Program-made: the position numbers and the translations under genes
Notes under the pieces: generated by a model
What the model was told of the DNA's origin: nothing
The model's database searches: none
What the model saw: only the letters and a program-made list of their open reading frames with translations
Part shown: piece by piece, positions 1 to 64,000 of the stretch
Layout: every line of letters begins with the position of its first letter
Position numbering within the stretch: the first letter of the stretch is position 1
Source of the DNA: an uncultured Planctomycetaceae bacterium
GTDB lineage: Bacteria; Planctomycetota; Phycisphaerae; Sedimentisphaerales; UBA12454
NCBI GenBank assembly: GCA_964619675.1
Contig: CAZUEO010000001.1
Location: 2,138-66,137, forward strand
Direction: 5' to 3'
Length of the DNA stretch: 64,000 nt

Positions 1-1
1 T

Positions 2-148
2 TATAAATCCGCAAGAAATATTCCGAAAATATCCGTAATGAAGGTGGCAGACCTCAACGCAGGCAATATCTGCAATACGCAGAAGATGCTTTTCACAAAA
101 GATGCCTTTCTTGCGGTGGTTGAGAGAAACAAAAATGGACGATCATGA
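2..148 (+). CDS. rplD: 50S ribosomal protein L4, C-terminal fragment (gene begins upstream of window)
   Basis: The frame-2 translation is YKSARNIPKISVMKVADLNAGNICNTQKMLFTKDAFLAVVERNKNGRS*. It resembles the conserved L4 C-terminus (ARN..K..V...LT.DA...V.E). It lies directly upstream of L23, and its TGA at 146-148 overlaps the rplW ATG at 135. Confidence 0.75.
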   Translation, partial: YKSARNIPKISVMKVADLNAGNICNTQKMLFTKDAFLAVVERNKNGRS

Positions 149-413
149 AATAGTCATAAGGCCTTTGATAACCGAGCAGAGCACGCATCTTGCGAACGTT
201 AAGAGAGCATACTCGTTTGAGGTAAACAGGAAGGCCAGCAAGAATCAGATAAAAGGTGCCGTCGAGAGATTGTACAACGTGAAGGTAACGGATATAAGAA
301 CTGCCAACCGCAGGGGAAAGCCGCGAAGACGGGGCAGATTTATGGGAAAAACATCGGACTGGAAAAAAGCGGTTGTCGTGCTCGATGAGCAATATCATAT
401 TGATTTGTTCTAA
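135..413 (+). CDS. rplW: 50S ribosomal protein L23
   Basis: MDDHEIVIRPLITEQS...YSFEVNRKASKNQIKGAVERLYNVKV is a typical L23 sequence. The ATG at 135 inside ORF 102..413 gives the canonical length of 92 aa. Confidence 0.93.
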   Translation: MDDHEIVIRPLITEQSTHLANVKRAYSFEVNRKASKNQIKGAVERLYNVKVTDIRTANRRGKPRRRGRFMGKTSDWKKAVVVLDEQYHIDLF

Positions 414-444
414 GAAGTCAGAGATGAAAAAAAGAATTTAATTT

Positions 445-3400
445 ATGATGTTTGAGCCAAAAATATTGCTATTTATTGCGGTTGCTTTATTGTCGCAGAC
501 TTTCTTTGTTTTTGCAAGGCCGTATTATTCTGCCGACTTAAACGAAGATGAGTTTGTTGACTTTATCGACTTTGCAAAGTTTGCAGCGAACTGGCAGCAA
601 AGCGGGGAGAACATCGACGGAGATTTTGACAATAGCGGTTTAGTCGATGTTAACGATTTGCAACACTTTACACAGTATTGGTTGGAAGATGTGATTTATC
701 CTCCGATAGTGGAAGACCAGAATGTTATATTAACTCAGGGACATTCAGCAGGTATAGTACTCCAAGCAAACGATGAAAATAATGATGTTCTTGATTACTT
801 TGTAATAAGCTATCCTGCACATGGGGCTCTCGTGCTTGACGGCAATATGGCAGGTTACAATCCGTTTGCGGCTTATGACGGCAACGACAGCTTTATATTT
901 CTTGCCTATGACGGTAAATATGAAAGTGATATAGCAACGGTTTCCATTACTGTTCGGCCGGATACCGATGGAGACGGCCTTTCTGACTATGACGAAATCA
1001 ACGCTGTTTTCGGATATATTACCGACCCCTGTAACCCCAATTCAGATTCTGATATTATGCCGGACGGATGGGAAGTAGAAAATAGCCTTAATCCAACAGT
1101 CGATGACGGTAGTGGAGATGCCGATGGTGATGGACTTTGTAATGCAGATGAATATACCTATGGAACTAATCCGTATGTTCAGGATACTGACGGTGACGGT
1201 CTTCAAGATGGAATAGAAGTTAGCCCTGCCAATGGCTATGTAACAAATCCGACTAATCCTGATACCGACGGCGATGGTGTTAAAGATGGAGACGAATTAA
1301 GCTGGAATCTCAATCCGCTTGATACGGATACTGATGACGACGATTTAAATGATGGTGCTGAAGTTGCTTTCAACGGCAGTCAGGATTATAATCCGGTTCC
1401 GCCGGGTTATTATCAAGGTGATTTCAGAAATTACGATACCGATGCTAATGACTCGGATTCAGATACTGACGGTATGACCGACGGCTGGGAGGCACAATAT
1501 ACGCAGCCGGACAGTGAATATCTGGACCCCAGATACAAAGGTATAAGCTCATGGCTTGATGCGGAAAAAGATATAGACACTGATGGCTTAAAAAACATAG
1601 AAGAGTATCTCGGGCAGTATGGTAGTTATCAATTTGCTTGCAGTACAAATCCTCGAAACTGGGATACGGATGGTGACGGTGAGTGCGACGGAGACGAAGC
1701 TGGTGCGGACTTCTGGACACCATACACCTACAGGAGTGACCCTACTTTAATTGATACTGATAGTGATGGATTGGTTGATGGCTGGCATGGCGTAGTAAGT
1801 GCTCAAAGCTACCCGGAAGGGGTTGTTGTGGGCGGGTATGTTGTGGGTGAAAGGAATTATTCCACTAATACCCTTGATGATGATACTGATAATGACTCTA
1901 TGGGTGATGGGTGGGAAGTCAGGTATAGCAATGGCACTTTCAATCCCACCGTCAATTATTGGCGTAATGACGATTTTGATAGTGACGGCCTTAAGAACTA
2001 CGAAGACTCCCAGCAGGATACTGACCCCTGGAACTGTGACCATGATGGTGATGGGTTAGATGACGGCTGTGAGGTTAATGTATCAGGCACAGAACCTAAG
2101 AACGCCGATACGGATGGTGATAATCTTGTAGATGGTCTGGAGATAAACAGCTACCAGACTAATCCATTGGATTTCGATTCCGACGACGATTTGTTGCCGG
2201 ACGGCTGGGAGGTTCAATACAGCCTTGATCCAAGCAGCAGCATCGACAATAACGGCAAAAATGGAGACCCTGATGGTGATAATCTGATTAATTTTGACGA
2301 GCTTGTTTACGGTACAAATCCGCAGCAGGGCGATAGCGACAGTGACGGCACGAACGACGGGGCAGAAGTGGCACAGGGCAGCAATCCGGCCGACGGCTCT
2401 GACGGAGGCCAGACGCCAGCGGAAGATAAATACCTGAATGTAAAACTGACCGTAGGCGATCATAGCGGCAGTCATTCGGAGCGTTACAATCTTAAAGTCG
2501 GCTCAATTACGCATCAGGCCCCTGAATTCGGAGTTGTAGAAGAAAGAGGTTATCCCTTCGAGGTGGGCAAAAAATATGAAATCAGGATAATACATACCGG
2601 CAGCAATATATCGCCGCCGGATTATGACTATACCGCTCTTATTGAGCCGAATGAAACACTGGATGGCGTGGGCATTGTGATTGACGACCCGGAGGGGATA
2701 CTCGGTATTCATAGTGAGAGCACTTATTTCTATGCCAGGGGCAAGACAGCTTACCTTTATGTAGTCAAGTCAAGTCTGAAGATATACAACGGCGGCAACA
2801 ACGGCATCGCAGGCAGTGAATTTCCTGATGCAAACGAAATGGATTTGGGTTCTTATTTACTGGTCAACTGGGATGACGATGACGAGGATGATAAGCCTGA
2901 TTTATATAAATCAGGAACGGTCAGCGGCGATGACGATTTGGCTAAGATTGAATTATCCCTGCTGCCTGCCGAACTAAACAAAGGGACGCTCGAGTTTGTG
3001 AAAGCCGGCGGTACCGGCTGCAATGTTAAAATCTGGGATAGTGCCGATAAGCAAAACGAAATAACCGACCTTAGCTGGGATATTGCCAGCCAGACGCCGC
3101 CGAGCCAGTTGTGGCTCGAAGCGACGGCGGCAAGTAATTCCGAGCGTGATATTTCATTGGAACTAAGATATACCAATAACGGCACAACAATAGCTGATAC
3201 AGTCAAAGCCACCGCAGTTATGGTAAATCTCGGTAACGCTGTGTATAGAGATAATGAAGTTGGATGGGGTGTTGACCCGGAAAGAGGACATGCCGCGATA
3301 GTGTATAAATATACGGGTGCTTGCGCGCAAGATGCTTTTGATAGTGCCGATAACTTCGGGATTATAGCAATGAAGGGACCATCTGGTGACAAAACTTTAG

Positions 3401-3918
3401 CAAATATAACAAATTCTGGTGACCCATGTTATGGCTGTTACACGAACGTATCAGATATCACTTATGCCAAAAGGATTGCAATTATTAAAACAGCTAAGGA
3501 ACTTGCAGAGAGAGAGATTGAATATGAGGCTCTTAATGCGCTTATACCTCACAAGTGGGATGGTGCAATTAACAGCATTACTGACTTGCGCTGCGACGGG
3601 TTGGTTGAAGTATGCTATGAATTGAACGGTATTAATGTCTGGGCAATGAAACGTAATTACTACGGAATGAGTTATAACTACGATATTAGTGATTGGATAG
3701 ACATTTTAGAGTACGACAATCATGTTTGGCAATCTGGAGCAAATAATAAAAACGATAACTTAGAGGAACACAATGATTTTGATGTTGGTGATGAAAATGA
3801 TTGGAACGATACATTGCAGCCGGCAACTCAATGTGGCTATGTAACTCCGGTAGATGCAAAAACAAAATTTTCAAGGCAGGATTTATGCCAGCCCATAGGT
3901 CATAAGGGAGGGAACTGA
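445..3918 (+). CDS. Secreted multidomain protein: signal peptide, dockerin-like module, cadherin/Ig-like domain, about 17 thrombospondin type-3-like Ca-binding repeats, acidic beta-rich region, and a C-terminal putative permuted papain-like (NlpC/P60-YiiX-like) domain
   Basis: The N-terminus MMFEPKILLFIAVALLSQTFFVFA is hydrophobic. DLNEDEFVDFIDFAKFAANW plus DFDNSGLVDVNDLQHFTQYW form a dockerin-like pair. DxDxDGxxDxxE motifs recur repeatedly. Near the C-terminus, ERGHAAIVYKY (His codon 3289-3291) is followed about 100 aa later by LRCDGLVEVCYE (Cys codon 3592-3594), a His-then-Cys order. Confidence 0.8.
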   Translation: MMFEPKILLFIAVALLSQTFFVFARPYYSADLNEDEFVDFIDFAKFAANWQQSGENIDGDFDNSGLVDVNDLQHFTQYWLEDVIYPPIVEDQNVILTQGHSAGIVLQANDENNDVLDYFVISYPAHGALVLDGNMAGYNPFAAYDGNDSFIFLAYDGKYESDIATVSITVRPDTDGDGLSDYDEINAVFGYITDPCNPNSDSDIMPDGWEVENSLNPTVDDGSGDADGDGLCNADEYTYGTNPYVQDTDGDGLQDGIEVSPANGYVTNPTNPDTDGDGVKDGDELSWNLNPLDTDTDDDDLNDGAEVAFNGSQDYNPVPPGYYQGDFRNYDTDANDSDSDTDGMTDGWEAQYTQPDSEYLDPRYKGISSWLDAEKDIDTDGLKNIEEYLGQYGSYQFACSTNPRNWDTDGDGECDGDEAGADFWTPYTYRSDPTLIDTDSDGLVDGWHGVVSAQSYPEGVVVGGYVVGERNYSTNTLDDDTDNDSMGDGWEVRYSNGTFNPTVNYWRNDDFDSDGLKNYEDSQQDTDPWNCDHDGDGLDDGCEVNVSGTEPKNADTDGDNLVDGLEINSYQTNPLDFDSDDDLLPDGWEVQYSLDPSSSIDNNGKNGDPDGDNLINFDELVYGTNPQQGDSDSDGTNDGAEVAQGSNPADGSDGGQTPAEDKYLNVKLTVGDHSGSHSERYNLKVGSITHQAPEFGVVEERGYPFEVGKKYEIRIIHTGSNISPPDYDYTALIEPNETLDGVGIVIDDPEGILGIHSESTYFYARGKTAYLYVVKSSLKIYNGGNNGIAGSEFPDANEMDLGSYLLVNWDDDDEDDKPDLYKSGTVSGDDDLAKIELSLLPAELNKGTLEFVKAGGTGCNVKIWDSADKQNEITDLSWDIASQTPPSQLWLEATAASNSERDISLELRYTNNGTTIADTVKATAVMVNLGNAVYRDNEVGWGVDPERGHAAIVYKYTGACAQDAFDSADNFGIIAMKGPSGDKTLANITNSGDPCYGCYTNVSDITYAKRIAIIKTAKELAEREIEYEALNALIPHKWDGAINSITDLRCDGLVEVCYELNGINVWAMKRNYYGMSYNYDISDWIDILEYDNHVWQSGANNKNDNLEEHNDFDVGDENDWNDTLQPATQCGYVTPVDAKTKFSRQDLCQPIGHKGGN
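529..690 (+). other. Dockerin-like / EF-hand-like duplicated segment at the mature N-terminus of the 1157-aa protein
   Basis: SADLNEDEFVDFIDFAKFAANWQQSGENIDGDFDNSGLVDVNDLQHFTQYWL has two D-x-[ND]-x-[DS]-x-x-V-D segments, each followed by an amphipathic helix. This is the dockerin type I pattern. Confidence 0.6.
961..2367 (+). repeat. Protein-level array of about 17 thrombospondin type-3-like calcium-binding repeats
   Basis: The units run from DTDGDGLSDYDE through NSDSDIMPDGWE, DADGDGLCNADE, DTDGDGLQDGIE, DTDGDGVKDGDE and others to DPDGDNLINFDE and DSDSDGTNDGAE. I counted them by eye in the translation. Confidence 0.8.
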
Positions 3919-3920
3919 TT

Positions 3921-5099
3921 ATGAAAATTTGTAAAATTATCCTAATCGCTCTAATACCAGCTATAGCATTCCAGGTCAAAGCCGATGTGAATTACTGGCA
4001 GACTATGGAACAATTGCGAAAAGGAAATGCTGCTGATGCGAATATAACTTTCAAAGAATATGTAGAGTCTCTTAGTGCCGAGCAGTTGTTGGTTGCTGCC
4101 AGGCAATGCTCTAAAGAGGGACAGGAAAAAGTAAAGCCCGAGAGCTGGGACATAGCAATTGCGGCACTTGGTTTTTTTTATAAGTATTATCCTTTGGAGA
4201 CAAATAATCTTGAAGATATTTCGCCATTACTGGCTGATCTTGGAGATAAATCGCAACCGGCATTTTGGCGTTATTCACTTATGCAGCTTTTGGGCACTTC
4301 TTGGAATGAGAAACTTACTTTGCAGCAAAGTTTAAACGCTGCAAATGTTATGAAAATAATACTTGCAGATACACATGAGTTGAGATTTATCAGGGTGAAA
4401 GCAGCAAGAAAATCCACAGGGCTTTTTATAAAGGCTTATAGTATAAATCTCCGCGAAGACCCAGAGGTTAAGCGGCTTGTTGCAGAATGCAGGAGATATG
4501 AGGATGTTCTGGAAGATGCCGAAAACGGCAAAGTGCAGGTATCAGAAGAAACTGTCGAAAGGAATAAGCAGATTGAGGCAGCTATAGCCGACTCAATACA
4601 GGCGCAAATCGCTCTTTTAGCCGAGCCAAACATTCCGGTCTGTCTCGGACGTAGTCTTATTGGTAGCCTGATTGAACTTCGCGGCTATGACAGTGCCGGA
4701 CGGATAAAGCAGGCAATGAATAACGCACTGCAAAATTACAAAAACTACGATGAACAACTCTGGTTTCGGTTTGCAAGAACAAATATCATTTACTTCCAAA
4801 ATGAAGAGGCCGAGTCAATTCTGCAGCAGATGATTAGCGAAGTTAAAAGTGAACATGAGAAAAAGGAGCATTTAATCAGGTTAAAAAAAGAGTTGGATAA
4901 AGGTGAAATTGAGAAGCAGCCTCTTGTTAGTTGTCTGGTGGAATTGCCAGAGCCAGAGGTTGCCGAACCTGTAGATGTTAATGAGATGGTAAACTGGCTT
5001 GAGAAAATCTGGCTTGAAGATGAGTCGATAAGGGAGATAATAGATTCGAATCAGTGGCAGAAATTAATAGAGACCGTGAAACAGCAAACGGAAAACTAA
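3921..5099 (+). CDS. Exported all-alpha hypothetical protein (signal peptide, no recognisable family)
   Basis: MKICKIILIALIPAIAFQVKA|DVNYW looks like a signal peptide. The start lies 2 nt after the upstream stop. The helical sequence is rich in E/K/L/Q, and I recognise no motifs. Confidence 0.6.
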   Translation: MKICKIILIALIPAIAFQVKADVNYWQTMEQLRKGNAADANITFKEYVESLSAEQLLVAARQCSKEGQEKVKPESWDIAIAALGFFYKYYPLETNNLEDISPLLADLGDKSQPAFWRYSLMQLLGTSWNEKLTLQQSLNAANVMKIILADTHELRFIRVKAARKSTGLFIKAYSINLREDPEVKRLVAECRRYEDVLEDAENGKVQVSEETVERNKQIEAAIADSIQAQIALLAEPNIPVCLGRSLIGSLIELRGYDSAGRIKQAMNNALQNYKNYDEQLWFRFARTNIIYFQNEEAESILQQMISEVKSEHEKKEHLIRLKKELDKGEIEKQPLVSCLVELPEPEVAEPVDVNEMVNWLEKIWLEDESIREIIDSNQWQKLIETVKQQTEN

Positions 5100-5118
5100 A
5101 ACTTACGAGAAATGAATT

Positions 5119-5970
5119 ATGGGTATAAGAATATACAAACCAACGTCAAACGGACGGCGAAATTCGTCAGTCAATGATTATGCGGAACTGACGACGGACC
5201 GGCCGCAGAAGAGTCTCTGTGTGAGGATAAAAAAGGCCGGCGGAAGAAATAACGAGGGAAAGACCACCTGCCGATTCCGCGGCGGCGGTGCAAGAAAAAT
5301 ATACAGGATTATCGATTTCAAACGGAACAAAGATGCAGTAGCTGCAACGGTAGAAACAATTGAATATGACCCGAACAGAAACTGTTTTATTTCTCTTGTT
5401 CGCTACGACGACGGCGAGAAAAGATATATCCTTGCTCCACAGGGCCTGGCCGTCGGGCAGAAAATACAAAGCGGTTCGAGCGTTGAGCCGAAAGTCGGGA
5501 ATGCAATGCCGCTGGCAGCAATCCCGGTCAGCGTTGAAATTCATAATATTGAAATGACAGCAGGACAGGGAGGCAAACTCGTCAGAGGGGCAGGACTTGC
5601 CGCAAGACTGATGGCAAAAGAAGGCGACTGGGCAACTGTTATCCTGCCGAGCGGCGAAATGAGGATGCTGCGAGTCGAGTGCCGGGCAACAATCGGGACG
5701 CTGAGCAATCCTGATTATCAGAATATCAAAATCGGCAAGGCCGGCAGAATGAGACATCTGGGTATCAGACCGCACGTTCGCGGAAAGGCACAAAACCCTG
5801 TTTCGCACCCGATGGGTGGTGGTGAAGGCAGAGCCAACGGCGGCAGACATCCCTGCTCGCCGACGGGCTTGCCGGCAAAAGGCGGAAAAACAAGAAATCC
5901 GAGAAAGACAGGCAATAAACGAATTATACGAAGAAGAAAAACCAACAGAGGCGAACAATTGATGCTGTAG
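5119..5970 (+). CDS. rplB: 50S ribosomal protein L2
   Basis: [14 protein letters not shown]...[15 protein letters not shown]...HPMGGGEGR are canonical L2 motifs. Confidence 0.97.
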
Positions 5971-5989
5971 TGAATGGACTGAGGCAATA

Positions 5990-6352
5990 ATGACAAGATC
6001 GCTTAAAAAAGGGCCGTTTGTAGATGTGAAGCTTTTGCAGAAGGTTTTAAAGCAGAGCCAGGTCGGCATTAAAGACCCTATTAAAACCTGGTCCAGACGC
6101 AGCACTATTGTTCCGGAATTTGTCGGGTTTACATTCCTCATACACAACGGAAAGACTTTCAATAAGCTTTTCGTTACCGAGGAAATGGTGGGGCATAAGC
6201 TGGGTGAATTTTCAATGACCCGCATTTTCAGGGGTCATTCGGGAGTTAAAGCAGCAGCGGCAGCAGCAGGCGGACCAGTAATGCCGGCAGGGCCGGCAGC
6301 ACCGGGGCCGGCAGCACCGACAGCGGCGCCAGCCAAACAGGCAGGAACGTAA
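5990..6352 (+). CDS. rpsS: 30S ribosomal protein S19 with a 30-35 aa Ala/Pro-rich C-terminal tail
   Basis: [16 protein letters not shown]...[23 protein letters not shown]...MVGHKLGEF is canonical S19. The tail [34 protein letters not shown] is extra. Confidence 0.95.
6290..6319 (+). repeat. Perfect 15-nt tandem duplication (gggccggcagcaccg x2) inside the rpsS tail, encoding [10 protein letters not shown]
   Basis: Read directly from the sequence: 6290-6304 equals 6305-6319. Confidence 0.9.
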
Positions 6353-6353
6353 A

Positions 6354-6902
6354 ATGTTAAGTGCAAATAAACTTGATAATCTGATTAAGCAGCAGGGCAA
6401 AAGCGTTGCCGAGCTGGCTGCTGCGGTAAAACGTGCGGGACTTAGCGAGCAGCAGGCTGTAAGCGCCATAAAAAACTGGCGAAAGGGATTGTTTAAAATC
6501 CTGCCGAGAAAAAGCGATGTCGAGGCGTTAGCTTCGGCTTTCGGAGTAGAAACTGCCGCTATTTCGGAGTGGAGGTCATCAGTAAAATATGCGCCGACTT
6601 CACCGAGAAAGGCAATGCTTGTTACGCAGCTTATCGCCGGCAGAAGCGCACAGGAAGCAATTGACGTGCTGAAATTTACGAGAAAAAGAGCTGCTGAAAT
6701 GGTGCAAAAGGCGTTAAAGAGCGCCATTGCAAATGCTGATGAGACGGGCGCAGATGTCGAGAATCTTTATGTCAGCCAGGCTCGCGTTGACGGCGCAGGC
6801 ATCAGAATCGGCACAAAAAGATGGATAGCGAAAGACAGAGGCAAGGCGTACTCTCTCAGGAAAATGGCCAGTCATATTCATATTACTGTGGCTGAGATGT
6901 AA
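6354..6902 (+). CDS. rplV: 50S ribosomal protein L22 with an N-terminal extension of about 70 aa (HTH-like)
   Basis: The core SPRKAMLVTQLIAGRSAQEAIDVLKFTRKRAAEMVQKALKSAIANA...SHIHITV is L22. The ATG lies 1 nt after the rpsS stop, and the frame stays open through the extension. Confidence 0.9.
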   Translation: MLSANKLDNLIKQQGKSVAELAAAVKRAGLSEQQAVSAIKNWRKGLFKILPRKSDVEALASAFGVETAAISEWRSSVKYAPTSPRKAMLVTQLIAGRSAQEAIDVLKFTRKRAAEMVQKALKSAIANADETGADVENLYVSQARVDGAGIRIGTKRWIAKDRGKAYSLRKMASHIHITVAEM

Positions 6903-7009
6903 ATATAAAACCCGTTAAACGGTTGCGCGGTTCGCAAGCGGTTACGTCAAGCGCAAGACGTTAGACGAAACGAGCGGCGTAGCCGATGAACGAAAAACGA
7001 AAGGTAAAT

Positions 7010-7834
7010 ATGGGTCAAAAGGTTCAGCCGATAGGATTCAGAACCGGCATCAGACTGCCGTGGCAGAGCACGTGGTTTGCTCCCAAGGCCGGTTACGGTC
7101 AGATGCTGGTTGAAGACCAGCGGATTCGCAAATATATAGACAGGAAGTATAACAGGCAGCCGCCATTCGCTGCCGTTTCAAAAGCTGAGATAGCAAGGAC
7201 AAGAAACGAAGTGAAGATTACTCTTCATACCGCAAGGCCTGGTATCGTAATCGGGCCTCGCGGCGCTGAGGTTGACAAGCTCAGACAAGACCTGGAAGAA
7301 ATTATAGGCAGACAGGTAGCCATAAATGTCATCGAAATCAAGGAGCCTGCTCTCGATGCGAGACTTGCCGCTGAAGTCATCGCTGGACAGATGAAGAAAC
7401 GTGTTGCATTCCGAAGGGCTATGAAGCAGCAATGTGAGCTGGCGATACAGGCCGGTGCAAAGGGCGTTAAAATCATCTGCTCCGGAAGGCTCGGCGGAGC
7501 TGAAATGGCAAGAAAAGAAACTCAGATGATAGGCAGCATTCCGCTGCATACCATCGATGCAGACGTTGATTATGCCGCTGTGGATGCCGTAACAACTTAT
7601 GGAACTATCGGCGTTAAGGTATGGATTTATAAAGGCAAATACGGCCAGCGTCTGCAGGAGCAGACCGGCAGAAAAACTCTTAGGAGACCGAGGGCTTTAA
7701 GGAGCCGGGCTAAAGCCGAAGCTAAACAGGCCGTTGCAGAGACTGCCGACGGGAATGAAAACAGCGGTGATGCCGGTGATTCCACGGCGGCGAAACAGAA
7801 TAAACAGGAAGATGTAAGTAAAGGTGAGGCATAA
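7010..7834 (+). CDS. rpsC: 30S ribosomal protein S3 (with an acidic/basic C-terminal tail of about 60 aa)
   Basis: MGQKVQPIGFRTGI...KH-domain...GRLGGAEMAR is canonical. The ATG at 7010 is preceded by aagg. An alternative ATG at 6986 would add 8 aa. Confidence 0.95.
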   Translation: MGQKVQPIGFRTGIRLPWQSTWFAPKAGYGQMLVEDQRIRKYIDRKYNRQPPFAAVSKAEIARTRNEVKITLHTARPGIVIGPRGAEVDKLRQDLEEIIGRQVAINVIEIKEPALDARLAAEVIAGQMKKRVAFRRAMKQQCELAIQAGAKGVKIICSGRLGGAEMARKETQMIGSIPLHTIDADVDYAAVDAVTTYGTIGVKVWIYKGKYGQRLQEQTGRKTLRRPRALRSRAKAEAKQAVAETADGNENSGDAGDSTAAKQNKQEDVSKGEA

Positions 7835-7836
7835 TC

Positions 7837-8259
7837 ATGGCACTTATGCCAAAAAGAGTTAAGTATAGAAAAAGCCAGAGAGGCAAAATGAAGGGGAATG
7901 CCTCAAGGATGAATTATGTCGCCTTTGGCGAATACGGTCTGCAGTCTTTAGAGACGAGCTGGGTAACCGGCAAGCAGATTGAGGCCGGCAGAGTCGCAGC
8001 CAGCCATTTCCTGCAAAGAGTGGGAAAGGTGTATATAAGGATTTTCCCGCATAAGTCCATAACCAAAAAGCCGCTTGAGACGAGAATGGGAAAAGGAAAA
8101 GCCGAAGTTGAACAGTGGGTGGCCTGTGTAAAGTCGGGTGTGGTTATGTTTGAAATAGGCGGAGTCAGTGAGGACGTTGCAAAAAGGGCACTGGCAAGAG
8201 TCGCTCATAAAATGCCGGTAAAGTGCAGATTTGTTACCAGAAGTCATACCGTCGGGTAA
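7837..8259 (+). CDS. rplP: 50S ribosomal protein L16
   Basis: MLMPKRVKYRKSQRGKMKG...RMGKGKAEVEQWVA is canonical L16. Confidence 0.97.
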   Translation: MALMPKRVKYRKSQRGKMKGNASRMNYVAFGEYGLQSLETSWVTGKQIEAGRVAASHFLQRVGKVYIRIFPHKSITKKPLETRMGKGKAEVEQWVACVKSGVVMFEIGGVSEDVAKRALARVAHKMPVKCRFVTRSHTVG

Positions 8260-8265
8260 GGTGAT

Positions 8266-8469
8266 TTGATGAAGGCGAAAGATTTACGAGAAATGAGACC
8301 GGATGAATGGCAGAACGAGCTTGAAAGTTTCGAAAAGCAATTGTTCGACCTTCGAACGAGGGCAGTAACAGAGAAACTCGAAAATACGCACCTGCTGCGG
8401 AATATAAAAAGAGATATCGCAAGGCTCAAGACGATTATCAGGGAAAGCCAGTTAAAGGGTAAAAAATAA
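8266..8469 (+). CDS. rpmC: 50S ribosomal protein L29
   Basis: MKAKDLREMRPDEWQNELESFEKQLFDLR has the L29 pattern, and the gene sits between L16 and S17. Confidence 0.93.
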   Translation: MMKAKDLREMRPDEWQNELESFEKQLFDLRTRAVTEKLENTHLLRNIKRDIARLKTIIRESQLKGKK

Positions 8470-8739
8470 ATGGAAGGCCAGAGAAAACAAAAAAATACAG
8501 TCAGCGGCACTGTTGTCAGCCGCAGCGGAGACAAAAGTATCAAGGTTTCGCTTGATTACAGGGTGAGACATCCTGTTTACGGTAAATATATGAACAGACG
8601 TACCAAGCTGAGTGTTCATGACGGTAAAAATGAGGCTCAGGTCGGCGATATTGTCGAAGTTGTCGAATGCAGGCCTGTGAGCAAAACCAAAAGCTGGCGT
8701 TTGCTTAAGGTCGTTCAAAAAGCAATTGAAAAAGATTAA
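8470..8739 (+). CDS. rpsQ: 30S ribosomal protein S17
   Basis: GTVVSRSGDKSIKVSLDYRVRHPVYGKYMNRRTKLSVHD...GDIVEVVECRPVSKTKSW matches S17. Confidence 0.95.
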   Translation: MEGQRKQKNTVSGTVVSRSGDKSIKVSLDYRVRHPVYGKYMNRRTKLSVHDGKNEAQVGDIVEVVECRPVSKTKSWRLLKVVQKAIEKD

Positions 8740-8756
8740 CAGTAAGGGATAAAGCG

Positions 8757-9146
8757 TTGATTCAGCAGGAAACTATGTTGGATATAGCCGATAATTCCGG
8801 CGTTAAGCTGGCACAATGTATTCTGGTTCCCGGCAGAAGATCGAGCAGGAAAGGCAAATATACACGAGCAAAAGCTACAATAGGCGATATTATATGTGTG
8901 GCGTTAAAAAAAGTGCTGCCGAACTGCCAGCTTGACAGGAAAAAAGTTTACAGATGCGTCATAATAAGGACAAAAAAACCCGTCAGAAGAGCTGATGGCA
9001 GTTACGTCAGGTTTGACAGCAACGCTGCGGTAATCATCGACGCCGAAGGCAACCCTGTCGGCACGAGAGTTTTCGGAGCGGTTGCAAGAGAATTGCGAGA
9101 GAAAAATTTTATGAAGATAGTATCGCTTGCAAGCGAGGTTGTATAG
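8757..9146 (+). CDS. rplN: 50S ribosomal protein L14 (TTG start)
   Basis: MIQQETMLDIADNSG...RFDSNAAVIID..GNPVGTRVFG.VARELR matches L14. The codon at 8757 is ttg. Confidence 0.95.
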   Translation: MIQQETMLDIADNSGVKLAQCILVPGRRSSRKGKYTRAKATIGDIICVALKKVLPNCQLDRKKVYRCVIIRTKKPVRRADGSYVRFDSNAAVIIDAEGNPVGTRVFGAVARELREKNFMKIVSLASEVV

Positions 9147-9148
9147 CT

Positions 9149-9481
9149 ATGGCAAGACATATTAAAAAAGGCGATATGGTTGAAGTGATTGCCGGCGAGA
9201 ACAAGGGAATGGTGGCAAAGGTAATGTACATTGTTCCTTCGAAGAACAAAGTTGCCATTGAAGGGGTAAACAGACGTTACAGACATGTAAAGCCCAGCCG
9301 CAAATACCCGCAGGGCGGCAGAATACAGATTGAGCAGCCTGTGCATATAAGCGACGTTTTGCCGGTAAACCCCAAGACCTCAAAGGGCACAAGAGTAAAA
9401 TTTGTCGTCGACAAAAAAGGCGAAAAAAAACGCGTTGGCATCGATGGCACGGAAATCGGAGTAGTCAGGAAAGCTGATTAG
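9149..9481 (+). CDS. rplX: 50S ribosomal protein L24
   Basis: HIKKGDMVEVIAGENKG is a KOW motif, and the gene sits between L14 and L5. Confidence 0.95.
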   Translation: MARHIKKGDMVEVIAGENKGMVAKVMYIVPSKNKVAIEGVNRRYRHVKPSRKYPQGGRIQIEQPVHISDVLPVNPKTSKGTRVKFVVDKKGEKKRVGIDGTEIGVVRKAD

Positions 9482-9487
9482 AAAAAA

Positions 9488-10027
9488 ATGGCAAGGTTAA
9501 AAGACCTGTATAAATCGAAAATAGTTCCCTCTTTGCGGGAAAGATACGGTTATAAGAGCCCGATGGCGGTACCGAAGATACAAAAAATAGTAGTGTCAAT
9601 GGGCGTAGGCAAAGCGGTACAGGACAAAAAGTTCCTCGAAATCGCTTTGCAGGACCTGATGATGATTACTGCGCAAAAGCCGCTTGTCATCCGGGCCAAA
9701 AAGAGCGTCTCCAACTTCAAGGTCAGGCAGGGAGACCAGACAGGACTGAAAGTTACGCTGCGGGGCCAAAGAATGTACGAATTTATAGACAGGCTTGTTA
9801 ACCTTGCGATACCGAGAGTAAAAGACTTCAGGGGCCTGAGCCCCAGAAGCTTCGATGGGCGGGGGAATTATTCGCTCGGTATGAATGAACAAACGGTCTT
9901 TCCGGAAATAGACCCTGCAAAGGTCCAGGCCTTACAGGGTATGGATATAACCTTTGTTACGACGGCTGATACGGACGATGAGGCAAGAGAACTGCTCAGG
10001 ATGTTCGGTATGCCGTTCAGGGAGTAG
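9488..10027 (+). CDS. rplE: 50S ribosomal protein L5
   Basis: RLKDLYKSKIVPSL...KIVVSMGVG...FRGLSPRSFDGRGNYSLG matches L5. Confidence 0.97.
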   Translation: MARLKDLYKSKIVPSLRERYGYKSPMAVPKIQKIVVSMGVGKAVQDKKFLEIALQDLMMITAQKPLVIRAKKSVSNFKVRQGDQTGLKVTLRGQRMYEFIDRLVNLAIPRVKDFRGLSPRSFDGRGNYSLGMNEQTVFPEIDPAKVQALQGMDITFVTTADTDDEARELLRMFGMPFRE

Positions 10028-10030
10028 CAG

Positions 10031-10216
10031 ATGACTACAAGAGCTCTGGTGAACAAGAGTAAAAAAAAGCCTAAATTCAGGACAAGGGCTTATACCCGCT
10101 GTGAAATCTGCGGCAGAAGCCATGCAGTTTACAGAAGGTTCAAAATCTGCCGGCTGTGCCTTAGAAAACTTGCCGGCGAAGGCAAAATTCCCGGACTGAA
10201 AAAGGCGAGCTGGTAA
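10031..10216 (+). CDS. rpsN: 30S ribosomal protein S14, short zinc-binding (type Z) form
   Basis: The protein is 61 aa with CEICGRS...CRLC (CxxC...CxxC) and ends in KASW. Confidence 0.95.
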
Positions 10217-10255
10217 TAGATAAAAATTTAAATTCTTTTTTACAGGATAGTTTAG

Positions 10256-10654
10256 ATGCACAGTGACCCGATAGCAGATATGCTTACAAGAATAAGAAAT
10301 GCTGTCTCTGCAGGCCATGAAAAGGTTACGGTCAAAGCTTCGAAAATCTGTCGCGGCATCGCTGAAGTGCTGAAAAATGAAGGTTATGTCAGCGATTTTG
10401 ACAGGATTGATGATGCAACGAGGCAGGGAGTGCTCAGAGTAACGCTTAAATACGCCCCCGATGGTACGCCGGCAATAACCGAAATTAAAAGAGTAAGCAA
10501 GACCGGAAGAAGAGTTTACAGTTCTGTTAAGTCTTTGCCTTATGTTATGAACGGAATGGGAATTGCCATTGTCTCGACGAGCAAGGGTATAATGACAGAT
10601 AAACAATGCCGAGCCGAAAATATCGGTGGTGAAATGGTTTGTACGGTGAGCTGA
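10256..10654 (+). CDS. rpsH: 30S ribosomal protein S8
   Basis: DPIADMLTRIRNA...GIAIVSTSKGIMTD matches S8. Confidence 0.97.
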   Translation: MHSDPIADMLTRIRNAVSAGHEKVTVKASKICRGIAEVLKNEGYVSDFDRIDDATRQGVLRVTLKYAPDGTPAITEIKRVSKTGRRVYSSVKSLPYVMNGMGIAIVSTSKGIMTDKQCRAENIGGEMVCTVS

Positions 10655-11238
10655 TGAGCAGAATAGGTAAAAAACCGATTGACATACCGGCTGGCGTGAA
10701 AGTCGAGATTTCAGGCCGAACAGTTAAAGTAAACGGGCCGCAAGGAGCTCTCGAGATGAAGTGTCATCCGAAGATAAATGTCAAAGTTGACGGCCAGAAC
10801 AATAAAATAGTTGTTGAAAAGCCCGCCGGGCAGAGCCGTACGGAAAAAGCGATGTATGGAACTACAAGGGCACTGATTAATAATATGATAATCGGTGTCA
10901 GCAGGGGATATGAAAAGAAAATGGAAATTTACGGGACCGGTTACGGTGTAAAAGAGGATGGCGGAAAACTGATTCTGCAGGTGGGCTACAGCCATCCTGC
11001 CGAGATAAAGATACCGAAGAGCGTGAAAGTTCGGATAGATATGGCGGCGACAAAAGGTAATGATATACCGGCAAAGTTTACCCTAATGGGATGCGATAAG
11101 CAGGAAATTGGAGAGTTTGCCGCCAATGTGAGAAAAATAAGGCCGCCTGAACCTTATCAGGGCAAGGGTGTTCGATACGCTGGTGAGCGTGTTCGCAGAA
11201 AGGTAGGCAAGGCTCTGGCCGGCGCTACGACGGTGTAA
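10654..11238 (+). CDS. rplF: 50S ribosomal protein L6
   Basis: MSRIGKKPIDIPAGVKV... matches L6. The ATG at 10654 overlaps the rpsH TGA (cTGATGa). The upstream ATG at 10639 would overlap rpsH by 16 nt. Confidence 0.95.
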   Translation: MSRIGKKPIDIPAGVKVEISGRTVKVNGPQGALEMKCHPKINVKVDGQNNKIVVEKPAGQSRTEKAMYGTTRALINNMIIGVSRGYEKKMEIYGTGYGVKEDGGKLILQVGYSHPAEIKIPKSVKVRIDMAATKGNDIPAKFTLMGCDKQEIGEFAANVRKIRPPEPYQGKGVRYAGERVRRKVGKALAGATTV

Positions 11239-11264
11239 TAATATTATGATATTTATTGAGATAA

Positions 11265-11636
11265 TTGCTTATGCTGATTGACAGTATAAAAAAAGCGAGA
11301 CTCAGAAGAAAGCTGAGAGTGCACAAGAAACTTCTTGGTGTGTCGGACAGACCCCGCTTGAGCGTGTTCCGTTCGAACAGGCATATATATGCGCAGATTG
11401 TCGACGACATTGCAGGCGTAACGCTTGCCTCGGCAAGCACGAGAAGCAAGTCGCTGCGCGATGGGCTAAAGCAAACAGGAAATGTTGAAGCGGCGAAGAT
11501 AGTCGGAAATGAAATTGCAAAACAGGCAATGCAGGTCGGAATCAAGACCGTAAAGTTTGACAGAAACAGATTCAAGTACCACGGCAGGGTAAAAGCGCTT
11601 GCCGATGCGGCAAGACAGGCCGGTCTGGTTTTTTGA
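11265..11636 (+). CDS. rplR: 50S ribosomal protein L18
   Basis: [20 protein letters not shown]...[20 protein letters not shown] matches L18. Confidence 0.96.
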
Positions 11637-11681
11637 CAGACAGGCATAATGCAGTGAATGGCCGGATTTTGGAGATAACAA

Positions 11682-12197
11682 TTGGCTGAAGAATCGATAA
11701 GAGCTGGTGTTCAGGAAACTTTCATTGAGGAAAATGTGATAAAAGTTTTCCGCTGTGCGAAGGTAGTCAAAGGCGGCAGACGGTTCAGTTTTAGTGCTAT
11801 GGTAGCCGTCGGCGACAGGGTGGGAACTGTCGGGATAGGTTATGGCAAGGCAAGAGAAGTGCCGATGGCAGTCAATAAAGCCATTAAGGACGCCAAGAAA
11901 AATCTTAAGAAGGTGGCTCTTAGCGGTCAGACCATACCACATCAGATTATCGGCAAGTTCGGCGCGACAAAAATAACGATGATACCAGCAAGTCCCGGTA
12001 CCGGCGTTATCGCCAGCTCAGGTGCAAGAGCCGTGCTGGAACTGGCAGGTGTGCACGATGTGCTGACAAAAGTTTACGGCAGTACGACAACCAAAAATGT
12101 TGTTAAGGCTACAATGGCTGGTTTGTTGAAGCTTCGTAATCCTGAATCAATCGAACAGCTTCGCGGAACGGCCATTCAGGCAGTAAAAAGGTGGTGA
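11682..12197 (+). CDS. rpsE: 30S ribosomal protein S5 (TTG start)
   Basis: VFRCAKVVKGGRRFSFSAMVAVGD..G.VGIGYGKAREVP matches S5. Confidence 0.96.
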   Translation: MAEESIRAGVQETFIEENVIKVFRCAKVVKGGRRFSFSAMVAVGDRVGTVGIGYGKAREVPMAVNKAIKDAKKNLKKVALSGQTIPHQIIGKFGATKITMIPASPGTGVIASSGARAVLELAGVHDVLTKVYGSTTTKNVVKATMAGLLKLRNPESIEQLRGTAIQAVKRW

Positions 12198-12204
12198 GAC
12201 AGTA

Positions 12205-12651
12205 ATGTTAAGTCATGAAATAACTTTAGTGGCAGGCAGGAAGAAACAAAGAAAAAGACTCGGCAAAGGATCGGGCAGCGGACACGGCAAAACCTGCGGC
12301 AAAGGCCATAATGGAAGCTTGAGTCGTGCCGGCGCCGGCGGAAAAATGGGGTATGAAGGCGGGCAAATGCCGCTGTTCAGGAGACTGCCCAAGCGCGGTT
12401 TCAGCAATTACAGGTTTATCCGCAGATATGAGATAGTAAATGTTTCACAGCTTGACAGATTTGAAGACGGTTCCGTAATTGATGTAAAAAGCCTGTTTTC
12501 TGCGGGACTTGTCAACAGTGCGAGCAGCAAAGTCAAGGTTCTCGGAGACGGAGAGCTGACGAAAAAACTCGACATAAGCGTTCATAAATTCAGCAAGGCC
12601 GCGCAGGACAAAATTTTAAGCTGCGGTGGTGCAGCAAAAGTGGTTGCATAA
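12205..12651 (+). CDS. rplO: 50S ribosomal protein L15
   Basis: RLGKGSGSGHGKTCGKGHNG...GGQMPLFRRLPKRGF matches L15. It follows S5 after 7 nt, so there is no rpmD (L30). Confidence 0.96.
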   Translation: MLSHEITLVAGRKKQRKRLGKGSGSGHGKTCGKGHNGSLSRAGAGGKMGYEGGQMPLFRRLPKRGFSNYRFIRRYEIVNVSQLDRFEDGSVIDVKSLFSAGLVNSASSKVKVLGDGELTKKLDISVHKFSKAAQDKILSCGGAAKVVA

Positions 12652-12668
12652 ATTGACAGGAAATATAG

Positions 12669-14039
12669 ATGTTTAACGCTGCTGTAAATATTTTCAAGAT
12701 TCCCGACCTTCGGAACAAGGTGCTTTTTACCATAGCGCTTCTGATTATTTACAGGGTCGGGTTTCATATATCGCTGCCGGCCGTTAACCAAGAGCTGATG
12801 ATTGGAGCCGCTGAGCAGCGCGACCAGAGCAGCCCTATCGGCAGGGCGCTGGAACATCTGCAGATGCTCAGCGGCGGAGAATTAAGAAGAAGCAGCCTCT
12901 TTGGGCTCGGTATTATGCCCTATATCACAGCCTCTATTATATTGATGCTGCTGGGCGAGGTGATGCCTTCGCTTAAAAAACTCAAGGAAGAAGGACAGAC
13001 GGGCTACAAAAAAATCCAGGAATATACGCGGTACCTTACCGTGCCGATATGTATAGTACAATCGATGATGTACCTGAAAGTGATGCGGCCGTACATTTAT
13101 CCCGGGATGGAAGCCGCCGGCCTTATCATGGGCACTATAGGAATGACGGCAGGTACCATATTTTTGATGTGGCTCGGCGAGCAAATTGACGAATACGGCA
13201 TCGGCAACGGCATAAGCCTGCTGATTATGGCTGGTATTCTTGCGAGAATGCCGGGCACAGTTGCGAGGGTATGGGAAAACACATCGTTTATAGTGGGTGC
13301 CGGAACGGCAAGCGGTACTTACGGGCCTGCAAAAATAATGTTTTTGCTGATAGCGTTCGTATTCGTCGTGGCAGGGGCCATACTCATTACGCAGGGACAG
13401 AGAAGGATACCGATTCAGCAGGCCAAACAGATGCGCGGGATGAGAATGTACGGTGGTCAGCGACATTATCTGCCGCTGAGGATAAATCACGGCGGCGTTA
13501 TGCCGATTATCTTCGCTTCCAGCCTGATGCAGTTTCCGCCGATAATCGTCGGACAGTTGTTAAGTGTGGAATCGCTCAGCAGGTCGGTAATCCTGGGAAA
13601 TATTTATGCGGCTCTGCGTCCCGGCGCCTATACGTATAATCTGGTTTATATTCTTATGATAATTTTGTTTTCTTACTTCTGGACGACGGTGCAATTTCAG
13701 CCGAAGGAGATGGCCAAGAATCTCCGTAACTCAGGAAGTTTCATACCGGGTCTTCGGCCGGGGCATAGAACCGCTGAATACCTGGAGACTGTTATGATAA
13801 GAATTACCTTTTACGGCGCGGCCTTTCTGGCGGTCATAGCCGTCGTACCTACTGTTATTGCTCAACTACCGGGGCTGGATATCGACTGGCAGGTCGCTTC
13901 ATTCTTCGGCGGGACGGGACTGCTGATTGTGGTCAGCGTTTCACTGGATTTGGTACAGAGAATAGAAGCCAACCTGATAATGCGAAACTATGAAGGCTTC
14001 AGCTCTACCGGAAGAATAAAGGGAGCAAGAGGATGGTAA
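12669..14039 (+). CDS. secY: Preprotein translocase subunit SecY
   Basis: The protein is polytopic, with LFGLGIMPYITASII, LGEQIDEYGIGNGISL and the usual operon position. Confidence 0.97.
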   Translation: MFNAAVNIFKIPDLRNKVLFTIALLIIYRVGFHISLPAVNQELMIGAAEQRDQSSPIGRALEHLQMLSGGELRRSSLFGLGIMPYITASIILMLLGEVMPSLKKLKEEGQTGYKKIQEYTRYLTVPICIVQSMMYLKVMRPYIYPGMEAAGLIMGTIGMTAGTIFLMWLGEQIDEYGIGNGISLLIMAGILARMPGTVARVWENTSFIVGAGTASGTYGPAKIMFLLIAFVFVVAGAILITQGQRRIPIQQAKQMRGMRMYGGQRHYLPLRINHGGVMPIIFASSLMQFPPIIVGQLLSVESLSRSVILGNIYAALRPGAYTYNLVYILMIILFSYFWTTVQFQPKEMAKNLRNSGSFIPGLRPGHRTAEYLETVMIRITFYGAAFLAVIAVVPTVIAQLPGLDIDWQVASFFGGTGLLIVVSVSLDLVQRIEANLIMRNYEGFSSTGRIKGARGW

Positions 14040-14692
14040 TAGTGATGCTTGGTCCGCCGGGAGCTGGAAAAGGAACACATTGTAAAAGGATTGTAGAAAA
14101 GTACCAGCTGGTTCATCTATCCAGTGGAGATATATTGAGAAACGAAAGAGCCGGTGGAACAGAGCTGGGTAAAAAAGCCCGGCAGTATATGGACAGCGGT
14201 AAACTTGTGCCGGACCAGATAATAATTGAAATGATGGTCGGCGCAATAGCGGCTGCAGGCGGAAACTGTGTGTCGGACGGTTTTCCCCGCACGGTTGTGC
14301 AGGCTGCCGAGCTGGATAAAGAGTTGGCGAAAGAAGGAAAAAAAATCGATGCCGTTGTGAACCTTGTTGTTAGCGACGACGTAGCTGAAAGACGCATAAC
14401 GGGCAGAAGAAGTTGTCCGGTATGCGGTGCTGTTTATCATATTGATACGATGAAGCCGAAAATCGAAGGTTACTGTGATAAGTGCAAGGACCAAAAGCTT
14501 GTGCAGAGACCGGATGACAGGCCGGATGTTGTAAAGATACGGCTGAAAACTTATTACGAGCAAACTGCCGCAGTAGTCGGTTACTATACCAACAGCGGCC
14601 AGGAAGTATTAGATATTAATGCCGACAAAACAGTCGATGATGTAATAGGCCTGATATTCAAAAAAATCGACAGTCTTGTAACGGGTAAATAA
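14033..14692 (+). CDS. adk: Adenylate kinase (zinc-lid type)
   Basis: The sequence starts MVIVMLGPPGAGKGT (P-loop) and has lid cysteines CPVCG...CDKCK. Its ATG overlaps the secY stop (ATGGTAA). Confidence 0.96.
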   Translation: MVIVMLGPPGAGKGTHCKRIVEKYQLVHLSSGDILRNERAGGTELGKKARQYMDSGKLVPDQIIIEMMVGAIAAAGGNCVSDGFPRTVVQAAELDKELAKEGKKIDAVVNLVVSDDVAERRITGRRSCPVCGAVYHIDTMKPKIEGYCDKCKDQKLVQRPDDRPDVVKIRLKTYYEQTAAVVGYYTNSGQEVLDINADKTVDDVIGLIFKKIDSLVTGK

Positions 14693-14697
14693 GTAAA

Positions 14698-15477
14698 ATG
14701 GCGATTACCTTACGAAGCAGCAGAGAAATAGAGCTTATGAGAAAGGCCGGTAAGGTTGTCGCTGAGGTTCTTTTAAAATTAAAGGATGCTGCTACGGTAC
14801 AAATCAGCACTGCAGAATTAAACCGGATAGCTGAGGATACAACAAGACAGTTAGGAGCAACGGCTCTTTTTAAGGGTGTCAAAAACCCTTATGGGAAAAG
14901 GCCTTTCCCGGCGGCCGTATGTACTTCGATTAATCAGCAGGTTGTGCACGGAATACCTTCGGAGAAAGTAAGACTTCAGGAAGGCGATATTCTCAGCATT
15001 GATTTCGGCGTTAAGCTTGATGGCTACTGCGGCGATGCTGCTGTTACGCTGGCAATTGGCAAAATCAGCAGTGACAAGCAGCGGCTGATGGATGTAACAA
15101 AACGAATGCTCGATATTGCGATACGCCGGAGCAAAAGCGGCATAAGGTGGAGCAGTATTGCAGCAATGATGCAAAAATGCGCTGAATCGGCAGGCTTTTC
15201 GGTAGTTACGGAATTTGTCGGACACGGAATAGGCACCGAAATGCATGAAGAACCGAAAGTTCCGAATTTCGTCAGCAACGAATTTTTCAAGAACGACATT
15301 TTGCTGGAAAAGGGAATGATACTTGCAGTTGAGCCGATGGTCAATATGGGCACAAGCAGCGTGATTACGTTAAATGACGGCTGGACGGTTGTTACAAGAG
15401 ACGGCAGGCCGTCGGCCCATTTTGAGCACACAATAGCCATTACTGAAACCGGCTGTGAAGTGCTTACTATAAAATAA
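14698..15477 (+). CDS. map: Type I methionine aminopeptidase
   Basis: VCTSINQQVVHGIP, DFGVKLDGYCGD, GHGIG..MHEEP and EHT match the metal ligand pattern. Confidence 0.96.
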   Translation: MAITLRSSREIELMRKAGKVVAEVLLKLKDAATVQISTAELNRIAEDTTRQLGATALFKGVKNPYGKRPFPAAVCTSINQQVVHGIPSEKVRLQEGDILSIDFGVKLDGYCGDAAVTLAIGKISSDKQRLMDVTKRMLDIAIRRSKSGIRWSSIAAMMQKCAESAGFSVVTEFVGHGIGTEMHEEPKVPNFVSNEFFKNDILLEKGMILAVEPMVNMGTSSVITLNDGWTVVTRDGRPSAHFEHTIAITETGCEVLTIK

Positions 15478-15489
15478 CCTGATTTTTAT

Positions 15490-15705
15490 ATGTCGAAAAA
15501 AGATGCGATAAAAGTTGAAGGCAAAGTGCTTGAAACTCTGCCAAATGCGATGTTCAGGGTTGAACTTGCCAACGGACATGTGATTATAGCGCATGTATCC
15601 GGAAAAATGAGAATGCATTTTATAAGAATCCTTGCAGGCGACAAGGTAACCGTTGAGATGTCGCCTTATGACCTGAGCAAGGGAAGAATAATTATGCGCC
15701 ATTAG
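15490..15705 (+). CDS. infA: Translation initiation factor IF-1
   Basis: [28 protein letters not shown]...GKMR...[23 protein letters not shown] matches IF-1. Confidence 0.97.
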
Positions 15706-15719
15706 ACAGAAGGTGTATT

Positions 15720-15836
15720 ATGAAAGTCAGAAGCTCGGTAAGAAGAATATGCGAAAATTGCAAGATTGTGCGTCGCAAAGGCGTTGTGCGCGTAATCTGC
15801 TCGGCAAACCCTCGCCACAAACAAAGACAAGGCTGA
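15720..15836 (+). CDS. rpmJ: 50S ribosomal protein L36 (not in the supplied ORF track because it is under 60 aa)
   Basis: Hand translation gives [38 protein letters not shown], with the C-x2-C...C-x5-H zinc motif and the canonical position between infA and rpsM. Confidence 0.93.
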
Positions 15837-15860
15837 TTGGATTAATCGGAAAGGTAAGTT

Positions 15861-16247
15861 ATGCCTCGTATAGTTGGTGTTGATATTCCTAATGAAAAAT
15901 CGGTAGCGATTGCTCTTACCTATATACACGGTATCGGCAGGTGCACCGCGGGCAAAATTCTGAGCGAACTCGACATTGCCCCCAATATTCATGCCGGAAA
16001 GCTTTCTGAAGACCAGGTTACTAAAATTGCGCAGATAATCGACCGTGATTACATAGTCGAAGGTCAGCTCAGAAGGGAGGTCTCTCAGAATATCGCACGG
16101 CTTAAGGATATCGGTTGCTATCGTGGGCTGCGTCACCGCAAGGGACTGCCCGCCAGGGGTCAGAAAACCCAGAGTAACGCTCGCACAAGAAAAGGAAAGA
16201 GAAAAACAGTCGCCGGCAAAAAAGGTGTAAAGGAACTTCGTGGTTAA
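15861..16247 (+). CDS. rpsM: 30S ribosomal protein S13
   Basis: [13 protein letters not shown]....ALTYIHGIG...[15 protein letters not shown] matches S13. Confidence 0.97.
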
Positions 16248-16269
16248 TTTTTTTAAGGTTTTGTAATAA

Positions 16270-16641
16270 ATGGCTACGGGAAAAATAAGAAAAAACGTTG
16301 CGAAAGCTGTTGTACACATTAAGTCTACTTTCAACAATACTCAGATTACAATAACTGATACCGACGGTGATACCATTTGCTGGGACTCGGCAGGCACGGT
16401 AGGTTTTAAAGGCTCGAGAAAAAGCACTCCTTTTGCGGCCCAAAGAGCGGCGGAAAAATGCGCAAATGCTGCGAAACGTTATGGTATCCGCGAAGTTGAG
16501 GTAAAGGTTAAGGGCCCCGGCTCCGGCAGGGAATCGGCCATTTCAGCACTGCAGGCGGCAGGGCTGAGAATTTCTTCCATCGAAGATGTTACTCCTATTC
16601 CGCACAACGGCTGCCGGCCGCCAAAGAGAAGAAGAGTATAA
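16270..16641 (+). CDS. rpsK: 30S ribosomal protein S11
   Basis: [16 protein letters not shown]....[18 protein letters not shown] matches S11. Confidence 0.97.
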
Positions 16642-16683
16642 AAAAGTAAAAAGGTAAAAGTAAAAAGTAAAAGGTGAAAAATA

Positions 16684-17316
16684 ATGGGACGTTATATTGG
16701 ATCATCATGCAGGTTGTGCAGACGTGAAGGTATGAAGCTGTTTCTCAAGGGTATTCGCTGTGAAACCAGCAAGTGTCCGATTGAGAAGCGTCAGAAGAAT
16801 ATTGCACCGGGTATGCACGGCTGGAGACGCAGCAGAAGCACCGATTATGGTGTTCGGATGCGCGAAAAGCAAAAAGTGAAACGATACTACGGACTGTTTG
16901 AAAAACAGTTTATGCGGTATTTCCACAAAGCTGAAAGAACAAAGGGCAACACTGGGAAAGTTCTGCTGGGTCTGCTGGAAAGAAGACTGGATAACGTTGT
17001 TTACAAACTCAACTTTGCCGCTTCGAGAAAAACGGCCAGGCAGTTGATATCGCAGGGACATATTTATGTAAACAACAGGAAGGTAAACAAGCCGGATTTT
17101 ACTGTAAGTATCGGCGACAAAATAACCGTTAAGGCTTCAGAAAAAAGCAAAAAGAGAATCAAGACACAACTTGAAGTTAATCCGAACTTTATTGCGCAGT
17201 CCTGGCTGCAGCTTGACCCTAACATGCCGGCGGCTACTGTTGTTGCGCTGCCTTCGAGACAGGATGTGCAGTTTCCTGTGGAAGAACAGCTTGTTGTGGA
17301 GTTCTGTTCGAGATAG
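16684..17316 (+). CDS. rpsD: 30S ribosomal protein S4
   Basis: MGRYIGSSCRLCRREGMKLFLKG.RC matches S4, and an S4 RNA-binding domain is present (RLDNVVYKLNFAASRKTARQLISQGHIYVNN). Confidence 0.97.
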   Translation: MGRYIGSSCRLCRREGMKLFLKGIRCETSKCPIEKRQKNIAPGMHGWRRSRSTDYGVRMREKQKVKRYYGLFEKQFMRYFHKAERTKGNTGKVLLGLLERRLDNVVYKLNFAASRKTARQLISQGHIYVNNRKVNKPDFTVSIGDKITVKASEKSKKRIKTQLEVNPNFIAQSWLQLDPNMPAATVVALPSRQDVQFPVEEQLVVEFCSR

Positions 17317-17373
17317 TTTTTGTTTTGAAACATAAATTAGATGCTGTTAAGCAAGTAAAAAAATAAGTTAACC

Positions 17374-17440
17374 GGGCAATTAACAGATAGCGATTTTCGA
17401 AGGCGAAGGCCCCTGACAGAATCGCTGAGAACAATTGCCC
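17374..17440 (+). promoter_or_regulatory. Extended imperfect hairpin in the rpsD-rpoA spacer, just upstream of the rpoA Shine-Dalgarno sequence
   Basis: gggcaatt (17374-81) pairs with aattgccc (17433-40), and agcgatt (17389-95) pairs with aatcgct (17420-26). An aaggagg RBS lies at 17446-52 and the ATG at 17461. Confidence 0.4.
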
Positions 17441-17460
17441 ATATTAAGGAGGCCGAAAAA

Positions 17461-18465
17461 ATGAGAATTACTTGGAGAGGTCTGGAACTTCCTACTTGTG
17501 TTGAGCTGGACAGGCAGGTTTCAACCGACAAATACGGACTGTTCCGAATCGAACCTTTCGAACATGGATTTGGCACGACTATAGGAAACAGCTTGAGACG
17601 TGTGTTGCTTTCTTCTCTCGAAGGAGCTGCAGTAACAAGTGTCAAGATGGCCGGCGCAGACCACGAATTTGCCTCACTGCCCGGCATCAAGGAGGATGTA
17701 ACTGAGATTATTCTCAACATTAAAAATATTATTATCAAAAAAACCGTGCCGGAGCCGAAGGTAATTACCATATCGGCTCAGAAAGCGGGAGTTGTAACGG
17801 CTGGTCAGATTCAGTGCGACCCGACTATCGAAATTATAAATAAAGACCATGTGGTCGCAACATTGACCCGTGATGCGAAATTGTCAATGGAAATGACGGT
17901 AGGAACCGGAAGAGGTTATTCGCCTGCCTCTGAAAGACTGGCCCAGGCCGACAGATTCGAACAGGAAACAGGCAGAATAGAGATTGATGCAATCTATTCA
18001 CCTGTGGTTCGCGTTCGTTATAAAACCGAAGATACACGTGTCGGACAGAAAACCAATTATGACAGGCTCATCCTCGAAATATGGACGGACGGCTCCATCA
18101 CGCCTGAGATGGCTCTGGTTGAGGCAGGGAAAATCCTGAGGAAACATGTAAATCCGTTTGTGCAGTATTTCGAAATAGGCTCGGAAACGATAGAAGAAGC
18201 CGAACCTGCTGAGATTGAACAGGAAACAAAAGTTGACGAACAGCTCGCTGAAAAGCTTAAGATGCCGATTCAGGAACTGGAGCTGAGCGTAAGGGCAAGC
18301 AACTGTCTTGAGGCCAACCATGTTGAAACCGTGGGACAATTAGTTAAAATAACCGAAGTTCATCTGCTGAAAATGAGAAGTTTCGGGAAGACAAGTCTTC
18401 GCGAAGTTATCAGAAAACTTGCGGATTTGGAACTTACATTGGATATGACCGATATTCCGGAATAA
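17461..18465 (+). CDS. rpoA: DNA-directed RNA polymerase subunit alpha
   Basis: FRIEPFEHGFGTTIGNSLRRVLLSSLEGAA is the N-terminal domain. The C-terminal domain is ELELSVRASNCLEANHVETVGQL. Confidence 0.97.
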   Translation: MRITWRGLELPTCVELDRQVSTDKYGLFRIEPFEHGFGTTIGNSLRRVLLSSLEGAAVTSVKMAGADHEFASLPGIKEDVTEIILNIKNIIIKKTVPEPKVITISAQKAGVVTAGQIQCDPTIEIINKDHVVATLTRDAKLSMEMTVGTGRGYSPASERLAQADRFEQETGRIEIDAIYSPVVRVRYKTEDTRVGQKTNYDRLILEIWTDGSITPEMALVEAGKILRKHVNPFVQYFEIGSETIEEAEPAEIEQETKVDEQLAEKLKMPIQELELSVRASNCLEANHVETVGQLVKITEVHLLKMRSFGKTSLREVIRKLADLELTLDMTDIPE

Positions 18466-18490
18466 ATGATTTTTTGAGGTATGAAAAAAT

Positions 18491-19018
18491 ATGCGTCATA
18501 GAATCGCAGGCGGACAACTTAACAGGACTTCTGCTCACAGAATAGCTATGAGAAGAAATATTGCTGCTGCTCTTTTTGAGCATGAAACTATAAGTACTAC
18601 TCTTCAAAAAGCCAAGCACGTAAAAAGCTTTGTTGAGAAACTTATAACTATTGCCAAGAAGGGCAATCTGACAGCCAGAAGAAGAGCTATAGCTATGCTG
18701 CCGGACCGTGATATAGTCGAGGAGATTGACGGCAGGATTCAGAAGAAGGGAACTATTATAGGTAAACTTTTCAGTGAAATAGCTCCTCGTTATCTTGACA
18801 GGGCCGGCGGTTATACCAGAATCATAAAGCTTGCCAAAAGGAGACTGGGAGATAACGGCCAGCTTGTTTTGCTCCAGCTTGTGGGGCAGGAGGCTGAAAC
18901 CGAAGCCACGCAGAAAAGCGGTAAAAAGAAGGCTTCTAAGAAAAAAGCTGCGAAAAAGACTAAAGCCGGACAGACAGAGGAAAAACAGCAGAAGACAGAG
19001 GAAAAGAAGAGCGAATAA
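18491..19018 (+). CDS. rplQ: 50S ribosomal protein L17 with a Lys/Glu-rich C-terminal tail
   Basis: MRHRIAGGQLNRTSAHR.AM.RN....L..HE.I.TT..KAK is canonical L17. The tail is ...KSGKKKASKKKAAKKTKAGQTEEKQQKTEEKKSE. Confidence 0.95.
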   Translation: MRHRIAGGQLNRTSAHRIAMRRNIAAALFEHETISTTLQKAKHVKSFVEKLITIAKKGNLTARRRAIAMLPDRDIVEEIDGRIQKKGTIIGKLFSEIAPRYLDRAGGYTRIIKLAKRRLGDNGQLVLLQLVGQEAETEATQKSGKKKASKKKAAKKTKAGQTEEKQQKTEEKKSE

Positions 19019-19051
19019 ATTAAGTTCAGGTTAAAACCGGAGGGCTGACGA

Positions 19052-19468
19052 TTGGCGGATAAGGATTGTATATTCTGTAAAATTGCGGCTGGCCAGATAC
19101 CTTGTACTAAAATTTACGAGGATGAAAATGTGCTGGCCTTTCTCGATATCGGCCCGTTGAGCGAAGGTCATACGCTGGTTATACCCAAAGAACATAGCTC
19201 AAAAATCCATAATTGCAGCGTCGAGGCAATTTCAGCGGTGGCCGCGGTTTTGCCGAAGATTACCGCTGCGGTGGCATCTACTATGGGCGCAGACGGCTAT
19301 AATGTTCTGTGCAATAACGGCAGGGCGGCAGGACAACTCGTTGAACATCTGCATTTTCATATAATACCGCGGAAAACGAACGATGGCGTTTTTACTCAAT
19401 GGCCTGCGTTTAAATATCCGCAGGGCAGGATTGAAAAGCTTGCTGTTGAGATTCGTGCCAAACTGTAA
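19052..19468 (+). CDS. HIT-family (histidine triad) nucleotide hydrolase (TTG start)
   Basis: CIFCKIAAGQIPCTKIYEDENVLAFLDI is followed by the HLHFHIIPR triad. Confidence 0.9.
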   Translation: MADKDCIFCKIAAGQIPCTKIYEDENVLAFLDIGPLSEGHTLVIPKEHSSKIHNCSVEAISAVAAVLPKITAAVASTMGADGYNVLCNNGRAAGQLVEHLHFHIIPRKTNDGVFTQWPAFKYPQGRIEKLAVEIRAKL

Positions 19469-19515
19469 TTGATTTATCAATCGCAATTTGGTAAATTTTA
19501 CAAGTTAAAACTGAT

Positions 19516-19589
<74 letters not shown>

Positions 19590-19632
19590 TTTCTTAGAAC
19601 ACGGATATAAAAATACCGAATCACGAGTACGG

Positions 19633-19703
19633 TGGGGAATAGTGTAATGGTAGCACGAGTGGCTCTGAACCATTTAGTCTAGGTTCGAATCCTAGTTCCC
19701 CAG
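19633..19703 (+). tRNA. tRNA-Gln (anticodon CTG)
   Basis: The acceptor stem tggggaa/ttcccca has discriminator g. The anticodon arm is agtgg-ctCTGaa-ccatt, and the T-arm is ctagg-ttcgaat-cctag. Confidence 0.88.
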
Positions 19704-19749
19704 CTATTTTAATTTCTCCTTGCCCTGATTTCCATTTTGTTATATCATC

Positions 19750-21828
19750 TTGTCCTTTAAGCAGTTATTACCACTTTTCGGGAGTCTTATTGTGGCGGAA
19801 ATTGATGATATTCGTAATATAGTTTTATTGGGACACGGCAGTAGCGGTAAAACTACTCTCGCTGAAGCAATTTTACATAAGACCGGCAGAACAAACAGGT
19901 TAGGCACTGTTGAGGAAAAAAACACCATCGCTGATTTCGATGAGGAAGAGAAAGAAAGAGGTCATTCCATACACTCTGCTCTGCTTTATACAACGCATAG
20001 CGGCAAAACCATAAATCTGATTGACACCCCCGGTTACCCTGATTTTGCCGGTGCGGCACTTACTTCAATACCGGCGGCAGATTGCTGTGCGATAGTTATC
20101 AGCGCTTCAGCAGGGATTGAAATCAACACCAGAAAACTCTTTACAGCTGCCACCGAGGCGGGTAAGCCGAGAGTTATTATCATAAACAAAATCGATACCG
20201 AAAATGCCGATCTGCCGGAACTTCTTAAAAATGTTCAGCAAATCTTCGGTAGCCAGTGCAGATGTGCAAATCTGCCCACCGCAGACAAATCCGCGGTAAT
20301 CGGTTGTATCAAAAAGACCAGCGGCGATTCGCCGGTTATGGATGTTGCACAGGCACATACCGAACTTATCGAAAGTGCAATTGAAGCTGACGATGCTCTA
20401 ATGGAAGCATACCTGAGCGGTCAGCAGATTCAGGAAGAAAAAATTGCATCCGTACTTGTAAAGGCGCTCATTGAAGGCACTATTGTGCCGATTCTTTTTA
20501 CGAATGCGAGGAAGGAAATAGGTATAGCGGAATTGTTGAGTTTTATAACTGATTATGCTCCTTCGCCGGCGCAAGTAAAGCCGGCAAAACTTGTCGCAGG
20601 GGAAAGTCAGGTAGAGGTTAAGCCTGACCCGGCAGGACCGCTGATGGGGTTTGTCTTTAGAATCGGACTCGACGCTCGTTCAAATATGAAGTATGCCTCC
20701 ATAAGAATTTTCAGCGGAGCACTCAAAAACGATACCGCAATGTTCAGGAACACCGACAGAAAGGCTATCCGGCCCGGCCACGTTCTCAAAACTCATGGAG
20801 CCGAAAACAACGAAGTCAACACAGGTATCGCGGGAGATATTGTAACTCTTGCTAAAATCGAAGAACTCCAGATAGGCGACCTTATCCATGATGGAAAGGT
20901 AACGGGAAAATTTGAAATGCCCAAACTTCCGTCGCCGATGTTCAGTCTTGCCCTGGAACCCGCATCAAAAGGGGATGAGCAGAAGTTAAGCTCTGCGATG
21001 GAAAAGCTTACAGAAGAGGATGCATGTTTCAAAGTCAGCCGTGACAGGCAGACTAGGGAACTTATCATTAGCGGACTGGGCGATTTGCATCTTCGCATTA
21101 TGCTTTCGAAGATGTCAAAAAGATTCAAGCTGACAGTTAATACCAAACCGCCAAAAATACCGTATCGTGAGACAATTACAGCAAAAGCCGATGGTCACTA
21201 CCGCCACAAAAAACAAACCGGCGGCGCAGGGCAGTTCGGTGAAGTGTATCTAAGAGTCGAACCTGCAGAGAGAGGCTCGGAGCCTCCCCTGCAATACACC
21301 TGGGATATTTTCGGCGGCTCTATACCCGGCCAGTTTGAATCGCCTGTTGCCAAAGGCATTCAGGAAGTAATGGATAGCGGTGTTGTCGCCGGTTTTCCGA
21401 TGCAGGATATCAAGGTTTCCATCTATGACGGAAAACATCATCCTGTTGATTCCAAAGAAGTAGCTTTTCGTGCCGCAGGAAAGGGTGCTTTCATCGACGC
21501 TGTTCAAAAGGCAAGGCCGTGTCTTCTTGAACCGATTGTAAATATAGAAATTACCATACCGGCTGAATACGTCGGTGATATCACGGGAGATTTATCCGGC
21601 AAAAGAGGACGCATTCAGGGCCAGGATATGCTGCCGGGTAATATGATGGTCATAAAGGCACAGGTTCCGCTGGCTGAAGTTTCGAATTATGACAGCCAGC
21701 TTAAAAGCGTTACCGCTGGCCAGGGCAGTTATTCAATGACGCTGAGTCATTATGAAGTCGTCCCGCCAAATATCCAGCAGCAGGTTGTCGCACAATACGT
21801 CAGACAGAAACAAACCGTTGAAGAATAG
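19750..21828 (+). CDS. Elongation factor G paralog (EF-G2-like translational GTPase)
   Basis: G1 is GHGSSGKTT (not the canonical AHIDAGKTT), G3 is DTPGYPDF and G4 is NKID. Domains III-V are present (GLGDLHLRIMLSKM, GGAGQFGEV, GSYSM.LSHYE). The start could be TTG 19750 or GTG 19792. Confidence 0.88.
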   Translation: MSFKQLLPLFGSLIVAEIDDIRNIVLLGHGSSGKTTLAEAILHKTGRTNRLGTVEEKNTIADFDEEEKERGHSIHSALLYTTHSGKTINLIDTPGYPDFAGAALTSIPAADCCAIVISASAGIEINTRKLFTAATEAGKPRVIIINKIDTENADLPELLKNVQQIFGSQCRCANLPTADKSAVIGCIKKTSGDSPVMDVAQAHTELIESAIEADDALMEAYLSGQQIQEEKIASVLVKALIEGTIVPILFTNARKEIGIAELLSFITDYAPSPAQVKPAKLVAGESQVEVKPDPAGPLMGFVFRIGLDARSNMKYASIRIFSGALKNDTAMFRNTDRKAIRPGHVLKTHGAENNEVNTGIAGDIVTLAKIEELQIGDLIHDGKVTGKFEMPKLPSPMFSLALEPASKGDEQKLSSAMEKLTEEDACFKVSRDRQTRELIISGLGDLHLRIMLSKMSKRFKLTVNTKPPKIPYRETITAKADGHYRHKKQTGGAGQFGEVYLRVEPAERGSEPPLQYTWDIFGGSIPGQFESPVAKGIQEVMDSGVVAGFPMQDIKVSIYDGKHHPVDSKEVAFRAAGKGAFIDAVQKARPCLLEPIVNIEITIPAEYVGDITGDLSGKRGRIQGQDMLPGNMMVIKAQVPLAEVSNYDSQLKSVTAGQGSYSMTLSHYEVVPPNIQQQVVAQYVRQKQTVEE

Positions 21829-21853
21829 CAGGGTATCCAAAATTATTCTTTCC

Positions 21854-22981
21854 TCAGGCCTGAAAGTGCAGGATAATCTTTTTGTAGAGGTCTATTGCTT
21901 TTTGCAGGTCTTCTGTTTCAACATATTCATCAGGCTTGTGGCAAAGTTCTGATTTGCCCGGCCCAAGAATAACCACAGGAATATTTAGTTGTGCGATAAA
22001 AGGCGCATCGGTTGTAAATGGTGCGGTTTTAATCTCGCTTTTATTTATCAATTGTTTTAGCCGGCTGACAAATACACAATCAGGGTCTGTGTCAAGAGCA
22101 GCGACACCACGAAGGACATTCAGTTCGGCTCTAAAAGCGGAATTTTGCTGAGAAACTTTTGAAAGAATTTTTTCAAAGTCCTTTACTACGTGACTATGAC
22201 TCTGCTTTGGCAGTGTGCGGATATCTATTTGAGCGAGACATCTGTCAGGCACTATATTTGTGGCTGAACCGCCGGTAATTTTGTTTACGCTTATAGACGA
22301 GCGGCCAAGCAGTTTATCAGGTTCGATGTTTATGTCGTCATAGTGCGCAAGCTCGTTTAAAAACAACCTCATTGACTCTATTGCGTTTATACCGAGCTGC
22401 GGCATTGAGCCGTGGGCGGTTTTGCCTTTTGTTGTTATCTGAAGCCACAAAAGCCCGCGATGAGCCACGGCAAGCTCGAAATTCGTCGGCTCCGGCACTA
22501 TACAGCCGCAGAATTCAAAAGCATTTTTTGCAAGTGGTTTGAGAAACCTCTTGATGCCGACGCTATTGGTTTCCTCGCCTGCGGTAGCTGCAAAAACGAC
22601 ATCGCCTTTAAGTTCAACTTTGGACCGGAATATTTCGGTTATTGCAACCGCTGCTGCCGTAAGGCCGGATTTCATATCACAGGAGCCTCTGCCGAAAATT
22701 TTTCCGTTATGCTCTATTGCCGTAAAGGCAGGAAACTGCCAGCCGCACTTTTCCGCAGGCACAACGTCAAGGTGACCGGCAAATAGAAGGGCAGGTTTTT
22801 GGCCTGCAGATTTAAGAACGGCGGTCAGGTTTGCGCGATTGGAGTCCCAGACATCTACCTTCGGTTTTATGCCGGCGGCAAGGAAAAAATCGGCCAGCAC
22901 ATTGGCACAGTCGATTTCACCGACATCCGGCGTGGATTTTGCATCAATTAGTTTTTTCAAAAGCTCTTTCATTAGCAGCAT
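21854..22981 (-). CDS. M20-family metallopeptidase (ArgE/DapE/ACY1 family)
   Basis: FAGHLDVVP, GRGSCDMKSG, GEETNSVG and the dimerisation-domain pattern are present. Substrate cannot be assigned from sequence. Confidence 0.85.
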   Translation of the reverse strand: MLLMKELLKKLIDAKSTPDVGEIDCANVLADFFLAAGIKPKVDVWDSNRANLTAVLKSAGQKPALLFAGHLDVVPAEKCGWQFPAFTAIEHNGKIFGRGSCDMKSGLTAAAVAITEIFRSKVELKGDVVFAATAGEETNSVGIKRFLKPLAKNAFEFCGCIVPEPTNFELAVAHRGLLWLQITTKGKTAHGSMPQLGINAIESMRLFLNELAHYDDINIEPDKLLGRSSISVNKITGGSATNIVPDRCLAQIDIRTLPKQSHSHVVKDFEKILSKVSQQNSAFRAELNVLRGVAALDTDPDCVFVSRLKQLINKSEIKTAPFTTDAPFIAQLNIPVVILGPGKSELCHKPDEYVETEDLQKAIDLYKKIILHFQA

Positions 22982-23053
22982 ATTATAGCACTAATAAAGT
23001 GGTCTCAAAAACAATTTCTTGAAGCCGGCGAATATAACGTTAAAATCTTGCGA

Positions 23054-24004
23054 ATGGCACGAGTAAAAGTTTCACTTACGAAATGCGATGGTTATGACCC
23101 TGTAAAAGTGCAGGCCGCATTGCTGAAACATTTTGGTCTTCACGGCGGTATCGGCGCTTTTATAAGCAAGGGCGACAAGGTTCTTATAAAGCCGAATATG
23201 ATAGCCCCCAGACCGCCGGATAGCGCTGTCCAGACCGACCCTGTCGTGATTATAGAGCTTGCAAAAATCCTTCTTGATTTTGGCGCAAAACCGTTCGTTG
23301 CGGATTCGCCTGCGTGGTCAAACGCTGCCGCCTGCGCGAAGGTGCTCGGTATTGTCGAACCTTTAAAAAAACTCGGCGTCAGGGTAAGACAGCTTGGCAG
23401 ACCTGTAAAATGTACGCTTGAGCATTCAGGAACGAAAATAGGTATCAGTTCAGTTGTGCTTGAGGCTGATAAGATTATAAACCTGCCGAAGCTCAAGACT
23501 CATCAGCAGCTTATAGCAACCATCGCAGTCAAGAATATATTCGGCTGTGTGAGCGGAAAGGCAAAGGCAATCTGGCATTACAGAAAAGGCGCGACTTTTG
23601 ACAGTTTTTGCACAATGTTGATAGATATTTACAAGCTGCTTGGTCCTGTGCTGACGATTATTGATGCCATTATTGTAATGGAAGGTCCCGGCCCTATAAG
23701 GGGTGAGGCCAAAAAATTCGGCTGGATAATCGCAGCCATTGACCCAATAGCTGCAGAAGTTGTATGTTGTGATTTGATGGGACTTAGCCCCCAGCAGCTG
23801 CCTTTAATAAAAACTGCTGAAAGATTAGGTTTTGGCTGTACAAATAAACAAAACATTCAAATTGTCGGTGATTCACCGCCGGCGGGTGCGCCTGTAAAGC
23901 TTGTTCCAGCAGAATTAACACCGCTGAGATTTACACCGGCCAGAATCGTCAAAAGCATATTACGGCAGATTTTTATCCTTCTAAAAGCGGAAAAAAGGCT
24001 TTAA
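23054..24004 (+). CDS. DUF362-domain protein
   Basis: GDKVLIKPNM...D.AVQTDP.V......L.DFGAKPFVADSP and a later LKTH pattern are typical of DUF362. The ATG at 23054 is preferred over the TTG at 23048. Confidence 0.7.
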   Translation: MARVKVSLTKCDGYDPVKVQAALLKHFGLHGGIGAFISKGDKVLIKPNMIAPRPPDSAVQTDPVVIIELAKILLDFGAKPFVADSPAWSNAAACAKVLGIVEPLKKLGVRVRQLGRPVKCTLEHSGTKIGISSVVLEADKIINLPKLKTHQQLIATIAVKNIFGCVSGKAKAIWHYRKGATFDSFCTMLIDIYKLLGPVLTIIDAIIVMEGPGPIRGEAKKFGWIIAAIDPIAAEVVCCDLMGLSPQQLPLIKTAERLGFGCTNKQNIQIVGDSPPAGAPVKLVPAELTPLRFTPARIVKSILRQIFILLKAEKRL

Positions 24005-24013
24005 AATCATAAT

Positions 24014-25048
24014 ATGGAAACTGTTGTCAATGTACTGGGCATAGAGACGAGTTGTGATGAAACGGCTGCTGCAGTGGTGCGTAATGGAACGGAGGTGCTC
24101 TCAAGCATTATTTCCTCACAGATAGAACTTCACCGCAAATACGGCGGCGTTGTGCCGGAAATCGCATCACGTGCTCACATCGAAAAGATTTACCCGATTG
24201 TTGAACAGGCAATCAAACAATCAGGACTTGACAGCAATAGTATAGATGCGGTAGCAGTTGCAAATCAGCCTGGACTTACTGTTGCGCTCATTGTTGGAAT
24301 AACGGCGGCAAAGACGCTCGCACTTGTGTGGCAAAAACCTTTAATTGCGATTAACCATATTCACGCTCATCTTCAGTCGGCAATGATGGAAACAAAGGAT
24401 TTACAGCTTCCTGCCGTGGCACTCGTTGTCTCGGGTGGGCATACGAGTTTGTATGAATGCAAAAGTGTCCTTGAGCTTGAGCTGCTTGGCTCGACCATTG
24501 ACGATGCGGCAGGTGAGGCCTTCGATAAGGTTGCATCTATTTTGAATCTGCCTTACCCCGGCGGGCCGAGCATTGAAAATGCCGCAAAAGGCGGAAATCC
24601 TGCTGCAATTGATTTTCCCAGAACGATGCTTGCGAAAAATTCGCTTGATTTTTCGTTTAGCGGCCTGAAAACCGCCGTACTTTATTATTGTCAGGGTCAG
24701 GATATGAAGGGCCAAAACCGCGTTGACAGGATGAGTCAAAAGGAAGTTGCGGATATTGCAGCTTCATTCCAAGCTGCCGTTGTGGATGTTCTTGTAAAAA
24801 AAACCGAAAGGGCTTGCGACAAAGTCGATGCAAAGACTATTCTTCTTGGCGGCGGTGTTGCAGCAAATACTCTTTTGAGAAGTGAGCTTGAGAAAATGGC
24901 ACAGCGGACTGATAGAAAGCTGCTGGTTGCACCGAAAAAATACTGTACGGATAATGCTATGATGGTAGCATCTCTTGGCTGGTATAAATACAAGGCGGGC
25001 TTGTTTGCCGATATGGCACTTGAGGCAAAGGCCGGCTGTTATGATTGA
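24014..25048 (+). CDS. tsaD: tRNA N6-adenosine threonylcarbamoyltransferase TsaD
   Basis: VLGIETSCDETAAAVV....SSQ...H..YGGVVPE.ASR.H, HAHL, GGHT and GGGVAAN are all present. Confidence 0.95.
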   Translation: METVVNVLGIETSCDETAAAVVRNGTEVLSSIISSQIELHRKYGGVVPEIASRAHIEKIYPIVEQAIKQSGLDSNSIDAVAVANQPGLTVALIVGITAAKTLALVWQKPLIAINHIHAHLQSAMMETKDLQLPAVALVVSGGHTSLYECKSVLELELLGSTIDDAAGEAFDKVASILNLPYPGGPSIENAAKGGNPAAIDFPRTMLAKNSLDFSFSGLKTAVLYYCQGQDMKGQNRVDRMSQKEVADIAASFQAAVVDVLVKKTERACDKVDAKTILLGGGVAANTLLRSELEKMAQRTDRKLLVAPKKYCTDNAMMVASLGWYKYKAGLFADMALEAKAGCYD

Positions 25049-25058
25049 AAGGCGTATT

Positions 25059-25916
25059 ATGCAAAAGGTAACAGAGATACCAAAATTGCCTGCTCGCAGG
25101 GTCGATACCCATAAAGGCGATTTCGGAAAGGTTTGTATAATTGCAGGCAGTATAGGTTTCAGCGGGGCTGCGGCAATTGCCGGCAAAGCTGCGCTTCGAA
25201 GTGGCTCAGGTCTTGTCCGGCTTGCGGTGCCGCAAAGTGTTCTACCGATTGTTGCTGCTATAGAACCCTGTTATACCACCATTCCGCTTGCCGAGGATTC
25301 TTCTGGGAAAATAAGTGCAAAAGCAGTTGATGCTGTTTTAAAGGCCGTTGAGGAAAACGATATTATTGCATTTGGGCCGGGTGTTGGTATGTCCAATGGC
25401 GTGAAAACGGTGCTTGAAAACCTGTTGCGACTTGACGGGATAAGACTCGTTATAGATGCAGATGGCTTGAATAATCTTGCTGCTTTGCAGGATTGGCCTG
25501 ATATATGCAAAGCGAGTGTAATTCTTACCCCTCATCCCGGCGAAATGAAAAGGCTTTGGTCAGGGCTTTTAAGAACACCTATGCCCGACAATGGAGAAAT
25601 TATAGCTGTTGAGTTTGCCCGTGCCGCCAAGGTTGTTATTGTGCTCAAAGGGCACGGTACAGTGGTTACTGATTCTGAAAAAATCTACGTGAATAATACC
25701 GGCAATCCCGGAATGGCGACAGCAGGCTGCGGCGATGTGCTTACAGGCGTTATTACTGCTTTATGCGGACAGGGACTTGATAATTTTAACGCTTGCGTGC
25801 TGGGAACTTATATTCACGGCCTTTCAGGAGATTTGGCGGCAAAAGATAAAGGTCAAATAAGCCTGATTGCTACAGATATTATAGATTATCTGCCGCAGGC
25901 TTTCAAAAGTATCTGA
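25059..25916 (+). CDS. nnrD: ADP-dependent NAD(P)H-hydrate dehydratase (YjeF C-terminal domain only)
   Basis: RRVDTHKGDFGKVCIIAGS.GFSGAA, TPHPGE and GNPGMATAGCGDVLTG match the family. An alternative in-frame ATG at 25041 overlaps the tsaD stop. Confidence 0.88.
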   Translation: MQKVTEIPKLPARRVDTHKGDFGKVCIIAGSIGFSGAAAIAGKAALRSGSGLVRLAVPQSVLPIVAAIEPCYTTIPLAEDSSGKISAKAVDAVLKAVEENDIIAFGPGVGMSNGVKTVLENLLRLDGIRLVIDADGLNNLAALQDWPDICKASVILTPHPGEMKRLWSGLLRTPMPDNGEIIAVEFARAAKVVIVLKGHGTVVTDSEKIYVNNTGNPGMATAGCGDVLTGVITALCGQGLDNFNACVLGTYIHGLSGDLAAKDKGQISLIATDIIDYLPQAFKSI

Positions 25917-25939
25917 GGGAATAAATAATCGGTTGCTAT

Positions 25940-26557
25940 CTAAAATGCAGCAGCTATCGACTCGGCATTATTTATAGCCGTTTCTTGTGCTTTTTTAACG
26001 GTTTCCTGGTCACTTAACGTGGGCTGATAGATTATTGTTTTAATGTCCGTAAAGCCGATAAATCCCAGGATGAATTCGAGATATTTTTTCTGAAAGGCTA
26101 TCAGCGAATCATTTTCATAACTTCCTCCGCGGGCAAGTATCAGGCATAGAGGCTTGTTGCCTATAGTGCCCTTATAACCGGTATTTGTTACTGTGAAGGT
26201 ATAACCCGGCTGAACTATAATATCGATATAATGTTTCAATTTGTATGGGATACCGAAGTTCCACATTGGCGTTGAAATAAGATATTTATCAGCGGATTTA
26301 AACTGCTCGATTATTTTTTCAATCTGTGACCATTTTTTCACCTGCTCAGCGGTTTTTTCCTTTCCGTGCATGATGGCATATTTTGACTCTGCCGCGAAAT
26401 TGTCAAATTCAGGCAGGGACTGTTTAAACAGGTCGATTGTTACAATTTTATCCTGTGGATTTTTCTGCTGATATGCGGACAAAAAATTCTGTGCCACCGT
26501 ATGAGAATGACTTCTCTGGTCCCTTGGAGAGGCTTTTATATAAAGAAGCGTTGCCAT
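25940..26557 (-). CDS. azoR: FMN-dependent NADH-azoreductase
   Basis: MATLLYIKASPR...S.S......F...Y...NP.D.I...DL and PMWNFGIPYKLKHYID match the AzoR family. Confidence 0.85.
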   Translation of the reverse strand: MATLLYIKASPRDQRSHSHTVAQNFLSAYQQKNPQDKIVTIDLFKQSLPEFDNFAAESKYAIMHGKEKTAEQVKKWSQIEKIIEQFKSADKYLISTPMWNFGIPYKLKHYIDIIVQPGYTFTVTNTGYKGTIGNKPLCLILARGGSYENDSLIAFQKKYLEFILGFIGFTDIKTIIYQPTLSDQETVKKAQETAINNAESIAAAF

Positions 26558-26569
26558 AAAGTTGCCCCT

Positions 26570-27205
26570 TTATGTAAGTTCAACCGACCAATATGCGTGG
26601 TCAAGAAATTGTTTCCAGCTATGGTATCTTTCACTGCTTAAGTGAAGATGGACTGTCGGGTTACGTTTTGGCTTTGTCGGTTGTCGTATAAGTGTGAGGC
26701 CGGCCTGCTGCGGCATTCTGCCGCCTTTTTTGGCGTTGCAGTCGGTACAGGCACAAACAAGATTTTCCCAGGCTGCCGTTCCGCCGCAGCTTTTCGGTAT
26801 GACATGGTCGAGAGATAACTCTGTTGTTGGAAATTTCCTGCCGCAGTACTGACATCTGTTGCCGTCGCGGGCAAATATATTGCGTCTGTTGAATTTTACA
26901 TCGGTTCTTGGGAGTCGGTCGTAAAACAGAAGTCTGACAATCCGCGGCACGGCTATGTGAAAATTAACCGTGGAAATCCAGTCGTGTTCATCCGGTTCAA
27001 ATGACCTTTTTATCTGGCTGATATCTATCCAGGTGGCAAAATCGTAGTTATAGTACTGACCCTGCTCGTACGAAATAACCTCTGCGAGCTCTCTGCAAAG
27101 CATACATAAGGCTCTTTTGACGCCTATGATGCGCAACGGCATATAATGCTTGTTCAGCACAAGCACATTGCAGTTCAGAACTGATTGTAATTCGGTTAAA
27201 GCCAT
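26570..27205 (-). CDS. HNH endonuclease-domain protein
   Basis: [10 protein letters not shown]....[13 protein letters not shown]...[16 protein letters not shown] is an HNH motif with zinc cysteines. Confidence 0.85.
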
Positions 27206-27258
27206 TCCTCCTCGCTAAAACCATTAACTGTTTAATATCAAAAGAGAGTTTTTGCAAA

Positions 27259-27465
27259 TTATTTCAAAACTTCTACTGATTCAGCCCGAGGTCCCTTTTC
27301 GCCCTGAACTGTCTCGTAACTTACTTTGTCACCCTGATTAAGTGTTCGAAGTCCTTTTGCTTTGAAACTTGTGTGATGAACAAACACATCAGGCTGACCG
27401 GTAGCAGCTTCAATGAAGCCGTAACCCTTCTTGGGGTCAAACCACTTAACAACTCCCTCTGCCAT
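27259..27465 (-). CDS. Cold-shock protein (CspA family)
   Basis: GVVKWFDPKKGYGFI (RNP1) and DVFVHHTS (RNP2) are present in a 68-aa protein. Confidence 0.95.
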   Translation of the reverse strand: MAEGVVKWFDPKKGYGFIEAATGQPDVFVHHTSFKAKGLRTLNQGDKVSYETVQGEKGPRAESVEVLK

Positions 27466-27581
27466 ACGAGTACTCCTTAAAGAACCTTAACCTTTCTGCC
27501 GGACTGCCGACAGACAGGTTCGCTAAATATATTTTTATGATGCCGTAACAATTGATGTTGAGAATATACCTGTTCTTACAC

Positions 27582-27881
27582 TTATGCCGAAACAACGTTG
27601 CTGCTCAGCTTTTCCTTCATCAGTCGGCCCATTTTGAATTTTACCGTGCGCTTGGCGGGAACCTTTACCCTTTCGAGAGTCTTGGGGTTCTGTGCGATCC
27701 TGGCCTCGCGAGTGCGGACTTCAAATACGCCGAAGTCCCGAAATTCCAGTCGGTTGCTGCTGCTGAGCTCTGAAATAATTTCATCAAGGAAGGACTGAAC
27801 AACTCGCTTTACCACAACTCTTTTGGCCTGTGTCTTTTCCGCAATCCGGTCAATTAATTCTTTCTTCGTTATTGTTGTCAT
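27582..27881 (-). CDS. HU/IHF-family DNA-binding protein
   Basis: TKKELIDRIAEKT......V..V...FLDEI...L......+EFRDFG.FEVR.R.AR.A.NP.T...V.VPA matches HU/IHF. Confidence 0.9.
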   Translation of the reverse strand: MTTITKKELIDRIAEKTQAKRVVVKRVVQSFLDEIISELSSSNRLEFRDFGVFEVRTREARIAQNPKTLERVKVPAKRTVKFKMGRLMKEKLSSNVVSA

Positions 27882-28152
27882 AGCATACCTCGTATCAACA
27901 GAGAGTTTCAGGAATTGGTTTTTTATGCTGTATTGCCCTAAATACGTCTTTCTTAAGCTATTATTAAGTTCTCAATGTTACTATTACCTACGGTTGAAGT
28001 CGATTATTAAAAACCGCAAATCACTATACAGTAAAGACTTCTATACAGCAAGCACTTTTTTACAGGATTTTTGAAGTTAAAATATTGAAAAATAGCGAAA
28101 AAAATTGGTTTTTTCTCCAGCCCCGATAGTATAAAAAAAGTGGTCTAATTGC

Positions 28153-28181
28153 TTGACCTATACGTCAAAATGGGCAATAAT
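28153..28181 (+). promoter_or_regulatory. Candidate sigma-70-type promoter for the nfnAB-like operon
   Basis: ttgacc, then 17 nt, then aataat, about 40 nt upstream of the TTG start at 28223. This is a pattern match only. Confidence 0.3.
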
Positions 28182-28222
28182 CCCGCTTTCTCAAAGTAGA
28201 ATTTGGGTGAAAGGCAGCAAAA

Positions 28223-29077
28223 TTGTCTCATAACATACTGTCAAAAAAGCAGTTATGTTCCAATGTCTTTATGGCAGATATTGAGGCTCCATTGGTAGCG
28301 GCAGCCGCAAAACCCGGCCAGTTTGTTATCATATGTTTGTCAACGGCTTACAGCGAAAGAATCCCTCTGACGATAGCAGGCTGTGATGCAAAAAAAGGAA
28401 CAATTCGCCTTATCTGGCAGGCAGTTGGAAAAAGTACCACTGAGCTTGGCCAACTAAAGGTTGGCGACGCAGTAGAAAATATCCTCGGCCCACTGGGTAA
28501 ACCAACCCATATTGAGAAATTCGGCACCGTTGCCTGCGTTGGCGGAGGGATCGGCAGTGCACCGCTTCTGCCGATAGCAACTGCAATGAAACAGGCAGGC
28601 AATAAAATAATTACTATTATCGGCGCGAGAACAAAAGAACTTTTAATTCTTGAAGATGAATTCAAGACCACAAGCGATGAGTTAATCATAGTTACCGATG
28701 ACGGCTCTTACGGCAAAAAGGCGCTCGTAATAAAACCGCTCGAGGAGGTTTGTAAAAGAACATCAAAGCCCGACTTGGTTGTCACAATAGGGCCGGCAAT
28801 AATGATGAAGGTCTGCTGCGAAGTTACGAAAAAATACGATATCTCGACTGTTGTTTCACTTAATACTATCATGGTTGACGGCACGGGTATGTGTGGAGGA
28901 TGCCGGGTAGAAGTGGGAGGCCAGACAAAATTTGTCTGTGTTGACGGGCCTGAATTTGACGGTCATAAGGTCAATTTTGATTTAATGATGAAAAGAATGC
29001 AGGCCTACAGAAAGCAGGAACAGCAGGCGCTTGAAGAATACAAAAGACATAAATGCAAAATCGGTCTCGATGACTGA
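28223..29077 (+). CDS. nfnA: Ferredoxin-NADP(+) reductase-like FAD/[2Fe-2S] subunit (NfnA/SudB type)
   Basis: It has an FNR-like fold (PGQFVII, RIPLTIA, GGGIGSAPL) and a C-terminal cysteine cluster (GMCGGCRV...FVCVDGP). It is paired with a GltD-like subunit. Confidence 0.8.
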   Translation: MSHNILSKKQLCSNVFMADIEAPLVAAAAKPGQFVIICLSTAYSERIPLTIAGCDAKKGTIRLIWQAVGKSTTELGQLKVGDAVENILGPLGKPTHIEKFGTVACVGGGIGSAPLLPIATAMKQAGNKIITIIGARTKELLILEDEFKTTSDELIIVTDDGSYGKKALVIKPLEEVCKRTSKPDLVVTIGPAIMMKVCCEVTKKYDISTVVSLNTIMVDGTGMCGGCRVEVGGQTKFVCVDGPEFDGHKVNFDLMMKRMQAYRKQEQQALEEYKRHKCKIGLDD

Positions 29078-30563
29078 CAGGGAGAATTTGTTGGACGAAC
29101 AGCAATTACTTAATGAGCTTTTGGAAAAACACCGAAACGGGACATTAAAGCCCGCGGATAGATTAGCCATACCCCCACAGCCGATGCTGCAGCAGGACCC
29201 GATAGAACGGCGAAAAAATGTCAACGAAGTTGCACTGGGTTACACTGAAACACAGGCAAAACTTGAAGCCCTGCGATGTCTTCAGTGCAAGAATGCGCCT
29301 TGTGTGCAAGGCTGTCCTGTAGGAATAAAAATAAAAGACTTTATTGCTGAGGTCGCCCTTGGCAATTACAAGAAAGCGCTCGATATAATCAAGGAAAATT
29401 CACTGCTTCCTGCCGTATGTGGCAGAGTCTGTCCGCAGGAAGTGCAGTGTCAGCTTCCCTGTACGGTCGGCAAAAAATTCAAGGATGTGGAAAAATCTGT
29501 TTCAATAGGCAGGCTCGAAAGATTTGTTGCGGACTGGGGCAAAAAATTCCACGATGAGTCAACTCCTGCTGTGGCAGCGGAGACCGGCAAAAGAGTTGCG
29601 GTAATAGGCTCAGGCCCCGGCGGAATCGTTGCCGCTACCGAGCTCAGGAAAGCCGGCCATGATGTAACGATATTTGAAGCCTTTCACAAGCCCGGCGGCG
29701 TAATGGTTTATGGCATCCCGGAATTTAGGCTTCCGAAGGTAATTGTGCAGCAGGAAATCGACCAGCTAAAGAAAATGGGCGTCAAAATCATCTGTAATTT
29801 TGTTGTCGGCAGAACCAGAACTATAAGACAGCTTATGGAAGAAGACGGCTTTAAGACTGTTTTCATCGGCGTTGGTGCCGGCCTGCCGCTATTTATGGGC
29901 ATCGAAGGTGAACACCTTGTTGGCGTTTACAGCGCAAATGAATACCTGACCCGTGCGAATCTTATGCGGGCTTATGACTTTGGCAAAGGGGCTGATACGC
30001 CGATTGCAAAATCAAAAAAGGTTGCCGTTATCGGCGGCGGAAATGTTGCGATGGATTCTGCCAGAACAGCCGTCAGGCTCGGCGCTGAAAAGGTTTATCT
30101 TGTTTATCGGCGAAGCGAAAAGGAAATGCCCGCACGTGTGGAAGAAGTCCACAATGCAAAGGAAGAAGGTATTGAATTTCACCTTTTGCAGAATCCCAAA
30201 AGAATTATCGGCAGCAGTGACGGCTTGGTTACAGCGATTGAATGTTTGAAATATCAGCTTGGCGAACTGGATTCGTCCGGCAGGCGCAGGCCTGTGCCGA
30301 TTGAAGGTTCGGAATTTACGATTGATGTCGATACGGTGATTATTGCTATTGGCAACGGCGCAAATCCCTTGATTGGCCAGACAACGCCGGGGCTACAATT
30401 GAATAAGTGGGGCAATATTATTGTTGATGAGAACTGCAAGACCTCTCTTGAAGGCGTTTACGCAGGCGGGGATATTGTTCTCGGCGCCGCAACGGTAATT
30501 TTGGCGATGGGCCAGGGCCGCACCGCCGCATCTGCGATTAACGAATATCTCAAAGGAAAGTAA
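29070..30563 (+). CDS. nfnB: NADPH-dependent GltD-like FAD/2x[4Fe-4S] oxidoreductase subunit (NfnB/SudA type)
   Basis: RCLQCKNAPCVQGCPV, CGRVCPQEVQCQ..C, GSGPGG and GGGNVAMD are present. The ATG at 29070 overlaps the upstream stop (ATGACTGA). Confidence 0.82.
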   Translation: MTDRENLLDEQQLLNELLEKHRNGTLKPADRLAIPPQPMLQQDPIERRKNVNEVALGYTETQAKLEALRCLQCKNAPCVQGCPVGIKIKDFIAEVALGNYKKALDIIKENSLLPAVCGRVCPQEVQCQLPCTVGKKFKDVEKSVSIGRLERFVADWGKKFHDESTPAVAAETGKRVAVIGSGPGGIVAATELRKAGHDVTIFEAFHKPGGVMVYGIPEFRLPKVIVQQEIDQLKKMGVKIICNFVVGRTRTIRQLMEEDGFKTVFIGVGAGLPLFMGIEGEHLVGVYSANEYLTRANLMRAYDFGKGADTPIAKSKKVAVIGGGNVAMDSARTAVRLGAEKVYLVYRRSEKEMPARVEEVHNAKEEGIEFHLLQNPKRIIGSSDGLVTAIECLKYQLGELDSSGRRRPVPIEGSEFTIDVDTVIIAIGNGANPLIGQTTPGLQLNKWGNIIVDENCKTSLEGVYAGGDIVLGAATVILAMGQGRTAASAINEYLKGK

Positions 30564-30574
30564 GGAGATAGGAT

Positions 30575-30925
30575 TTATATCTCAAGCAGCCAATTACTTC
30601 GTTGCTGAATAAGTTTGAATTGGCCGCTTAATTTGTTACCTTCAAAGGTTATTCTCATTTTTTTTTCAGAGCTCGATTCAACGGTACAAATTCCCTCATC
30701 GATAATTTCAACAGTTCCTTTGCCGTTGTTGACTGGGCCCTGATATGTGAGGAATTTCTTATCGTGGTCAAAAATAGGTGTTGCCTTGGTTTTTTGCGAT
30801 GCTAATTTCTCAGGCGGGGCCTCCAGCCGCCAGGTTTTTAGTTTATCGCCCCATTCAATCATTAAATCCCAATGAATTTGTCCCTCGCGTGTGTGTTTAT
30901 GAATAACAAATTTTGTTTCAGCCAT
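30575..30925 (-). CDS. Stand-alone LigD 3'-phosphoesterase (PE)-like domain protein
   Basis: FVIHKHTREGQIHWDLMIEWGDKLKTWRLEAPP...FDHDKKFLTYQG...GKGTVEIIDEG...FEGNKLSGQFKLIQ parallels the LigD PE signature (FV.QKH.A..LHYD.RLE..G.L.SW..P.GP...DHP..Y..F.G...G.G.V..WD.G...G.KL.G...L.). Confidence 0.65.
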   Translation of the reverse strand: MAETKFVIHKHTREGQIHWDLMIEWGDKLKTWRLEAPPEKLASQKTKATPIFDHDKKFLTYQGPVNNGKGTVEIIDEGICTVESSSEKKMRITFEGNKLSGQFKLIQQRSNWLLEI

Positions 30926-31919
30926 TTGCTTGTATCGCCGTTATAGCTACAGTAGCCGCGATGTCGTCGCTGTTGCAGCCGCGGGAAAGGTCATTGACCG
31001 GCTTTGCAAGACCCTGCAGAATCGGGCCATAAGCGCTGAACCCGCCCAGTCTTTCCGTCATTTTATAGCAGATATTGCCCGCCCCTAAATCCGGGAATGT
31101 AAATACGTTAGCCTGGCCTTTTAGAGGGCTGTCGGGGCATTTTTGTGCAGCGACTTTCGGTACAAAAGCGGCGTCAAACTGCAATTCGCCGTCGATTAGA
31201 TATTCGCCTTCAAACTCCTTTGCAAGTTTTTCCTTTGCGAGCCGAGTTGCCTTTATCATTTTTGCAGGTTCTTCGCCTTGGGCTGAGCCTTTTGTCGAGT
31301 AGGACAAAAGTGCGATTTTCGGCATAATGCCGAATTGTTTCGCAGTTCGGGCTGTTGCAAGTGTAATGTCGGCGATTTGTTCGGCATCCGGCTCTTCGTT
31401 AAGGCCGCAGTCGGCATACAGAAGGGTCATTTTACTATTTGTCATAAAGAACATACTTGAAACGGTCTTGATGCCTTTGGCAGCTTTTATGATTTGCAGG
31501 GCGGGTCTGACGGTATCCGGTGTTGAGTGTGTAGCTCCTGAGACAAGGCCGTCAGCTTCGCCGTTTTTTACCATCATCGTACCGAAGTACACCATATCCT
31601 TAACGGTTTTAAGAGCTGATTCGGGTGTAGCGCCTTTGTTTTTGCGAAGCTGATAAAATTGTTCTGCGTAGTCTTTTAATTTATCACTAGTCTGATTATT
31701 TATGATATTAATGTCGTTTGAATTGACTCCAAGATTTTTAAGTGCGCCAGCGATTTGTTTTTCGTCGCCGAGGATGGTAAGTCTTGCCATTTTACGGCTT
31801 ACGATTTTTTTTGCCGCTTTGATTGTCCGCTCATCGCTGCCTTCCGGCAGGACGATGTGCTTGAAAAGGCCGGCGGCTTTTTCAAGTGTTTGCTCTGAAA
31901 AATCTTTATTTGATTCCAT
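30918..31919 (-). CDS. pta: Phosphate acetyltransferase (catalytic PTA domain only)
   Basis: IVLPEGSDERTIKAA, GLVSGA.HSTPDT.RPALQIIK and SRG are present. Confidence 0.93.
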   Translation of the reverse strand: MESNKDFSEQTLEKAAGLFKHIVLPEGSDERTIKAAKKIVSRKMARLTILGDEKQIAGALKNLGVNSNDINIINNQTSDKLKDYAEQFYQLRKNKGATPESALKTVKDMVYFGTMMVKNGEADGLVSGATHSTPDTVRPALQIIKAAKGIKTVSSMFFMTNSKMTLLYADCGLNEEPDAEQIADITLATARTAKQFGIMPKIALLSYSTKGSAQGEEPAKMIKATRLAKEKLAKEFEGEYLIDGELQFDAAFVPKVAAQKCPDSPLKGQANVFTFPDLGAGNICYKMTERLGGFSAYGPILQGLAKPVNDLSRGCNSDDIAATVAITAIQANG

Positions 31920-31972
31920 ATTCTTTATTCCAATTTCATATTCGTGTTCATTCGTGGTTAAGTTTGACCAAT

Positions 31973-32046
31973 CGCGTCTGGCGGGACTCGAACCTGCAAC
32001 CTTTGGTTCCGTAGACCAATGCTCTATCCAATTGAGCTACAGACGC
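31973..32046 (-). tRNA. tRNA-Arg (anticodon ACG)
   Basis: The reverse complement is gcgtctgtagctcaattggatagagcattggtctACGgaaccaaaggttgcaggttcgagtcccgccagacgc+g, which folds as a cloverleaf. No CCA is encoded. Confidence 0.88.
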
Positions 32047-32109
32047 AAGCCTTTATTTTGCAGTATGTTACAGTAATTAATCGCAAAAATCAAGTATTTT
32101 GAATTTACT

Positions 32110-33030
32110 TTACAAACAAAGGTACACTTTTGCAAGAACGTGTTCCATATCATCATCGGTGTTTACATCGAGCCAGTTAACATTTTTGAAGGTTTTGAAC
32201 CATGTTCGCTGGGCCTTGGCGAAGCGGCGGGTATTGATTTTTATCTTTTCAACGGCTTTTTCGAGAGTTTCTTTACCCGCAAGATAGTCAATAATTTCAG
32301 CGTAACCTATTGCGCTGCGGGCCTGCAAACTTAACGGTTTTTCTTCGGCGAGCAGGCTTTTAACCTCGTCAACAAGGCCAACTTGGAGCATTTTTTTTAC
32401 TCTTGCGTTTATGCGTCTGTTTTCCTCGCCCTTTTCCCTGCGCAATCCGATAATTTTCCAATCACCTTTAGGCCCCGGTAAATCAAATTGCTGCTGGAAA
32501 CTGGAAATGGACTTTCCCGTGAGATAATAGACTTCAAGCGCTCTTATTATTCGCTTTTCATCGTTGTAGTGTATTCTATCGACGGCTTGGGGGTCAACAG
32601 CGGCAAGTTCCTTATGCAATTCTTCAAGCGAGGTTTGTGCGATTTTTTCTTTAAGCTGGTGGCGGATTTGCTCGTTTGTGCCGGGGCCTTCAAAGATTCC
32701 ATAGAGCATCGCTTTTATATACATTGCACTGCCGCCTACTGCGACAACAGGTTTATTTTTCGATTCTATTTGTTTGACAGCTGCATCTGCCAGATTAAGA
32801 AATATATCAACGCTGAAGGACTCGCTTGGCTCAACAACGTCAATCAGGTGATAGTTTATCTGCTTTTGGGCTTCTTTTGAGGGTTTTGCAGTGCCGATAT
32901 CCATCCGCAGGTAAACCTTCATTGAGTCAATGCTGAGTATTTCGGCATCGAGCTTTTTTGCTAACTCAAAGGCCAGCCTGCCTTTGCCGCTGGCGGTTAC
33001 CCCCAAAATTAGTATCCTTTGCTTGTTCAT
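32110..33030 (-). CDS. miaA: tRNA dimethylallyltransferase
   Basis: MNKQRILILGVTASGKGRLAFELAKKLDAEILSIDSMKVYLRMDIGTAKPS matches MiaA. The start is the internal ATG at 33030, residue 137 of the 442-aa ORF in the supplied track. Confidence 0.92.
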   Translation of the reverse strand: MNKQRILILGVTASGKGRLAFELAKKLDAEILSIDSMKVYLRMDIGTAKPSKEAQKQINYHLIDVVEPSESFSVDIFLNLADAAVKQIESKNKPVVAVGGSAMYIKAMLYGIFEGPGTNEQIRHQLKEKIAQTSLEELHKELAAVDPQAVDRIHYNDEKRIIRALEVYYLTGKSISSFQQQFDLPGPKGDWKIIGLRREKGEENRRINARVKKMLQVGLVDEVKSLLAEEKPLSLQARSAIGYAEIIDYLAGKETLEKAVEKIKINTRRFAKAQRTWFKTFKNVNWLDVNTDDDMEHVLAKVYLCL

Positions 33031-33108
33031 AATTAATATTTGGCTGTAAGAAAATTTAGAAAAATGTATAATAGCAGGTTTGTGAAAAAACTCCATAGTG
33101 TGGCTTTT

Positions 33109-34011
33109 ATGGCCGAGAAAATAGGGAAAATAGATATAAGAAGCGAACTCAAACAGAAGGCACAGTGTGTCAATGGTGTCATTGTCGCAGCGATTAAGGA
33201 TTTTGACGGTATTCCTGACAGGCTGAGGGAAGCTATTGAATATACTCTTTCTGCGCCGGGCAAGCGGGTAAGGGCTGCGGTTGTCTTGTGGTGTTGTGAG
33301 GTTGTAGCAAGTAGAATTAATAAAGATGCCGAAATGGCGGCGGCGGCGATTGAAATGGTTCATACTTATTCGCTTGTTCACGATGATTTGCCTGCGATGG
33401 ATGATGACGACTGGCGCAGGGGCAAACCAAGCTGTCATAAGGCTTTTGATGAAGCGACGGCTATCCTTGCCGGCGATGCGCTTTTGACGATGGCATTTGA
33501 GCTTTTATCGACGAAAATCGGTGACCCTTTGAAGGCGGTTGAAATAATAAGAACCCTTGCCGAGGCGGCAGGGCCTGCCGGTATGGTTGCCGGCCAGATT
33601 GACGACCTGCTGGCACAAAACGGCATAGGCAACAGTGCCGATTTGCATAATATTCATATAAACAAGACGGCAAAAATGTTTTGTGCTTCTGCTTTGTTAG
33701 GCGCGATAGCAGGCGGTGCATCACGGCAGCAAAAAGACCTGCTCGGCCGGTTCGGCCTTAAACTGGGCCTGGGATTTCAGATTGCAGATGACATACTTGA
33801 TGTTTCTTCGACAAGTCAACGTCTTGGCAAAACCGCCGGCAAAGACGCAAAGCAGGGAAAGCTTACATACCCGGCAGTTTTTGGCCTTGAGCAGTCAGGG
33901 AAAAAAGCGGTTGAATTGGCAGAGGAAGCGACCGAGATTCTTGAGCCTTTTGGCGAAAGAGCAGTTATTCTAAAAGAGCTTGCTTTTACACTTTTGCAAA
34001 GAACAAGATGA
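33109..34011 (+). CDS. ispA: Polyprenyl (farnesyl/geranylgeranyl) diphosphate synthase
   Basis: It has the first DDxxD box (LVHDDLPAMDDDDWRRGKP) and the second (FQIADDILD), and lies immediately upstream of dxs. The start could be 33109, 33064 or the TTG at 33040. Confidence 0.85.
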   Translation: MAEKIGKIDIRSELKQKAQCVNGVIVAAIKDFDGIPDRLREAIEYTLSAPGKRVRAAVVLWCCEVVASRINKDAEMAAAAIEMVHTYSLVHDDLPAMDDDDWRRGKPSCHKAFDEATAILAGDALLTMAFELLSTKIGDPLKAVEIIRTLAEAAGPAGMVAGQIDDLLAQNGIGNSADLHNIHINKTAKMFCASALLGAIAGGASRQQKDLLGRFGLKLGLGFQIADDILDVSSTSQRLGKTAGKDAKQGKLTYPAVFGLEQSGKKAVELAEEATEILEPFGERAVILKELAFTLLQRTR

Positions 34012-34014
34012 AAA

Positions 34015-35895
34015 ATGCAGTACGAAATACTTGACAAAATTAATTCGCCAACGGATTTAAAGCAGCTTTCGACGCAGGAGCTGGATAAGCTTGCTTCTGA
34101 ACTGCAGACTTATATTACGCAGTCGGTCAGCCGGACGGGAGGCCATCTGGCGAGCAATCTCGGAGTCGTTGAGTTGACGATTGCGATGCATTACGTTTTT
34201 GATTTTAGCTGTGACAGGCTCCTTTGGGATGTGGGACATCAATGTTATGCGCATAAGATACTGACCGGCAGGAGGAAATTGTTTGAAAAATTAAGACAGA
34301 GAGATGGTGTCAGCGGTTTTCCCAATCCGGTTGAAAGTGTATATGACCAGTTTGTTGTCGGTCATGCGGGCAGTTCGATTCCGACCGCACTTGGTCTTGC
34401 GCTTGCGTCTCAGAAGCTCGGTACAAAGGAAAAAATCATTGCCTTTGTCGGCGACGCGAGCATTGTGAACGGCCTTAGTTTCGAGGCGCTGAATAATCTC
34501 GGCCTGGTTAAGAGGCAGCTTCTTGTTGTGCTTAACGACAATTCAATGGCGATAGATTCTACACAGGGCGCCATCGCGCAGTTTCTTGCCAAGGTAAGAC
34601 TGAGCCATACTTATGAGGATTTGCGCAGGAGAACCGATAGGATACTTGAATATCTGCCGGTATTTGGGAAAAAGATGGAAGACGCACTGAAAAATTTCAA
34701 AAGAACTGTGCGTATGGCGATTACACCGAACAGGCTTTTTGAAAGTTTGAATATTCCATATTTTGGGCCGGTTGACGGTCATGATACTGCATCGCTGATA
34801 CAGCTTTTTAAGGCCGTTTCGCATCTTGAAACTCCCGCGGCACTGCATGTCTATACCAAAAAAGGTAGAGGCTTCAGTCCTGCCGATGACGACCCGACAC
34901 GTTTTCATTCGACAGGTCCTTTCGAAATCAACGGTGAGCAGATGGAAAAACCTGGACAGGGAAGAACTTTTACAGAATGTTTTTCTGAGGCAATGGTTGG
35001 GATTGCAAAAGAGGACAAAAAAATAGTTGCGATTACTGCTGCGATGTCTGATGGTACGGGACTGGCAGGATTCAGACAGGAATTTAATGGCCGTTATTAT
35101 GATGTCGGCATTGCGGAATCGGCGGCGGTGGATATCGCAGCGGGCCAGGCAAAGTTGGGGCTGAAACCTTTTGTTTGCATTTATTCGACATTTCTTCAGA
35201 GAAGTTTCGACCAGATATTTCAGGAAGTTGCATTGCAGAATCTGCCGGTGGTTTTTTGTATCGACAGGGCCGGTCTTGTTGGTTCTGACGGGCCGACACA
35301 TCATGGTCTGATGGATATCGGATTTCTGAGAATGATGCCGAATATGGTGCTGATTTCTCCGGCAAACGGTATTGAGCTTAAAGGCGCCCTGAGATTTGCC
35401 CTCCAGAACACCTGTCCGGTAGCGATACGATACCCAAAGGACTATGTTGACGACAGTGTTTGTCCTGAGATTTTTTCACGACCATTTGTGATGGGTAAAA
35501 GTATTGTATTAAAGCAGGGCAAAAACAAGCTGGTTCTGGCAACGTATGGCAGTATGAGCATTGAGGCGTTAAAGGCTGCTCATATTCTCACATCCGATAA
35601 TATCGATATAACCGTTATAAATGCCCGTTTTGCCAAGCCCATAGACGAAAAAATCATTTCGTTATTGTCGGACGGTTTTAGTATAATAACAGTTGAAGAC
35701 CATGCCGCTAGCGGTGGTTTTGGCTCGGCAGTTCTCGAAGCAGCGGCAAGTGCCGGTCTTGATACGGCGAAAATTACGGTGCTCGGTGTTGGTGACAAGT
35801 TTGTGCAGGCTGACAAGAGGGCAGAGCAGCTTAAGCAGTGCGGTTTGAGCGCGCAGGAAATTGCCAAGACTGTGAAAAAAATTCTGAAACTTTAG
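34015..35895 (+). CDS. dxs: 1-deoxy-D-xylulose-5-phosphate synthase
   Basis: GGHLASNLGVVELT.A.HYVF....D...WDVGHQCY.HKILTGRR, GDAS...G...EALN and the DGPTHHG motif are present. Confidence 0.96.
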   Translation: MQYEILDKINSPTDLKQLSTQELDKLASELQTYITQSVSRTGGHLASNLGVVELTIAMHYVFDFSCDRLLWDVGHQCYAHKILTGRRKLFEKLRQRDGVSGFPNPVESVYDQFVVGHAGSSIPTALGLALASQKLGTKEKIIAFVGDASIVNGLSFEALNNLGLVKRQLLVVLNDNSMAIDSTQGAIAQFLAKVRLSHTYEDLRRRTDRILEYLPVFGKKMEDALKNFKRTVRMAITPNRLFESLNIPYFGPVDGHDTASLIQLFKAVSHLETPAALHVYTKKGRGFSPADDDPTRFHSTGPFEINGEQMEKPGQGRTFTECFSEAMVGIAKEDKKIVAITAAMSDGTGLAGFRQEFNGRYYDVGIAESAAVDIAAGQAKLGLKPFVCIYSTFLQRSFDQIFQEVALQNLPVVFCIDRAGLVGSDGPTHHGLMDIGFLRMMPNMVLISPANGIELKGALRFALQNTCPVAIRYPKDYVDDSVCPEIFSRPFVMGKSIVLKQGKNKLVLATYGSMSIEALKAAHILTSDNIDITVINARFAKPIDEKIISLLSDGFSIITVEDHAASGGFGSAVLEAAASAGLDTAKITVLGVGDKFVQADKRAEQLKQCGLSAQEIAKTVKKILKL

Positions 35896-35918
35896 TAAAA
35901 ATTTCAGGTCTAACAATT

Positions 35919-36782
35919 ATGGTCAAAGAAGGACGTAAGCCCGGATTGATTATTTTTGGTGATGCCCGGCGGGATTTTGTAACTGAAGCGGTTGATGACT
36001 TTATGAAATTTACTGAAGGCCGTGCTGAAATACTTGCCAACTGTTTCCGCGGAGATTGCGCCGTTGATGTTGTTAACAATGCTGATTTTGCAGTTGTTTT
36101 TGGTGGGGATGGCACAATACTTTCAGCAGCCAGAGACTTGAGCCAGACAAGCGTTCCGGTTATAGGTGTTAATGTCGGCAGACTCGGCTTTCTGGCCGAG
36201 TTCAGCATTGAGGAGTTAAAGAAACTTTTTGGCAGGGTTACCTCGGATGTTGCTCTTGTGGAAAAGAGAATGATGCTCAAATGTACCGTTACCGATGGGA
36301 AACGGGAAAAGTCGAGTTCAACGGCAATCAATGACGTAGTAATAACAGCGGGGCCGAGTTATAATATGGTGGATTTAAAAATAAGTGTTAGCGGTCAAAA
36401 TCTTGCGGATTGTGTAAGTGATGGGCTTGTTATATCGACGCCTACTGGTTCTACGGCATATAATCTCTCAGCGGGCGGACCGATATTATCGGCAAATCTC
36501 TCAGCGATAGTTATTACGCCGATATGTCCACATACCTTCAGTTTCAGACCTGTTGTGATAAGTGCCGATAGTTCGATTGAAATCCGTCCGCAGAGGATAA
36601 ATGAAGGCACAGCCGTAACACTTGACGGGCAGGTATTCAGTTCGCTCAAAAATGATGATATCGTTACAGTGGAAAAACACAGCGGTGCGTTTCTTGTTGT
36701 TAATAATCCGCTCCGCACCCAATGGGATACGCTCGCGGAGAAATTAAGCTGGGCCCAGAAACCGAAATATAAAGGGAAGTAG
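35919..36782 (+). CDS. nadK: NAD kinase
   Basis: VVFGGDGTILSAAR, GVNVGRLGFL and STPTGSTAYNLSAGGPI are present. The ATG at 35919 avoids overlap with dxs. Confidence 0.93.
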   Translation: MVKEGRKPGLIIFGDARRDFVTEAVDDFMKFTEGRAEILANCFRGDCAVDVVNNADFAVVFGGDGTILSAARDLSQTSVPVIGVNVGRLGFLAEFSIEELKKLFGRVTSDVALVEKRMMLKCTVTDGKREKSSSTAINDVVITAGPSYNMVDLKISVSGQNLADCVSDGLVISTPTGSTAYNLSAGGPILSANLSAIVITPICPHTFSFRPVVISADSSIEIRPQRINEGTAVTLDGQVFSSLKNDDIVTVEKHSGAFLVVNNPLRTQWDTLAEKLSWAQKPKYKGK

Positions 36783-36792
36783 TGCGGTTGCA

Positions 36793-38226
36793 ATGAAAAA
36801 GAACAGGGATAAAAAAATTATTGTTTTCCGGCTTTTGGTCTTGGTATTTTTCTGCACAAGATGTCTCGCTCTCCAGGACGAAATAGGTAACCCGGCAGTT
36901 CCGCCGAGCAGCGTCAAAAGCGGGCTGGTAAAATCTCCAAATCCAGTTGATACCACTGGTAATCTTACCGTAACCGGCAATGTCAGCGGCTTGGCATATT
37001 TTCACGGCCTTGTCCCTTATCGGGCACCGACCCAGTTCGGAGCGCCGATGGGAAGCGATGATATAAGTTCATTTCTCAGGCGCTCTGCACCGATAAACTC
37101 GTCGAGGTCGCAGCTTTCGCCGCAGCCTTATTATCTGCCTTCGAGCACCGTAAGTTCACTTGCTCCAAGCGCATTGGGCACGGTCTTGACGTATCCGAGT
37201 ATTCGGGCTAACAAGGGAACGGGGGAATTTGTAGCACCACAGGCGCCAAAGATTGAGAAAAAATTGGAAATACCGGCTGCTTCTCCTTTGTATGATTACA
37301 GCAGAACCAGGCCGTTAAGTTATGAACCGACGGATGTGGAAAGGATGATAACTTATGAGCTTATACGTGAAAAAACCAAAAAGGAATTAAGTCAGGCTCT
37401 GCAGAAGGCGACAGGAGATATTTACAAGATTGACACTGAGGTCGAGCAGGCTAAGCAGCCGGCGGAAGGTACTCTTTCAGTGCCTCAGCCCGCCGAACCG
37501 GCTAAGCCGCTGGAGCCGTCTGAGCCTTTGCAGCCCGGCAGGATTCCAGAGACCGAAGCTAAGCAGCCTGCCGGCAAAGATATTTATGAGCAGATGCTCG
37601 AGGATATTAAAAAAGCTCCGCAGCTGCAGAAAGTTCCTCAGCCTGCCGAGCAGAACCAACCGCAGGAAGAAGACCCTGCTGAGTTTAAAAGTGAACTGGC
37701 AAAAATAGAAAAGGAAACTGCCGATGCCTTTGTCGGTGTGCATAAGAGCTTTGCGGCGCAGGCAAAGGACAAATTCAACTATTATATGCGGACAGCCGAG
37801 GAGTTTTTAAAGCAGGGTAAATATTATAGCGCTGTCGATGCCTATACACTTGCCAGCGTATATAAGCCTGGTGACCCGCTTGCTTATGCAGGCAGGGCGC
37901 ATGCTCTGTTTACCTCCGGAGAATATATGAGCAGCGCGTACTTTCTTGCAAGGGCAATAAATATCTTCCCGGAGTATGTCAATTTCAAAATCGACCTGAA
38001 TGCAATGATACCTGACACAAGCCAGTTTGAGGGCAGGATTACGGATGTAAAACAGTGGGCTGAAAAAACAAAGTCGGCGGAACTCAATTTTCTGCTGGCG
38101 TATGTGTATTACCAGCTTGATAAAACAGATTTGGCGCTGGCGGCGATAAATTCTGCTGCCGAAAAGATGCCTGACAATATTGCCATAAAGGTACTGAAGC
38201 AGGCTATAGAGAAGAAGGCACAGTGA
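36793..38226 (+). CDS. Exported protein with a Pro/Gln-rich linker and C-terminal TPR-like repeats
   Basis: The N-terminus is hydrophobic (IIVFRLLVLVFFCTRCLA). PQPAEP-type repeats are present. YYSAVDAYTLASVYKPGDPLAYAGRAHALFTSGEYMSSAYFLARAI is a TPR pattern. Confidence 0.6.
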   Translation: MKKNRDKKIIVFRLLVLVFFCTRCLALQDEIGNPAVPPSSVKSGLVKSPNPVDTTGNLTVTGNVSGLAYFHGLVPYRAPTQFGAPMGSDDISSFLRRSAPINSSRSQLSPQPYYLPSSTVSSLAPSALGTVLTYPSIRANKGTGEFVAPQAPKIEKKLEIPAASPLYDYSRTRPLSYEPTDVERMITYELIREKTKKELSQALQKATGDIYKIDTEVEQAKQPAEGTLSVPQPAEPAKPLEPSEPLQPGRIPETEAKQPAGKDIYEQMLEDIKKAPQLQKVPQPAEQNQPQEEDPAEFKSELAKIEKETADAFVGVHKSFAAQAKDKFNYYMRTAEEFLKQGKYYSAVDAYTLASVYKPGDPLAYAGRAHALFTSGEYMSSAYFLARAINIFPEYVNFKIDLNAMIPDTSQFEGRITDVKQWAEKTKSAELNFLLAYVYYQLDKTDLALAAINSAAEKMPDNIAIKVLKQAIEKKAQ

Positions 38227-38235
38227 GGCGTATCA

Positions 38236-40206
38236 TTGGTCAGTTTAAAGCAGCAGGATAATTTCAATGAAGAAAGAATTTTTGGTTCTGCGGGGGCTCT
38301 TGCAAGTGCATATCCGGGATATGAGGATAGACCCGGGCAGAGACAAATGGCAGGAGCCGTGCAGAATGCCCTAAAAGGGCATTTTCATCTTGCCGTTGAG
38401 GCGCCGACAGGAATCGGCAAAAGCTTCGCATATCTGGTACCTGCGGTACAGGCAGCAAAACGGCAAAAGTGCAGAATTCTTATAAGCACCTATACAATTA
38501 CCCTGCAGGAGCAGTTGATAAACAAGGACATCCCATTTCTGGCTCGTCTGCTTAATGACGGTTTTACCGCCTGCCTTGCAAAAGGACGCAACAATTTTAT
38601 CTGCCTCAGAAGGCTTGATTTTGCTGTCAGGAGACAGCAGGGGCTTTTTGACAGTGATACTGCTCAGCTCGTGCGACTGGATAGCTGGGCAAAACAGAGC
38701 ACGGATGGTTCGCTTAGCGACCTTTCGTTTGTGCCAACACCACAGGTTTGGCATGCTATAATGAGCGAACACGGAAGCTGTAAGGGAAGAAAATGTCCGT
38801 ATTTCGGTAAGTGTTTTTACTGGCGAAACCGCAGGCGACTGGAAAATGCCGATATCATTGTGGCGAATCATGCTCTGCTGTTTAGCGACCTCGTATTAAG
38901 ACAGCAGAACGTTTCAATACTTCCAGATTACAAATTTGTGATTGTCGATGAGGCGCACAACATTGAAAATGTTGCCGAAGAACATTTCGGACTCAATGTA
39001 AGTGACGCGCGTATCTCCTTTATCCTCAACAGCTTATACAATAAAAAAACAAAGAGAGGATTTCTTGCCAATGCCAAAGATAGTGAAGCTGTGAATCTTG
39101 TAAGTTCCTGCCGCAAATCTGCAGATGGTTTTTTCAGGGATATTGGACGCTGGTTCGAATCAAATGGTGGCAACGGCAGAACAAGAGCCGGTTTTGTGAC
39201 CGACAGTGTTACCGAACCAATTAAAAAGCTGAGGCTTTCTCTTTCAAAAATCGCCGGTCAAAGTAAAGATGCTGATGAGCAGTTTGAGTTTTTACGCTTT
39301 GCAGACTTGCTGGCGGCGGTTGAAACTGATTTGAAAAGTTATCTTTTGCACGATGATGAGAACAGCATTTACTGGGTTGAGTCGGCAAAAAACAAAAGAA
39401 AGACACTGACACTCAGAAAAGTCCCTGTCAACGTAGCGGAAAATATAAAAAACTGTCTTTTTGATAAATTTGAATCAGTGATATTAACAAGTGCAACCCT
39501 CTGCGTTGCCTTGTCAGGCCGGGGCGAGGAATTTGGGTTCTTTGCCGAGCGTATCGGTCTCGTGAAGTTTGAGCGGTTAAGACTTGAGACGCCTTTTGAC
39601 TATCAAAGGCAGGTAACGATGTATATTGAACCGGACCTGCCTGAGCCGAATGATAAAAATTTCGCACAGGCCGCAGCAGAGAAAATAAAAAAATATATAA
39701 CACAGACAAACGGCAGGGCTTTTGTGCTGTTCACAAGTTATCAGATGCTTGATGAATTTGTCGAATTGCTTTCCGGCTGGCTGGGTGAAAAGGATATCGA
39801 GTTGCTTGTGCAGGGCGGCGGGACGGATAGAAGCGAACTATTAAGACGGTTTAGAACCAATGCAGGCAGTGTACTTTTCGGCACAGACAGTTTCTGGCAG
39901 GGGGTAGATGTGCCGGGAGAAGCCTTGAGCAATGTTATTATCGTCAGATTACCTTTTGCAGTTCCGACACATCCCCTCATTCAGGGCAGAATCGAATATA
40001 TAAAGGCTGCCGGACGCGACCCTTTTTTGGATTATCAGCTTCCGATGGCGATTATAAAATTCAAGCAGGGCTTCGGAAGACTTATAAGAAGCAAAACAGA
40101 CAGTGGAATTGTGGTTGTACTTGATAGCAGAATTATGCGTAAAAGCTACGGCAGAGAGTTTTTAGCGGCTATTGAAAAGTGCAGAATAGAAATAGCAGAA
40201 CAGTAA
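38236..40206 (+). CDS. dinG: DinG/XPD-family ATP-dependent DNA helicase (Fe-S type)
   Basis: It has Walker A (APTGIGKS), a DEAH box (VDEAHNI) and four cysteines (FICL..., SCKGRKCPYFGKCFY) in the Fe-S position. The C-terminal helicase motifs are FGTDSFWQGVD and GRLIR. Confidence 0.85.
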   Translation: MVSLKQQDNFNEERIFGSAGALASAYPGYEDRPGQRQMAGAVQNALKGHFHLAVEAPTGIGKSFAYLVPAVQAAKRQKCRILISTYTITLQEQLINKDIPFLARLLNDGFTACLAKGRNNFICLRRLDFAVRRQQGLFDSDTAQLVRLDSWAKQSTDGSLSDLSFVPTPQVWHAIMSEHGSCKGRKCPYFGKCFYWRNRRRLENADIIVANHALLFSDLVLRQQNVSILPDYKFVIVDEAHNIENVAEEHFGLNVSDARISFILNSLYNKKTKRGFLANAKDSEAVNLVSSCRKSADGFFRDIGRWFESNGGNGRTRAGFVTDSVTEPIKKLRLSLSKIAGQSKDADEQFEFLRFADLLAAVETDLKSYLLHDDENSIYWVESAKNKRKTLTLRKVPVNVAENIKNCLFDKFESVILTSATLCVALSGRGEEFGFFAERIGLVKFERLRLETPFDYQRQVTMYIEPDLPEPNDKNFAQAAAEKIKKYITQTNGRAFVLFTSYQMLDEFVELLSGWLGEKDIELLVQGGGTDRSELLRRFRTNAGSVLFGTDSFWQGVDVPGEALSNVIIVRLPFAVPTHPLIQGRIEYIKAAGRDPFLDYQLPMAIIKFKQGFGRLIRSKTDSGIVVVLDSRIMRKSYGREFLAAIEKCRIEIAEQ

Positions 40207-40222
40207 AAATTGCGAAAAACCT

Positions 40223-40969
40223 TTAAGTTTTTTTCACCTTTTTTAATAGATGTTCGAGCCGGATTCTAAGCTGCCCCAGTTCTTTTGATTTAAAGGAGCT
40301 TTTTGTTCTTTCAATGGCTCTTACGGTCTCTAAAAGAGCTTCGGTCAGTTCCGTCAATCGAGGACAGTTTAAAAGATTGCAGACGGCCGAGTCAGGCGGT
40401 TCGTCTGTAAGTATATATATAAGGTTTTTGACATTTCCCATAGCAGCACTTATGTTTCCAAGCGTAAGGTCCAGAAAACTTCTTGCAGAAGCTGAAAATG
40501 TTCCGTGATTTTTATCTTTCAGCACTTTTTCTATATCCTGCATTTGTTTCTGCCACGCTGCAAGCCTTTGTTTTGTCTCGGAGACGGTCTGGAAAAGGTT
40601 CTTTCGCCGGATTGCTTCAGCGACGTTTTTCTTAAGTTCTTCAAAGTCAATGGGCTTAACCATATAGGCGGCTACAGAAAGTCCGACAGCTTCGATTGCG
40701 GACTTCTGGGATGGAAATGCGGTAACAAGGATAGCCGGTATTCCTTTTGCCAGTTTCGGCATTTTTTTAATCAGTTCAAGGTCGGGATTTCCCGGCATCT
40801 TGATATCAGCAATGAGCAAATCGTAGGAGTGTTGTCTGAGTTTTTCGACGGCAGTATTGGCATCGCCGACGCAGTCACATTCATAGCCTTGTTTGCGGAG
40901 CAGTTCGCCTGTTGACTCGCGGAAAGTCTGTTCGTCATCGGCCAGCAGGATTTTTCCGGTGGTAGTCAT
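40223..40969 (-). CDS. Response regulator: receiver domain plus an unrecognised helical C-terminal domain of about 120 aa
   Basis: The receiver domain has ILLADDE, LLIADIKMPG, TAFPS and VKP. The C-terminal domain has SFLDLT...CNLLNCPRLTELTE...KSKELGQLRIRLEHLLKK and is paralogous to the C-terminus of 41302..42063. Confidence 0.85.
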   Translation of the reverse strand: MTTTGKILLADDEQTFRESTGELLRKQGYECDCVGDANTAVEKLRQHSYDLLIADIKMPGNPDLELIKKMPKLAKGIPAILVTAFPSQKSAIEAVGLSVAAYMVKPIDFEELKKNVAEAIRRKNLFQTVSETKQRLAAWQKQMQDIEKVLKDKNHGTFSASARSFLDLTLGNISAAMGNVKNLIYILTDEPPDSAVCNLLNCPRLTELTEALLETVRAIERTKSSFKSKELGQLRIRLEHLLKKVKKT

Positions 40970-41301
40970 GACAATCTCCTTTTTTTCTAATCCCGTTAAA
41001 GATTCGCTGTGATTAACCCGGTTTTTGCCACAGCGCAGGCAGAGGTTGCCGAAGTCAGCGATTCAGCTTACTGTAAGCTTTTGAGCAAAGCTGTGCCCTA
41101 AATCATATGGGGTGATTGGCTTGTTCAAGCCGTCGCGCAGTATATATTTTTCAATTCTGCGGTCCACACTTCTTGATGTCGAGTCTTCTGCATGTTTCTA
41201 TCATATACCCTCAATGATAATATACGTTATCGGCAGCGAATATTGCACCCAGGTTATTGCCCAGTTATTACAGATATTATCGGCAATTCCAGTAAAAAAT
41301 A

Positions 41302-42063
41302 TTAACTTTTTTGGATGCTTTTCAGGAGTTTTTCCAGTTTTGTTCGAACTTTTGCGAGTTGTTTTGATTTATACAAATTTCTGCTTTTTTTCAGAGATTC
41401 TATGGACAGTTTGACGCCTTCGGTAAGTTCCAAAAGTGCAGGGCATTGTATAAGCCGGCATATTTCCATGCGAGGCTTTAAGCTGTCGAGCAGAATGATT
41501 GCCTGATGGATGCTGTTGAAAGTGCCGTCTATTTTAATGGTTGTGACATCGAGAAAGCTTTTTAACGCTGTCTCAAATGCATCACATTTACCGTTCTGCA
41601 GGGAAAGTTCTATAGTTTCCAGTTCGCCCATCCACTGTTGAAGACTTTTTCTGTTTGCAGCGATGGTCTTACGAAGTCGGCTTATTTTTATGGCGTCCCT
41701 CGTTTTTTGCAGAAGTTGCGGAAAGTCAACAGGTTTTACGAGATATGCTATTACAGGTAAATGAATCGCATCTACGGCTGTCTGCTGTGAAGGATATGCA
41801 GTTATAAGAATGATACTCACCACAGTAGTGGTCCGGGATAGTTGTTTGACGAGTTCCAGGCCGGAATTGCCCTGCATTTTTATGTCGGCAATAAGTAAAT
41901 CATAAGTCTTTTCAGACAATCTTTTCAGTGCCTCTGTCGCAGTTTCGGCACAGTCACATTCAAAGCCCGCGTTGCGTAATAATTGCGCCGTTGCCATCAG
42001 GAATGTCTGCTCGTCGTCTGCTATTAAAATTCTGCCGAACAAATTGTCATTCTGTTGGTTCAT
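41302..42063 (-). CDS. Response regulator paralog (receiver plus the same unrecognised C-terminal domain)
   Basis: ILIADDE, LLIADIKMQG, TAYPS and VKP define the receiver. The C-terminus is SFLDVT...CRLIQCPALLELTE...KSKQLAKVRTKLEKLLKS. Its ATG overlaps the 3' end of the kinase gene by 17 nt. Confidence 0.85.
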   Translation of the reverse strand: MNQQNDNLFGRILIADDEQTFLMATAQLLRNAGFECDCAETATEALKRLSEKTYDLLIADIKMQGNSGLELVKQLSRTTTVVSIILITAYPSQQTAVDAIHLPVIAYLVKPVDFPQLLQKTRDAIKISRLRKTIAANRKSLQQWMGELETIELSLQNGKCDAFETALKSFLDVTTIKIDGTFNSIHQAIILLDSLKPRMEICRLIQCPALLELTEGVKLSIESLKKSRNLYKSKQLAKVRTKLEKLLKSIQKS

Positions 42064-44776
42064 TTCTCATCGGAATGGAAATATTAAAAATGGTTCCTTT
42101 GTTTTTTTCACTCGTAAAATCGATGGTTCCGTCCATCGCGGTGATAATATCTTTTGTTATGGCGAGTCCCAGTCCCAGTCCGCTTTTAGGGCCGCCGAGG
42201 CCTGTTGTAAAAAACGGCTCAAAAACTCTGTCTTTTATCTCGTCGTCTATACCAGGTCCTTCGTCGCTGACCGAGATGTTTAGCCTGCCGTCCTCCGCAG
42301 AAGCGCGTATCTTTACCATCGTATCGGGGCCGGAAGCCTGTATTGCGTTTTGAACAATATTATAAATTACCTGTCGGAGCAAGGCTTCAGAAAGAGTAAT
42401 AATGGTTTTTTCATTACAGTCTATTTCGATATTTATGTGTTTTTCCTGACTGGCAATTTTCAGGAGTTCGACAATATCCCGAATACTCTCATAGACCCTG
42501 AATTTATCTGCCAAACGCGTTTCCGGTCTGTAAAGGTTGAACATCTGTTTTACAATCTGTGAGACCCTGTTGATTTCTCTTTCGATTCTTCCTATGTATT
42601 CAAAGTACCGGTGGTTCGGCGGGACAGCGTCCTTTATAAGAAGAAGAGAATTTTTTATGCCGGCAAGGGGGTTGTTGATTTCGTGAGCAATCTGTGCCGC
42701 AAGTTTACCTGCCCCGGCCAGTTTTTCTGTTTCCTGCAGTATTTTCTGGATACGGTTTCTTTCCTCGATCGTTTTTAATAGTTGGGTATTTGTTTTCCGC
42801 AGTTCCACCGTTCGCTGTTCGACTCTTTGTTCCAGTTCGAGATGCGCTTTTCTTAGTTCTTCTTCGGCCTGCTTGCGCTCAGTGATATCGCGAAAACTGC
42901 CCATAATGCGTTTTTTGCCGCCTAAGGTAATTATCGACGTATTAACATCTGCGTAAAAAACGCTGCCGTCTTTCCTTTTTACCGGCAGGCTCTCAGCAAG
43001 CTTGATTTCTCCTCGCGCCTGACGCTCGAACATCTCCATAACTCGCGGCAGGTCCTTGGCGGGATGGATGTCGTCAACACCAAGGTGTTTTATTTCTTCT
43101 TCGGTGTATCCTAACATCTCACATATCATTTTGTTGTATATTTGGAATCTTCTGGTTTCTACGTCTGCCACAAGTATTCCGTCCCTGGCATCATCAAACA
43201 TGGTCTTTAATCTTGTCTCGGAGTCCTTTAGTTCTTGTTCAGCCTTTGATCTTTCTGTAATATCCTGGCCGGTCGAAAGAATGCCGATTACTCCGCCCTG
43301 GCTGTCTTTGAGAGTTCTGCCATACCATTCAATCTGTATGAATCTGCCGTCTTTCGTAACAATCGGGTTTATATTACCTTCTATGTATATGTCGTCCAGA
43401 GTTTTGTAGGATACCTGCTTGATTTTCTGTCTGTTTTCCTGAGGCAGAAAAGTGTCAAACCAGTTTTTGCCCTTTACTTCTTCAAGGCGCCAGCCGGACA
43501 ATTTTTCAAAATACGGGTTGAATGTTACAATATTTGCGTCCTTATCCAGGACGAGAACAATGGTCTGGGCTGTTTCGATTACTCTTTGTGCAAAGTCTCT
43601 CTGTTCCTTTAGTTCTTTTTTGATTTCAAGACGCTTCATTGCGTTTGCCAGGTCGTTTGTGGCGGTGCGGAGAAATTCGATTTCAGATGTCGTCCATTGG
43701 CGCTGCTCGGTGCAGTTGTCAAAGCTGATAAATCCTTCCAGTTTGCCGTCGATAATTATCGGCAGAGCAAGCAGAGCTTTTATATTCAGGGAGTTCCAAA
43801 AGGCCTGTTCATCAGCGAGGCTGTTGGAAGTCAGTAAGCATACAGGCTTGTTACAGGAGAAGTTTTTTTCCCAATTCGGCCAGATTTTTTGCGTAAAGAA
43901 ATCATGAGTTTTTTCTGTGATGGCTTTTATGTCTTTATTTGCATTCCACTGTGCCTGGATTGGGAGGGTTAATCTGCCGTTTTGATCGGTTCTTTTGAGA
44001 ATGACGAGCACTCTGTCGGTGCCTGAAGCGGATCCTAATGCAGTGACAAATTCCTCATATGGTATTTCCGATATCGGGTGCAAGAGTATGTTGGTAGCGG
44101 CACCAAGGGCTTCTAAATATCGTTTGTGTTTCTGCAGTTCCAGCTCGTGTTCTTTTCTTTCGGTTATATTTCTCGATACTCCGCACATCCCTGTCGGCTT
44201 GCCGTCCTTATCTTTCATTAGCCAGGTATGGCACTCCACTGTGACCATGCTGCCGTCGGAAGCTTTGTTGACAATTTCCCCCGACCAACTGCCTTTTTGA
44301 AGGGTAGTCTGGATTATTTCCTGCTGAGTTGCGCCTAAAGAAGGTTCTTGACCGAAGATTTCAACTGATTTTCCGACAAGTTCATCCTTGTTTCTTTTTG
44401 CCCAGTTGCCTTCTGTCTGATTGACATAGGTGATTTTTCCTTCAAGGTTGGTAGCCGTAATGCCGTCGCCTATTTCGTCGAGAAGCATAGACTGGAAGCG
44501 GAGTTCTTCTTCGGACTGAGCCAGTTTTTTGTGTGCCTTTTGTAGTTCAAACCATCTTCTGAATGCAAAGACGGCCATTGCTGCTGAGAGAAATGCCGCC
44601 AAAAGCAGCAGCTCATGGAGTTTTTTATGCTGTTGAGCCGGCAAGTTGTAAAGCCAGCCAAAAATCCCCAAAAGATTTACTGCTGAAAACAAGACCACCG
44701 CAGTAGAAATTGCTATTACAAATTCCGCCGTTGCTTTGCTTATCGGTAGCGGTTTTTTGGCTTTTTTTGTCTCCAT
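42047..44776 (-). CDS. Membrane sensor histidine kinase (2 TM segments, PAS-GAF-PAS-PAS, HisKA, HATPase)
   Basis: Two N-terminal hydrophobic segments are followed by PAS-like blocks ending DITERK/NITERK. A GAF-like block is present (ALLALPIIIDGKLEGFISFDN). The H-box is AAQIAHEINNPLAGI, and the N/G boxes are NIVQNAIQA and DEGPGI....GLGLGLAI. Confidence 0.9.
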   Translation of the reverse strand: METKKAKKPLPISKATAEFVIAISTAVVLFSAVNLLGIFGWLYNLPAQQHKKLHELLLLAAFLSAAMAVFAFRRWFELQKAHKKLAQSEEELRFQSMLLDEIGDGITATNLEGKITYVNQTEGNWAKRNKDELVGKSVEIFGQEPSLGATQQEIIQTTLQKGSWSGEIVNKASDGSMVTVECHTWLMKDKDGKPTGMCGVSRNITERKEHELELQKHKRYLEALGAATNILLHPISEIPYEEFVTALGSASGTDRVLVILKRTDQNGRLTLPIQAQWNANKDIKAITEKTHDFFTQKIWPNWEKNFSCNKPVCLLTSNSLADEQAFWNSLNIKALLALPIIIDGKLEGFISFDNCTEQRQWTTSEIEFLRTATNDLANAMKRLEIKKELKEQRDFAQRVIETAQTIVLVLDKDANIVTFNPYFEKLSGWRLEEVKGKNWFDTFLPQENRQKIKQVSYKTLDDIYIEGNINPIVTKDGRFIQIEWYGRTLKDSQGGVIGILSTGQDITERSKAEQELKDSETRLKTMFDDARDGILVADVETRRFQIYNKMICEMLGYTEEEIKHLGVDDIHPAKDLPRVMEMFERQARGEIKLAESLPVKRKDGSVFYADVNTSIITLGGKKRIMGSFRDITERKQAEEELRKAHLELEQRVEQRTVELRKTNTQLLKTIEERNRIQKILQETEKLAGAGKLAAQIAHEINNPLAGIKNSLLLIKDAVPPNHRYFEYIGRIEREINRVSQIVKQMFNLYRPETRLADKFRVYESIRDIVELLKIASQEKHINIEIDCNEKTIITLSEALLRQVIYNIVQNAIQASGPDTMVKIRASAEDGRLNISVSDEGPGIDDEIKDRVFEPFFTTGLGGPKSGLGLGLAITKDIITAMDGTIDFTSEKNKGTIFNISIPMRNEPTE

Positions 44777-45045
44777 ACCTTATAAATATACGATTAAAGA
44801 TATATGTATCCTGAGTTATCTCCAAAGAATGTTAATCTGGGCTGGTTTTTTGCCTCTTAGTTCCTAAACTATGAGGCAGTTAAGTTAGCTTTTATTTAAT
44901 CTGTTGTCAATCGTCAATAGGAGATTTTTTCATCCTCCGCCGGACAGGCAAAAAAGCCTTTGCAGACCAGTGGATTTTATTATAGATAATATAATGTATC
45001 AATCGATGCTGATTTGTGTATGTTTAAAAGGAAAGGAGAATAAAC

Positions 45046-45249
45046 ATGCAATTCGGTAATGGTTTAAAGAAGAATCTGGTATTGTTTACAGCAGTTGTCG
45101 TTCTATCGGTCTGTATTAGCCGGTCCGCCTTTGCTGGCGACTTAAACGAAGATTGCAGAGTTGACTTTGGGGATTTTGCGGCAGTAGCAGAAAACTGGTT
45201 GATTGATTGCCGGCTGACCCAGCAAAATCCGGCCTGCATACCTGAATAA
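45046..45249 (+). CDS. Secreted 67-aa miniprotein: a signal peptide plus a single dockerin-like segment and 3 Cys
   Basis: A strong RBS (aaaggaaaggag) lies 8-9 nt upstream of the ATG. The signal peptide is ...VVVLSVCISRSAFA|G. The mature part GDLNEDCRVDFGDFAAVAENWLIDCRLTQQNPACIPE carries the same motif as the N-terminus of the 445..3918 protein and the C-terminal region of the giant protein. Confidence 0.6.
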   Translation: MQFGNGLKKNLVLFTAVVVLSVCISRSAFAGDLNEDCRVDFGDFAAVAENWLIDCRLTQQNPACIPE

Positions 45250-45363
45250 ATAATTCCGGCAGATGGTTTATGGTGAAACCGTCAGCATCGTACTAAGCTG
45301 CATCGGGTTGTCTGGACAATCCACGATTCAGCAGTTTTTATATAACCGGTAACTGAGTTAAAA

Positions 45364-48300
45364 TCATGGTTGATTATCAAAATACGTGTGCCAATCTATC
45401 GAAGGAGCGGTGGTGTTACCGTATTTGTCTTTTGTATAAACTCTGTAGCCGGAATGATTTGTATTTGGGTACGGCCCTGCTCGGTAGTATGGGGTATCAA
45501 TCCAGCCGCTGTCGGTACCGCTGCTGGTGTAGCAATCGAAGTAATACCAGACAACTCCGCTATCATCTGTAGCGGTAGTAGCTGTCATAATATGGTACCA
45601 CCAATCTAATGGATAGTTAGGGTCTAAACCCTGTACGGCTTGAGGCACAGAGGCCCATGTGCTCGGGTTTGGTTGCGGCGGCGTCGTATCATTTGGCTCG
45701 TTTGGCTCCTCGCCTGGGGGCGGTGTGGTAGCTGAGGCAGGAATTGAGTAAGCCGTTTCGTTTTGTGCCGGTGATTTATCGCGAGCCTTTACCCGATAAG
45801 TGTAGGTTGTATTAGGTTCGAGGCCGAGGTCCTCGTAAGTTTCGCTGGCTTGCCAGTCACAATCATGGCAGTCTGGTGGGCTGACACAGTCGAAATAGTA
45901 TTCAGGTGGTCCACAGGCATCGGTGGCGGTCGCTGCCGTCATACTGATTGAGTTCGACGATGTTGGGTGAGGCGCTATTGCCCATAGCATTGGATCCGGC
46001 TGGGGCGGAGCGTCATCCTGGCCTACTACCGCATAGCTGATAATGCTCCAGTCGGTCTCATTGCCTTGTTCATCCTTTGCCTTGACGCGGTAACCGTATT
46101 GTACTCCAATGGTAAGACCGGTGTCGGTGTAGGTTGAATTCGGACCCCAGGGTTGGTCATGACCGCTTCCATATACGCAGTCAAAGTAATATTGTATGGA
46201 TGAACCTGAATTATCTCTGGCGGTGGTCGCTGTCATTGTAATTTTAGTTATATCTGCCGAGTGAGGCCTTATAGCCCATGTCATCGGGTCCGGTTTTGGC
46301 GGAACGGTTTCCGTATCACCGTAGTTTGCGGCAAAGGCTGCAAAGTCTTCAAAGTCAACCTCACCATCTTCGGTTATGTCTCGTTCGTGACAGAAGTACG
46401 GGAAGATGCAGCCTGATCTCATCCAGTACTCGAAAAAGAGACCGGCATCGATATCATCAACAATACCGTCAAAGTTAAAATCGCCGAGTATATCAGCGGT
46501 CAGCGTATAATGGTACCCCATATCAACAATACCTGAATCAATTGCCATGCCTTTAACTGTTACATGGTCTGTTCTTGTAGTGTGTCGGTACATATCATTG
46601 TCGATTGCCGGGCTGGAACCGCTGTTGACACAGTTGCTGTCTACTGTCTGGAGAGGCTCGCCGGTTATAATCTGGCTGAGATAATAGTCTCCCCAGTAGC
46701 CGGTAACAAACAGCGGGCTTGTTAATGTTGTGCCGGTAAGGTTGTTTGCATCGTCCCAGTTGAGTATGCAGCCATTCTCGGTGTCAACAAATACGTTTGC
46801 TGCTCCGTCCTCTACATCGCTGTACCAGACGCTTACTTCGGCTCTTAATTTATCTGCGGCATAGGATGGACTTCCTACTGAGATTTGCGGGCCGTATTCC
46901 GCGTTGTTGCTCCAGATTATACTGTTAATGACTTTTGTGTCGGCTTCGTAAGCACAGCTCAGGCCGCCGCCCATGCCGGTGGCAAAACCGCCGCCTGTTA
47001 TAATGTTGTGTGCTATAGTACAGTTTGAAAGAGTGAGCTGCGCATCCCAGTTGGATGATATCCCGCCGCCGTCCCTGCCGGCGTTGTTGTGTATGATAAG
47101 ACAGTTGTGCATGCTTGGCGCAAGCTCGCCAGAGAAGTAAACTCCGCCGCCGCTTGTGGAAGCTTCATTATTGATGATTTCGCAGTCGTAGAATTTTGCA
47201 TCGCTTGATGCGCAGTAAATCGCACCGCCCTGACCTGCCGGGTCAATAGCTAAATTGCCGTTAAAATCGCATTCAAAGACAATGGAGTTGCTATCGGCAA
47301 GCAGCATAGCACCGCCGAGCATTGAAGTACAGTTTTCAAAATAGCATCTGCTTATGTGGGCGATTGAATCTTCCCAGTACATTCCGCCGCCGGCGCAGGC
47401 CCGGTTATTAATGAAGGCGCAATTTTTGAAGACTGGTATCGCAGTGCCTTCTGCACAGACTGCGCCGCCGTAGCTTACCACCGAGTCGTACAGGACGGTT
47501 TCTTCTATTGTTACTCCTACTGTATCTGGATTGGGTACATTGGGGTCAGAACCTGCTATCTGGCCTCTGGTATGAGCTTCGTTGTCAACAAAGTCACAGT
47601 CTGTGAAATTGGCCTCGCTTCCGGCTGCCATATATACGGCGCCGCCGAACGAGTCGATGGCATAATGTTGCATCGGGTAGCCGGCAATGTTGTCTGTACC
47701 GCTTATGCCGCAGACACCGCCGTAAGCACGGTTGCCCTGGAATAGACATTTCTCAAATTCCGGTTTGCTGCCGCCCATACAGTAAATAGCGCCACCGTAG
47801 CCGCTGTAGTACCAGTATCCCTGGTATGGTCCGAAGTCCCATGTATGATATGCGTTATCATTGGGGTCGCCCCAGTTTCCGCCGTGTCCGCGTCGGCCGG
47901 CACCATCCATACCATTACTGCCTTGAGCGTAGCAGTCTATGAAAGCGCAGTTTTTAAACAGCGGATTGCTTTCAGAATCAATGGCTACGGCGCCACCCCG
48001 TGCCCAGCCTGCCCAGCCGCCGTCTCCCTCGTTGCCTGTACCGTCGCAGCCATTGCTGGCAAGTGCCGAACAGTCGATGAATTGGCAGTTGCGAATTGTG
48101 GGCGAAGCATTGTATAGATTCATCGCGCCGCCGAAAATACTTCCGCCGTTACGACCGTCACCTGTTGGTCCGTGAGCCTCTTCTGGGCTACAGTCAATAT
48201 AGCCCCCATAATAATGAGCATCCTGGATGGATATTCCGTCCAGAATCATAGTTCTGTCGACATTCGCGAGCCGGAAACCGTTGCCCTGCAGGATAGTCTC

Positions 48301-51300
48301 CGCTACTACGCAGGGGTCATCCGGATTTGTGCCGGTAATCGTGATGTTCTTGCCGTTGATGATGATTTTTGCAGGGTCATAATTGGACTCTGAGCCGGCA
48401 TATATTCCCTTGGCAAGAATAATTTTGTCTCCGCTTTTGGCGTCATTTACTGCATTCTGCAGAGAGGTATATTCACCTGGTACATATAGATTTTTCGGTT
48501 GTTCAAATGATACTGTAACCTGCCTGTCGCGAATCATAACAACGTAGTTTGTTATATTGGTTGAACTGTCATCATCTGTGCCTGCCCATTGATTTACTCG
48601 CCAGCCGGCATCGGGTATGGCAGTAAGTTCAACGGTTGTACCGGCATAGTATTGGCCGCTGGGTGGCGCAATATTTCCATGACCGCCGACAGCGGCCGTT
48701 GTAAGATTGAATCGGCCGGGTTTGTTAGCCTCGATGTCGATGTAGTGGTAGCCGATATCAAGCTGGCCCGCATCGCCGGCGTTTATACTGGCATCGCCGC
48801 TGTCAATTCTGGTTGTATAATCAGCCATATTATTATCAGGCAGAACGCTGACATTCGCGGCAAGCGCACTGCCGGCGTCGATAGCCAGGCTGTCGGTATC
48901 ATCCGGGGCAGAAGGAATTTTCTGGCTGAGATAGTATTCGCCCAAATCGCCTGTTACAAATAGCGGCGGGCTTAACGGATTAGACCTGCTACCTGCCCCG
49001 TTGTTGCCGGCAGTTGCACTGTTGAGCGCGTCAATGTTGACATTCGGATCGCTTGTATTAAGTGTCTTATAGGTAATGCCGGAATCACGGTCATAGAAAT
49101 CCCCATCGTAGTTATCATAGAACAGACAGTATGAAATATTCGGGTCGCTGTCATCGCTGCTTTCGTAGATTGCAATTCGTTTTGTTTGGTCGAAGATGCA
49201 GTCTTTTATAATCGGCGAACTGTTATATGCGCAGAGGACTGCGCCGCCATAGCCGCCCGGTTCGGTTCCATTTTCGCTGAAGCTGCAGCTTGTTATTTGC
49301 GGCGAGGAGTTAAGCGCGATGAACACCGCACCACCTCTTGCATTGGCGGAATTTTTGGCAAACAGACAATTATGCATCCTGGAGGTTGTGGTAGAAGGCC
49401 CCCTGAACATAATACCGCCGCCGCTAAACAGCGAAGTGTTATTCATTATTTGGCAGTTGATAATTTCAAGCGGCAGATTTGATATAAAGGCACCGCCGCC
49501 TTCGGCGTTTGTGCCGATAGCTCTGTTGTACATAATGGCGCCGCCGTGAATTTTGGCGGTTGACCTTTCGCTAATGAGGTACAAACCGCCTCCGGCAGAA
49601 GCGGTATTTCTGTTGATATAACAGTTAACGAACGTGGCGTTGAAGTTCTTGGCGGTAATCGCACCGCCTATGTTGCCTGCAATGTTGTCGGTGAAGGCAC
49701 AGTTGTTAAAGTCCAGGACGCATAGATTAGTGTCTGTGGTTTCGCCTATTGCCAAGGCGCCGCCGTCGCCGTTTGAGTCAGTCGCGGTATTTCCACCGAA
49801 GTAGCAGTCTGTTAATTTAATATTGTTATTTGCACCGGACCAGATAGCACCACCGCTGCCCTGCGTTGCACTGTTACCGGTCATATTGCTTTTGGAAATT
49901 GTTATACCGGCACAATTTCTTTCGGAATAGATAGCACCGCCACCAGTGTCGTACATATTGCTGATATCTGCTTGTGTGGTATTGTTGGCAAAGTTGCAAT
50001 CGTTTATGTCGGCTGTAGCACCTGTTTCATAATAGATTGCACCTCCAAAACCTGCGCCGATAGATGCGCCGTCGGAGCCGTCCTGCGGATATGGCGGGTC
50101 ATCCGGTATCAGGCCTGCACCCTGCAGGCCGCCTTGTCCGCCGAGCCCCTGCGAAGCGGTATTTTCAAGGAAATTGCATCTGATTATTTTTGGATTGGCG
50201 CCCGCTGCTGCGTAAATAGCACTGCCGTAACCGCGGCCTGAGCCGTTTCCGCCGTTTCCACCATCGCCGCCGATTTTGTTGGCTGTTCCGTCACTGCCGT
50301 TTCCGCCATCGCCGCCAATGCCGCCTCGTGCGGTGCAATTGCTGATTGTGCAGTTAAGTATCAATGGGCTGCTGTTCTGGCCGCAGAAGAAGACGCCGCC
50401 GTAGCCGTTGCCGGAGCCGCTTCCGCCGCGGCCGCCCTCACCATAACGTGGATGATCTTCGTCGCGAGTATACTCATCTGTAGTCAAGCCATAACCATCC
50501 CGACCATTATTTCCACGTCCACCGGTAACTTCGCAATTGGAAAAGATGCAGTTGCGGATTATCGGGCATGTATTTACATCACAGTATATAGCGCCGCCGT
50601 AACCATTGCCTGTAGCATTATCGCCGTGATAAATAGTATAATTAGGAGAGGCGGGGTACGAGATCATCTCCGGCTGATAACCTTCGGCAATTGAACCAGC
50701 TACCGAACAGTTGGTTATTGTGAAGCCTTCAATAATACTGTTTGCGTCTTCCCCATTTTGGAAGATAAACGCGCGGCCTCCGTTGTTGCAGTCAATAATG
50801 GTCTGCGTGACGACGTTCGGGTCGTTGGGGTCTTCAGAACGTATTTTTATAGCCTTGCCTTTGAAATCCAGACCATTGGGGCCTGTTATATAATGAGGCT
50901 GGCCGTTGGTTTTTCTGTAAACGTAGATGGTGTCGCCGCTTTCAGCAGCGTCGATTGCATCCTGAATATTTTCATATTCGTCAGGCACAATTAGGTTTTT
51001 CGGTGTATAGTATTCAAATCTGACGATAACATGTTTGTTGCTGTCCATAATAAGGGTGAAGTTTTGGTTGTGCGTTTCATAAACTGTGTCGTCGATAATC
51101 CACATAGCCACGCGGCAGTTGACATTCGGGATTGCATGCAGCCTTACCATAATGTTTTCATAGACTTGGTAGGTGTTGCCGGGCAACCAGGGCGCCTCGA
51201 TTGTGCCGTTAACGTCCGGCGGATTGTTCATATCAATTCTTAATTCATAGCGTCGTACATCTGTAGAATAATGATAGCCAAGGTCGACAATATTATTAAC

Positions 51301-54300
51301 ATCATTTACGCCATCAACTACGCCATCAGCTCTTGTCGTAAGCGTATTTAAGCCGAGCGCTTCTGCCGTATCACTGCCAATGTCTATGCAGGGACTGTTT
51401 GAATCCTGGCCGGCAGGTCCTTGAGCGAGATAATATCCGAATACGAAATTCGGATCGTCTTCAATATTATTGCTGTCTGGTGCCCATCCGCTGTTCGGAT
51501 CCCAGTTGATTGTGCAGCCTGGTTCAGCGTAAACGAGCGGCAAACCGGCGCCTATGATAGGCATTTCAGGTTGTCCGCCTTCGACCCTGAATAAGAATCC
51601 TCCCTGCAGCCCACTGTGATATTCTCTGTAAATAAGCCCGTTGGGGTTGCTGTCGAGGAATGCGCCGTTGGCTCCGGAGCCTTCAACTTCGTAGAAAGTG
51701 CCCGCCCTGCCTGTGCCGTTGGAATATCCTGCACGAGCGGAATAACCGCCGAAGCCGTTAGTGCCGCCGCTCGCATCGCCGGTTTCCCATTGTATCTTTT
51801 GGTAATTGAACTCCATATCAAAATCATTGAGAGCTCTGTCGCTGTGGTCAATTATGATAAGCTGGAAACTGTTCAGCTTGTCGGTGTAATAGCTGAAATA
51901 ACCTACATCAAGCCAGTTAACGCCAAAAGCCGGTCTTCCATTTACAGTTCCGTGGCCGTATGTTACCAGATTAGAACCTGCCGCTCTGGTATCCACATCG
52001 GCAAAGAATGGAGCGATAATGGGTGTCCCGATATTGGTTGTCAGGCCGAACGGCGTAAATGTTACCAGTGGGGCATTGAAAGTTATATTGCCGTTGTTGT
52101 TAACGTAGCATTGCGAACGCAGCAGGCCAAAGAAGTTTATAGTAAATCCGAAGTCAACAAGCTCTGTTGACAGGTCGTCGTTCCTGGCGAGAGTATAAGT
52201 ATTAAAGCCAGGTCTTATTGTCTGACCTGTAGTAATATAACCAACATCATTAGGATGGGCTATATCGCTGTATGTAACATTCATTATAGAAGGTATAGGA
52301 TTATTCGCATCGCCGCTGCCGACAGCAATTTGTGATGCCTCGGCTCCGGCATTGCTCCATAGGATAGAGTCGATAATTTGTGTATTGCTTCCATAGGAGC
52401 CGTAAATACCGCCGCCTAAAGCTCTCTGATAACCATTTCCGTTAACAAAGTTCTGAGCAATAGTGCAGTTTTTGATATTTGTGGCAGCAAACCAGTTGGT
52501 AGAAATACCGCCGCCGTCCCTGCTTGATTTGTTGCTTACAATAAGACAGTTTTTGATGAGCGGGCAGTTCTGGTCGGACTGTTCGCCGCTGATGTAGATA
52601 CCGCCGCCGCTTGTCCGGGCTAGGTTGTATGTAATCAGGCAGTTTTCGGTTTTGTTGATGCTGGCAAAAGCATAAATACCGCCGCCTTCGCCTATGAAGT
52701 TATCGTCGTATTCAGTAATCGCTGTATTGGGGTCATTGGGGTCTGTGTAGTAAATGTTTGTTTCGAGTCTGTAAGCCAGGTTGGAGTTGATTTGGCAGTT
52801 GGTGATGGTAACCTTCGGTGAGGCAATGGCGAAGATGCCGCCGCCGCGAAGAGCTGTGTTTTCAGTTATGTTGCAGTCCGTAATTTTAATTGCGTTTGAG
52901 TCTGTAATGTAAAACGCGCCGCCGTCCTCTGTTGCCTCATTGCCGCTGAAGCTTGTCCGGGCAATCACGCCGTCGCAGCCTTCATTGATATAGATACCGC
53001 CTGCATAGTCGGCATCATTGCCGGCAAAGTTGCAGTCGTTAACTTCGATAGCGCAGGTCGGACCGCACATTACCGCACCGGCATCGTTCTGTGAAGTATT
53101 GCCGGTAAATTCACAGCCTTGAAGGTTTACATTGCACAATGCTTCATAGAAGATAGCACCCGCAGAATTTGCTGCATAGTTGTTGGTAAATGAGCAATTG
53201 GTAAATTGCGGACTGCTTAGGGTTCTGCAATATACAGCGCCACCGTTTATACCTGTGTCGCAATCGGTAATCGAGCAATTTTTGAATATCGGATTGCTGG
53301 CGGTGCTGATATAAACGCCGCCGCCGTTCATTGTGGCACTGCAGTTTGTTATGTTGACGTTCCTGAATTCCGGATTGCTGCCGTTGCTGATATAGATTGC
53401 GCCGCCGGAAGCGTTGGTAACATCGCAGTCACTTATATCGACGTTTACGATAAGAGGCGAGCTGTTTATATCGATAAAGATAGCACCGCCGGCAATGGCA
53501 TCTCCGCCGCCGTTAATGATTGTAAGGCCGTCGACGATAGTGTCTGCTGTTTCACCGCCTGCGAAGATAAAGCCCCGGCCGCTGCCGTTGCAGTCAATTA
53601 TGGTTCTGGCAACGATGTACGGGTCGTCCGGATTTACGCCGTATAATTTAATCTGTTTGCCGCCGATGTTGATACCACCGTCGTATGTTCCTGCCGCTAC
53701 AATGAGACTGTCACCGTTCTCAGCCAGTTCAACCGCATTTCGCAGTGCGCTGCCGCCGCCGGAAACCTGAATTGTACGTGCCGGTTTGAAGCGGACAAAG
53801 TATGTATTGTTTGAATCAACAATAAATGTTGTAGATTCCGTGGCGGAAATTTTTGTGCTATTTGCATCATACCAGCCCCTCACAAAATAATTTGCGTCAG
53901 GTATGGCTGTGAAAACCGGAATGGTGCCTGCATCGAATCTATAGGTATAAGTTGCCGTGTTCGCATCGTAAGAGACAAGCCCGTTCGGCTCGGCAGTTAT
54001 TGTGCCGTGAATTGACGGATAGTTGGGGTCTTCGAGTATTTTTACGGTTATGTCATATTGTGGGGTAGGCGGTATTCCATGAGAATAGTGATATCCCATA
54101 TCGACGATATTTACATCATTTACTCCGTCGATTCGAGTAGTTAAGGTATCAAAACCAAGTATCGAGGCCAAGTTGCTTCCGGTGTCAACACAGGGGCTGT
54201 TGGCCTCCTGACCGGCTTCCACCTGACTCAGGTAGTAGCCTTTTATGAAGAGCGGCGGGTCTTCATCGCTATTGTAACTTAATGTATGCCATCCGCCATT

Positions 54301-57300
54301 TGGATCCCAGTTGAGTGTACAGCCCTGCTCGACATAAATCGGTTCCAGGTTTACAAGTGTCGGCGTATCGGAGAAAGTACCGGCCTGAATAAATACTGCC
54401 GAATCGAGGACGTAATCACTTGTGTCGGCAATGGCCAGTTTTATCGTATGTATTCCTGCGCCAAGGCTGGGAGCCTGTGCGGTGAGCATATTTGTGAAGC
54501 CGTCATATTCAATATCGTAAAAAGGACCGCCGTCAGTCAGGTCATTGTTGTTATATAAATATGGATTTGCAGCATTGGTTCCCAGCGGGTTGCCGCCGTT
54601 TACATTGTTAATTGCAACCGGCGTAGTTGTACCGGGTATCAGTGCAATATTCTGTCCATCGAGAAAGAATGCAAATATGTCATTGTATGGTGAGTTAACG
54701 AATTCATTGTATTCTTCGGAAGCAAATATGTAGTTGAAGTACAAATCTCCTCCCGTTGTTGTAAACTGGAAGGTAAGTATAGTAGCGTCATAAGTATTGC
54801 TTTCCGGCACAAGTGTGTCAAGATCGGGGTCTCCCGCCAGAGTATTATTGCCTGTTGAGCCGTCGTTGTTGTTTGGCGGCAGAGCCAAATTGGCATCGCC
54901 GTTGGTGAGAATGATTCCGGATTCTATTTTGATGCCGGCAGCAATTCCGCCTTTGAATAAGCCGGCTGAATTATTTGAGCCGGTGAATCCTGGAGAGCCG
55001 ACGAGTGTGACGCCCGGGCCAAGAATAGCATTTGCCAGAGTAACCGCGTTGTCGGTAAGTGTTATTTCGAGTGAAGGAGCAAGCGCCTCTTGTGTGTAGT
55101 TGGGGTCAAACCGTGGGCCGATATTAGAATATGTTACATTTACAGTTGCAGGCAGCGGATAACCCACATCGCCGCTTCCGACGGCAAGTTGTGTACCATC
55201 TTCTGCGGTATTGCCCCAGATAAGACAGTTGATTACATTGGTATGGCTTGCGTATGAGCAATATAAGCCGCCTCCATAAGAGGACTCATATCCTCTTTTA
55301 GTCAGGTTGTTGTAGGCTATCGTGCAGTTTTCAAGAGATGCGTTGGCGTACCAGTTTACACTTACACCGCCTCCATCACGGCCTGAGCTGTTTTGAGCAA
55401 TAAGACAGTTTTTGACTAAGGTTGAGTTTACATCATTGGTATCAATAGGACCGCTGAGATAAATACCGCCGCCTGAAGTCCGGGCGTTGTTAAATTTGAT
55501 TTGGCAGTTTTCTATCCGTGCGGGACCTGCAAAGGCATAAATACCGCCGCCTTCGCCTATGAGGCTGTCATCTTCAACAACTGAAAAGGGGTCGGTTGGG
55601 TCAAGGAGATAAGTTGCAAGTATATAAGCCTGGTTAGAGTTTATATTACAGTTGTTGATAGTAACCTTCGGTGAGGCAAAAGTGAAGATGCCGCCGCCGC
55701 GAAGGGCTGTGTTTGTGTTAATATTGCAGTCCGTAATTTCAATAACGTTGGAGTCGGTTATATAAATTGCGCCACCATCCTCAATTGTCTCGTTGCCGCT
55801 GAAGCTGGTCTGGGCGATTACACCGTCGCAGTCTTCATCGATATAAATACCGCCTGCGTAGTCGGCATTATTGCCGGCAAAGTTGCAGTCGTTGACTTCG
55901 ACAATACAGGCCAAGCTGCACATTATCGCACCGGCATCTTGGTTTGCGGAATTGTTGGTAAATTCACAGCCTTGAAGGTTTACGTTGCATAACGTTTCAT
56001 AGAAGATTGCACCCGCAGAATCTGCTGAGTTGTTGCTAAATGAGCAATTAATAAATTGCGGACTGCTTAAGGTTCTGCAATATGCAGCACCTCCGTTTAT
56101 ACCCGCGTCGCAGTCAGTAATCGAGCAATTTTTGAATATCGGGTTGCCGGCGGTGCTGATATAAACGCCGCCACCGTTTATCGTGGCACTGCAGTTTGTA
56201 ATATTGACATTCCTGAATTCCGGATTGCTGCCGGTGCTGATATAGATAGCGCCGCCGGAAGCATTACCGGCATTGCAGTTACTGATATCGACATTGACGA
56301 TAAGAGGAGAGCTGTCCGTGTCGATGAATATAGCGCCGCCTTCTATAGTATCGCCGCCGCCGTTGATGATTGTAAAGCCGTCGATAACAGTTTCAGCCGT
56401 TTCATCGCCGCTGAAGACAAAGCCGCGAATGGTGCCGGTGCAGTCAATAATGATTTTTTCTACGACATTCGGGTCGTCCGGGTTTACGCCGTAGAGTTTA
56501 ATCTGTTTGCCGCCGATATTAATGCCGCCGTTGTATGTTCCAGCCGCCACAATCAGGGTATCGCCGTTTTCAGCCAGTTCGACCGCATTTCTCAGGGCAG
56601 TGCCGCCGCCGGAGACGGAAGTTATCTTCTCGGGCTTGAAGCGGAGGAAGTATGTATCATTAGCCTCGACAGTAAAGCTGAATGTGTTGTTGGCCGAGAC
56701 TTTTGTGTTGTTTTTATCGTACCAGCCCTTTACAAAATAGTTTACGTCGGGTGTGGCCGTTAAGGTTGGAGCCGTACCTGCATAAAATTTGAATTTATAT
56801 GTTGCGGTATTTGCATCGTAGGAGACAAGCCTGTTTGGCTCGGCAGTCATTGTGCCGTGAATTCCCGGATAATTGGGGTCTGCGAGTATCTTTACGGTGA
56901 TGTTGTGCTCCGATACAGCGTTCCAATAGTGGAAGCCCATATCGACCATAGCGCTGTCAAACACACCATCGATTCGAGTTGTGTAAGTATCGAGGCCGAG
57001 GATTGAAGCCAGGCTGCTGCCGGCATCGATGCAATTGCTGTCAATATCCTGTCCTGTTGCGATATGGCTTAAATAATATTCGAACACAAAATTCGGGTCT
57101 TCTGCGATGTTATTGCTGTCAGGCGAAACAATCCATGTGTCATTTGCATCCTGCTCAAGACCGATTATTGTGCAGCCCTGTTCGGCATAAATCGGCGTTC
57201 CTACACGTGTTGCCAGGTCGATTGCCTGCATAACTGCGTTGCCGGCCTGGCTGCCGTCGGGAGTTTCAAACATTATACCGCCGCTGTCTTCTGCAAGGCT

Positions 57301-60300
57301 TTCAAAATAATATGTTGCGGTAGGATCGCCGACTCCGCCACCTGTAAGTATCGAGAATATATTGATATTTTTATTATTGGCTACTGTCGTAACATCTTCC
57401 AGTATGTAGCCTGTGGTTGGCTCCGGGTCATGCGGCGGAGCATCTCCCATAAGGATGATTATCTTCTTTACCTTTGTATTACTTCGCCAATTACCCAGCG
57501 AATTACCGTCGATGCAGTGCATCAGGCCTGAATAGACAGATTCCGGCCAATCTGCGCCGCCGGCAGGAGTAAGTCCGTCAAGGGCCGTCTGGATGTCGAT
57601 CTTGTTAGTGGTGAATAATGAGTCATCCTTATAAGGATAGTCGGTATCACCGCCGTAAGGCGATGTATTAAAGTCTTTGAAGTCAACGACAGCGATTCTA
57701 TAATCCTTGGTATTTTCAGCGATTCTGTCAACGATATCGGAAGCTGCCGCCTTGATTGAATCCAGTACGCTGCCCATACTGCCGGTTGTGTCAATGCAGA
57801 AGACCACATCGATAGCTTGGGGGGCAGCTTGGTTTGACCCCTGTATATCGCTGTATTTAATAATAACATTTGCGGGCATATCAGTGAATGGTCCGCCATT
57901 GGTTAATGCGATTTGTGAACCATCAATACCGCTGTTTGCCCAGAATATAGTATCTTTTACGTTTATGTTGGCTGCATATGAAGCAAACAAACCGCCGCCA
58001 TTGCTGTTCACATCAGATACTATATTTTCTGTTATTGTGCAGTTTTGGATTTTCGGTTCCGCATAGTATATTGCGGCAATACCGCCACCCTCTTCTATTG
58101 CCCTGTTTGCGGTAATCAGGCAGTTTTTGATTTGGGGTATTTGGATAAATGGCGTGTCGCCGTCAAAACAGATGCCTCCGCCTGTGAGCCTTGCGTAGTT
58201 TTCGGTTACAAAAGTGTCGTTGATGTCTATCAGCGAGTTGAGTGCGTATATACCGCCGCCAGTTCCGAAAAGAGCATAACCGGCATCGGTATAATAGCCT
58301 GTTTGTGTGCCGGCAATATTTCCTTTGATTATTGAATTGCTTATTGTTCCTACGCTGTCGAGAGCAAGAACGCCGCCGCCGGCCATAGAGATATTATTCG
58401 ATATATTGCAGTCGCTGATATGCATATCAACAACTCCCTCACTATATATGCTGCCGCCGAGAGGTGCAGAGTTGAGGACAAAGTTGCATTCGTTGATATC
58501 GGCAGTAAATGCATACCACAGACACAACCCGCCGCCACTGCCGGTATATTCGCCCCCATAAGGTGTGATATCGATCCCTGTTAAATCCCGGTAATTGGGG
58601 TCGTCGAAATCCTGATTGTATGCAGTTCTGTTGTCCTCAAAATGACAGCCATTGAATTTGACAGATGAAGCGGTTGAACAGAATACACCTGCGCCGAGAC
58701 CTGCCATGCGGTAATTTTTGCGAGGCTGTTCTTGATAACCAGACCCGGCATAACGACCGCCAACACCGCTTATGCTGCCGTAGACCGTATTTTCTGTGAA
58801 GCTACAGTTTATAAATTCTGCTGCCGATGAATTATCACAAAATGCAGCACAGCCGGTTGATGTGTACATTTTTATATCAGCCGGAGCGACAGTCGGCTCA
58901 ATGGTAAGTCCCCCGTAACCTCCAAATCCTCCCGCAAAAAAGATTGGACCACCGTCTCCGCCGTTTCCGCCAATTCCACTGACTCCTATGCAATTTTCAA
59001 TTTGACAGCCTGATAATACCGGAACTGAATTGCTGCAATATATTCCTGCACCTTTTACTTTTCCTGGGAGTCCGCCATTGCCACCATCGGTGTCTTCTGC
59101 ACCGGTGCCGCCGTTCCCGCCAATTCCAGATATAGCAAGGCAATTTCTGACGGTAACATTCGTAAGATGTGCATTTTCTTGTCTGATACAAATGGCGGCA
59201 CCTATAACATCTCCGCCGTATCCACCAATTCCGCTTGTGCCTGGTGGAAAATAATTGGCACCTGGGTCAAGCAAGTTAGCCTGATTGGAAAATCCGCTTG
59301 CACCGTTGCCGCCATCTCCGGCAACAGCAATGCAGTCTTCAATCAGAACATTCATAATGTTTGGGTTGCCGGACTGTACATAAATACCTGCGCCGCCGGC
59401 ATTGCCGCCCCATCCGCCATCGCCGCCATCTGGATCCTCTAGGATATTTGGGTCACCGCCTGGGGTACCTGGGCCCGCATTGCCTCCAAAAACTCCGCAA
59501 TTTCTTATAATGCAATTCTTGACATTATGGCTGCCACGAATGGTGATTGCTCCGCCAAAAAGCGATAGCGAATTGCCATTGTATGGATTATTCTGGTGGT
59601 CGGTTTGGGTCGGCCAGCCGTCCTCACCGGGAATTGGGTTCATGCCCATCGTTCCATATCCAATCAACGAGTTTATTATAGTAACGCCGTTAAGGGTGCA
59701 AGGATTAGCCGGGTTACCAGGATCACCGATAAGCACGAACCCAAGATTGGCAGGTGCTTCGCCACCGCAATCGATTACAACATTTTCGGGATGTGTAGGG
59801 TCGCCGACTACAGTAATAATTTTGTTTATGACAAAACCTGTCCCGATATAAGTGCCCTCGTGGATTCTTATCGTATCGCCGTTCTGTGCCTGATTGATTG
59901 CGTTCTGTATGCCGTTGACATCGCCAAAGACGTGTATCACCCTGCTGTAATTAAGCTCAAACGTTACAGTAACTGTCTTGTTGGCGGCGCCCATTGTAAC
60001 AGTGTACGTATTCACATTCCAAGTCCCCGCAACTGGCACGCCGTCTTCTGTCCATCCCGCGACTCGATATCCCTCATTTGGTTCCGCTGTCAATTTTATC
60101 TGGGTTCCTTCAGGGAACATGCCGCTGGCGGGTGTTACCGAACCCCAACCGGGGTTGGGAGCGACACTGATGGCAAGCTGATATTGTGGTATGGCCTCAA
60201 ATTCAACTGTAACGGTCTTGGCGGTATTCATTGTTACGGTGTTTGTAAGAGCCGTTGAATTATTGTCATTTGTGCCTGTCCACAGCTTGACTTTATAGCC

Positions 60301-61965
60301 GGCATCAGGTGTTGCTGTAAGCGGGACAATCGATCCTTCCGGCCAGTAGCTGCGTCTTGGGCTTATTAAGCCATTGCCGCCGGTAACGCTGGTATTGAGC
60401 AGATGTTTTATCGAATTAGGCTCAAATTCGACGGCGACGGTAGTATTTGTCAGAAGTGTTACACTATATGGAGTATTAGAATCATTACTTTGGGTGTATG
60501 TATTAGCATCGTTGATGTCGAATGTTTCACTGTCGCCTTTTAGCCATCGTTTTATTACGTAGCCGGGGTTAGGATGGGCGTTTATATCAATGACACTATG
60601 TTGGACGAAAGGCTGCGCATTATAGTCGTCGATTGAGCCATTGGGGTCGATAGTGAAGGTTGTAAGTTCGCACATTACTATTGAGCTGAACCTGACGACC
60701 ACAGTGTGATTGGCGTCCATAATAACAATTCTTGTCTCATTGTTGTCGTCGATTTCGTTGGAATCAATAATCCATTTCTCAATGTAGTAATTCGGGTCCG
60801 ATGGAGTTGCTCTAAGAAGCACTTCTGTAAACTGCTTGATGAAATTCGGGTCGTTGCCGGGGAGGTTTGAGTCTATTGTTATCGTGCCGAGATTTTCGTT
60901 GGGTTCAACAGCGATAATAAGCACGTAATTGGCATCAATGCCGCTATCGGGATAATGGAATCCCATATCGACGGTATTTGTGTCAGGGACGTTATCTGTT
61001 CTTGTGATGCTGTATTCTGTGTCAGGCATGTTTGCATCGTTGCCGTCGTCAGCCACGCCAATGCCTGCATTGACACAGTTGCTGTCGGGAGGAAACTGTC
61101 CTGCTGCTGTCTGAGTTAAATAATAATTACCGAGAGGGCCTGTTTTAAATATCGGGTTAGAACTTATGTTTCCTGTTCCGCCGTCGCCATCCTGAATGCA
61201 GGAATAGGTGGCTGTTGCACCGTATATGTCGTCGCCGTTGTCCCAGAGGATACAGTTTCTTATTGTTGGGACGCTTATGTCTGTAGCGTAGATGCCGCCG
61301 ATGTTTGCATCGCCGTTGTTCCCTGCGATTGTACAGTTTGTAATTACAGGCGAGGAGCCGTCAAAGCAGTCGATAACGCCATATCCGTATGCCGTGTTTT
61401 CCGCAATAAGACAGTTTTTAATTGTCGGGTGCGATTCGCTACTGGCTTCAATAGCACTGCCGTCAAGGTAGGAGGTGTTTTTTGTTATAATACAGTTTCT
61501 AATAACAGGTGAGGAGTAGAAGCAGTCTATTGCACCGCCGTAAGCGGCAACACTGTTTGTTATTATACAGTTATTGATTGTGGGCGAAGAGTTTATTTCA
61601 CATTCTATCGCGCCGCCATAATACTCGCTGCCGTTTTTGATTGTAAAACCTTCCACAACCGCAGCGGGTATTTCACCGCTATGAAAGTAGAATGCCCTGC
61701 CGAGTCCGTTGCAGTCAATGATACAGGTTGCGGGATTTTTCTTTAGGCTGTAAATTCTGATTGTTTTTCCGCCGAAGTCGAGGTCTCTATTGCCCGGCCC
61801 TGTATAAGTACCATCGGCAACGACAATTAAGTCACTACCGCTTGCGGCATTGATTGCTGCCTGTATTGTAGGATACAGGCCGGAAGGCACGTTCAGAATT
61901 GCTGCTGTTGTAAAGGTGTTTAAAAGGAATGTTACGATTAAACAAAATGTAAATTTCTTAGTCAT
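45364..61965 (-). CDS. Giant (about 5,533 aa) secreted modular beta-helix / PMP-repeat adhesin-like protein
   Basis: A single uninterrupted ORF runs 45364..62025. The likely start is the ATG at 61965, which has GGAG 7 nt upstream and is followed directly by the signal peptide MTKKFTFCLIVTFLLNTFTTAA. The protein holds six right-handed beta-helix modules rich in GGAI...N[CS].F..N repeats, each ending in a DP.F......YYL.Q....S.C.D.G......TR.D...D....D.G[FY]HY cap. Eight InlB-B-repeat-like domains, vWA, choice-of-anchor-L, NIDO-like, dockerin-like and 3 FN3-like domains are also present. Confidence 0.9.
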   Translation of the reverse strand: MTKKFTFCLIVTFLLNTFTTAAILNVPSGLYPTIQAAINAASGSDLIVVADGTYTGPGNRDLDFGGKTIRIYSLKKNPATCIIDCNGLGRAFYFHSGEIPAAVVEGFTIKNGSEYYGGAIECEINSSPTINNCIITNSVAAYGGAIDCFYSSPVIRNCIITKNTSYLDGSAIEASSESHPTIKNCLIAENTAYGYGVIDCFDGSSPVITNCTIAGNNGDANIGGIYATDISVPTIRNCILWDNGDDIYGATATYSCIQDGDGGTGNISSNPIFKTGPLGNYYLTQTAAGQFPPDSNCVNAGIGVADDGNDANMPDTEYSITRTDNVPDTNTVDMGFHYPDSGIDANYVLIIAVEPNENLGTITIDSNLPGNDPNFIKQFTEVLLRATPSDPNYYIEKWIIDSNEIDDNNETRIVIMDANHTVVVRFSSIVMCELTTFTIDPNGSIDDYNAQPFVQHSVIDINAHPNPGYVIKRWLKGDSETFDINDANTYTQSNDSNTPYSVTLLTNTTVAVEFEPNSIKHLLNTSVTGGNGLISPRRSYWPEGSIVPLTATPDAGYKVKLWTGTNDNNSTALTNTVTMNTAKTVTVEFEAIPQYQLAISVAPNPGWGSVTPASGMFPEGTQIKLTAEPNEGYRVAGWTEDGVPVAGTWNVNTYTVTMGAANKTVTVTFELNYSRVIHVFGDVNGIQNAINQAQNGDTIRIHEGTYIGTGFVINKIITVVGDPTHPENVVIDCGGEAPANLGFVLIGDPGNPANPCTLNGVTIINSLIGYGTMGMNPIPGEDGWPTQTDHQNNPYNGNSLSLFGGAITIRGSHNVKNCIIRNCGVFGGNAGPGTPGGDPNILEDPDGGDGGWGGNAGGAGIYVQSGNPNIMNVLIEDCIAVAGDGGNGASGFSNQANLLDPGANYFPPGTSGIGGYGGDVIGAAICIRQENAHLTNVTVRNCLAISGIGGNGGTGAEDTDGGNGGLPGKVKGAGIYCSNSVPVLSGCQIENCIGVSGIGGNGGDGGPIFFAGGFGGYGGLTIEPTVAPADIKMYTSTGCAAFCDNSSAAEFINCSFTENTVYGSISGVGGRYAGSGYQEQPRKNYRMAGLGAGVFCSTASSVKFNGCHFEDNRTAYNQDFDDPNYRDLTGIDITPYGGEYTGSGGGLCLWYAFTADINECNFVLNSAPLGGSIYSEGVVDMHISDCNISNNISMAGGGVLALDSVGTISNSIIKGNIAGTQTGYYTDAGYALFGTGGGIYALNSLIDINDTFVTENYARLTGGGICFDGDTPFIQIPQIKNCLITANRAIEEGGGIAAIYYAEPKIQNCTITENIVSDVNSNGGGLFASYAANINVKDTIFWANSGIDGSQIALTNGGPFTDMPANVIIKYSDIQGSNQAAPQAIDVVFCIDTTGSMGSVLDSIKAAASDIVDRIAENTKDYRIAVVDFKDFNTSPYGGDTDYPYKDDSLFTTNKIDIQTALDGLTPAGGADWPESVYSGLMHCIDGNSLGNWRSNTKVKKIIILMGDAPPHDPEPTTGYILEDVTTVANNKNINIFSILTGGGVGDPTATYYFESLAEDSGGIMFETPDGSQAGNAVMQAIDLATRVGTPIYAEQGCTIIGLEQDANDTWIVSPDSNNIAEDPNFVFEYYLSHIATGQDIDSNCIDAGSSLASILGLDTYTTRIDGVFDSAMVDMGFHYWNAVSEHNITVKILADPNYPGIHGTMTAEPNRLVSYDANTATYKFKFYAGTAPTLTATPDVNYFVKGWYDKNNTKVSANNTFSFTVEANDTYFLRFKPEKITSVSGGGTALRNAVELAENGDTLIVAAGTYNGGINIGGKQIKLYGVNPDDPNVVEKIIIDCTGTIRGFVFSGDETAETVIDGFTIINGGGDTIEGGAIFIDTDSSPLIVNVDISNCNAGNASGGAIYISTGSNPEFRNVNITNCSATINGGGVYISTAGNPIFKNCSITDCDAGINGGAAYCRTLSSPQFINCSFSNNSADSAGAIFYETLCNVNLQGCEFTNNSANQDAGAIMCSLACIVEVNDCNFAGNNADYAGGIYIDEDCDGVIAQTSFSGNETIEDGGAIYITDSNVIEITDCNINTNTALRGGGIFTFASPKVTINNCNINSNQAYILATYLLDPTDPFSVVEDDSLIGEGGGIYAFAGPARIENCQIKFNNARTSGGGIYLSGPIDTNDVNSTLVKNCLIAQNSSGRDGGGVSVNWYANASLENCTIAYNNLTKRGYESSYGGGLYCSYASHTNVINCLIWGNTAEDGTQLAVGSGDVGYPLPATVNVTYSNIGPRFDPNYTQEALAPSLEITLTDNAVTLANAILGPGVTLVGSPGFTGSNNSAGLFKGGIAAGIKIESGIILTNGDANLALPPNNNDGSTGNNTLAGDPDLDTLVPESNTYDATILTFQFTTTGGDLYFNYIFASEEYNEFVNSPYNDIFAFFLDGQNIALIPGTTTPVAINNVNGGNPLGTNAANPYLYNNNDLTDGGPFYDIEYDGFTNMLTAQAPSLGAGIHTIKLAIADTSDYVLDSAVFIQAGTFSDTPTLVNLEPIYVEQGCTLNWDPNGGWHTLSYNSDEDPPLFIKGYYLSQVEAGQEANSPCVDTGSNLASILGFDTLTTRIDGVNDVNIVDMGYHYSHGIPPTPQYDITVKILEDPNYPSIHGTITAEPNGLVSYDANTATYTYRFDAGTIPVFTAIPDANYFVRGWYDANSTKISATESTTFIVDSNNTYFVRFKPARTIQVSGGGSALRNAVELAENGDSLIVAAGTYDGGINIGGKQIKLYGVNPDDPYIVARTIIDCNGSGRGFIFAGGETADTIVDGLTIINGGGDAIAGGAIFIDINSSPLIVNVDISDCDVTNASGGAIYISNGSNPEFRNVNITNCSATMNGGGVYISTASNPIFKNCSITDCDTGINGGAVYCRTLSSPQFTNCSFTNNYAANSAGAIFYEALCNVNLQGCEFTGNTSQNDAGAVMCGPTCAIEVNDCNFAGNDADYAGGIYINEGCDGVIARTSFSGNEATEDGGAFYITDSNAIKITDCNITENTALRGGGIFAIASPKVTITNCQINSNLAYRLETNIYYTDPNDPNTAITEYDDNFIGEGGGIYAFASINKTENCLITYNLARTSGGGIYISGEQSDQNCPLIKNCLIVSNKSSRDGGGISTNWFAATNIKNCTIAQNFVNGNGYQRALGGGIYGSYGSNTQIIDSILWSNAGAEASQIAVGSGDANNPIPSIMNVTYSDIAHPNDVGYITTGQTIRPGFNTYTLARNDDLSTELVDFGFTINFFGLLRSQCYVNNNGNITFNAPLVTFTPFGLTTNIGTPIIAPFFADVDTRAAGSNLVTYGHGTVNGRPAFGVNWLDVGYFSYYTDKLNSFQLIIIDHSDRALNDFDMEFNYQKIQWETGDASGGTNGFGGYSARAGYSNGTGRAGTFYEVEGSGANGAFLDSNPNGLIYREYHSGLQGGFLFRVEGGQPEMPIIGAGLPLVYAEPGCTINWDPNSGWAPDSNNIEDDPNFVFGYYLAQGPAGQDSNSPCIDIGSDTAEALGLNTLTTRADGVVDGVNDVNNIVDLGYHYSTDVRRYELRIDMNNPPDVNGTIEAPWLPGNTYQVYENIMVRLHAIPNVNCRVAMWIIDDTVYETHNQNFTLIMDSNKHVIVRFEYYTPKNLIVPDEYENIQDAIDAAESGDTIYVYRKTNGQPHYITGPNGLDFKGKAIKIRSEDPNDPNVVTQTIIDCNNGGRAFIFQNGEDANSIIEGFTITNCSVAGSIAEGYQPEMISYPASPNYTIYHGDNATGNGYGGAIYCDVNTCPIIRNCIFSNCEVTGGRGNNGRDGYGLTTDEYTRDEDHPRYGEGGRGGSGSGNGYGGVFFCGQNSSPLILNCTISNCTARGGIGGDGGNGSDGTANKIGGDGGNGGNGSGRGYGSAIYAAAGANPKIIRCNFLENTASQGLGGQGGLQGAGLIPDDPPYPQDGSDGASIGAGFGGAIYYETGATADINDCNFANNTTQADISNMYDTGGGAIYSERNCAGITISKSNMTGNSATQGSGGAIWSGANNNIKLTDCYFGGNTATDSNGDGGALAIGETTDTNLCVLDFNNCAFTDNIAGNIGGAITAKNFNATFVNCYINRNTASAGGGLYLISERSTAKIHGGAIMYNRAIGTNAEGGGAFISNLPLEIINCQIMNNTSLFSGGGIMFRGPSTTTSRMHNCLFAKNSANARGGAVFIALNSSPQITSCSFSENGTEPGGYGGAVLCAYNSSPIIKDCIFDQTKRIAIYESSDDSDPNISYCLFYDNYDGDFYDRDSGITYKTLNTSDPNVNIDALNSATAGNNGAGSRSNPLSPPLFVTGDLGEYYLSQKIPSAPDDTDSLAIDAGSALAANVSVLPDNNMADYTTRIDSGDASINAGDAGQLDIGYHYIDIEANKPGRFNLTTAAVGGHGNIAPPSGQYYAGTTVELTAIPDAGWRVNQWAGTDDDSSTNITNYVVMIRDRQVTVSFEQPKNLYVPGEYTSLQNAVNDAKSGDKIILAKGIYAGSESNYDPAKIIINGKNITITGTNPDDPCVVAETILQGNGFRLANVDRTMILDGISIQDAHYYGGYIDCSPEEAHGPTGDGRNGGSIFGGAMNLYNASPTIRNCQFIDCSALASNGCDGTGNEGDGGWAGWARGGAVAIDSESNPLFKNCAFIDCYAQGSNGMDGAGRRGHGGNWGDPNDNAYHTWDFGPYQGYWYYSGYGGAIYCMGGSKPEFEKCLFQGNRAYGGVCGISGTDNIAGYPMQHYAIDSFGGAVYMAAGSEANFTDCDFVDNEAHTRGQIAGSDPNVPNPDTVGVTIEETVLYDSVVSYGGAVCAEGTAIPVFKNCAFINNRACAGGGMYWEDSIAHISRCYFENCTSMLGGAMLLADSNSIVFECDFNGNLAIDPAGQGGAIYCASSDAKFYDCEIINNEASTSGGGVYFSGELAPSMHNCLIIHNNAGRDGGGISSNWDAQLTLSNCTIAHNIITGGGFATGMGGGLSCAYEADTKVINSIIWSNNAEYGPQISVGSPSYAADKLRAEVSVWYSDVEDGAANVFVDTENGCILNWDDANNLTGTTLTSPLFVTGYWGDYYLSQIITGEPLQTVDSNCVNSGSSPAIDNDMYRHTTRTDHVTVKGMAIDSGIVDMGYHYTLTADILGDFNFDGIVDDIDAGLFFEYWMRSGCIFPYFCHERDITEDGEVDFEDFAAFAANYGDTETVPPKPDPMTWAIRPHSADITKITMTATTARDNSGSSIQYYFDCVYGSGHDQPWGPNSTYTDTGLTIGVQYGYRVKAKDEQGNETDWSIISYAVVGQDDAPPQPDPMLWAIAPHPTSSNSISMTAATATDACGPPEYYFDCVSPPDCHDCDWQASETYEDLGLEPNTTYTYRVKARDKSPAQNETAYSIPASATTPPPGEEPNEPNDTTPPQPNPSTWASVPQAVQGLDPNYPLDWWYHIMTATTATDDSGVVWYYFDCYTSSGTDSGWIDTPYYRAGPYPNTNHSGYRVYTKDKYGNTTAPSIDWHTYFDNQP
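45367..46300 (-). other. Three C-terminal FN3-like domains of the giant protein
   Basis: PP.P[DN]P..WA..P....(n)..M.A..A.D......YYFDC....W....Y.D.GL.....Y.YRVKA.D occurs three times. No LPXTG, PEP-CTERM or other sorting signal is recognisable after them. Confidence 0.6.
46318..46500 (-). other. Dockerin-like module near the C-terminus of the giant protein
   Basis: The module reads DFNFDGIVDDIDAGLFFEYWMRSGCIFPYFCHERDITEDGEVDFEDFAAFAANYG. The second half maps to 46318-46380. Confidence 0.6.
51560..52215 (-). other. NIDO (nidogen-like) domain in the giant protein (follows duplication copy 2)
   Basis: CYVNNNGNITFNAPLVTFTPF......PIIAPFFADVDTR, FGVNWLDVGY, NSFQLIIID and FNYQKIQWETGD parallel the NIDO pattern (NG..SF...F.P......IAPFWADVD...W..V.Y...NTFQ..L...F.Y..I.W). 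Confidence 0.6.
52300..54345 (-). repeat. Intragenic tandem duplication, copy 2
   Basis: See copy 1. Protein-level examples are GVNPDDPNVVEKIIIDCTG... versus GVNPDDPYIVARTIIDCNG..., and NVNITNCSATINGGGVYIST versus NVNITNCSATMNGGGVYIST. Confidence 0.9.
54370..55085 (-). other. Choice-of-anchor-L-like domain in the giant protein (follows duplication copy 1)
   Basis: GIILTNGDA...GDPDLD...DATILTFQFTTTGGDLYFNYIFASEEYNEFVNSPYNDIFAFFLDGQNIALIPG...IEYDGFTNMLTAQA...IKLAIADTSDYVLDSAVFIQAGTFS matches the family signature as I remember it. Confidence 0.65.
55150..57200 (-). repeat. Intragenic tandem duplication, copy 1 (junction, Ig-like domain and beta-helix module)
   Basis: It aligns with 52300..54345 at an offset of about 2850 nt. 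For example, 56161-56220 and 53311-53370 differ at 6 of 60 positions. Confidence 0.9.
57200..57816 (-). other. von Willebrand factor A (vWA) domain embedded in the giant protein
   Basis: AIDVVFCIDTTGSMGSVLDSIK maps to 57781-57816 and has the MIDAS D-x-T-x-S pattern. It is followed by YRIAVVDFKD, GGADWPES and IIILMGDAPPH. Confidence 0.8.
59950..60950 (-). other. Four tandem InlB-B-repeat-like (Ig-like) domains within the giant protein
   Basis: Repeats end ...HTVVVRFS, ...TTVAVEFE, ...KTVTVEFE and ...KTVTVTFE. They contain the A.P..GY.V..W pattern (TATPDAGYKVKLWTG, TAEPNEGYRVAGWTE). Coordinates are approximate. Confidence 0.6.
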
Positions 61966-62287
61966 AAATTTGCTCCATCCTGACAAATTTACATAGCCTT
62001 TTTTGAATTTTTTTACCTCGGTCATTTTTTAATACCCTGCCAAAGTTTATATTTTATGCGCATTACACAATTCAGGCTGAGTCATTATTAGGTCTGTCCG
62101 TAACCTTATTGAACTCTGTCTTCCTCACTGCCTGCCTAAAATTGCCGGCAGTGGAAACCGAGTGTCCCGCCTCCTTAAGCCCCAAACAATTCACAAATTT
62201 TATCAGGCTTTTAATCATATTGCAAGACAAAAACATCAATTTAGCTCTTTCAGCAAGCCTTTCTGGTAAAAGAAGTTCCGTTATTTA

Positions 62288-62316
62288 TTGACAGTTGTTC
62301 AACTTGCCTGTAATTT
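62288..62316 (+). promoter_or_regulatory. Candidate sigma-70-type promoter upstream of dapL
   Basis: ttgaca (62288-93), then 17 nt, then taattt (62311-16), about 90 nt upstream of the dapL start. This is a pattern match only. Confidence 0.3.
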
Positions 62317-62406
62317 GAGCCTACGCTTTTATAGTTTCGCAGGATATATCGGCCTGATTTTATCGTTATATAACCTGTTTGTGTTGTTGACTTTAATAGG
62401 TTGGCT

Positions 62407-63633
62407 ATGATTAAAATTAACGAAAACTATTTAATGTTGCAATCGGGCTATCTTTTTCCTGAAATTTCCCGACGTGTCAGGGTATTTGGCGCAAAAAATC
62501 CAGATGCAAAAGTTATAAAACTGGGTATTGGCGATGTAACAGAGCCTTTAGCTCCGGCAATTATTGAAGCGATGCACCATGCCGTTGACCGAATGGGCAA
62601 CAGGGATGAATTTAAGGGTTATGGCCCGGAGCAGGGCTATGATTTTCTGATTGAGGCGGTAATAGCCAATGATTATGCCAGCCGCGGCGTAAATATCGAA
62701 AATACAGAGGTTTTTGTCAGTGACGGTTCTAAATGCGACACCGGAAATTTTCAGGAAATATTCGGAATAGATAATGTCATAGCTGTTACAGACCCCGTGT
62801 ATCCTGTTTATGTAGATACTAATGTAATGGCTGGCAGGACTATCGGACCTGATGGCAAAGGCTGGTATAAAGGTATAGTTTATATGCCTTGCACGCCCGA
62901 TAATAATTTTGTGCCACAGCTTCCAAAAGAAAAAGTTGACCTGATATATCTCTGTTTCCCTAATAATCCAACCGGTGCTGTTGCGACAAAAGAGCAGCTC
63001 GAAAAATGGGTTGACTATGCCAAAGAAAACAAAGCGGTAATTTTATTCGATGCCGCTTATGAGGCGTTTATTTCCGATAATGTTATTCCTCACTCGATTT
63101 ATGAGGTTGAGGGCGCAAAACAGGTAGCGGTTGAATTTCGCAGTTTCAGTAAAACGGCGGGTTTTACCGGACTAAGATGTGCATTTACCGTTGTGCCGAA
63201 AGAGCTGAAAGCCTGGACATCTGACGGCGAAGCAGTCGAGGTAAATCCAATATGGCACAGGAGGCACTGTACAAAATTCAACGGCGCAAGTTACATCTCG
63301 CAAGCCGCAGCGGCAGCAGTTTATACTGAGCAGGGCAAAAAACAGGTTCGCAAAATAATCGAGCTTTATATGTCCAATGCCGCGATTATTGTAGGCACAC
63401 TTAAAGATATCGGTTATGAAGTTTACGGTGGTATAAATGCTCCTTACGTCTGGCTAAAAACGCCCAGCAAGATGACTTCGTGGCAATTTTTTGATTATCT
63501 GCTCGAAAGGGCAAATGTTGTCTGCACGCCCGGCAGCGGTTTTGGTGCAGCAGGCGAGGGTTTCGTAAGATTAAGCGCATTCGGCAATCCTGCAAACATT
63601 GCGGAGGCGATGGAACGCTTTAAAAAACTGTAA
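62407..63633 (+). CDS. dapL: LL-diaminopimelate aminotransferase
   Basis: [24 protein letters not shown]....[18 protein letters not shown] matches DapL, as does the PLP lysine context [13 protein letters not shown]. The TTG at 62401 is an alternative start. Confidence 0.9.
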
Positions 63634-63642
63634 GGATTACAA

Positions 63643-64000
63643 ATGTCCGATGGGATGACGGCATATATCGGCCTTGGCAGCGATCTTGGCAATAGAGAAA
63701 AGAACATAACCAAAGCTCTTGAGGCGATTGCCGCCGACAAGCATATAAAACTCTTTCGCACCAGCAGCATTACAGAGACAAAACCACTGGCCGAGAAAAA
63801 ACATCGAAATTATCTCAACTGCGTTGCCCAGATTAAAACAAAGTTAAAAGCTGTCAGTCTCCTGAAAGTTTTAAAAAAGATTGAAGCAAAGCTTGGCAGA
63901 AAAGAATCAAAAGAAAAATGGTCAAGCAGGACGATTGACCTGGACATACTTTTATTCGGCAACAAGATTGTTCGAAAAAAAGAACTTGTTATACCGCACA
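63643..64000 (+). CDS. folK: 2-amino-4-hydroxy-6-hydroxymethyldihydropteridine diphosphokinase (HPPK), 5' part; runs off the window
   Basis: Hand translation gives MSDGMTAYIGLGSDLGNREKNITKALEAIAAD..IKLFRTSSITETKPL...YLNCVAQIKT.L....LL..LKKIEAKLGR......WSSRTIDLDILLFG......EL.IPH, which is the canonical HPPK pattern. It is absent from the ORF track because no stop codon lies in the window. Confidence 0.85.
   Translation, partial: MSDGMTAYIGLGSDLGNREKNITKALEAIAADKHIKLFRTSSITETKPLAEKKHRNYLNCVAQIKTKLKAVSLLKVLKKIEAKLGRKESKEKWSSRTIDLDILLFGNKIVRKKELVIPH

Follow-up and report, generated by a model that had tools for sequence, protein, structure and literature searches.

A two-gene exported cassette between rplW and rplB in the S10 operon of a Sedimentisphaerales bacterium: a putative polymorphic effector-immunity-like module

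Background

The traits that define polymorphic toxin systems have been laid out by Zhang, Aravind and colleagues (2012; PMC3482391), in whose paper HEAT repeats appear among the immunity proteins. The locus described here, a pair of genes (ORF1 and ORF2) between rplW and rplB in a 64,000-nt stretch of DNA (the window, meaning the whole stretch analysed) from an uncultured Planctomycetaceae bacterium, resembles the Sec/'T2SS'-type polymorphic toxins described there in several features: (i) an export signal and a long repeat scaffold in ORF1, (ii) an exchangeable C-terminal domain (ORF1C) with a sharp recombination breakpoint, (iii) a cognate gene immediately downstream that co-varies with this domain, (iv) orphan C-terminus-plus-partner cassettes, though here only in relatives (L089 and L085) and not in the window, and (v) a partner built of helical repeats. 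Unlike in those systems, the ORF1 scaffold is composed of dockerin-like, Big_9, and TSP3 elements rather than Rhs, filamentous haemagglutinin, LXG, or MafB; ORF1C and ORF2 fit no described Tox/Ntox/Imm family; the partner is exported; toxicity is only putative; and the locus lies in core ribosomal/RNA-polymerase operons, not in islands or secretion-system clusters.

Envelope-targeting effector-immunity pairs include the T6SS amidases (Tae/Tai, Tse1/Tsi1). As in these pairs, a predicted Cys/His enzyme is encoded beside a gene for a putative signal-peptide-bearing, periplasmic neutralising protein. Unlike in them, the candidate effector forms the C-terminal end of a 1157-aa protein exported through Sec, T6SS genes and a PAAR/VgrG/Hcp context are absent, and NlpC/P60 is matched neither by HMM nor by fold.

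The S10-spc-alpha and secE-rpoBC clusters are a textbook case of selection-frozen gene order. Insertions into the conserved ribosomal protein (r-protein) cluster reported in one paper likewise comprise few non-ribosomal genes, as with nrdHEF between rplL and rsmC; the four described there in detail carry housekeeping cargo (tusDCB, bfd-bfr, nrdHEF, and ilv-leu), and three of them lie between operons. In contrast, the present insert is an exported, polymorphic accessory cassette within the S10 operon, with relatives at two further junctions of the cluster. Insertions of the Eggerthellaceae type, from another phylum, occupy the same rplW/rplB junction on the same strand, but their cargo (an ABC transporter, a permease, and others) is unrelated to ORF1/ORF2.

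Results

Table 1. Positions of features in and around the rplW-rplB insert, in window coordinates
Feature	Position	Strand	Remarks
rplD (L4) 3' end	1..147	+	frame translation; gene cut by window edge
rplW (L23)	135..413 (102/135-413)	+	intact; ends ...YHIDLF*
rplW/ORF1 spacer, 31 nt	414..444	+	AT-rich
ORF1, 1157 aa	445-3918	+	
ORF1 signal peptide MMFEPKILLFIAVALLSQTFFVFA	445..516	+	hydrophobic; read directly from sequence
Dockerin-like Ca-binding motif pair, residues 31-82	535..690	+	Pfam Dockerin_1, sub-threshold
Big_9 / cadherin-like Ig domain, residues 86-169	700..951	+	PF17963, 5.2e-8, above cut-off
TSP3-type Ca-binding repeats	960..2361	+	Pfam TSP3_bac; internal direct-repeat families D1-D7
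Last conserved 'delivery' part, residues 640-779	2362..2781	+	ends GKTAYLY; swap breakpoint here
Swappable ORF1 C-terminal module, residues 780-1157	2782..3918	+	alignment A1; ends ...GHKGGN*
Shine-Dalgarno GGGAGGG for ORF2	3906..3912	+	inside ORF1 end
ORF2, 392 aa	3921-5099	+	
ORF2 signal peptide	3921-3983		
ORF2 conserved 40-aa tail	4971-5096		
Promoter-like TTGAAG-16-GATAAT	5014..5041	+	9 of 12 matches; 78 nt upstream of rplB
ORF2/rplB spacer, 19 nt	5100..5118	+	
rplB (L2)	5119..5970	+	intact; Pfam L2_N and L2_C both complete
Remaining S10-spc-alpha cluster, S19 to L17	5990..19018	+	ORF lists; Pfam labels via identical Logan contig

The layout of the locus (Table 1) and the synteny of relatives agree with a preliminary description in which two exported non-ribosomal genes interrupt rplW-rplB in the S10 operon. 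The genes from rplW through ORF1 and ORF2 to rplB, and those that follow (S19, L22, S3, L16, and others), share one strand (+), and the gaps reported at rplW/ORF1 (31 nt), ORF1/ORF2 (2 nt), and ORF2/rplB (19 nt) are exact. In the gene order given there, the 'L4' at the start is a fragment at the window edge, as only about the last 45 L4 codons lie inside the window, their end overlapping the rplW start by approximately 13 nt. rplW (Pfam Ribosomal_L23 at 8.5e-30, positions 2-85 of 86) and rplB are 82% and 85% identical to their L001 orthologues, respectively, and are separated by 4,705 nt in the window rather than directly adjacent as in the canonical S10 order. The rplW/ORF1 spacer, in which a Shine-Dalgarno sequence is absent, shares homology with the one preceding the ORF1 orthologue of L081 (alignment A3). 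The ORF2/rplB spacer, judged by eye, looks like the ancestral rplW-rplB spacer (ACGA..A-rich) of relatives. An independent assembly, a Logan contig from run SRR9705735, reproduces window positions 529-9552 with 100% identity, a stretch of 9,024 nt running from ORF1 through ORF2 and rplB to rplE that spans the ORF2/rplB junction.

When rplD-rplW-rplB synteny was compared across sampled species representatives, the site was empty in all 21 Planctomycetota loci, with rplW-rplB spacing of 9-154 nt (21-33 nt in several close relatives), and the insert is therefore lineage-specific. Even in the closest sampled relative, with 85% L2 identity, rplW and rplB are still adjacent. The conservation of L23-L2 adjacency claimed in the preliminary description holds throughout these Planctomycetota and fails in Eggerthellaceae-type loci (L022, L059, and L027), where 1.8-6.8 kb containing a transporter and other genes interrupt the same junction.

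Composition sets the insert apart only weakly. G+C content and GC3 are 0.448 and 0.418 for ORF1 and 0.411 and 0.397 for ORF2, compared with 0.478 and 0.490 for the r-protein genes and 0.398-0.485 and 0.385-0.509 for 20 ordinary window genes; the insert thus lies towards the bottom of the host range and not outside it, and the earlier remark that it is compositionally different finds no support against the genome's own background. The reported lack of an integrase, tRNA, or flanking repeat was borne out: neither the insert nor its borders contain an integrase, transposase, terminal repeat, or target-site duplication, the insert is not bounded by direct or inverted repeats (those detected are internal TSP3 units), and no tRNA gene lies closer than 19.5 kb. 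A self-mobile element (integrative element or transposon) was rejected on the absence of these hallmarks. Integrase genes flank homologous cassettes in L149 and L150/L151.

Sister cassettes occur in other core translation and transcription operons; neither these nor the probable nature of the two genes figure in the preliminary description. In L081, an ORF1-orthologous cassette between rpmG and tRNA-Trp/secE is accompanied by a decayed rplW 3' fragment, which reads ..VVF*EGLSVDLF* at 6530-6571 compared with ..VVFLEPEYHIDLF* at the end of rplW; its local alignment score is 37 vs 14 +/- 2 for shuffled sequences, and 0 of 300 shuffles reach it. Between rplL and rpoB, two independent assemblies of a third genome (L152/L153) carry a sister cassette that differs in both C-terminus and partner. 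Empty sites were confirmed reciprocally. It is important to note that core-operon context was found in 3 of 6 distinct loci, a small count possibly biased towards well-assembled conserved regions. Given these sister copies, this accessory cassette seems to travel with the transcription units most essential to the cell. As the rplW relic shows, the position next to rplW is older than the split between two cassettes whose proteins now share only ~50-55% identity, and a location downstream of rplW is old in the cassette lineage.

Within ORF1, the TSP3 repeats noted previously are a real Pfam TSP3_bac match, as is Big_9, and the TSP3 region has weak, sub-threshold similarity to CglD and MtsD. The dockerin-like pair has two visible half-sites (Dockerin_1, PF00404; E=4.4e-4), and dockerin type I membership was rejected at 20.8 bits against a gathering cut-off of 22.9. 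ORF1C comprises an acidic beta domain (NWDDDDED...) and a domain with invariant His/Cys, the invariant residues of alignment A1 being H949, C998, R1049-C1050-D1051, E1055, C1057, H1109, C1130, and C1148; it has no match in Pfam, PDB, or Foldseek. A profile search with ORF1C returned 1838 matches at E<=0.001, and the family forms ~130 clusters at E<1e-30. In strong full-length matches the domain is always extreme C-terminal, joined to varied N-termini with TSP3, PKD, fn3, HYR/SprB, CBM96/LamG, or beta-helix fronts. In an AF2 model of moderate confidence (pLDDT 68), H949 is placed on strand 89-97 and C1050 (RCDGLV) at the start of helix 191-200. The terminal domain may be an envelope-acting Cys/His hydrolase, a reading for which, with a pLDDT of only 68, the motifs are the sole basis. 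An invariant Cys at a helix N-terminus and an invariant His on a strand are traits of NlpC/P60 and permuted papain-like hydrolases that the domain may share, but neither a family HMM nor a fold match to these enzymes was obtained.

The partner carries an N-terminal signal peptide in every ORF2 homologue (alignment A2), and its tail is also present in otherwise unrelated partner proteins. The AF2 model of ORF2 (pLDDT 87) is an all-alpha solenoid of 19 helices whose structure matches are generic HEAT/ARM-like only. An ORF2-type gene lies ~2-60 nt downstream of an ORF1C-type domain in about 40 loci, and ORF2 identity is below ORF1C identity in 26 of 28 pairs, with the two correlated (Spearman 0.46). 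Such conserved pairing is consistent with ORF2 being a putative immunity protein or inhibitor cognate to the ORF1 C-terminus.

Five ORF1 homologues (P0180, P0182, P0184, P0185, and P0190) share 36-81% identity with ORF1 until approximately residue 780 and <=15% thereafter; their C-termini are unrelated, and each is followed by an unrelated helical partner gene. In L089 (1130 aa + 346 aa, then 362 aa + 345 aa) and in L085, the full-length pair is followed by repeats of an orphan C-terminus plus partner. In the window there is no orphan cassette behind ORF2, which is directly followed by rplB. Searches of Pfam, NCBIfam, PADLOC, PDB (by sequence or profile), and Foldseek PDB/BFVD found no known toxin or immunity family for either protein, and none of the known delivery apparatuses (T5SS, T6SS, T7SS, Rhs, PAAR) is present, which counts against an effector reading.

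Scanning of 414-5118 revealed no terminator-like sites on the + strand and no stable RNA structure at the three junctions (folding z-scores -0.6 to +0.9), in line with the original report of no terminator there. Promoter-like matches are at chance level (11 vs 13.3 expected), in a scan that was limited to sigma-70-type sites and, planctomycete promoters being poorly described, is weak evidence either way; the sole candidate internal promoter is TTGAAG-16-GATAAT. Its DNA sequence is not retained in L081, L149, or L150. A 10-of-12 match lies just before rpoB in L152, although shuffled sequence yields such matches at least as often. In island contexts (L089, L149, and L150), 450-840 nt of non-coding DNA precede the corresponding cassette gene. 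Only 2 nt separate the ORF1 stop from the ORF2 ATG, a spacing suggestive of translational coupling between the two genes.

Discussion

We consider the insert to be probably a two-gene polymorphic effector-immunity-like module of Sedimentisphaerales/Phycisphaerae. ORF1 would be exported through Sec, with its front three-quarters (dockerin-like motif, Big_9, and Ca-binding TSP3) forming a surface or delivery scaffold and its last ~380 residues an exchangeable module, while ORF2, coupled to ORF1 translation and with its own strong Shine-Dalgarno, would likewise be exported. As judged from sequence, ORF1C may be toxic, and the helical-repeat protein ORF2 may bind and neutralise it in the producer's periplasm. 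Apparently lacking its own promoter and occupying the position of the relatives' rplW-rplB spacer, the cassette would owe its expression to read-through that starts at the promoter of the S10 operon, with transcription continuing through it to express rplB and downstream genes.

A role other than weaponry is rather unlikely: ORF1 would then be the producer's own surface adhesin or cell-envelope enzyme, with a part in processes such as wall remodelling, cohesion, or kin recognition, ORF2 a dedicated periplasmic chaperone, inhibitor, or specificity partner, and the swapped C-termini a means of diversifying recognition or substrate, not toxicity. Export of both proteins, the failure to detect a toxin family, the weak likeness of the TSP3 region to the Myxococcus surface proteins CglD and MtsD, and the surface anchoring suggested by the dockerin-like motif all fit such a role, and growth-coupled operon placement would suit a structural surface component. 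However, the orphan arrays of L089 and L085 are a toxin-immunity signature unlike housekeeping enzymes, the partner evolves faster than the accompanying domain, and the pair is missing from the closest relatives. With respect to expression, either read-through or an internal promoter, at 5014..5041 or elsewhere, may serve rplB. We doubt that the S10 operon is in effect split, with a promoter in the 3' part of ORF2 driving rplB and downstream genes and the cassette expressed or silenced independently of them. The site upstream of rplB and the match before rpoB in L152 point that way, but promoter-like matches are no commoner than in shuffled sequence, the tails of homologues do not keep the window's -10-like hexamer, and, with no terminator at rplW/ORF1, read-through into the cassette would happen anyway.

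The history of the locus bears on two further alternatives. That the cassette is ancestral at rplW/rplB in the clade and was repeatedly lost, rather than recently inserted, would agree with the age implied by the pseudo-rplW of L081 and with a composition inside the host range; we nevertheless regard it as unlikely, as sampled representatives at 75-85% L2 identity are among the 21 without the cassette, empty spacers of 9-154 nt would demand many clean losses, and transfer between relatives with r-protein genes as homology arms explains the same data. Chimeric assembly at the insert junctions is unlikely, and the fusion of a cassette-bearing contig to an r-protein contig, whether in assembly or binning, is exceedingly improbable. 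While the source is evidently a metagenome-assembled genome, and the second assembly begins at window position 529 and leaves the left junction (413/445) uncovered, the Logan identity crosses ORF2/rplB, the rplW-end/spacer/ORF1-start junction survives as a relic in L081, analogous insertions occur in two independent assemblies of another genome, and the ORFs are intact with short gaps.

A broader proposal, which we put forward tentatively and at somewhat below even chances, is that a promoterless polymorphic effector-immunity family in Sedimentisphaerales preferentially colonises core operons (rplW/rplB, rpmG/tRNA-Trp-secE, and rplL/rpoB), moving with r-protein fragments.

Conclusions

R-protein synteny serves binning, phylogenomic marker extraction, and operon prediction, and insertions like the rplW/rplB cassette can break synteny assumptions in annotation. 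An accessory, fast-evolving, exported pair is found inside clusters of frozen gene order at three junctions in related genomes, which suggests that core operons can serve conflict genes as landing sites and expression platforms, and leads one to ask how r-proteins can still be made in stoichiometric amounts with 4.7 kb of foreign coding sequence in between. A further outcome is a sizeable, uncharacterised family of C-terminal domains together with its cognate exported helical partner, and the ORF1C/ORF2 families may represent a new effector-immunity pair directed at the envelope; to our knowledge, interbacterial antagonism has barely been studied in Planctomycetota. The proposed colonisation of core operons would be an 'operon-hitchhiking' strategy, of which we know no description for conflict systems. 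If colonisation of core operons is true, the selective reason for the location may be that it would give growth-coupled, very high expression and guard the cassette against deletion, and the ultra-conserved flanks could act as homology arms for transfer between species.

Layout and junctions of the insert

The ORF listing and Pfam agree with the preliminary description in placing two exported-protein genes, ORF1 (a TSP3-repeat protein) and ORF2 (its all-alpha partner), between rplW and rplB on one strand, with intergenic gaps of 31 nt (rplW-ORF1), 2 nt (ORF1-ORF2), and 19 nt (ORF2-rplB). The absence of a terminator hairpin and of a promoter pattern at the gaps, both claimed from inspection, was borne out by a consensus scan of 414-5118, in which no plus-strand terminator-like site was found and promoter-like matches were not enriched (11, against 13.3 expected from shuffled sequence); RNA folding at the three junctions was no better than that of shuffles (z -0.6 to +0.9). 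The insert is promoterless-looking and tightly packed. As also described earlier, no repeat bounds it and no tRNA lies nearby: a repeat search found no flanking repeats or target-site duplication around the insert, and the closest tRNA is 19.5 kb off.

Features of the window, with base composition of coding regions
Feature	Position	Strand	Basis or size	GC	GC3
rplD 3' end	window start	+	ORF listing
rplW (L23)	135-413	+	intact by Pfam
ORF1	445-3918	+	1157 aa	0.448	0.418
Direct repeat D13 in ORF1 second dockerin-like half-site	643-667
Shine-Dalgarno sequence of ORF2	3906-3912		GGGAGGG
ORF2	3921-5099	+	392 aa	0.411	0.397
Direct repeat D13 in ORF2 conserved C-terminal tail	4971-4995
Candidate internal promoter	5014-5041
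rplB (L2)	5119-5970	+	intact by Pfam
S19, L22, S3, and remainder of S10-spc-alpha cluster to L17	ending 19018	+	ORF listing
67-aa ORF	45046-45249	+	67 aa
5553-aa ORF	45364-62025	-	5553 aa
r-protein genes				0.478	0.490
20 ordinary genes of the window				0.398-0.485	0.385-0.509

The compositional oddity noted previously held only weakly: the insert is lower in GC and GC3 than the r-protein genes, but in GC, GC3, and codon usage it is no outlier among the window's ordinary genes, and foreign composition was rejected. To look for imported flanks, rplW and rplB were compared with four relatives in sliding windows; identity did not dip beside the insert, an uninformative outcome.

No second copy of the cassette (ORF1 plus ORF2) occurs within the window, where only the 67-aa ORF has the common signal and dockerin-like motif. 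Its product, 44% identical to ORF1 residues 3-50, consists of hardly more than a signal peptide and a single dockerin-like motif; its Shine-Dalgarno sequence is strong. The 5553-aa ORF, whose domains are of the beta-helix, InlB-B-repeat-like, VWA, and NIDO types, with a dockerin-like pair at the C-terminus, probably encodes a huge surface protein. Within 5990-7834, S19 (120 aa in total) bears an Ala/Pro-rich C-terminal tail and S3 (282 aa) a long, acidic and Lys-rich one; L22 (182 aa) has an apparent N-terminal extension relative to typical lengths.

Comparison with relatives and assembly support

The L2 protein, whose closest match (85%) is from 'Planctomycetes bacterium GWF2_41_51', places the organism, as judged by sequence, among Phycisphaerae/Sedimentisphaerales-like Planctomycetota. 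The synteny comparison proposed earlier covered 21 Planctomycetota species representatives: in every one, only 9-154 nt separate rplW from rplB, and neither ORF1 nor ORF2 occurs within 10 kb. The high conservation of L23-L2 adjacency asserted earlier holds for these 21, but Eggerthellaceae-type loci carry other genes at this position. These comprise a 6.8 kb cargo of an ABC ATPase, a 1094-aa permease, and two further genes (L022, 2889-10001), a 447-aa transporter (L059, 7907-10001), and a 376-aa exported protein (L027, 304-1829); some of the records bear a Bacteroidaceae or Phocaeicola label, apparently through mis-binning.

A chimeric assembly had been raised as a possible source of the arrangement. 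A contig that Logan assembled from run SRR9705735 matches window 529-9552 at 100% identity (ORF1-ORF2-rplB through rplE) and covers the right, ORF2/rplB junction; the left junction (413/445) lies outside that contig and is echoed by an rplW relic in another genome (see below). The window arrangement is an insertion relative to relatives, and a chimeric assembly is unlikely.

ORF1, its C-terminal domain, and ORF2

At its N-terminus ORF1 has a signal peptide, then a dockerin-like pair that scores below threshold (20.8 bits, cut-off 22.9), a Big_9 Ig domain, and TSP3 Ca-binding repeats (the last two from Pfam); the repeats show weak similarity to CglD and MtsD, surface proteins of Myxococcus. Its final ~300 residues (ORF1C) define a family of their own: no match was found in Pfam (also at E<=10), NCBIfam, PADLOC, or PDB phmmer and profile searches, and Foldseek returned nothing informative from PDB or BFVD. 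A family profile search retrieved 1838 proteins at E<=0.001; whenever the match is strong and full-length, the catalytic-looking domain forms the very C-terminus of the protein, preceded by TSP3, PKD, fn3, HYR/SprB, CBM96/LamG, or beta-helix fronts. Invariant residues are H949, C998, R1049-C1050-D1051, E1055, C1057, H1109, C1130, and C1148, and an AF2 model (pLDDT 68) places H949 on a strand and C1050 at a helix N-terminus. We take this placement, together with the RCDGLV motif, to recall a permuted NlpC/P60-like Cys/His hydrolase, as a lead rather than as demonstrated membership.

ORF2 has a signal peptide in all homologues and is confidently predicted (AF2, pLDDT 87) to form a 19-helix solenoid, for which Foldseek against PDB and BFVD returned generic HEAT/ARM-like neighbours only; homology searches (Pfam including E<=10, NCBIfam, PADLOC, PDB phmmer/profile) gave no match. 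Its conserved C-terminal tail (VDVNEMVNWLEKIWLED) resembles the second dockerin-like half-site of ORF1 (VDVNDLQHFTQYWLED), the two being detected as direct repeat D13. Elsewhere (L082, 10001-11932), a 643-aa protein (P0005) fuses an ORF2-like C-terminal half to an unrelated N-terminal region. There is no ORF1C-type gene upstream of it, and P0005 may represent an immunity-type gene that is orphaned or fused.

Pairing and exchange of C-terminal modules

An ORF2-type gene follows an ORF1C-type domain by ~2-60 nt in ~40 genomic and metagenomic loci. ORF2 identity was lower than ORF1C identity in 26 of 28 pairs (means 33% and 46%; Spearman 0.46). Among close ORF1 homologues, three are homologous over their full length, and five are 36-81% identical to residue ~780, just past GKTAYLY, and <=15% thereafter. 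For the swapped variants with retrieved flanking DNA, L150/L151 and L152/L153, the gene downstream is an unrelated one for a helical partner that has a signal peptide or membrane anchor. The sole part common to the window, L149, and L150 partners is the 40-aa C-terminal tail, which places the ends of the exchanged block at ORF1 residue ~780 and at the partner tail. Locus L089 carries a full-length gene and partner followed by an orphan C-terminus and partner, and L085 a similar tandem. The alternative C-terminus of L150 (9825-10709), which has no Pfam hit, shows a His...Cys pattern (YGHSWW ... YNCTDVA) reminiscent of small permuted papain-like domains.

Judged by sequence architecture, the ORF1/ORF2 pair behaves like a putative effector-immunity pair, with the defining traits of polymorphic toxin systems as set out in PMC3482391.

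Genomic contexts and history of the cassette

In L081 (GCA_016930645) the cassette lies between tuf-rpmG and tRNA-Trp-secE-nusG-rplKAJL-rpoBC, and in L152/L153 (a JGI metagenome contig and GCA_964568985, two assemblies) a version with a different C-terminus and partner lies between rplL and rpoB. The empty sites are reciprocal: rplL-rpoB is 103 nt in L081, and rpmG-tRNA-Trp is 46 nt in L152. L089 has an ordinary neighbourhood. L149 (3-1103) and L150 (6740-19684; L150/L151) represent a mobile or defence-island setting adjoining a tyrosine-recombinase gene, partial in L149; L150/L151 also has an MmeI-type restriction-modification gene and Fic nearby, and L150 a PEP-CTERM protein.

In L081, 88 nt separate rpmG from the ORF1 orthologue, and within them lies a decayed rplW 3' end (..VVF*EGLSVDLF* versus ..VVFLEPEYHIDLF* in relatives), with a local alignment score of 37 against 14 +/- 2 for shuffled sequence (0/300 shuffles reach it). 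The spacer and the ATGATG start that follow are shared with the window. The L081 cassette was therefore formerly directly downstream of rplW, and it relocated together with at least 45 nt of rplW. A candidate rplB 5' relic downstream of the L081 cassette was not significant (39/500 shuffles reach its score), and no r-protein relics were detected upstream of the cassettes in L089, L149, L150, and L152.

With the window left out (it was selected for the trait), two of five contexts are core operons, which would arise by chance at ~0.001-0.02 if 1-5% of intergenic sites qualify, in a small sample that possibly over-represents long conserved contigs. A general link of the wider ORF1C family to r-protein genes was rejected (0/58 metagenome loci have such genes nearby), and twenty flanking genes of this family have diverse functions. 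P0005/L082, near an EF-G-like gene on the opposite strand and without ORF1C, was not counted as an operon context. As an exception, at the metagenome locus L097 (317-5222) groES-groEL, another highly expressed housekeeping operon, is immediately preceded on its own strand by a pair made up of a 684-aa ORF1C-type gene and a 262-aa partner.

Proposed expression and mode of action

In island contexts, 450-840 nt of non-coding DNA precede the ORF1-type gene. In the window, transcription from the S10 promoter would enter the cassette and run on into rplB. The one candidate internal promoter, near the end of ORF2, is a possible but less likely driver of rplB: its promoter-like match is at chance level and the site is not conserved in homologues. 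A conserved promoter in the ORF2 tail was rejected, the tail being conserved as protein and not as DNA. Under read-through from the S10 promoter, ORF1, which has no Shine-Dalgarno sequence, would be made at a modest rate and ORF2, which has one, in excess. Both proteins would be exported, ORF2 neutralising the putative C-terminal hydrolase of ORF1 in the producer's periplasm, and ORF1 would act on the envelopes of neighbouring cells, either while displayed or after release.

Relation to known systems

Insertions into the conserved r-protein cluster are documented for Gammaproteobacteria and Bacilli (PMC8046335); the four analysed in detail involve housekeeping genes, three of them between operons. 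No paper found in our literature search describes a toxin-immunity cassette within a ribosomal operon. In its proposed working, the cassette would be analogous to a Sec-type polymorphic toxin system (PMC3482391) and to envelope-targeting effector-immunity pairs. It matches none of the described toxin or immunity families. Its unusual aspects are where it sits in the genome, the relic of rplW, and a domain pair that is uncharacterised.

What the first reader, a model, noticed from the sequence alone, without database searches (positions are those of the whole stretch)
45364..62025. A 16.6-kb single-ORF gene encoding a protein of about 5,530 aa with six PMP-type beta-helix modules and an unusual mix of eukaryote-like adhesion domains
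This one ORF occupies 26% of the window. My reading of its architecture, N- to C-terminal, is:
- signal peptide
- beta-helix 1 with cap (about 61965-60950)
- 4 InlB-B-repeat-like domains
- Gly-rich beta-helix 2 (about 59950-57820)
- vWA (57816-57200)
- junction, Ig-like domain and beta-helix 3
- choice-of-anchor-L-like domain
- junction, Ig-like domain and beta-helix 4
- NIDO-like domain
- junction, Ig-like domain and Gly-rich beta-helix 5 with cap (about 51000-48740)
- Ig-like domain and beta-helix 6 with cap (about 48500-46510)
- dockerin-like module
- 3 FN3-like domains

The GGAI/FxxN repeats match the chlamydial polymorphic-membrane-protein type, which fits a PVC origin. Having vWA, NIDO, choice-of-anchor-L and FN3 in a single polypeptide suggests a multivalent adhesin or cell-surface fibre for attaching to particles, polysaccharide or other cells. 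No autotransporter barrel, LPXTG, PEP-CTERM or T9SS-like C-terminal domain is apparent, so both the export and anchoring route and the ligand are unknown.
Basis: partly seen in the sequence, partly recalled or inferred. Interest (0 to 1): 0.68.

Follow-up and report, generated by a model that had tools for sequence, protein, structure and literature searches.

The report
Giant modular beta-helix surface protein
This 16.6-kb gene is real. It encodes a secreted giant protein of a Phycisphaerae (Planctomycetota) bacterium: a chain of six rigid beta-helix rods carrying three plug-in binding domains and ending in a conserved docking tail. It belongs to a large, undescribed but database-abundant family, so it is a well-dissected example rather than a singular oddity.

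Summary
The ORF 45364-62025 (-) is uninterrupted at 5,553 codons, or about 5,533 from the likely start, Met21.

The interpretation needs revising in four ways:
- The 'junctions' are the C-terminal caps of the beta-helices. VWA, choice-of-anchor L and NIDO are cargo domains inserted at one fixed site between the last rung and the cap.
- This grammar, [beta-helix-(cargo)-cap-Ig]n ending in cap-dockerin-3xFN3, is shared by many Planctomycetota/Phycisphaerae proteins of 2,000-7,600 aa. Five cargo classes recur: S8 protease, VWA, NIDO, choice-of-anchor L and one unknown.
- The gene sits at a conserved locus next to an aminotransferase. Six positional orthologs differ in module number and cargo. All six carry a subtilase, and this copy has none.
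- NIDO, VWA and FN3 are common bacterial domains, so the mix is not unusual.

There is no autotransporter barrel or known sorting signal. The two-component genes are not consistently linked, and the miniprotein is not conserved.

Best reading: a Sec-exported, cell-surface display fibre for adhesion, tethered through its dockerin-FN3 tail. The anatomy is shown. The location, the tether and the ligands are inferred.

The parts
61966..62025 (-). In-frame 20-codon leader upstream of the probable true start. It is likely a 5' UTR carrying the ribosome-binding motif TCAGGATGGAGC rather than protein.
   Evidence: Homolog N-termini start at residue 21. The 27 nt before the ATG are nearly invariant in 6 loci, and all 5 substitutions are nonsynonymous.
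61900..61965 (-). Sec-type signal peptide, aa 21-42 (MTKKFTFCLIVTFLLNTFTTAA | ILNVP).
   Evidence: This is the only 19-aa window with Kyte-Doolittle score above 1.6 in the whole protein. The same MNKK, h-region, STAA pattern is conserved in homologs.
60952..61899 (-). Beta-helix 1 (aa 43-277) with a directly attached cap (aa 287-358).
   Evidence: Pfam Beta_helix at 63.5 bits. The cap HMM gives 100 bits.
59941..60912 (-). Four tandem Ig-like InlB B-repeat (Flg_new_2) domains, aa ~372-695.
   Evidence: Pfam PF18998 at 134.6 bits, 4 stretches.
57844..59928 (-). Gly-rich beta-helix 2, aa ~700-1394, ending in the terminal rung ...VIIKYSDI.
   Evidence: The AlphaFold model shows repeated three-strand rungs. 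There is internal homology to BH3, BH4 and BH6. The terminal-rung HMM gives 108.5 bits.
57241..57813 (-). Cargo 1: an integrin-beta-I-like VWA domain (aa 1405-1595) with the MIDAS-type motif D-x-T-x-S...D.
   Evidence: Pfam VWA_4 at 50.5 bits and VWA at 37.8 bits. Foldseek top hits are integrin beta I domains at E about 6e-8. The motif is conserved across the family's VWA cargos.
56926..57108 (-). Cap of beta-helix 2 (aa 1640-1700, ending VDMGFHY).
   Evidence: The cap HMM gives 100 bits. In P0240 and the MAG ortholog the same cap follows the BH2 terminal rung directly, without a VWA.
56692..56919 (-). Ig-like spacer, aa 1703-1778.
   Evidence: Flg_new_2 partial hit. Local Ig HMM.
55120..56688 (-). 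Beta-helix 3, aa ~1780-2302. It is a recent paralog of beta-helix 4.
   Evidence: Beta_helix at 97.4 bits and Chlam_PMP at 23 bits. It is 72-83% identical to aa 2753-3147.
54373..55041 (-). Cargo 2: choice-of-anchor L domain, aa 2329-2551.
   Evidence: NCBIfam NF038133 at 232.1 bits against a cutoff of 27.
54085..54264 (-). Cap of beta-helix 3, aa 2588-2647.
   Evidence: The cap HMM gives 97.5 bits.
53836..54063 (-). Ig-like spacer, aa 2655-2730.
   Evidence: Local Ig HMM. It is homologous to aa 1703-1778.
52261..53832 (-). Beta-helix 4, aa ~2732-3255.
   Evidence: Pfam Beta_helix. The terminal-rung HMM gives 101 bits.
51580..52113 (-). Cargo 3: NIDO (nidogen-like) domain, aa 3305-3482. It is the best-conserved part against the MAG ortholog, at 88% identity.
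   Evidence: Pfam PF06119 at 95.9 bits. Identity profile.
51268..51465 (-). Cap of beta-helix 4, aa 3521-3586.
   Evidence: The cap HMM gives 87 bits.
51001..51252 (-). Ig-like spacer, aa 3592-3675.
   Evidence: Flg_new_2 at 19.6 bits, which is weak. Local Ig HMM.
48742..50988 (-). Gly-rich beta-helix 5 (aa ~3680-4335) with a directly attached cap (aa 4352-4428).
   Evidence: Beta_helix at 45.2 bits. Cap HMM at 85 bits and terminal rung at 74.6 bits.
48490..48720 (-). Ig-like spacer, aa 4436-4512.
   Evidence: Flg_new_2 at 49.1 bits.
46507..48483 (-). Beta-helix 6 (aa ~4515-5071) with a directly attached cap (aa 5102-5173).
   Evidence: Beta_helix at 70.4 bits and Chlam_PMP at 24.4 bits. Cap HMM at 102 bits.
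46306..46500 (-). Dockerin-like module, aa 5176-5240. It has two D-x-[NT]-x-D-G-x-x-D-x-x-D calcium loops and a conserved Cys pair between them.
   Evidence: Pfam Dockerin_1 at 20.5 bits, below the 22.9 cutoff. phmmer against the PDB hits CelS type I dockerin 2mte at E=4e-4. The model shows three helices at pLDDT above 87. C127 and C133 are nearly invariant in 65 homologs.
45376..46290 (-). Three FN3-like beta-sandwich domains, aa 5246-5550. They form the C-terminus, leaving a tail of only 3-5 aa.
   Evidence: fn3 at 23.8 bits, below the cutoff of 25. The AlphaFold model has pLDDT above 90. Foldseek matches tandem FN3 arrays at E about 4e-11, probability 1.0.

Best explanation
What it is: a Sec-exported, extracellular or cell-surface display fibre of a Phycisphaerae (Planctomycetota) bacterium. 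It belongs to a large uncharacterised family of multi-beta-helix giants.

Shown:
- Six right-handed parallel beta-helices with PMP-type GGA[ILV]/FxxN rungs form rigid rod segments.
- Each helix ends in a conserved cap of about 70 aa (...DPxF...YYLS...SPC[IV]D.G...TTR.D...VDMGYHY).
- The helices are joined by Ig-like InlB-B-repeat spacers.
- In three modules a whole globular domain is spliced in at one fixed site between the last rung (...YSDI) and the cap. These are an integrin-beta-I-like VWA with an intact MIDAS-type motif, choice-of-anchor L, and NIDO.
- The polypeptide ends in a cap-dockerin-3xFN3 cassette that terminates nearly all full-length family members.

Inferred:
- The rods hold the cargo domains away from the cell as multivalent ligand-binding heads.
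- The calcium-dependent dockerin-FN3 tail tethers the fibre to a still unknown cohesin-like or envelope partner. This would make it a single-polypeptide analogue of a cellulosome or 'planctosome'.
- Because the orthologs carry a subtilase head that this copy lacks, this allele is a purely adhesive variant of a scaffold that elsewhere also carries a protease.
- Module duplication and cargo swapping at a fixed chromosomal locus diversify the surface phenotype.
For: Anatomy.

Fixed insertion site:
- In 150 family proteins, the 200 rung-to-cap gaps are strictly bimodal. 136 are 60 aa or shorter, none lies between 60 and 200 aa, and 64 are 200-700 aa.
- The inserts fall into five classes: S8 (23), VWA (18), NIDO (10), an unknown domain (8) and choice-of-anchor L (5).
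- At the same BH2 site the window has a VWA, P0240 and the MAG ortholog have nothing, and P0241 has an S8.

C-terminal cassette:
- 98 of 148 representatives have the dockerin. In 92 of those it is followed only by FN3 domains and the C-terminus.
- The same cassette ends proteins with unrelated N-terminal parts, including peptidase M10, RCC1, FG-GAP, pectate lyase and LamG. It is C-terminal in most.

Export:
- A single N-terminal hydrophobic segment and no other TM segment.
- The signal peptide is conserved in homologs.
- Choice-of-anchor L is by definition a domain of surface proteins (NCBIfam NF038133).

Functional constraint:
- NIDO is 88% identical to the MAG ortholog, against 54-56% for the Gly-rich helix.
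- MIDAS residues are conserved across 8 family VWA cargos.

Locus behaviour:
- Positional orthologs have 4 to 6 or more modules and different cargos, while the flanking aminotransferase is 79-88% identical.
- BH3 and BH4 within the window are up to 83% identical to each other, closer than to the ortholog.

Literature: giant planctomycetal genes are predicted surface or adhesion proteins (PMC5177795). A cohesin-dockerin 'planctosome' has been proposed for Phycisphaerae (PMC6461901).
Against: - There is no experimental evidence for expression, location or ligand.
- No cohesin or other partner was found in the window or in the flanks of six orthologous loci.
- Non-cellulosomal dockerin-like modules often have no known partner.
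- How a folded acidic protein of about 5,500 aa (net charge about -356) crosses the outer membrane is unknown. No secretion system is linked to the gene.
- Packing of the cap against the helix, with the cargo as an excursion, could not be inspected. The tools return no coordinates, and the cap was modelled at low confidence.
- The beta-helices could themselves be catalytic.
Confidence: 0.55

Rival explanations
1. Extracellular polysaccharide-degrading polyenzyme. The beta-helix (CASH/pectate-lyase-like) modules would themselves be lyases or hydrolases. VWA, NIDO and choice-of-anchor L would then serve as substrate-targeting modules, as in multi-domain CAZymes carrying a dockerin.
For: - Right-handed beta-helices (PF13229) are the fold of many polysaccharide lyases and hydrolases.
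- The same C-terminal dockerin-FN3 cassette ends proteins with pectate-lyase and CBM domains (P0208, P0231).
- Large PVC proteins with tandem CASH helices have been read as catabolic (PMC12057145).
Against: - No CAZyme-specific family scored in Pfam or NCBIfam. Only the generic Beta_helix, NosD and PMP repeats matched.
- The rungs carry PMP-type adhesin motifs.
- The enzymatic cargo found in orthologs is a protease, not a glycanase.
Confidence: 0.2
2. Chlamydial-Pmp-like type V autotransporter adhesin. The beta-helical passenger would be exported through its own C-terminal barrel.
For: Chlam_PMP repeats pass the Pfam cutoff on segments, at 23-24.4 bits against 20.6. GG[AG][ILVF] is enriched 13-fold over shuffles. 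The source is a PVC bacterium.
Against: - No Autotransporter (PF03797) or PMP middle-domain hit at E<=1 in any segment.
- The C-terminus is dockerin plus three FN3 domains, modelled at pLDDT above 90 as helices and beta-sandwiches, not as a barrel.
- There is no partner TpsB/Omp85 gene nearby.
Confidence: 0.03
3. Structural envelope or matrix component, such as an S-layer-like coat, holdfast or aggregate matrix fibre, rather than a ligand-specific adhesin. The cargo domains would mediate self-association or calcium-dependent cross-linking.
For: - The protein is extremely acidic, rich in Gly, Asn and Asp, and has calcium-binding loops.
- VWA and NIDO mediate matrix assembly in animals (established knowledge).
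- Small NIDO proteins commonly carry PEP-CTERM, an exopolysaccharide-associated sorting signal.
Against: - Rapid turnover of module number and cargo among positional orthologs fits an interaction or diversification surface better than a conserved structural lattice.
- All six orthologs carry a protease head.
Confidence: 0.17
4. Assembly artefact or decaying pseudogene: a chimeric or expanded repeat array that is not a real single gene.
For: - The gene is internally repetitive.
- The MAG ortholog is broken across two contigs exactly inside the gene.
- No near-identical contig exists in the metagenome collection.
Against: - The reading frame is open for 16.6 kb with no stops.
- The longest exact repeat is 28 nt, and no 31-mer is repeated.
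- Positional orthologs with the same grammar are intact in five other assemblies.
- The domain order obeys the family grammar perfectly.
Confidence: 0.03

Closest known systems
Uncharacterised giant multi-beta-helix proteins of Phycisphaerae/Planctomycetota MAGs, for example MBE0536993.1 'choice-of-anchor L domain-containing protein' (5,585 aa) and HIJ51613.1 (5,047 aa)
   Same: They share the same grammar: beta-helix, optional cargo, cap and Ig spacers, ending in cap-dockerin-3xFN3. They draw on the same cargo classes, have the same signal peptide, and several sit at the same chromosomal locus.
   Different: Among the seven syntenic copies, this one uniquely combines VWA, choice-of-anchor L and NIDO and lacks the S8 subtilase. 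Identity to the best relatives is only 55-69%.
Chlamydial polymorphic membrane proteins (Pmp; type Va autotransporters)
   Same: A right-handed beta-helix built from GGA[ILV]/FxxN repeats. PF02415 matches above its cutoff on segments. Both come from the PVC superphylum.
   Different: There is no PMP middle domain and no C-terminal beta-barrel. This protein has six helices in series with inserted domains and a dockerin-FN3 tail.
Cellulosomal dockerin-bearing enzymes and the proposed 'planctosome' of Phycisphaerae (PMC6461901)
   Same: A C-terminal type-I-like dockerin with two calcium loops. The idea of a surface-tethered multi-function assembly is also shared.
   Different: Here the functional heads are fused into one polypeptide rather than assembled on a cohesin scaffoldin. 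No cohesin was found nearby. The dockerin has a Cys-containing linker and is followed by three FN3 domains.
Planctomycetal 'giant genes' (Reva & Tummler 2008; Kohn et al. 2016, PMC5177795) and large CASH-helix proteins of other PVC lineages (PMC12057145)
   Same: The gene is longer than 5 kb, the product is predicted to be extracellular with adhesion or carbohydrate-type domains, and the gene lies in a variable region.
   Different: Those reports give only InterPro-level descriptions. The rung-cargo-cap insertion rule and the universal terminal cassette were not described in the papers I could search.
Integrin beta-subunit I-like (VWA) domain
   Same: The VWA cargo's best structural matches are integrin beta I domains, with about 245 aligned columns at E about 6e-8. 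Pfam Integrin_beta gives 24.4 bits. A MIDAS-type metal site is present.
   Different: Only 16-18% identity. The domain is inserted in a bacterial beta-helix rather than a hybrid domain. The motif is D-x-T-x-S instead of D-x-S-x-S.

Membership tests
Chlamydial Pmp / type Va autotransporter | GGA[ILV] and FxxN repeat motifs (PF02415) | tested here: met
   Chlam_PMP scored 23.0 and 24.4 bits on two segments against a cutoff of 20.6. GG[AG][ILVF] occurs 50 times against 3.8 +/- 1.8 in shuffles, and F..N 36 times against 19.8 +/- 3.9.
Chlamydial Pmp / type Va autotransporter | C-terminal autotransporter beta-barrel (PF03797) and PMP middle domain (PF07548) | tested here: not met
   Neither family hit at E<=0.01 on the halves or at E<=1 on ten segments. 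The modelled C-terminus is three helices plus three beta-sandwiches.
Right-handed parallel beta-helix repeat proteins (PF13229) | Repeated three-strand rungs matching the Beta_helix HMM | tested here: met
   The two halves scored 154.6 and 176.1 bits, with 11 stretches in total. BH2, which has no HMM hit as a segment, is modelled as triplet-strand rungs.
von Willebrand factor A domain | HMM match and a MIDAS metal-binding motif | tested here: met
   VWA_4 at 50.5 bits and VWA at 37.8 bits. D-T-T-G-S...D-A-P-P is conserved in 8 family members. The Rossmann-like model matches integrin beta I domains. Metal binding itself was not tested.
Choice-of-anchor L domain (NF038133) | Full-length HMM match above the curated cutoff | tested here: met
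   232.1 bits against a cutoff of 27, covering profile positions 2-219 of 219.
NIDO / nidogen-like domain (PF06119) | Full-length HMM match above the gathering score | tested here: met
   95.9 bits against a cutoff of 25, covering profile positions 2-185 of 186. More than 3,000 bacterial homologs exist.
Type I dockerin | Two EF-hand-like calcium-binding loop-helix repeats matching PF00404 | tested here: inconclusive
   Pfam gives 20.5 bits, below the 22.9 cutoff. phmmer against the PDB hits CelS dockerins 2mte and 1daq at E=4e-4 and 2e-3, spanning both loops. Both D-x-[NT]-x-D-G-x-x-D-x-x-D loops are visible in the sequence. The model shows helices at pLDDT above 87.
Type I dockerin | A cognate cohesin partner | not testable with these tools
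   No cohesin family appeared in the window ORFs scanned or in the orthologous flanks. The rest of the genome is not available.
Fibronectin type III | Seven-strand beta-sandwich matching FN3 | tested here: met
   Pfam fn3 gives 23.8 bits, just below the cutoff of 25. Three sandwiches modelled at pLDDT above 90 match tandem FN3 arrays (CD45, contactins, LAR) at E from 4e-11 to 1e-9, probability 1.0.
InlB B-repeat-like Ig (Flg_new_2, PF18998) | HMM match above the gathering score | tested here: met
   Four tandem copies give 134.6 bits, and the pre-BH6 copy 49.1 bits. The pre-BH3 copy (21.7 bits, cut by the segment boundary) and the pre-BH5 copy (19.6 bits) are weak.
Known C-terminal sorting or anchor signals (PEP-CTERM, LPXTG, T9SS CTD, MYXO-CTERM, GlyGly-CTERM) | A C-terminal signal domain, or a TM helix plus a basic tail | tested here: not met
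   No such family hit at E<=1 in Pfam or NCBIfam on the last 404 aa. There is no hydrophobic segment outside the signal peptide. The sequence ends ...WHTYFDNQP.
Phycisphaerae multi-beta-helix / dockerin-FN3 giants (unnamed family defined here) | Terminal-rung and cap pairs, with cargo only at that site, Ig spacers, and a terminal cap-dockerin-FN3x3 | tested here: met
   The architecture string of the window protein obeys the same grammar as P0274, P0277-P0308 and others. There are 680 cluster representatives at E<=1e-30 for the rung plus cap query.
Planctomycetal 'giant gene' (longer than 5 kb, Reva & Tummler criterion as used in PMC5177795) | A single ORF longer than 5 kb in a planctomycete | tested here: met
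   The ORF is 16.66 kb. The closest genomes are Phycisphaerae.

The most novel reading that the evidence does not exclude
The family is a previously undescribed 'plug-in display' system. A beta-helix rod carries a dedicated insertion site just before its cap, into which whole domains (protease, VWA, NIDO, choice-of-anchor L and an unknown ~300-aa fold) are swapped by recombination. A universal dockerin-FN3x3 tail acts as a new surface-retention or export signal for Phycisphaerae. The locus next to the aminotransferase would then be a hot spot that generates surface-phenotype diversity between strains, with this allele a protease-less, all-adhesin variant.
Probability: 0.3. Interest if true: 0.65.

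Novelty: new member of a known kind. Interest (0 to 1): 0.45.

Why it matters
Giant genes make up a sizeable, unexplained share of planctomycetal genomes. This example gives a clear parsing rule: rod, fixed insertion site, cap, Ig spacer and a terminal dockerin-FN3 cassette. The rule explains the architecture of many multi-thousand-residue database proteins among the relatives of the rung-plus-cap query, all currently labelled 'hypothetical'.

The rule yields testable predictions:
- The tail is the tether or sorting element.
- The cargo heads define what the cell binds or digests.
- The locus diversifies between close relatives.

For particle-attached anaerobic Phycisphaerae, this bears on how cells attach to and process polymers. 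For protein engineering, the cap-proximal insertion site is a natural domain-display scaffold. None of this is yet experimental.

Tried and rejected
Searches that failed or found nothing:
The 5,000-aa version timed out. I therefore searched three segments instead.
- Exact-sequence look-ups of the neighbouring aminotransferase and histidine kinase found nothing. The source genome is not in that collection.
- The metagenome scan for the BH3-CoAL-cap-Ig-BH4 junction found no near-identical contig. The best match was 47% identity. Independent confirmation of this exact allele was therefore not obtained.
- Rfam found only three tRNAs in the window.

Ideas considered and rejected:
- An RNA hairpin (AAATTTG...CAAATTT) around the ribosome-binding site. 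The two substitutions seen in orthologs break the pairs rather than compensate for them.
- The 20-codon leader as an ESPR-like extension of the signal peptide. All five substitutions in its conserved 27 nt are nonsynonymous, which argues for nucleotide-level rather than peptide-level constraint. The indels are all multiples of three, so this is not fully excluded.
- A functional link to the adjacent PAS/GAF kinase and two response regulators. The block is replaced by RecO/CorC or SelB genes in two positional orthologs.
- The miniprotein as a partner. It is not conserved.

Full report
**1. The observation**

The window contains a single ORF at 45364..62025 on the minus strand. It has an ATG start and 5,553 sense codons, with no internal stop and no ambiguous base. 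It covers 26% of the window.

I found no sequence basis for it:
- The longest exact direct DNA repeat in the gene is 28 nt, and no 31-mer occurs twice.
- The two most similar modules are 79-87% identical at DNA level.

A scan of 185,579 species genomes found an ortholog in a Phycisphaerae MAG (isolate OBJ_0618_130150_96), 69% identical in the best segment:
- All 15,282 nt held for one of its contigs form one open frame of 5,093 codons that runs off both ends.
- The C-terminal 490 codons lie at the start of a second contig and are followed by the same neighbours as in the window.

The probable true start is Met21 (nt 61965):
- Homologs P0245 and P0251 align from their residue 1 to residue 21 of this ORF.
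- Many family members begin MNKK, then a hydrophobic core, then STAA|TLNVP.
- A GGAG-containing motif sits 8 nt upstream of that ATG.

**2. Domain content**

Pfam and NCBIfam scans of the two halves and of ten segments gave the following:

| Feature | Position (aa) | Evidence |
|---|---|---|
| Beta_helix | BH1, BH3-BH6 | 154.6 and 176.1 bits for the two halves |
| Flg_new_2 (divergent InlB B-repeat), four tandem copies | about 372-695 | 134.6 bits |
| Flg_new_2, single copies | before BH3, BH5 and BH6 | 21.7, 19.6 and 49.1 bits |
| VWA | 1405-1595 | VWA_4 50.5 bits, VWA 37.8 bits |
| choice-of-anchor L | 2329-2551 | 232 bits, cutoff 27 |
| NIDO | 3305-3482 | 95.9 bits |
| Chlam_PMP repeats | two segments | 23.0 and 24.4 bits, cutoff 20.6 |

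- The spacer before BH4 is called only by my local Ig HMM.
- GG[AG][ILVF] occurs 50 times against 3.8 +/- 1.8 in shuffled sequence.
- Dockerin (20.5 bits, cutoff 22.9) and fn3 (23.8 bits, cutoff 25) were sub-threshold, so I tested them by other means.

Tests of the C-terminal region:
- An AlphaFold2 model of the last 474 aa, built with 65 homologs, has pLDDT above 87 from residue 100 onward. It shows three helices followed by three seven-strand sandwiches.
- Foldseek matches those sandwiches to tandem FN3 arrays such as CD45, contactins and LAR, at E from 4e-11 to 1e-9.
- The dockerin segment alone hits the C. thermocellum CelS type I dockerin in the PDB at E=4e-4, across both calcium loops.

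Tests of BH2, which had no Pfam hit as an isolated segment:
- A model of aa 700-1710 (pLDDT 70.4, pTM 0.69) shows about 24 repeated three-strand rungs, with the Gly-rich loops at low confidence. A Rossmann-type VWA follows.
- The best structural matches of that VWA are integrin beta I-like domains, at E about 6e-8.
- This agrees with a near-threshold Pfam Integrin_beta hit of 24.4 bits.

Negative results:
- No autotransporter barrel, PMP middle domain, PEP-CTERM, LPXTG, T9SS or MYXO-CTERM family appears, even at E<=1.
- The only hydrophobic segment is the signal peptide.

**3. What the 'junctions' are**

Self-comparison shows that the stretch after each globular domain is homologous to the stretch that directly follows BH1, BH5 and BH6. 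It is a cap of about 70 aa ending in [DN][MLI]G[YF]HY, found at aa 358, 1700, 2647, 3586, 4428 and 5173.

Each helix also has a recognisable terminal rung ending in YS[DNC][IV]. In BH1, BH5 and BH6 the rung and cap lie 16-36 aa apart. In BH2, BH3 and BH4 they lie 245-285 aa apart, and the gap is filled by VWA, choice-of-anchor L and NIDO respectively.

Comparison with relatives shows these are insertions at a precise site:
- After the BH2 rung, the MAG ortholog and P0240 go straight into the cap (ITYSDIDLLTGTVPIYPETGC...).
- P0241 has a subtilase there.
- The window has a VWA there.

**4. A family-wide rule**

An exhaustive HMMER search with the BH6 terminal rungs plus cap (291 aa) against 1.84 billion cluster representatives found 30,037 proteins at E<=1e-3, 8,898 at E<=1e-10 and 680 at E<=1e-30. 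Of the best 150 listed, 54 exceed 3,000 aa and 10 exceed 5,000 aa.

I built local HMMs for the terminal rung and the cap and scanned 148 of those listed relatives, together with the window protein and the MAG ortholog (150 proteins in all). This gave 200 rung-to-cap pairs with a strictly bimodal spacing:
- 136 pairs are 60 aa apart or less.
- None lies between 60 and 200 aa.
- 64 pairs are 200-700 aa apart.

The 64 inserts cluster into five classes:

| Cargo class | Number of inserts |
|---|---|
| Subtilase S8 with a pro-region | 23 |
| VWA | 18 |
| NIDO | 10 |
| Domain of about 300 aa with no Pfam match | 8 |
| choice-of-anchor L | 5 |

Architecture strings for the family follow one grammar: [helix-(cargo)-cap-Ig(1-4)]n, ending in helix-cap-dockerin-FN3-FN3-FN3. 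Of 148 representatives, 98 contain the dockerin module. In 92 of those it is followed only by FN3 domains and then the C-terminus.

The same cassette also ends proteins with unrelated N-terminal parts, such as peptidase M10, RCC1, FG-GAP, LamG, Calx-beta and pectate lyase. It is C-terminal in most of them. Named members are Planctomycetota, Phycisphaerae or Sedimentisphaerales MAG proteins labelled hypothetical or auto-named, for example MBE0536993.1 and HIJ51613.1.

**5. Genomic context and evolution**

The window is chromosomal. It carries the ribosomal-protein operon with SecY, Adk, Map and RpoA, as well as EF-G, DXS, MiaA and other housekeeping genes.

The giant gene is transcribed divergently from an aminotransferase. 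It is followed by a PAS/GAF histidine kinase, two response regulators, a DinG-like helicase and a TPR protein.

Five further assemblies carry a giant of this family at the same place. In three, the aminotransferase-HPPK-PanC-PanD-Lgt block lies upstream and intact; in a fourth (L007) it is only partly kept; and the fifth contig (L008) is too short to show it:

| Locus | Length (aa) |
|---|---|
| L005 | 4,762 |
| L006 | 3,870 |
| L007 | 3,915 |
| L008 | 3,933 |
| L009 | 3,768 |

- The downstream kinase and regulator block is present in L005, L006 and the MAG. It is replaced by RecO/CorC/YbeY in L007 and by SelB/SelA in L009. A functional link to the two-component system is therefore unlikely.
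- The flanking aminotransferase is 79-88% identical and the kinase 71-79%. The giant is 54-88% identical by segment and differs in module number and cargo.
- All six other syntenic copies carry one S8 cargo. The window copy has none, and it alone combines VWA, choice-of-anchor L and NIDO.
- BH3 and BH4 of the window are up to 83% identical to each other. Both map to a single module of the MAG ortholog at 58-80%. This points to a recent tandem module duplication, or gene conversion, with different cargo in the two copies.
- NIDO is the most conserved segment at 88%. The Gly-rich half of BH2 is the least, at 54-56%.

**6. Mechanism**

Shown:
- An N-terminal Sec-type signal and no other membrane segment.
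- Six beta-helical rods with caps, and eight Ig-like spacers.
- Three inserted globular heads, one with a conserved MIDAS-type D-x-T-x-S...D metal site.
- A conserved terminal dockerin-FN3x3 cassette.

Inferred:
- The protein is exported and displayed as a semi-rigid fibre. A rough length estimate is 100 nm if extended: about 130 rungs at 0.48 nm, plus 11 Ig or FN3 domains at 3.5-4 nm. This is my estimate from general structural knowledge.
- The inserted heads are the ligand-binding or catalytic elements.
- The calcium-dependent dockerin-FN3 tail retains the fibre on the cell through an unidentified partner, in the spirit of the cohesin-dockerin 'planctosome' proposed for Phycisphaerae (PMC6461901).
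- This allele, lacking the protease, is an all-adhesin variant.

Unknown:
- The outer-membrane translocation route.
- The partner of the tail.
- The ligands.
- Whether the helices have enzymatic activity.

**7. Comparison with what is known, and novelty**

Genes longer than 5 kb are common in Planctomycetes. There are up to 60 per genome, reaching 36 kb, and they are generally predicted to encode surface or adhesion proteins (PMC5177795). Large PVC proteins with tandem CASH beta-helices and internalin-type domains have been reported (PMC12057145). Far larger dockerin-type giants are known in Omnitrophota (bioRxiv 10.1101/2023.11.21.568195).

NIDO is abundant in bacteria, often as small PEP-CTERM proteins. 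So the gene is a new member of a known kind, and the 'eukaryote-like mix' is not surprising.

In the papers I could search I did not find three things described:
- the fixed rung-cargo-cap insertion rule;
- the near-universal terminal cassette;
- the cargo and module turnover at a syntenic locus.

These raise the interest moderately, but they are computational inferences.

**8. Verdict**

| Item | Verdict |
|---|---|
| Observation | confirmed |
| Interest | 0.45 |
| Novelty | new member of a known kind |

Noticed in passing
window 61966-62110 (minus strand), compared with L005-L009: The ~150 nt upstream of the signal-peptide ATG are more conserved between positional orthologs than the coding sequence is. 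They include the almost invariant motif GTAAATTTGTCAGGATGGAGCAAATTT directly before the ATG, and blocks such as GACTCAGCCTGAA and TAATGCGCATAAA.TATAAA. The stretch is in frame with an upstream ATG, so gene callers extend the ORF by about 20 codons ('..KKFKGYVNLSGWSKF'). All 5 substitutions in the 27-nt core are nonsynonymous, yet all indels are multiples of 3. It could be a conserved promoter or 5' UTR, possibly with a GGA-type regulator site, or a translated leader. This is unresolved.
   Followed up: partly
L005 about 7945-7975 (upstream of the P0274 gene): A 30-nt near-perfect palindrome (CCCCCAACACCAATGTATTGGTGTGGGGG) is inserted in the conserved leader of one ortholog only.
   Followed up: no
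window 45046-45249 (+): A 67-aa ORF convergent with the giant gene. It has a signal peptide followed by a single dockerin-like calcium loop and helix (DLNEDCRVDFGDFAAVAENW, 60% identical to the giant's second dockerin repeat) and a Cys-rich tail. It is not conserved in the equivalent intergenic regions of L002, L005, L006 or L008, and it has no Pfam or NCBIfam family.
   Followed up: partly
window 445-3918 (+) and 3921-5099 (+): A 1,157-aa protein with Big_9/cadherin-like and bacterial thrombospondin-3 repeats. It shows partial similarity to the gliding-motility lipoprotein CglD (100.7 bits, far below the cutoff of 400) and to the cohesion protein MtsD. It is followed by a 392-aa ORF with no family. 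Together they may form a second surface-adhesion locus in the window.
   Followed up: no
family proteins P0276 (aa 382-739, 1521-1869), P0281, P0299, P0305, P0306, P0319, P0364: A fifth cargo class of about 270-320 aa occupies the same rung-cap insertion site and has no Pfam match at E<=0.1. It is an uncharacterised domain, and it is absent from the window protein.
   Followed up: partly
L001 13199-15282 and L002 1-1476: The MAG ortholog is split across two contigs inside the gene. The last ~200 codons of L001 switch to a cap plus Ig sequence of the BH3/BH4 type instead of the BH6 cap. This suggests either an assembly break at a repeat in that MAG or an extra module.
   Followed up: partly
L006 24145-25116: A phage-integrase-family gene is inserted between the two response-regulator genes downstream of the giant in one positional ortholog. 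It is absent in the window and in L005.
   Followed up: no
window 26570-27205 (-): A stand-alone HNH endonuclease ORF (211 aa) lies between a flavodoxin-like gene and metabolic genes. Three tRNA genes are also present: Met and Gln at 19515-19704, and Arg at 31972-32047.
   Followed up: no
P0001 (Planctomycetota MAG fragment): A relative with the order NIDO, cap, two Ig spacers and then a caspase-like peptidase C14 domain (PF00656). The family therefore also carries protease domains outside the rung-cap site.
   Followed up: no
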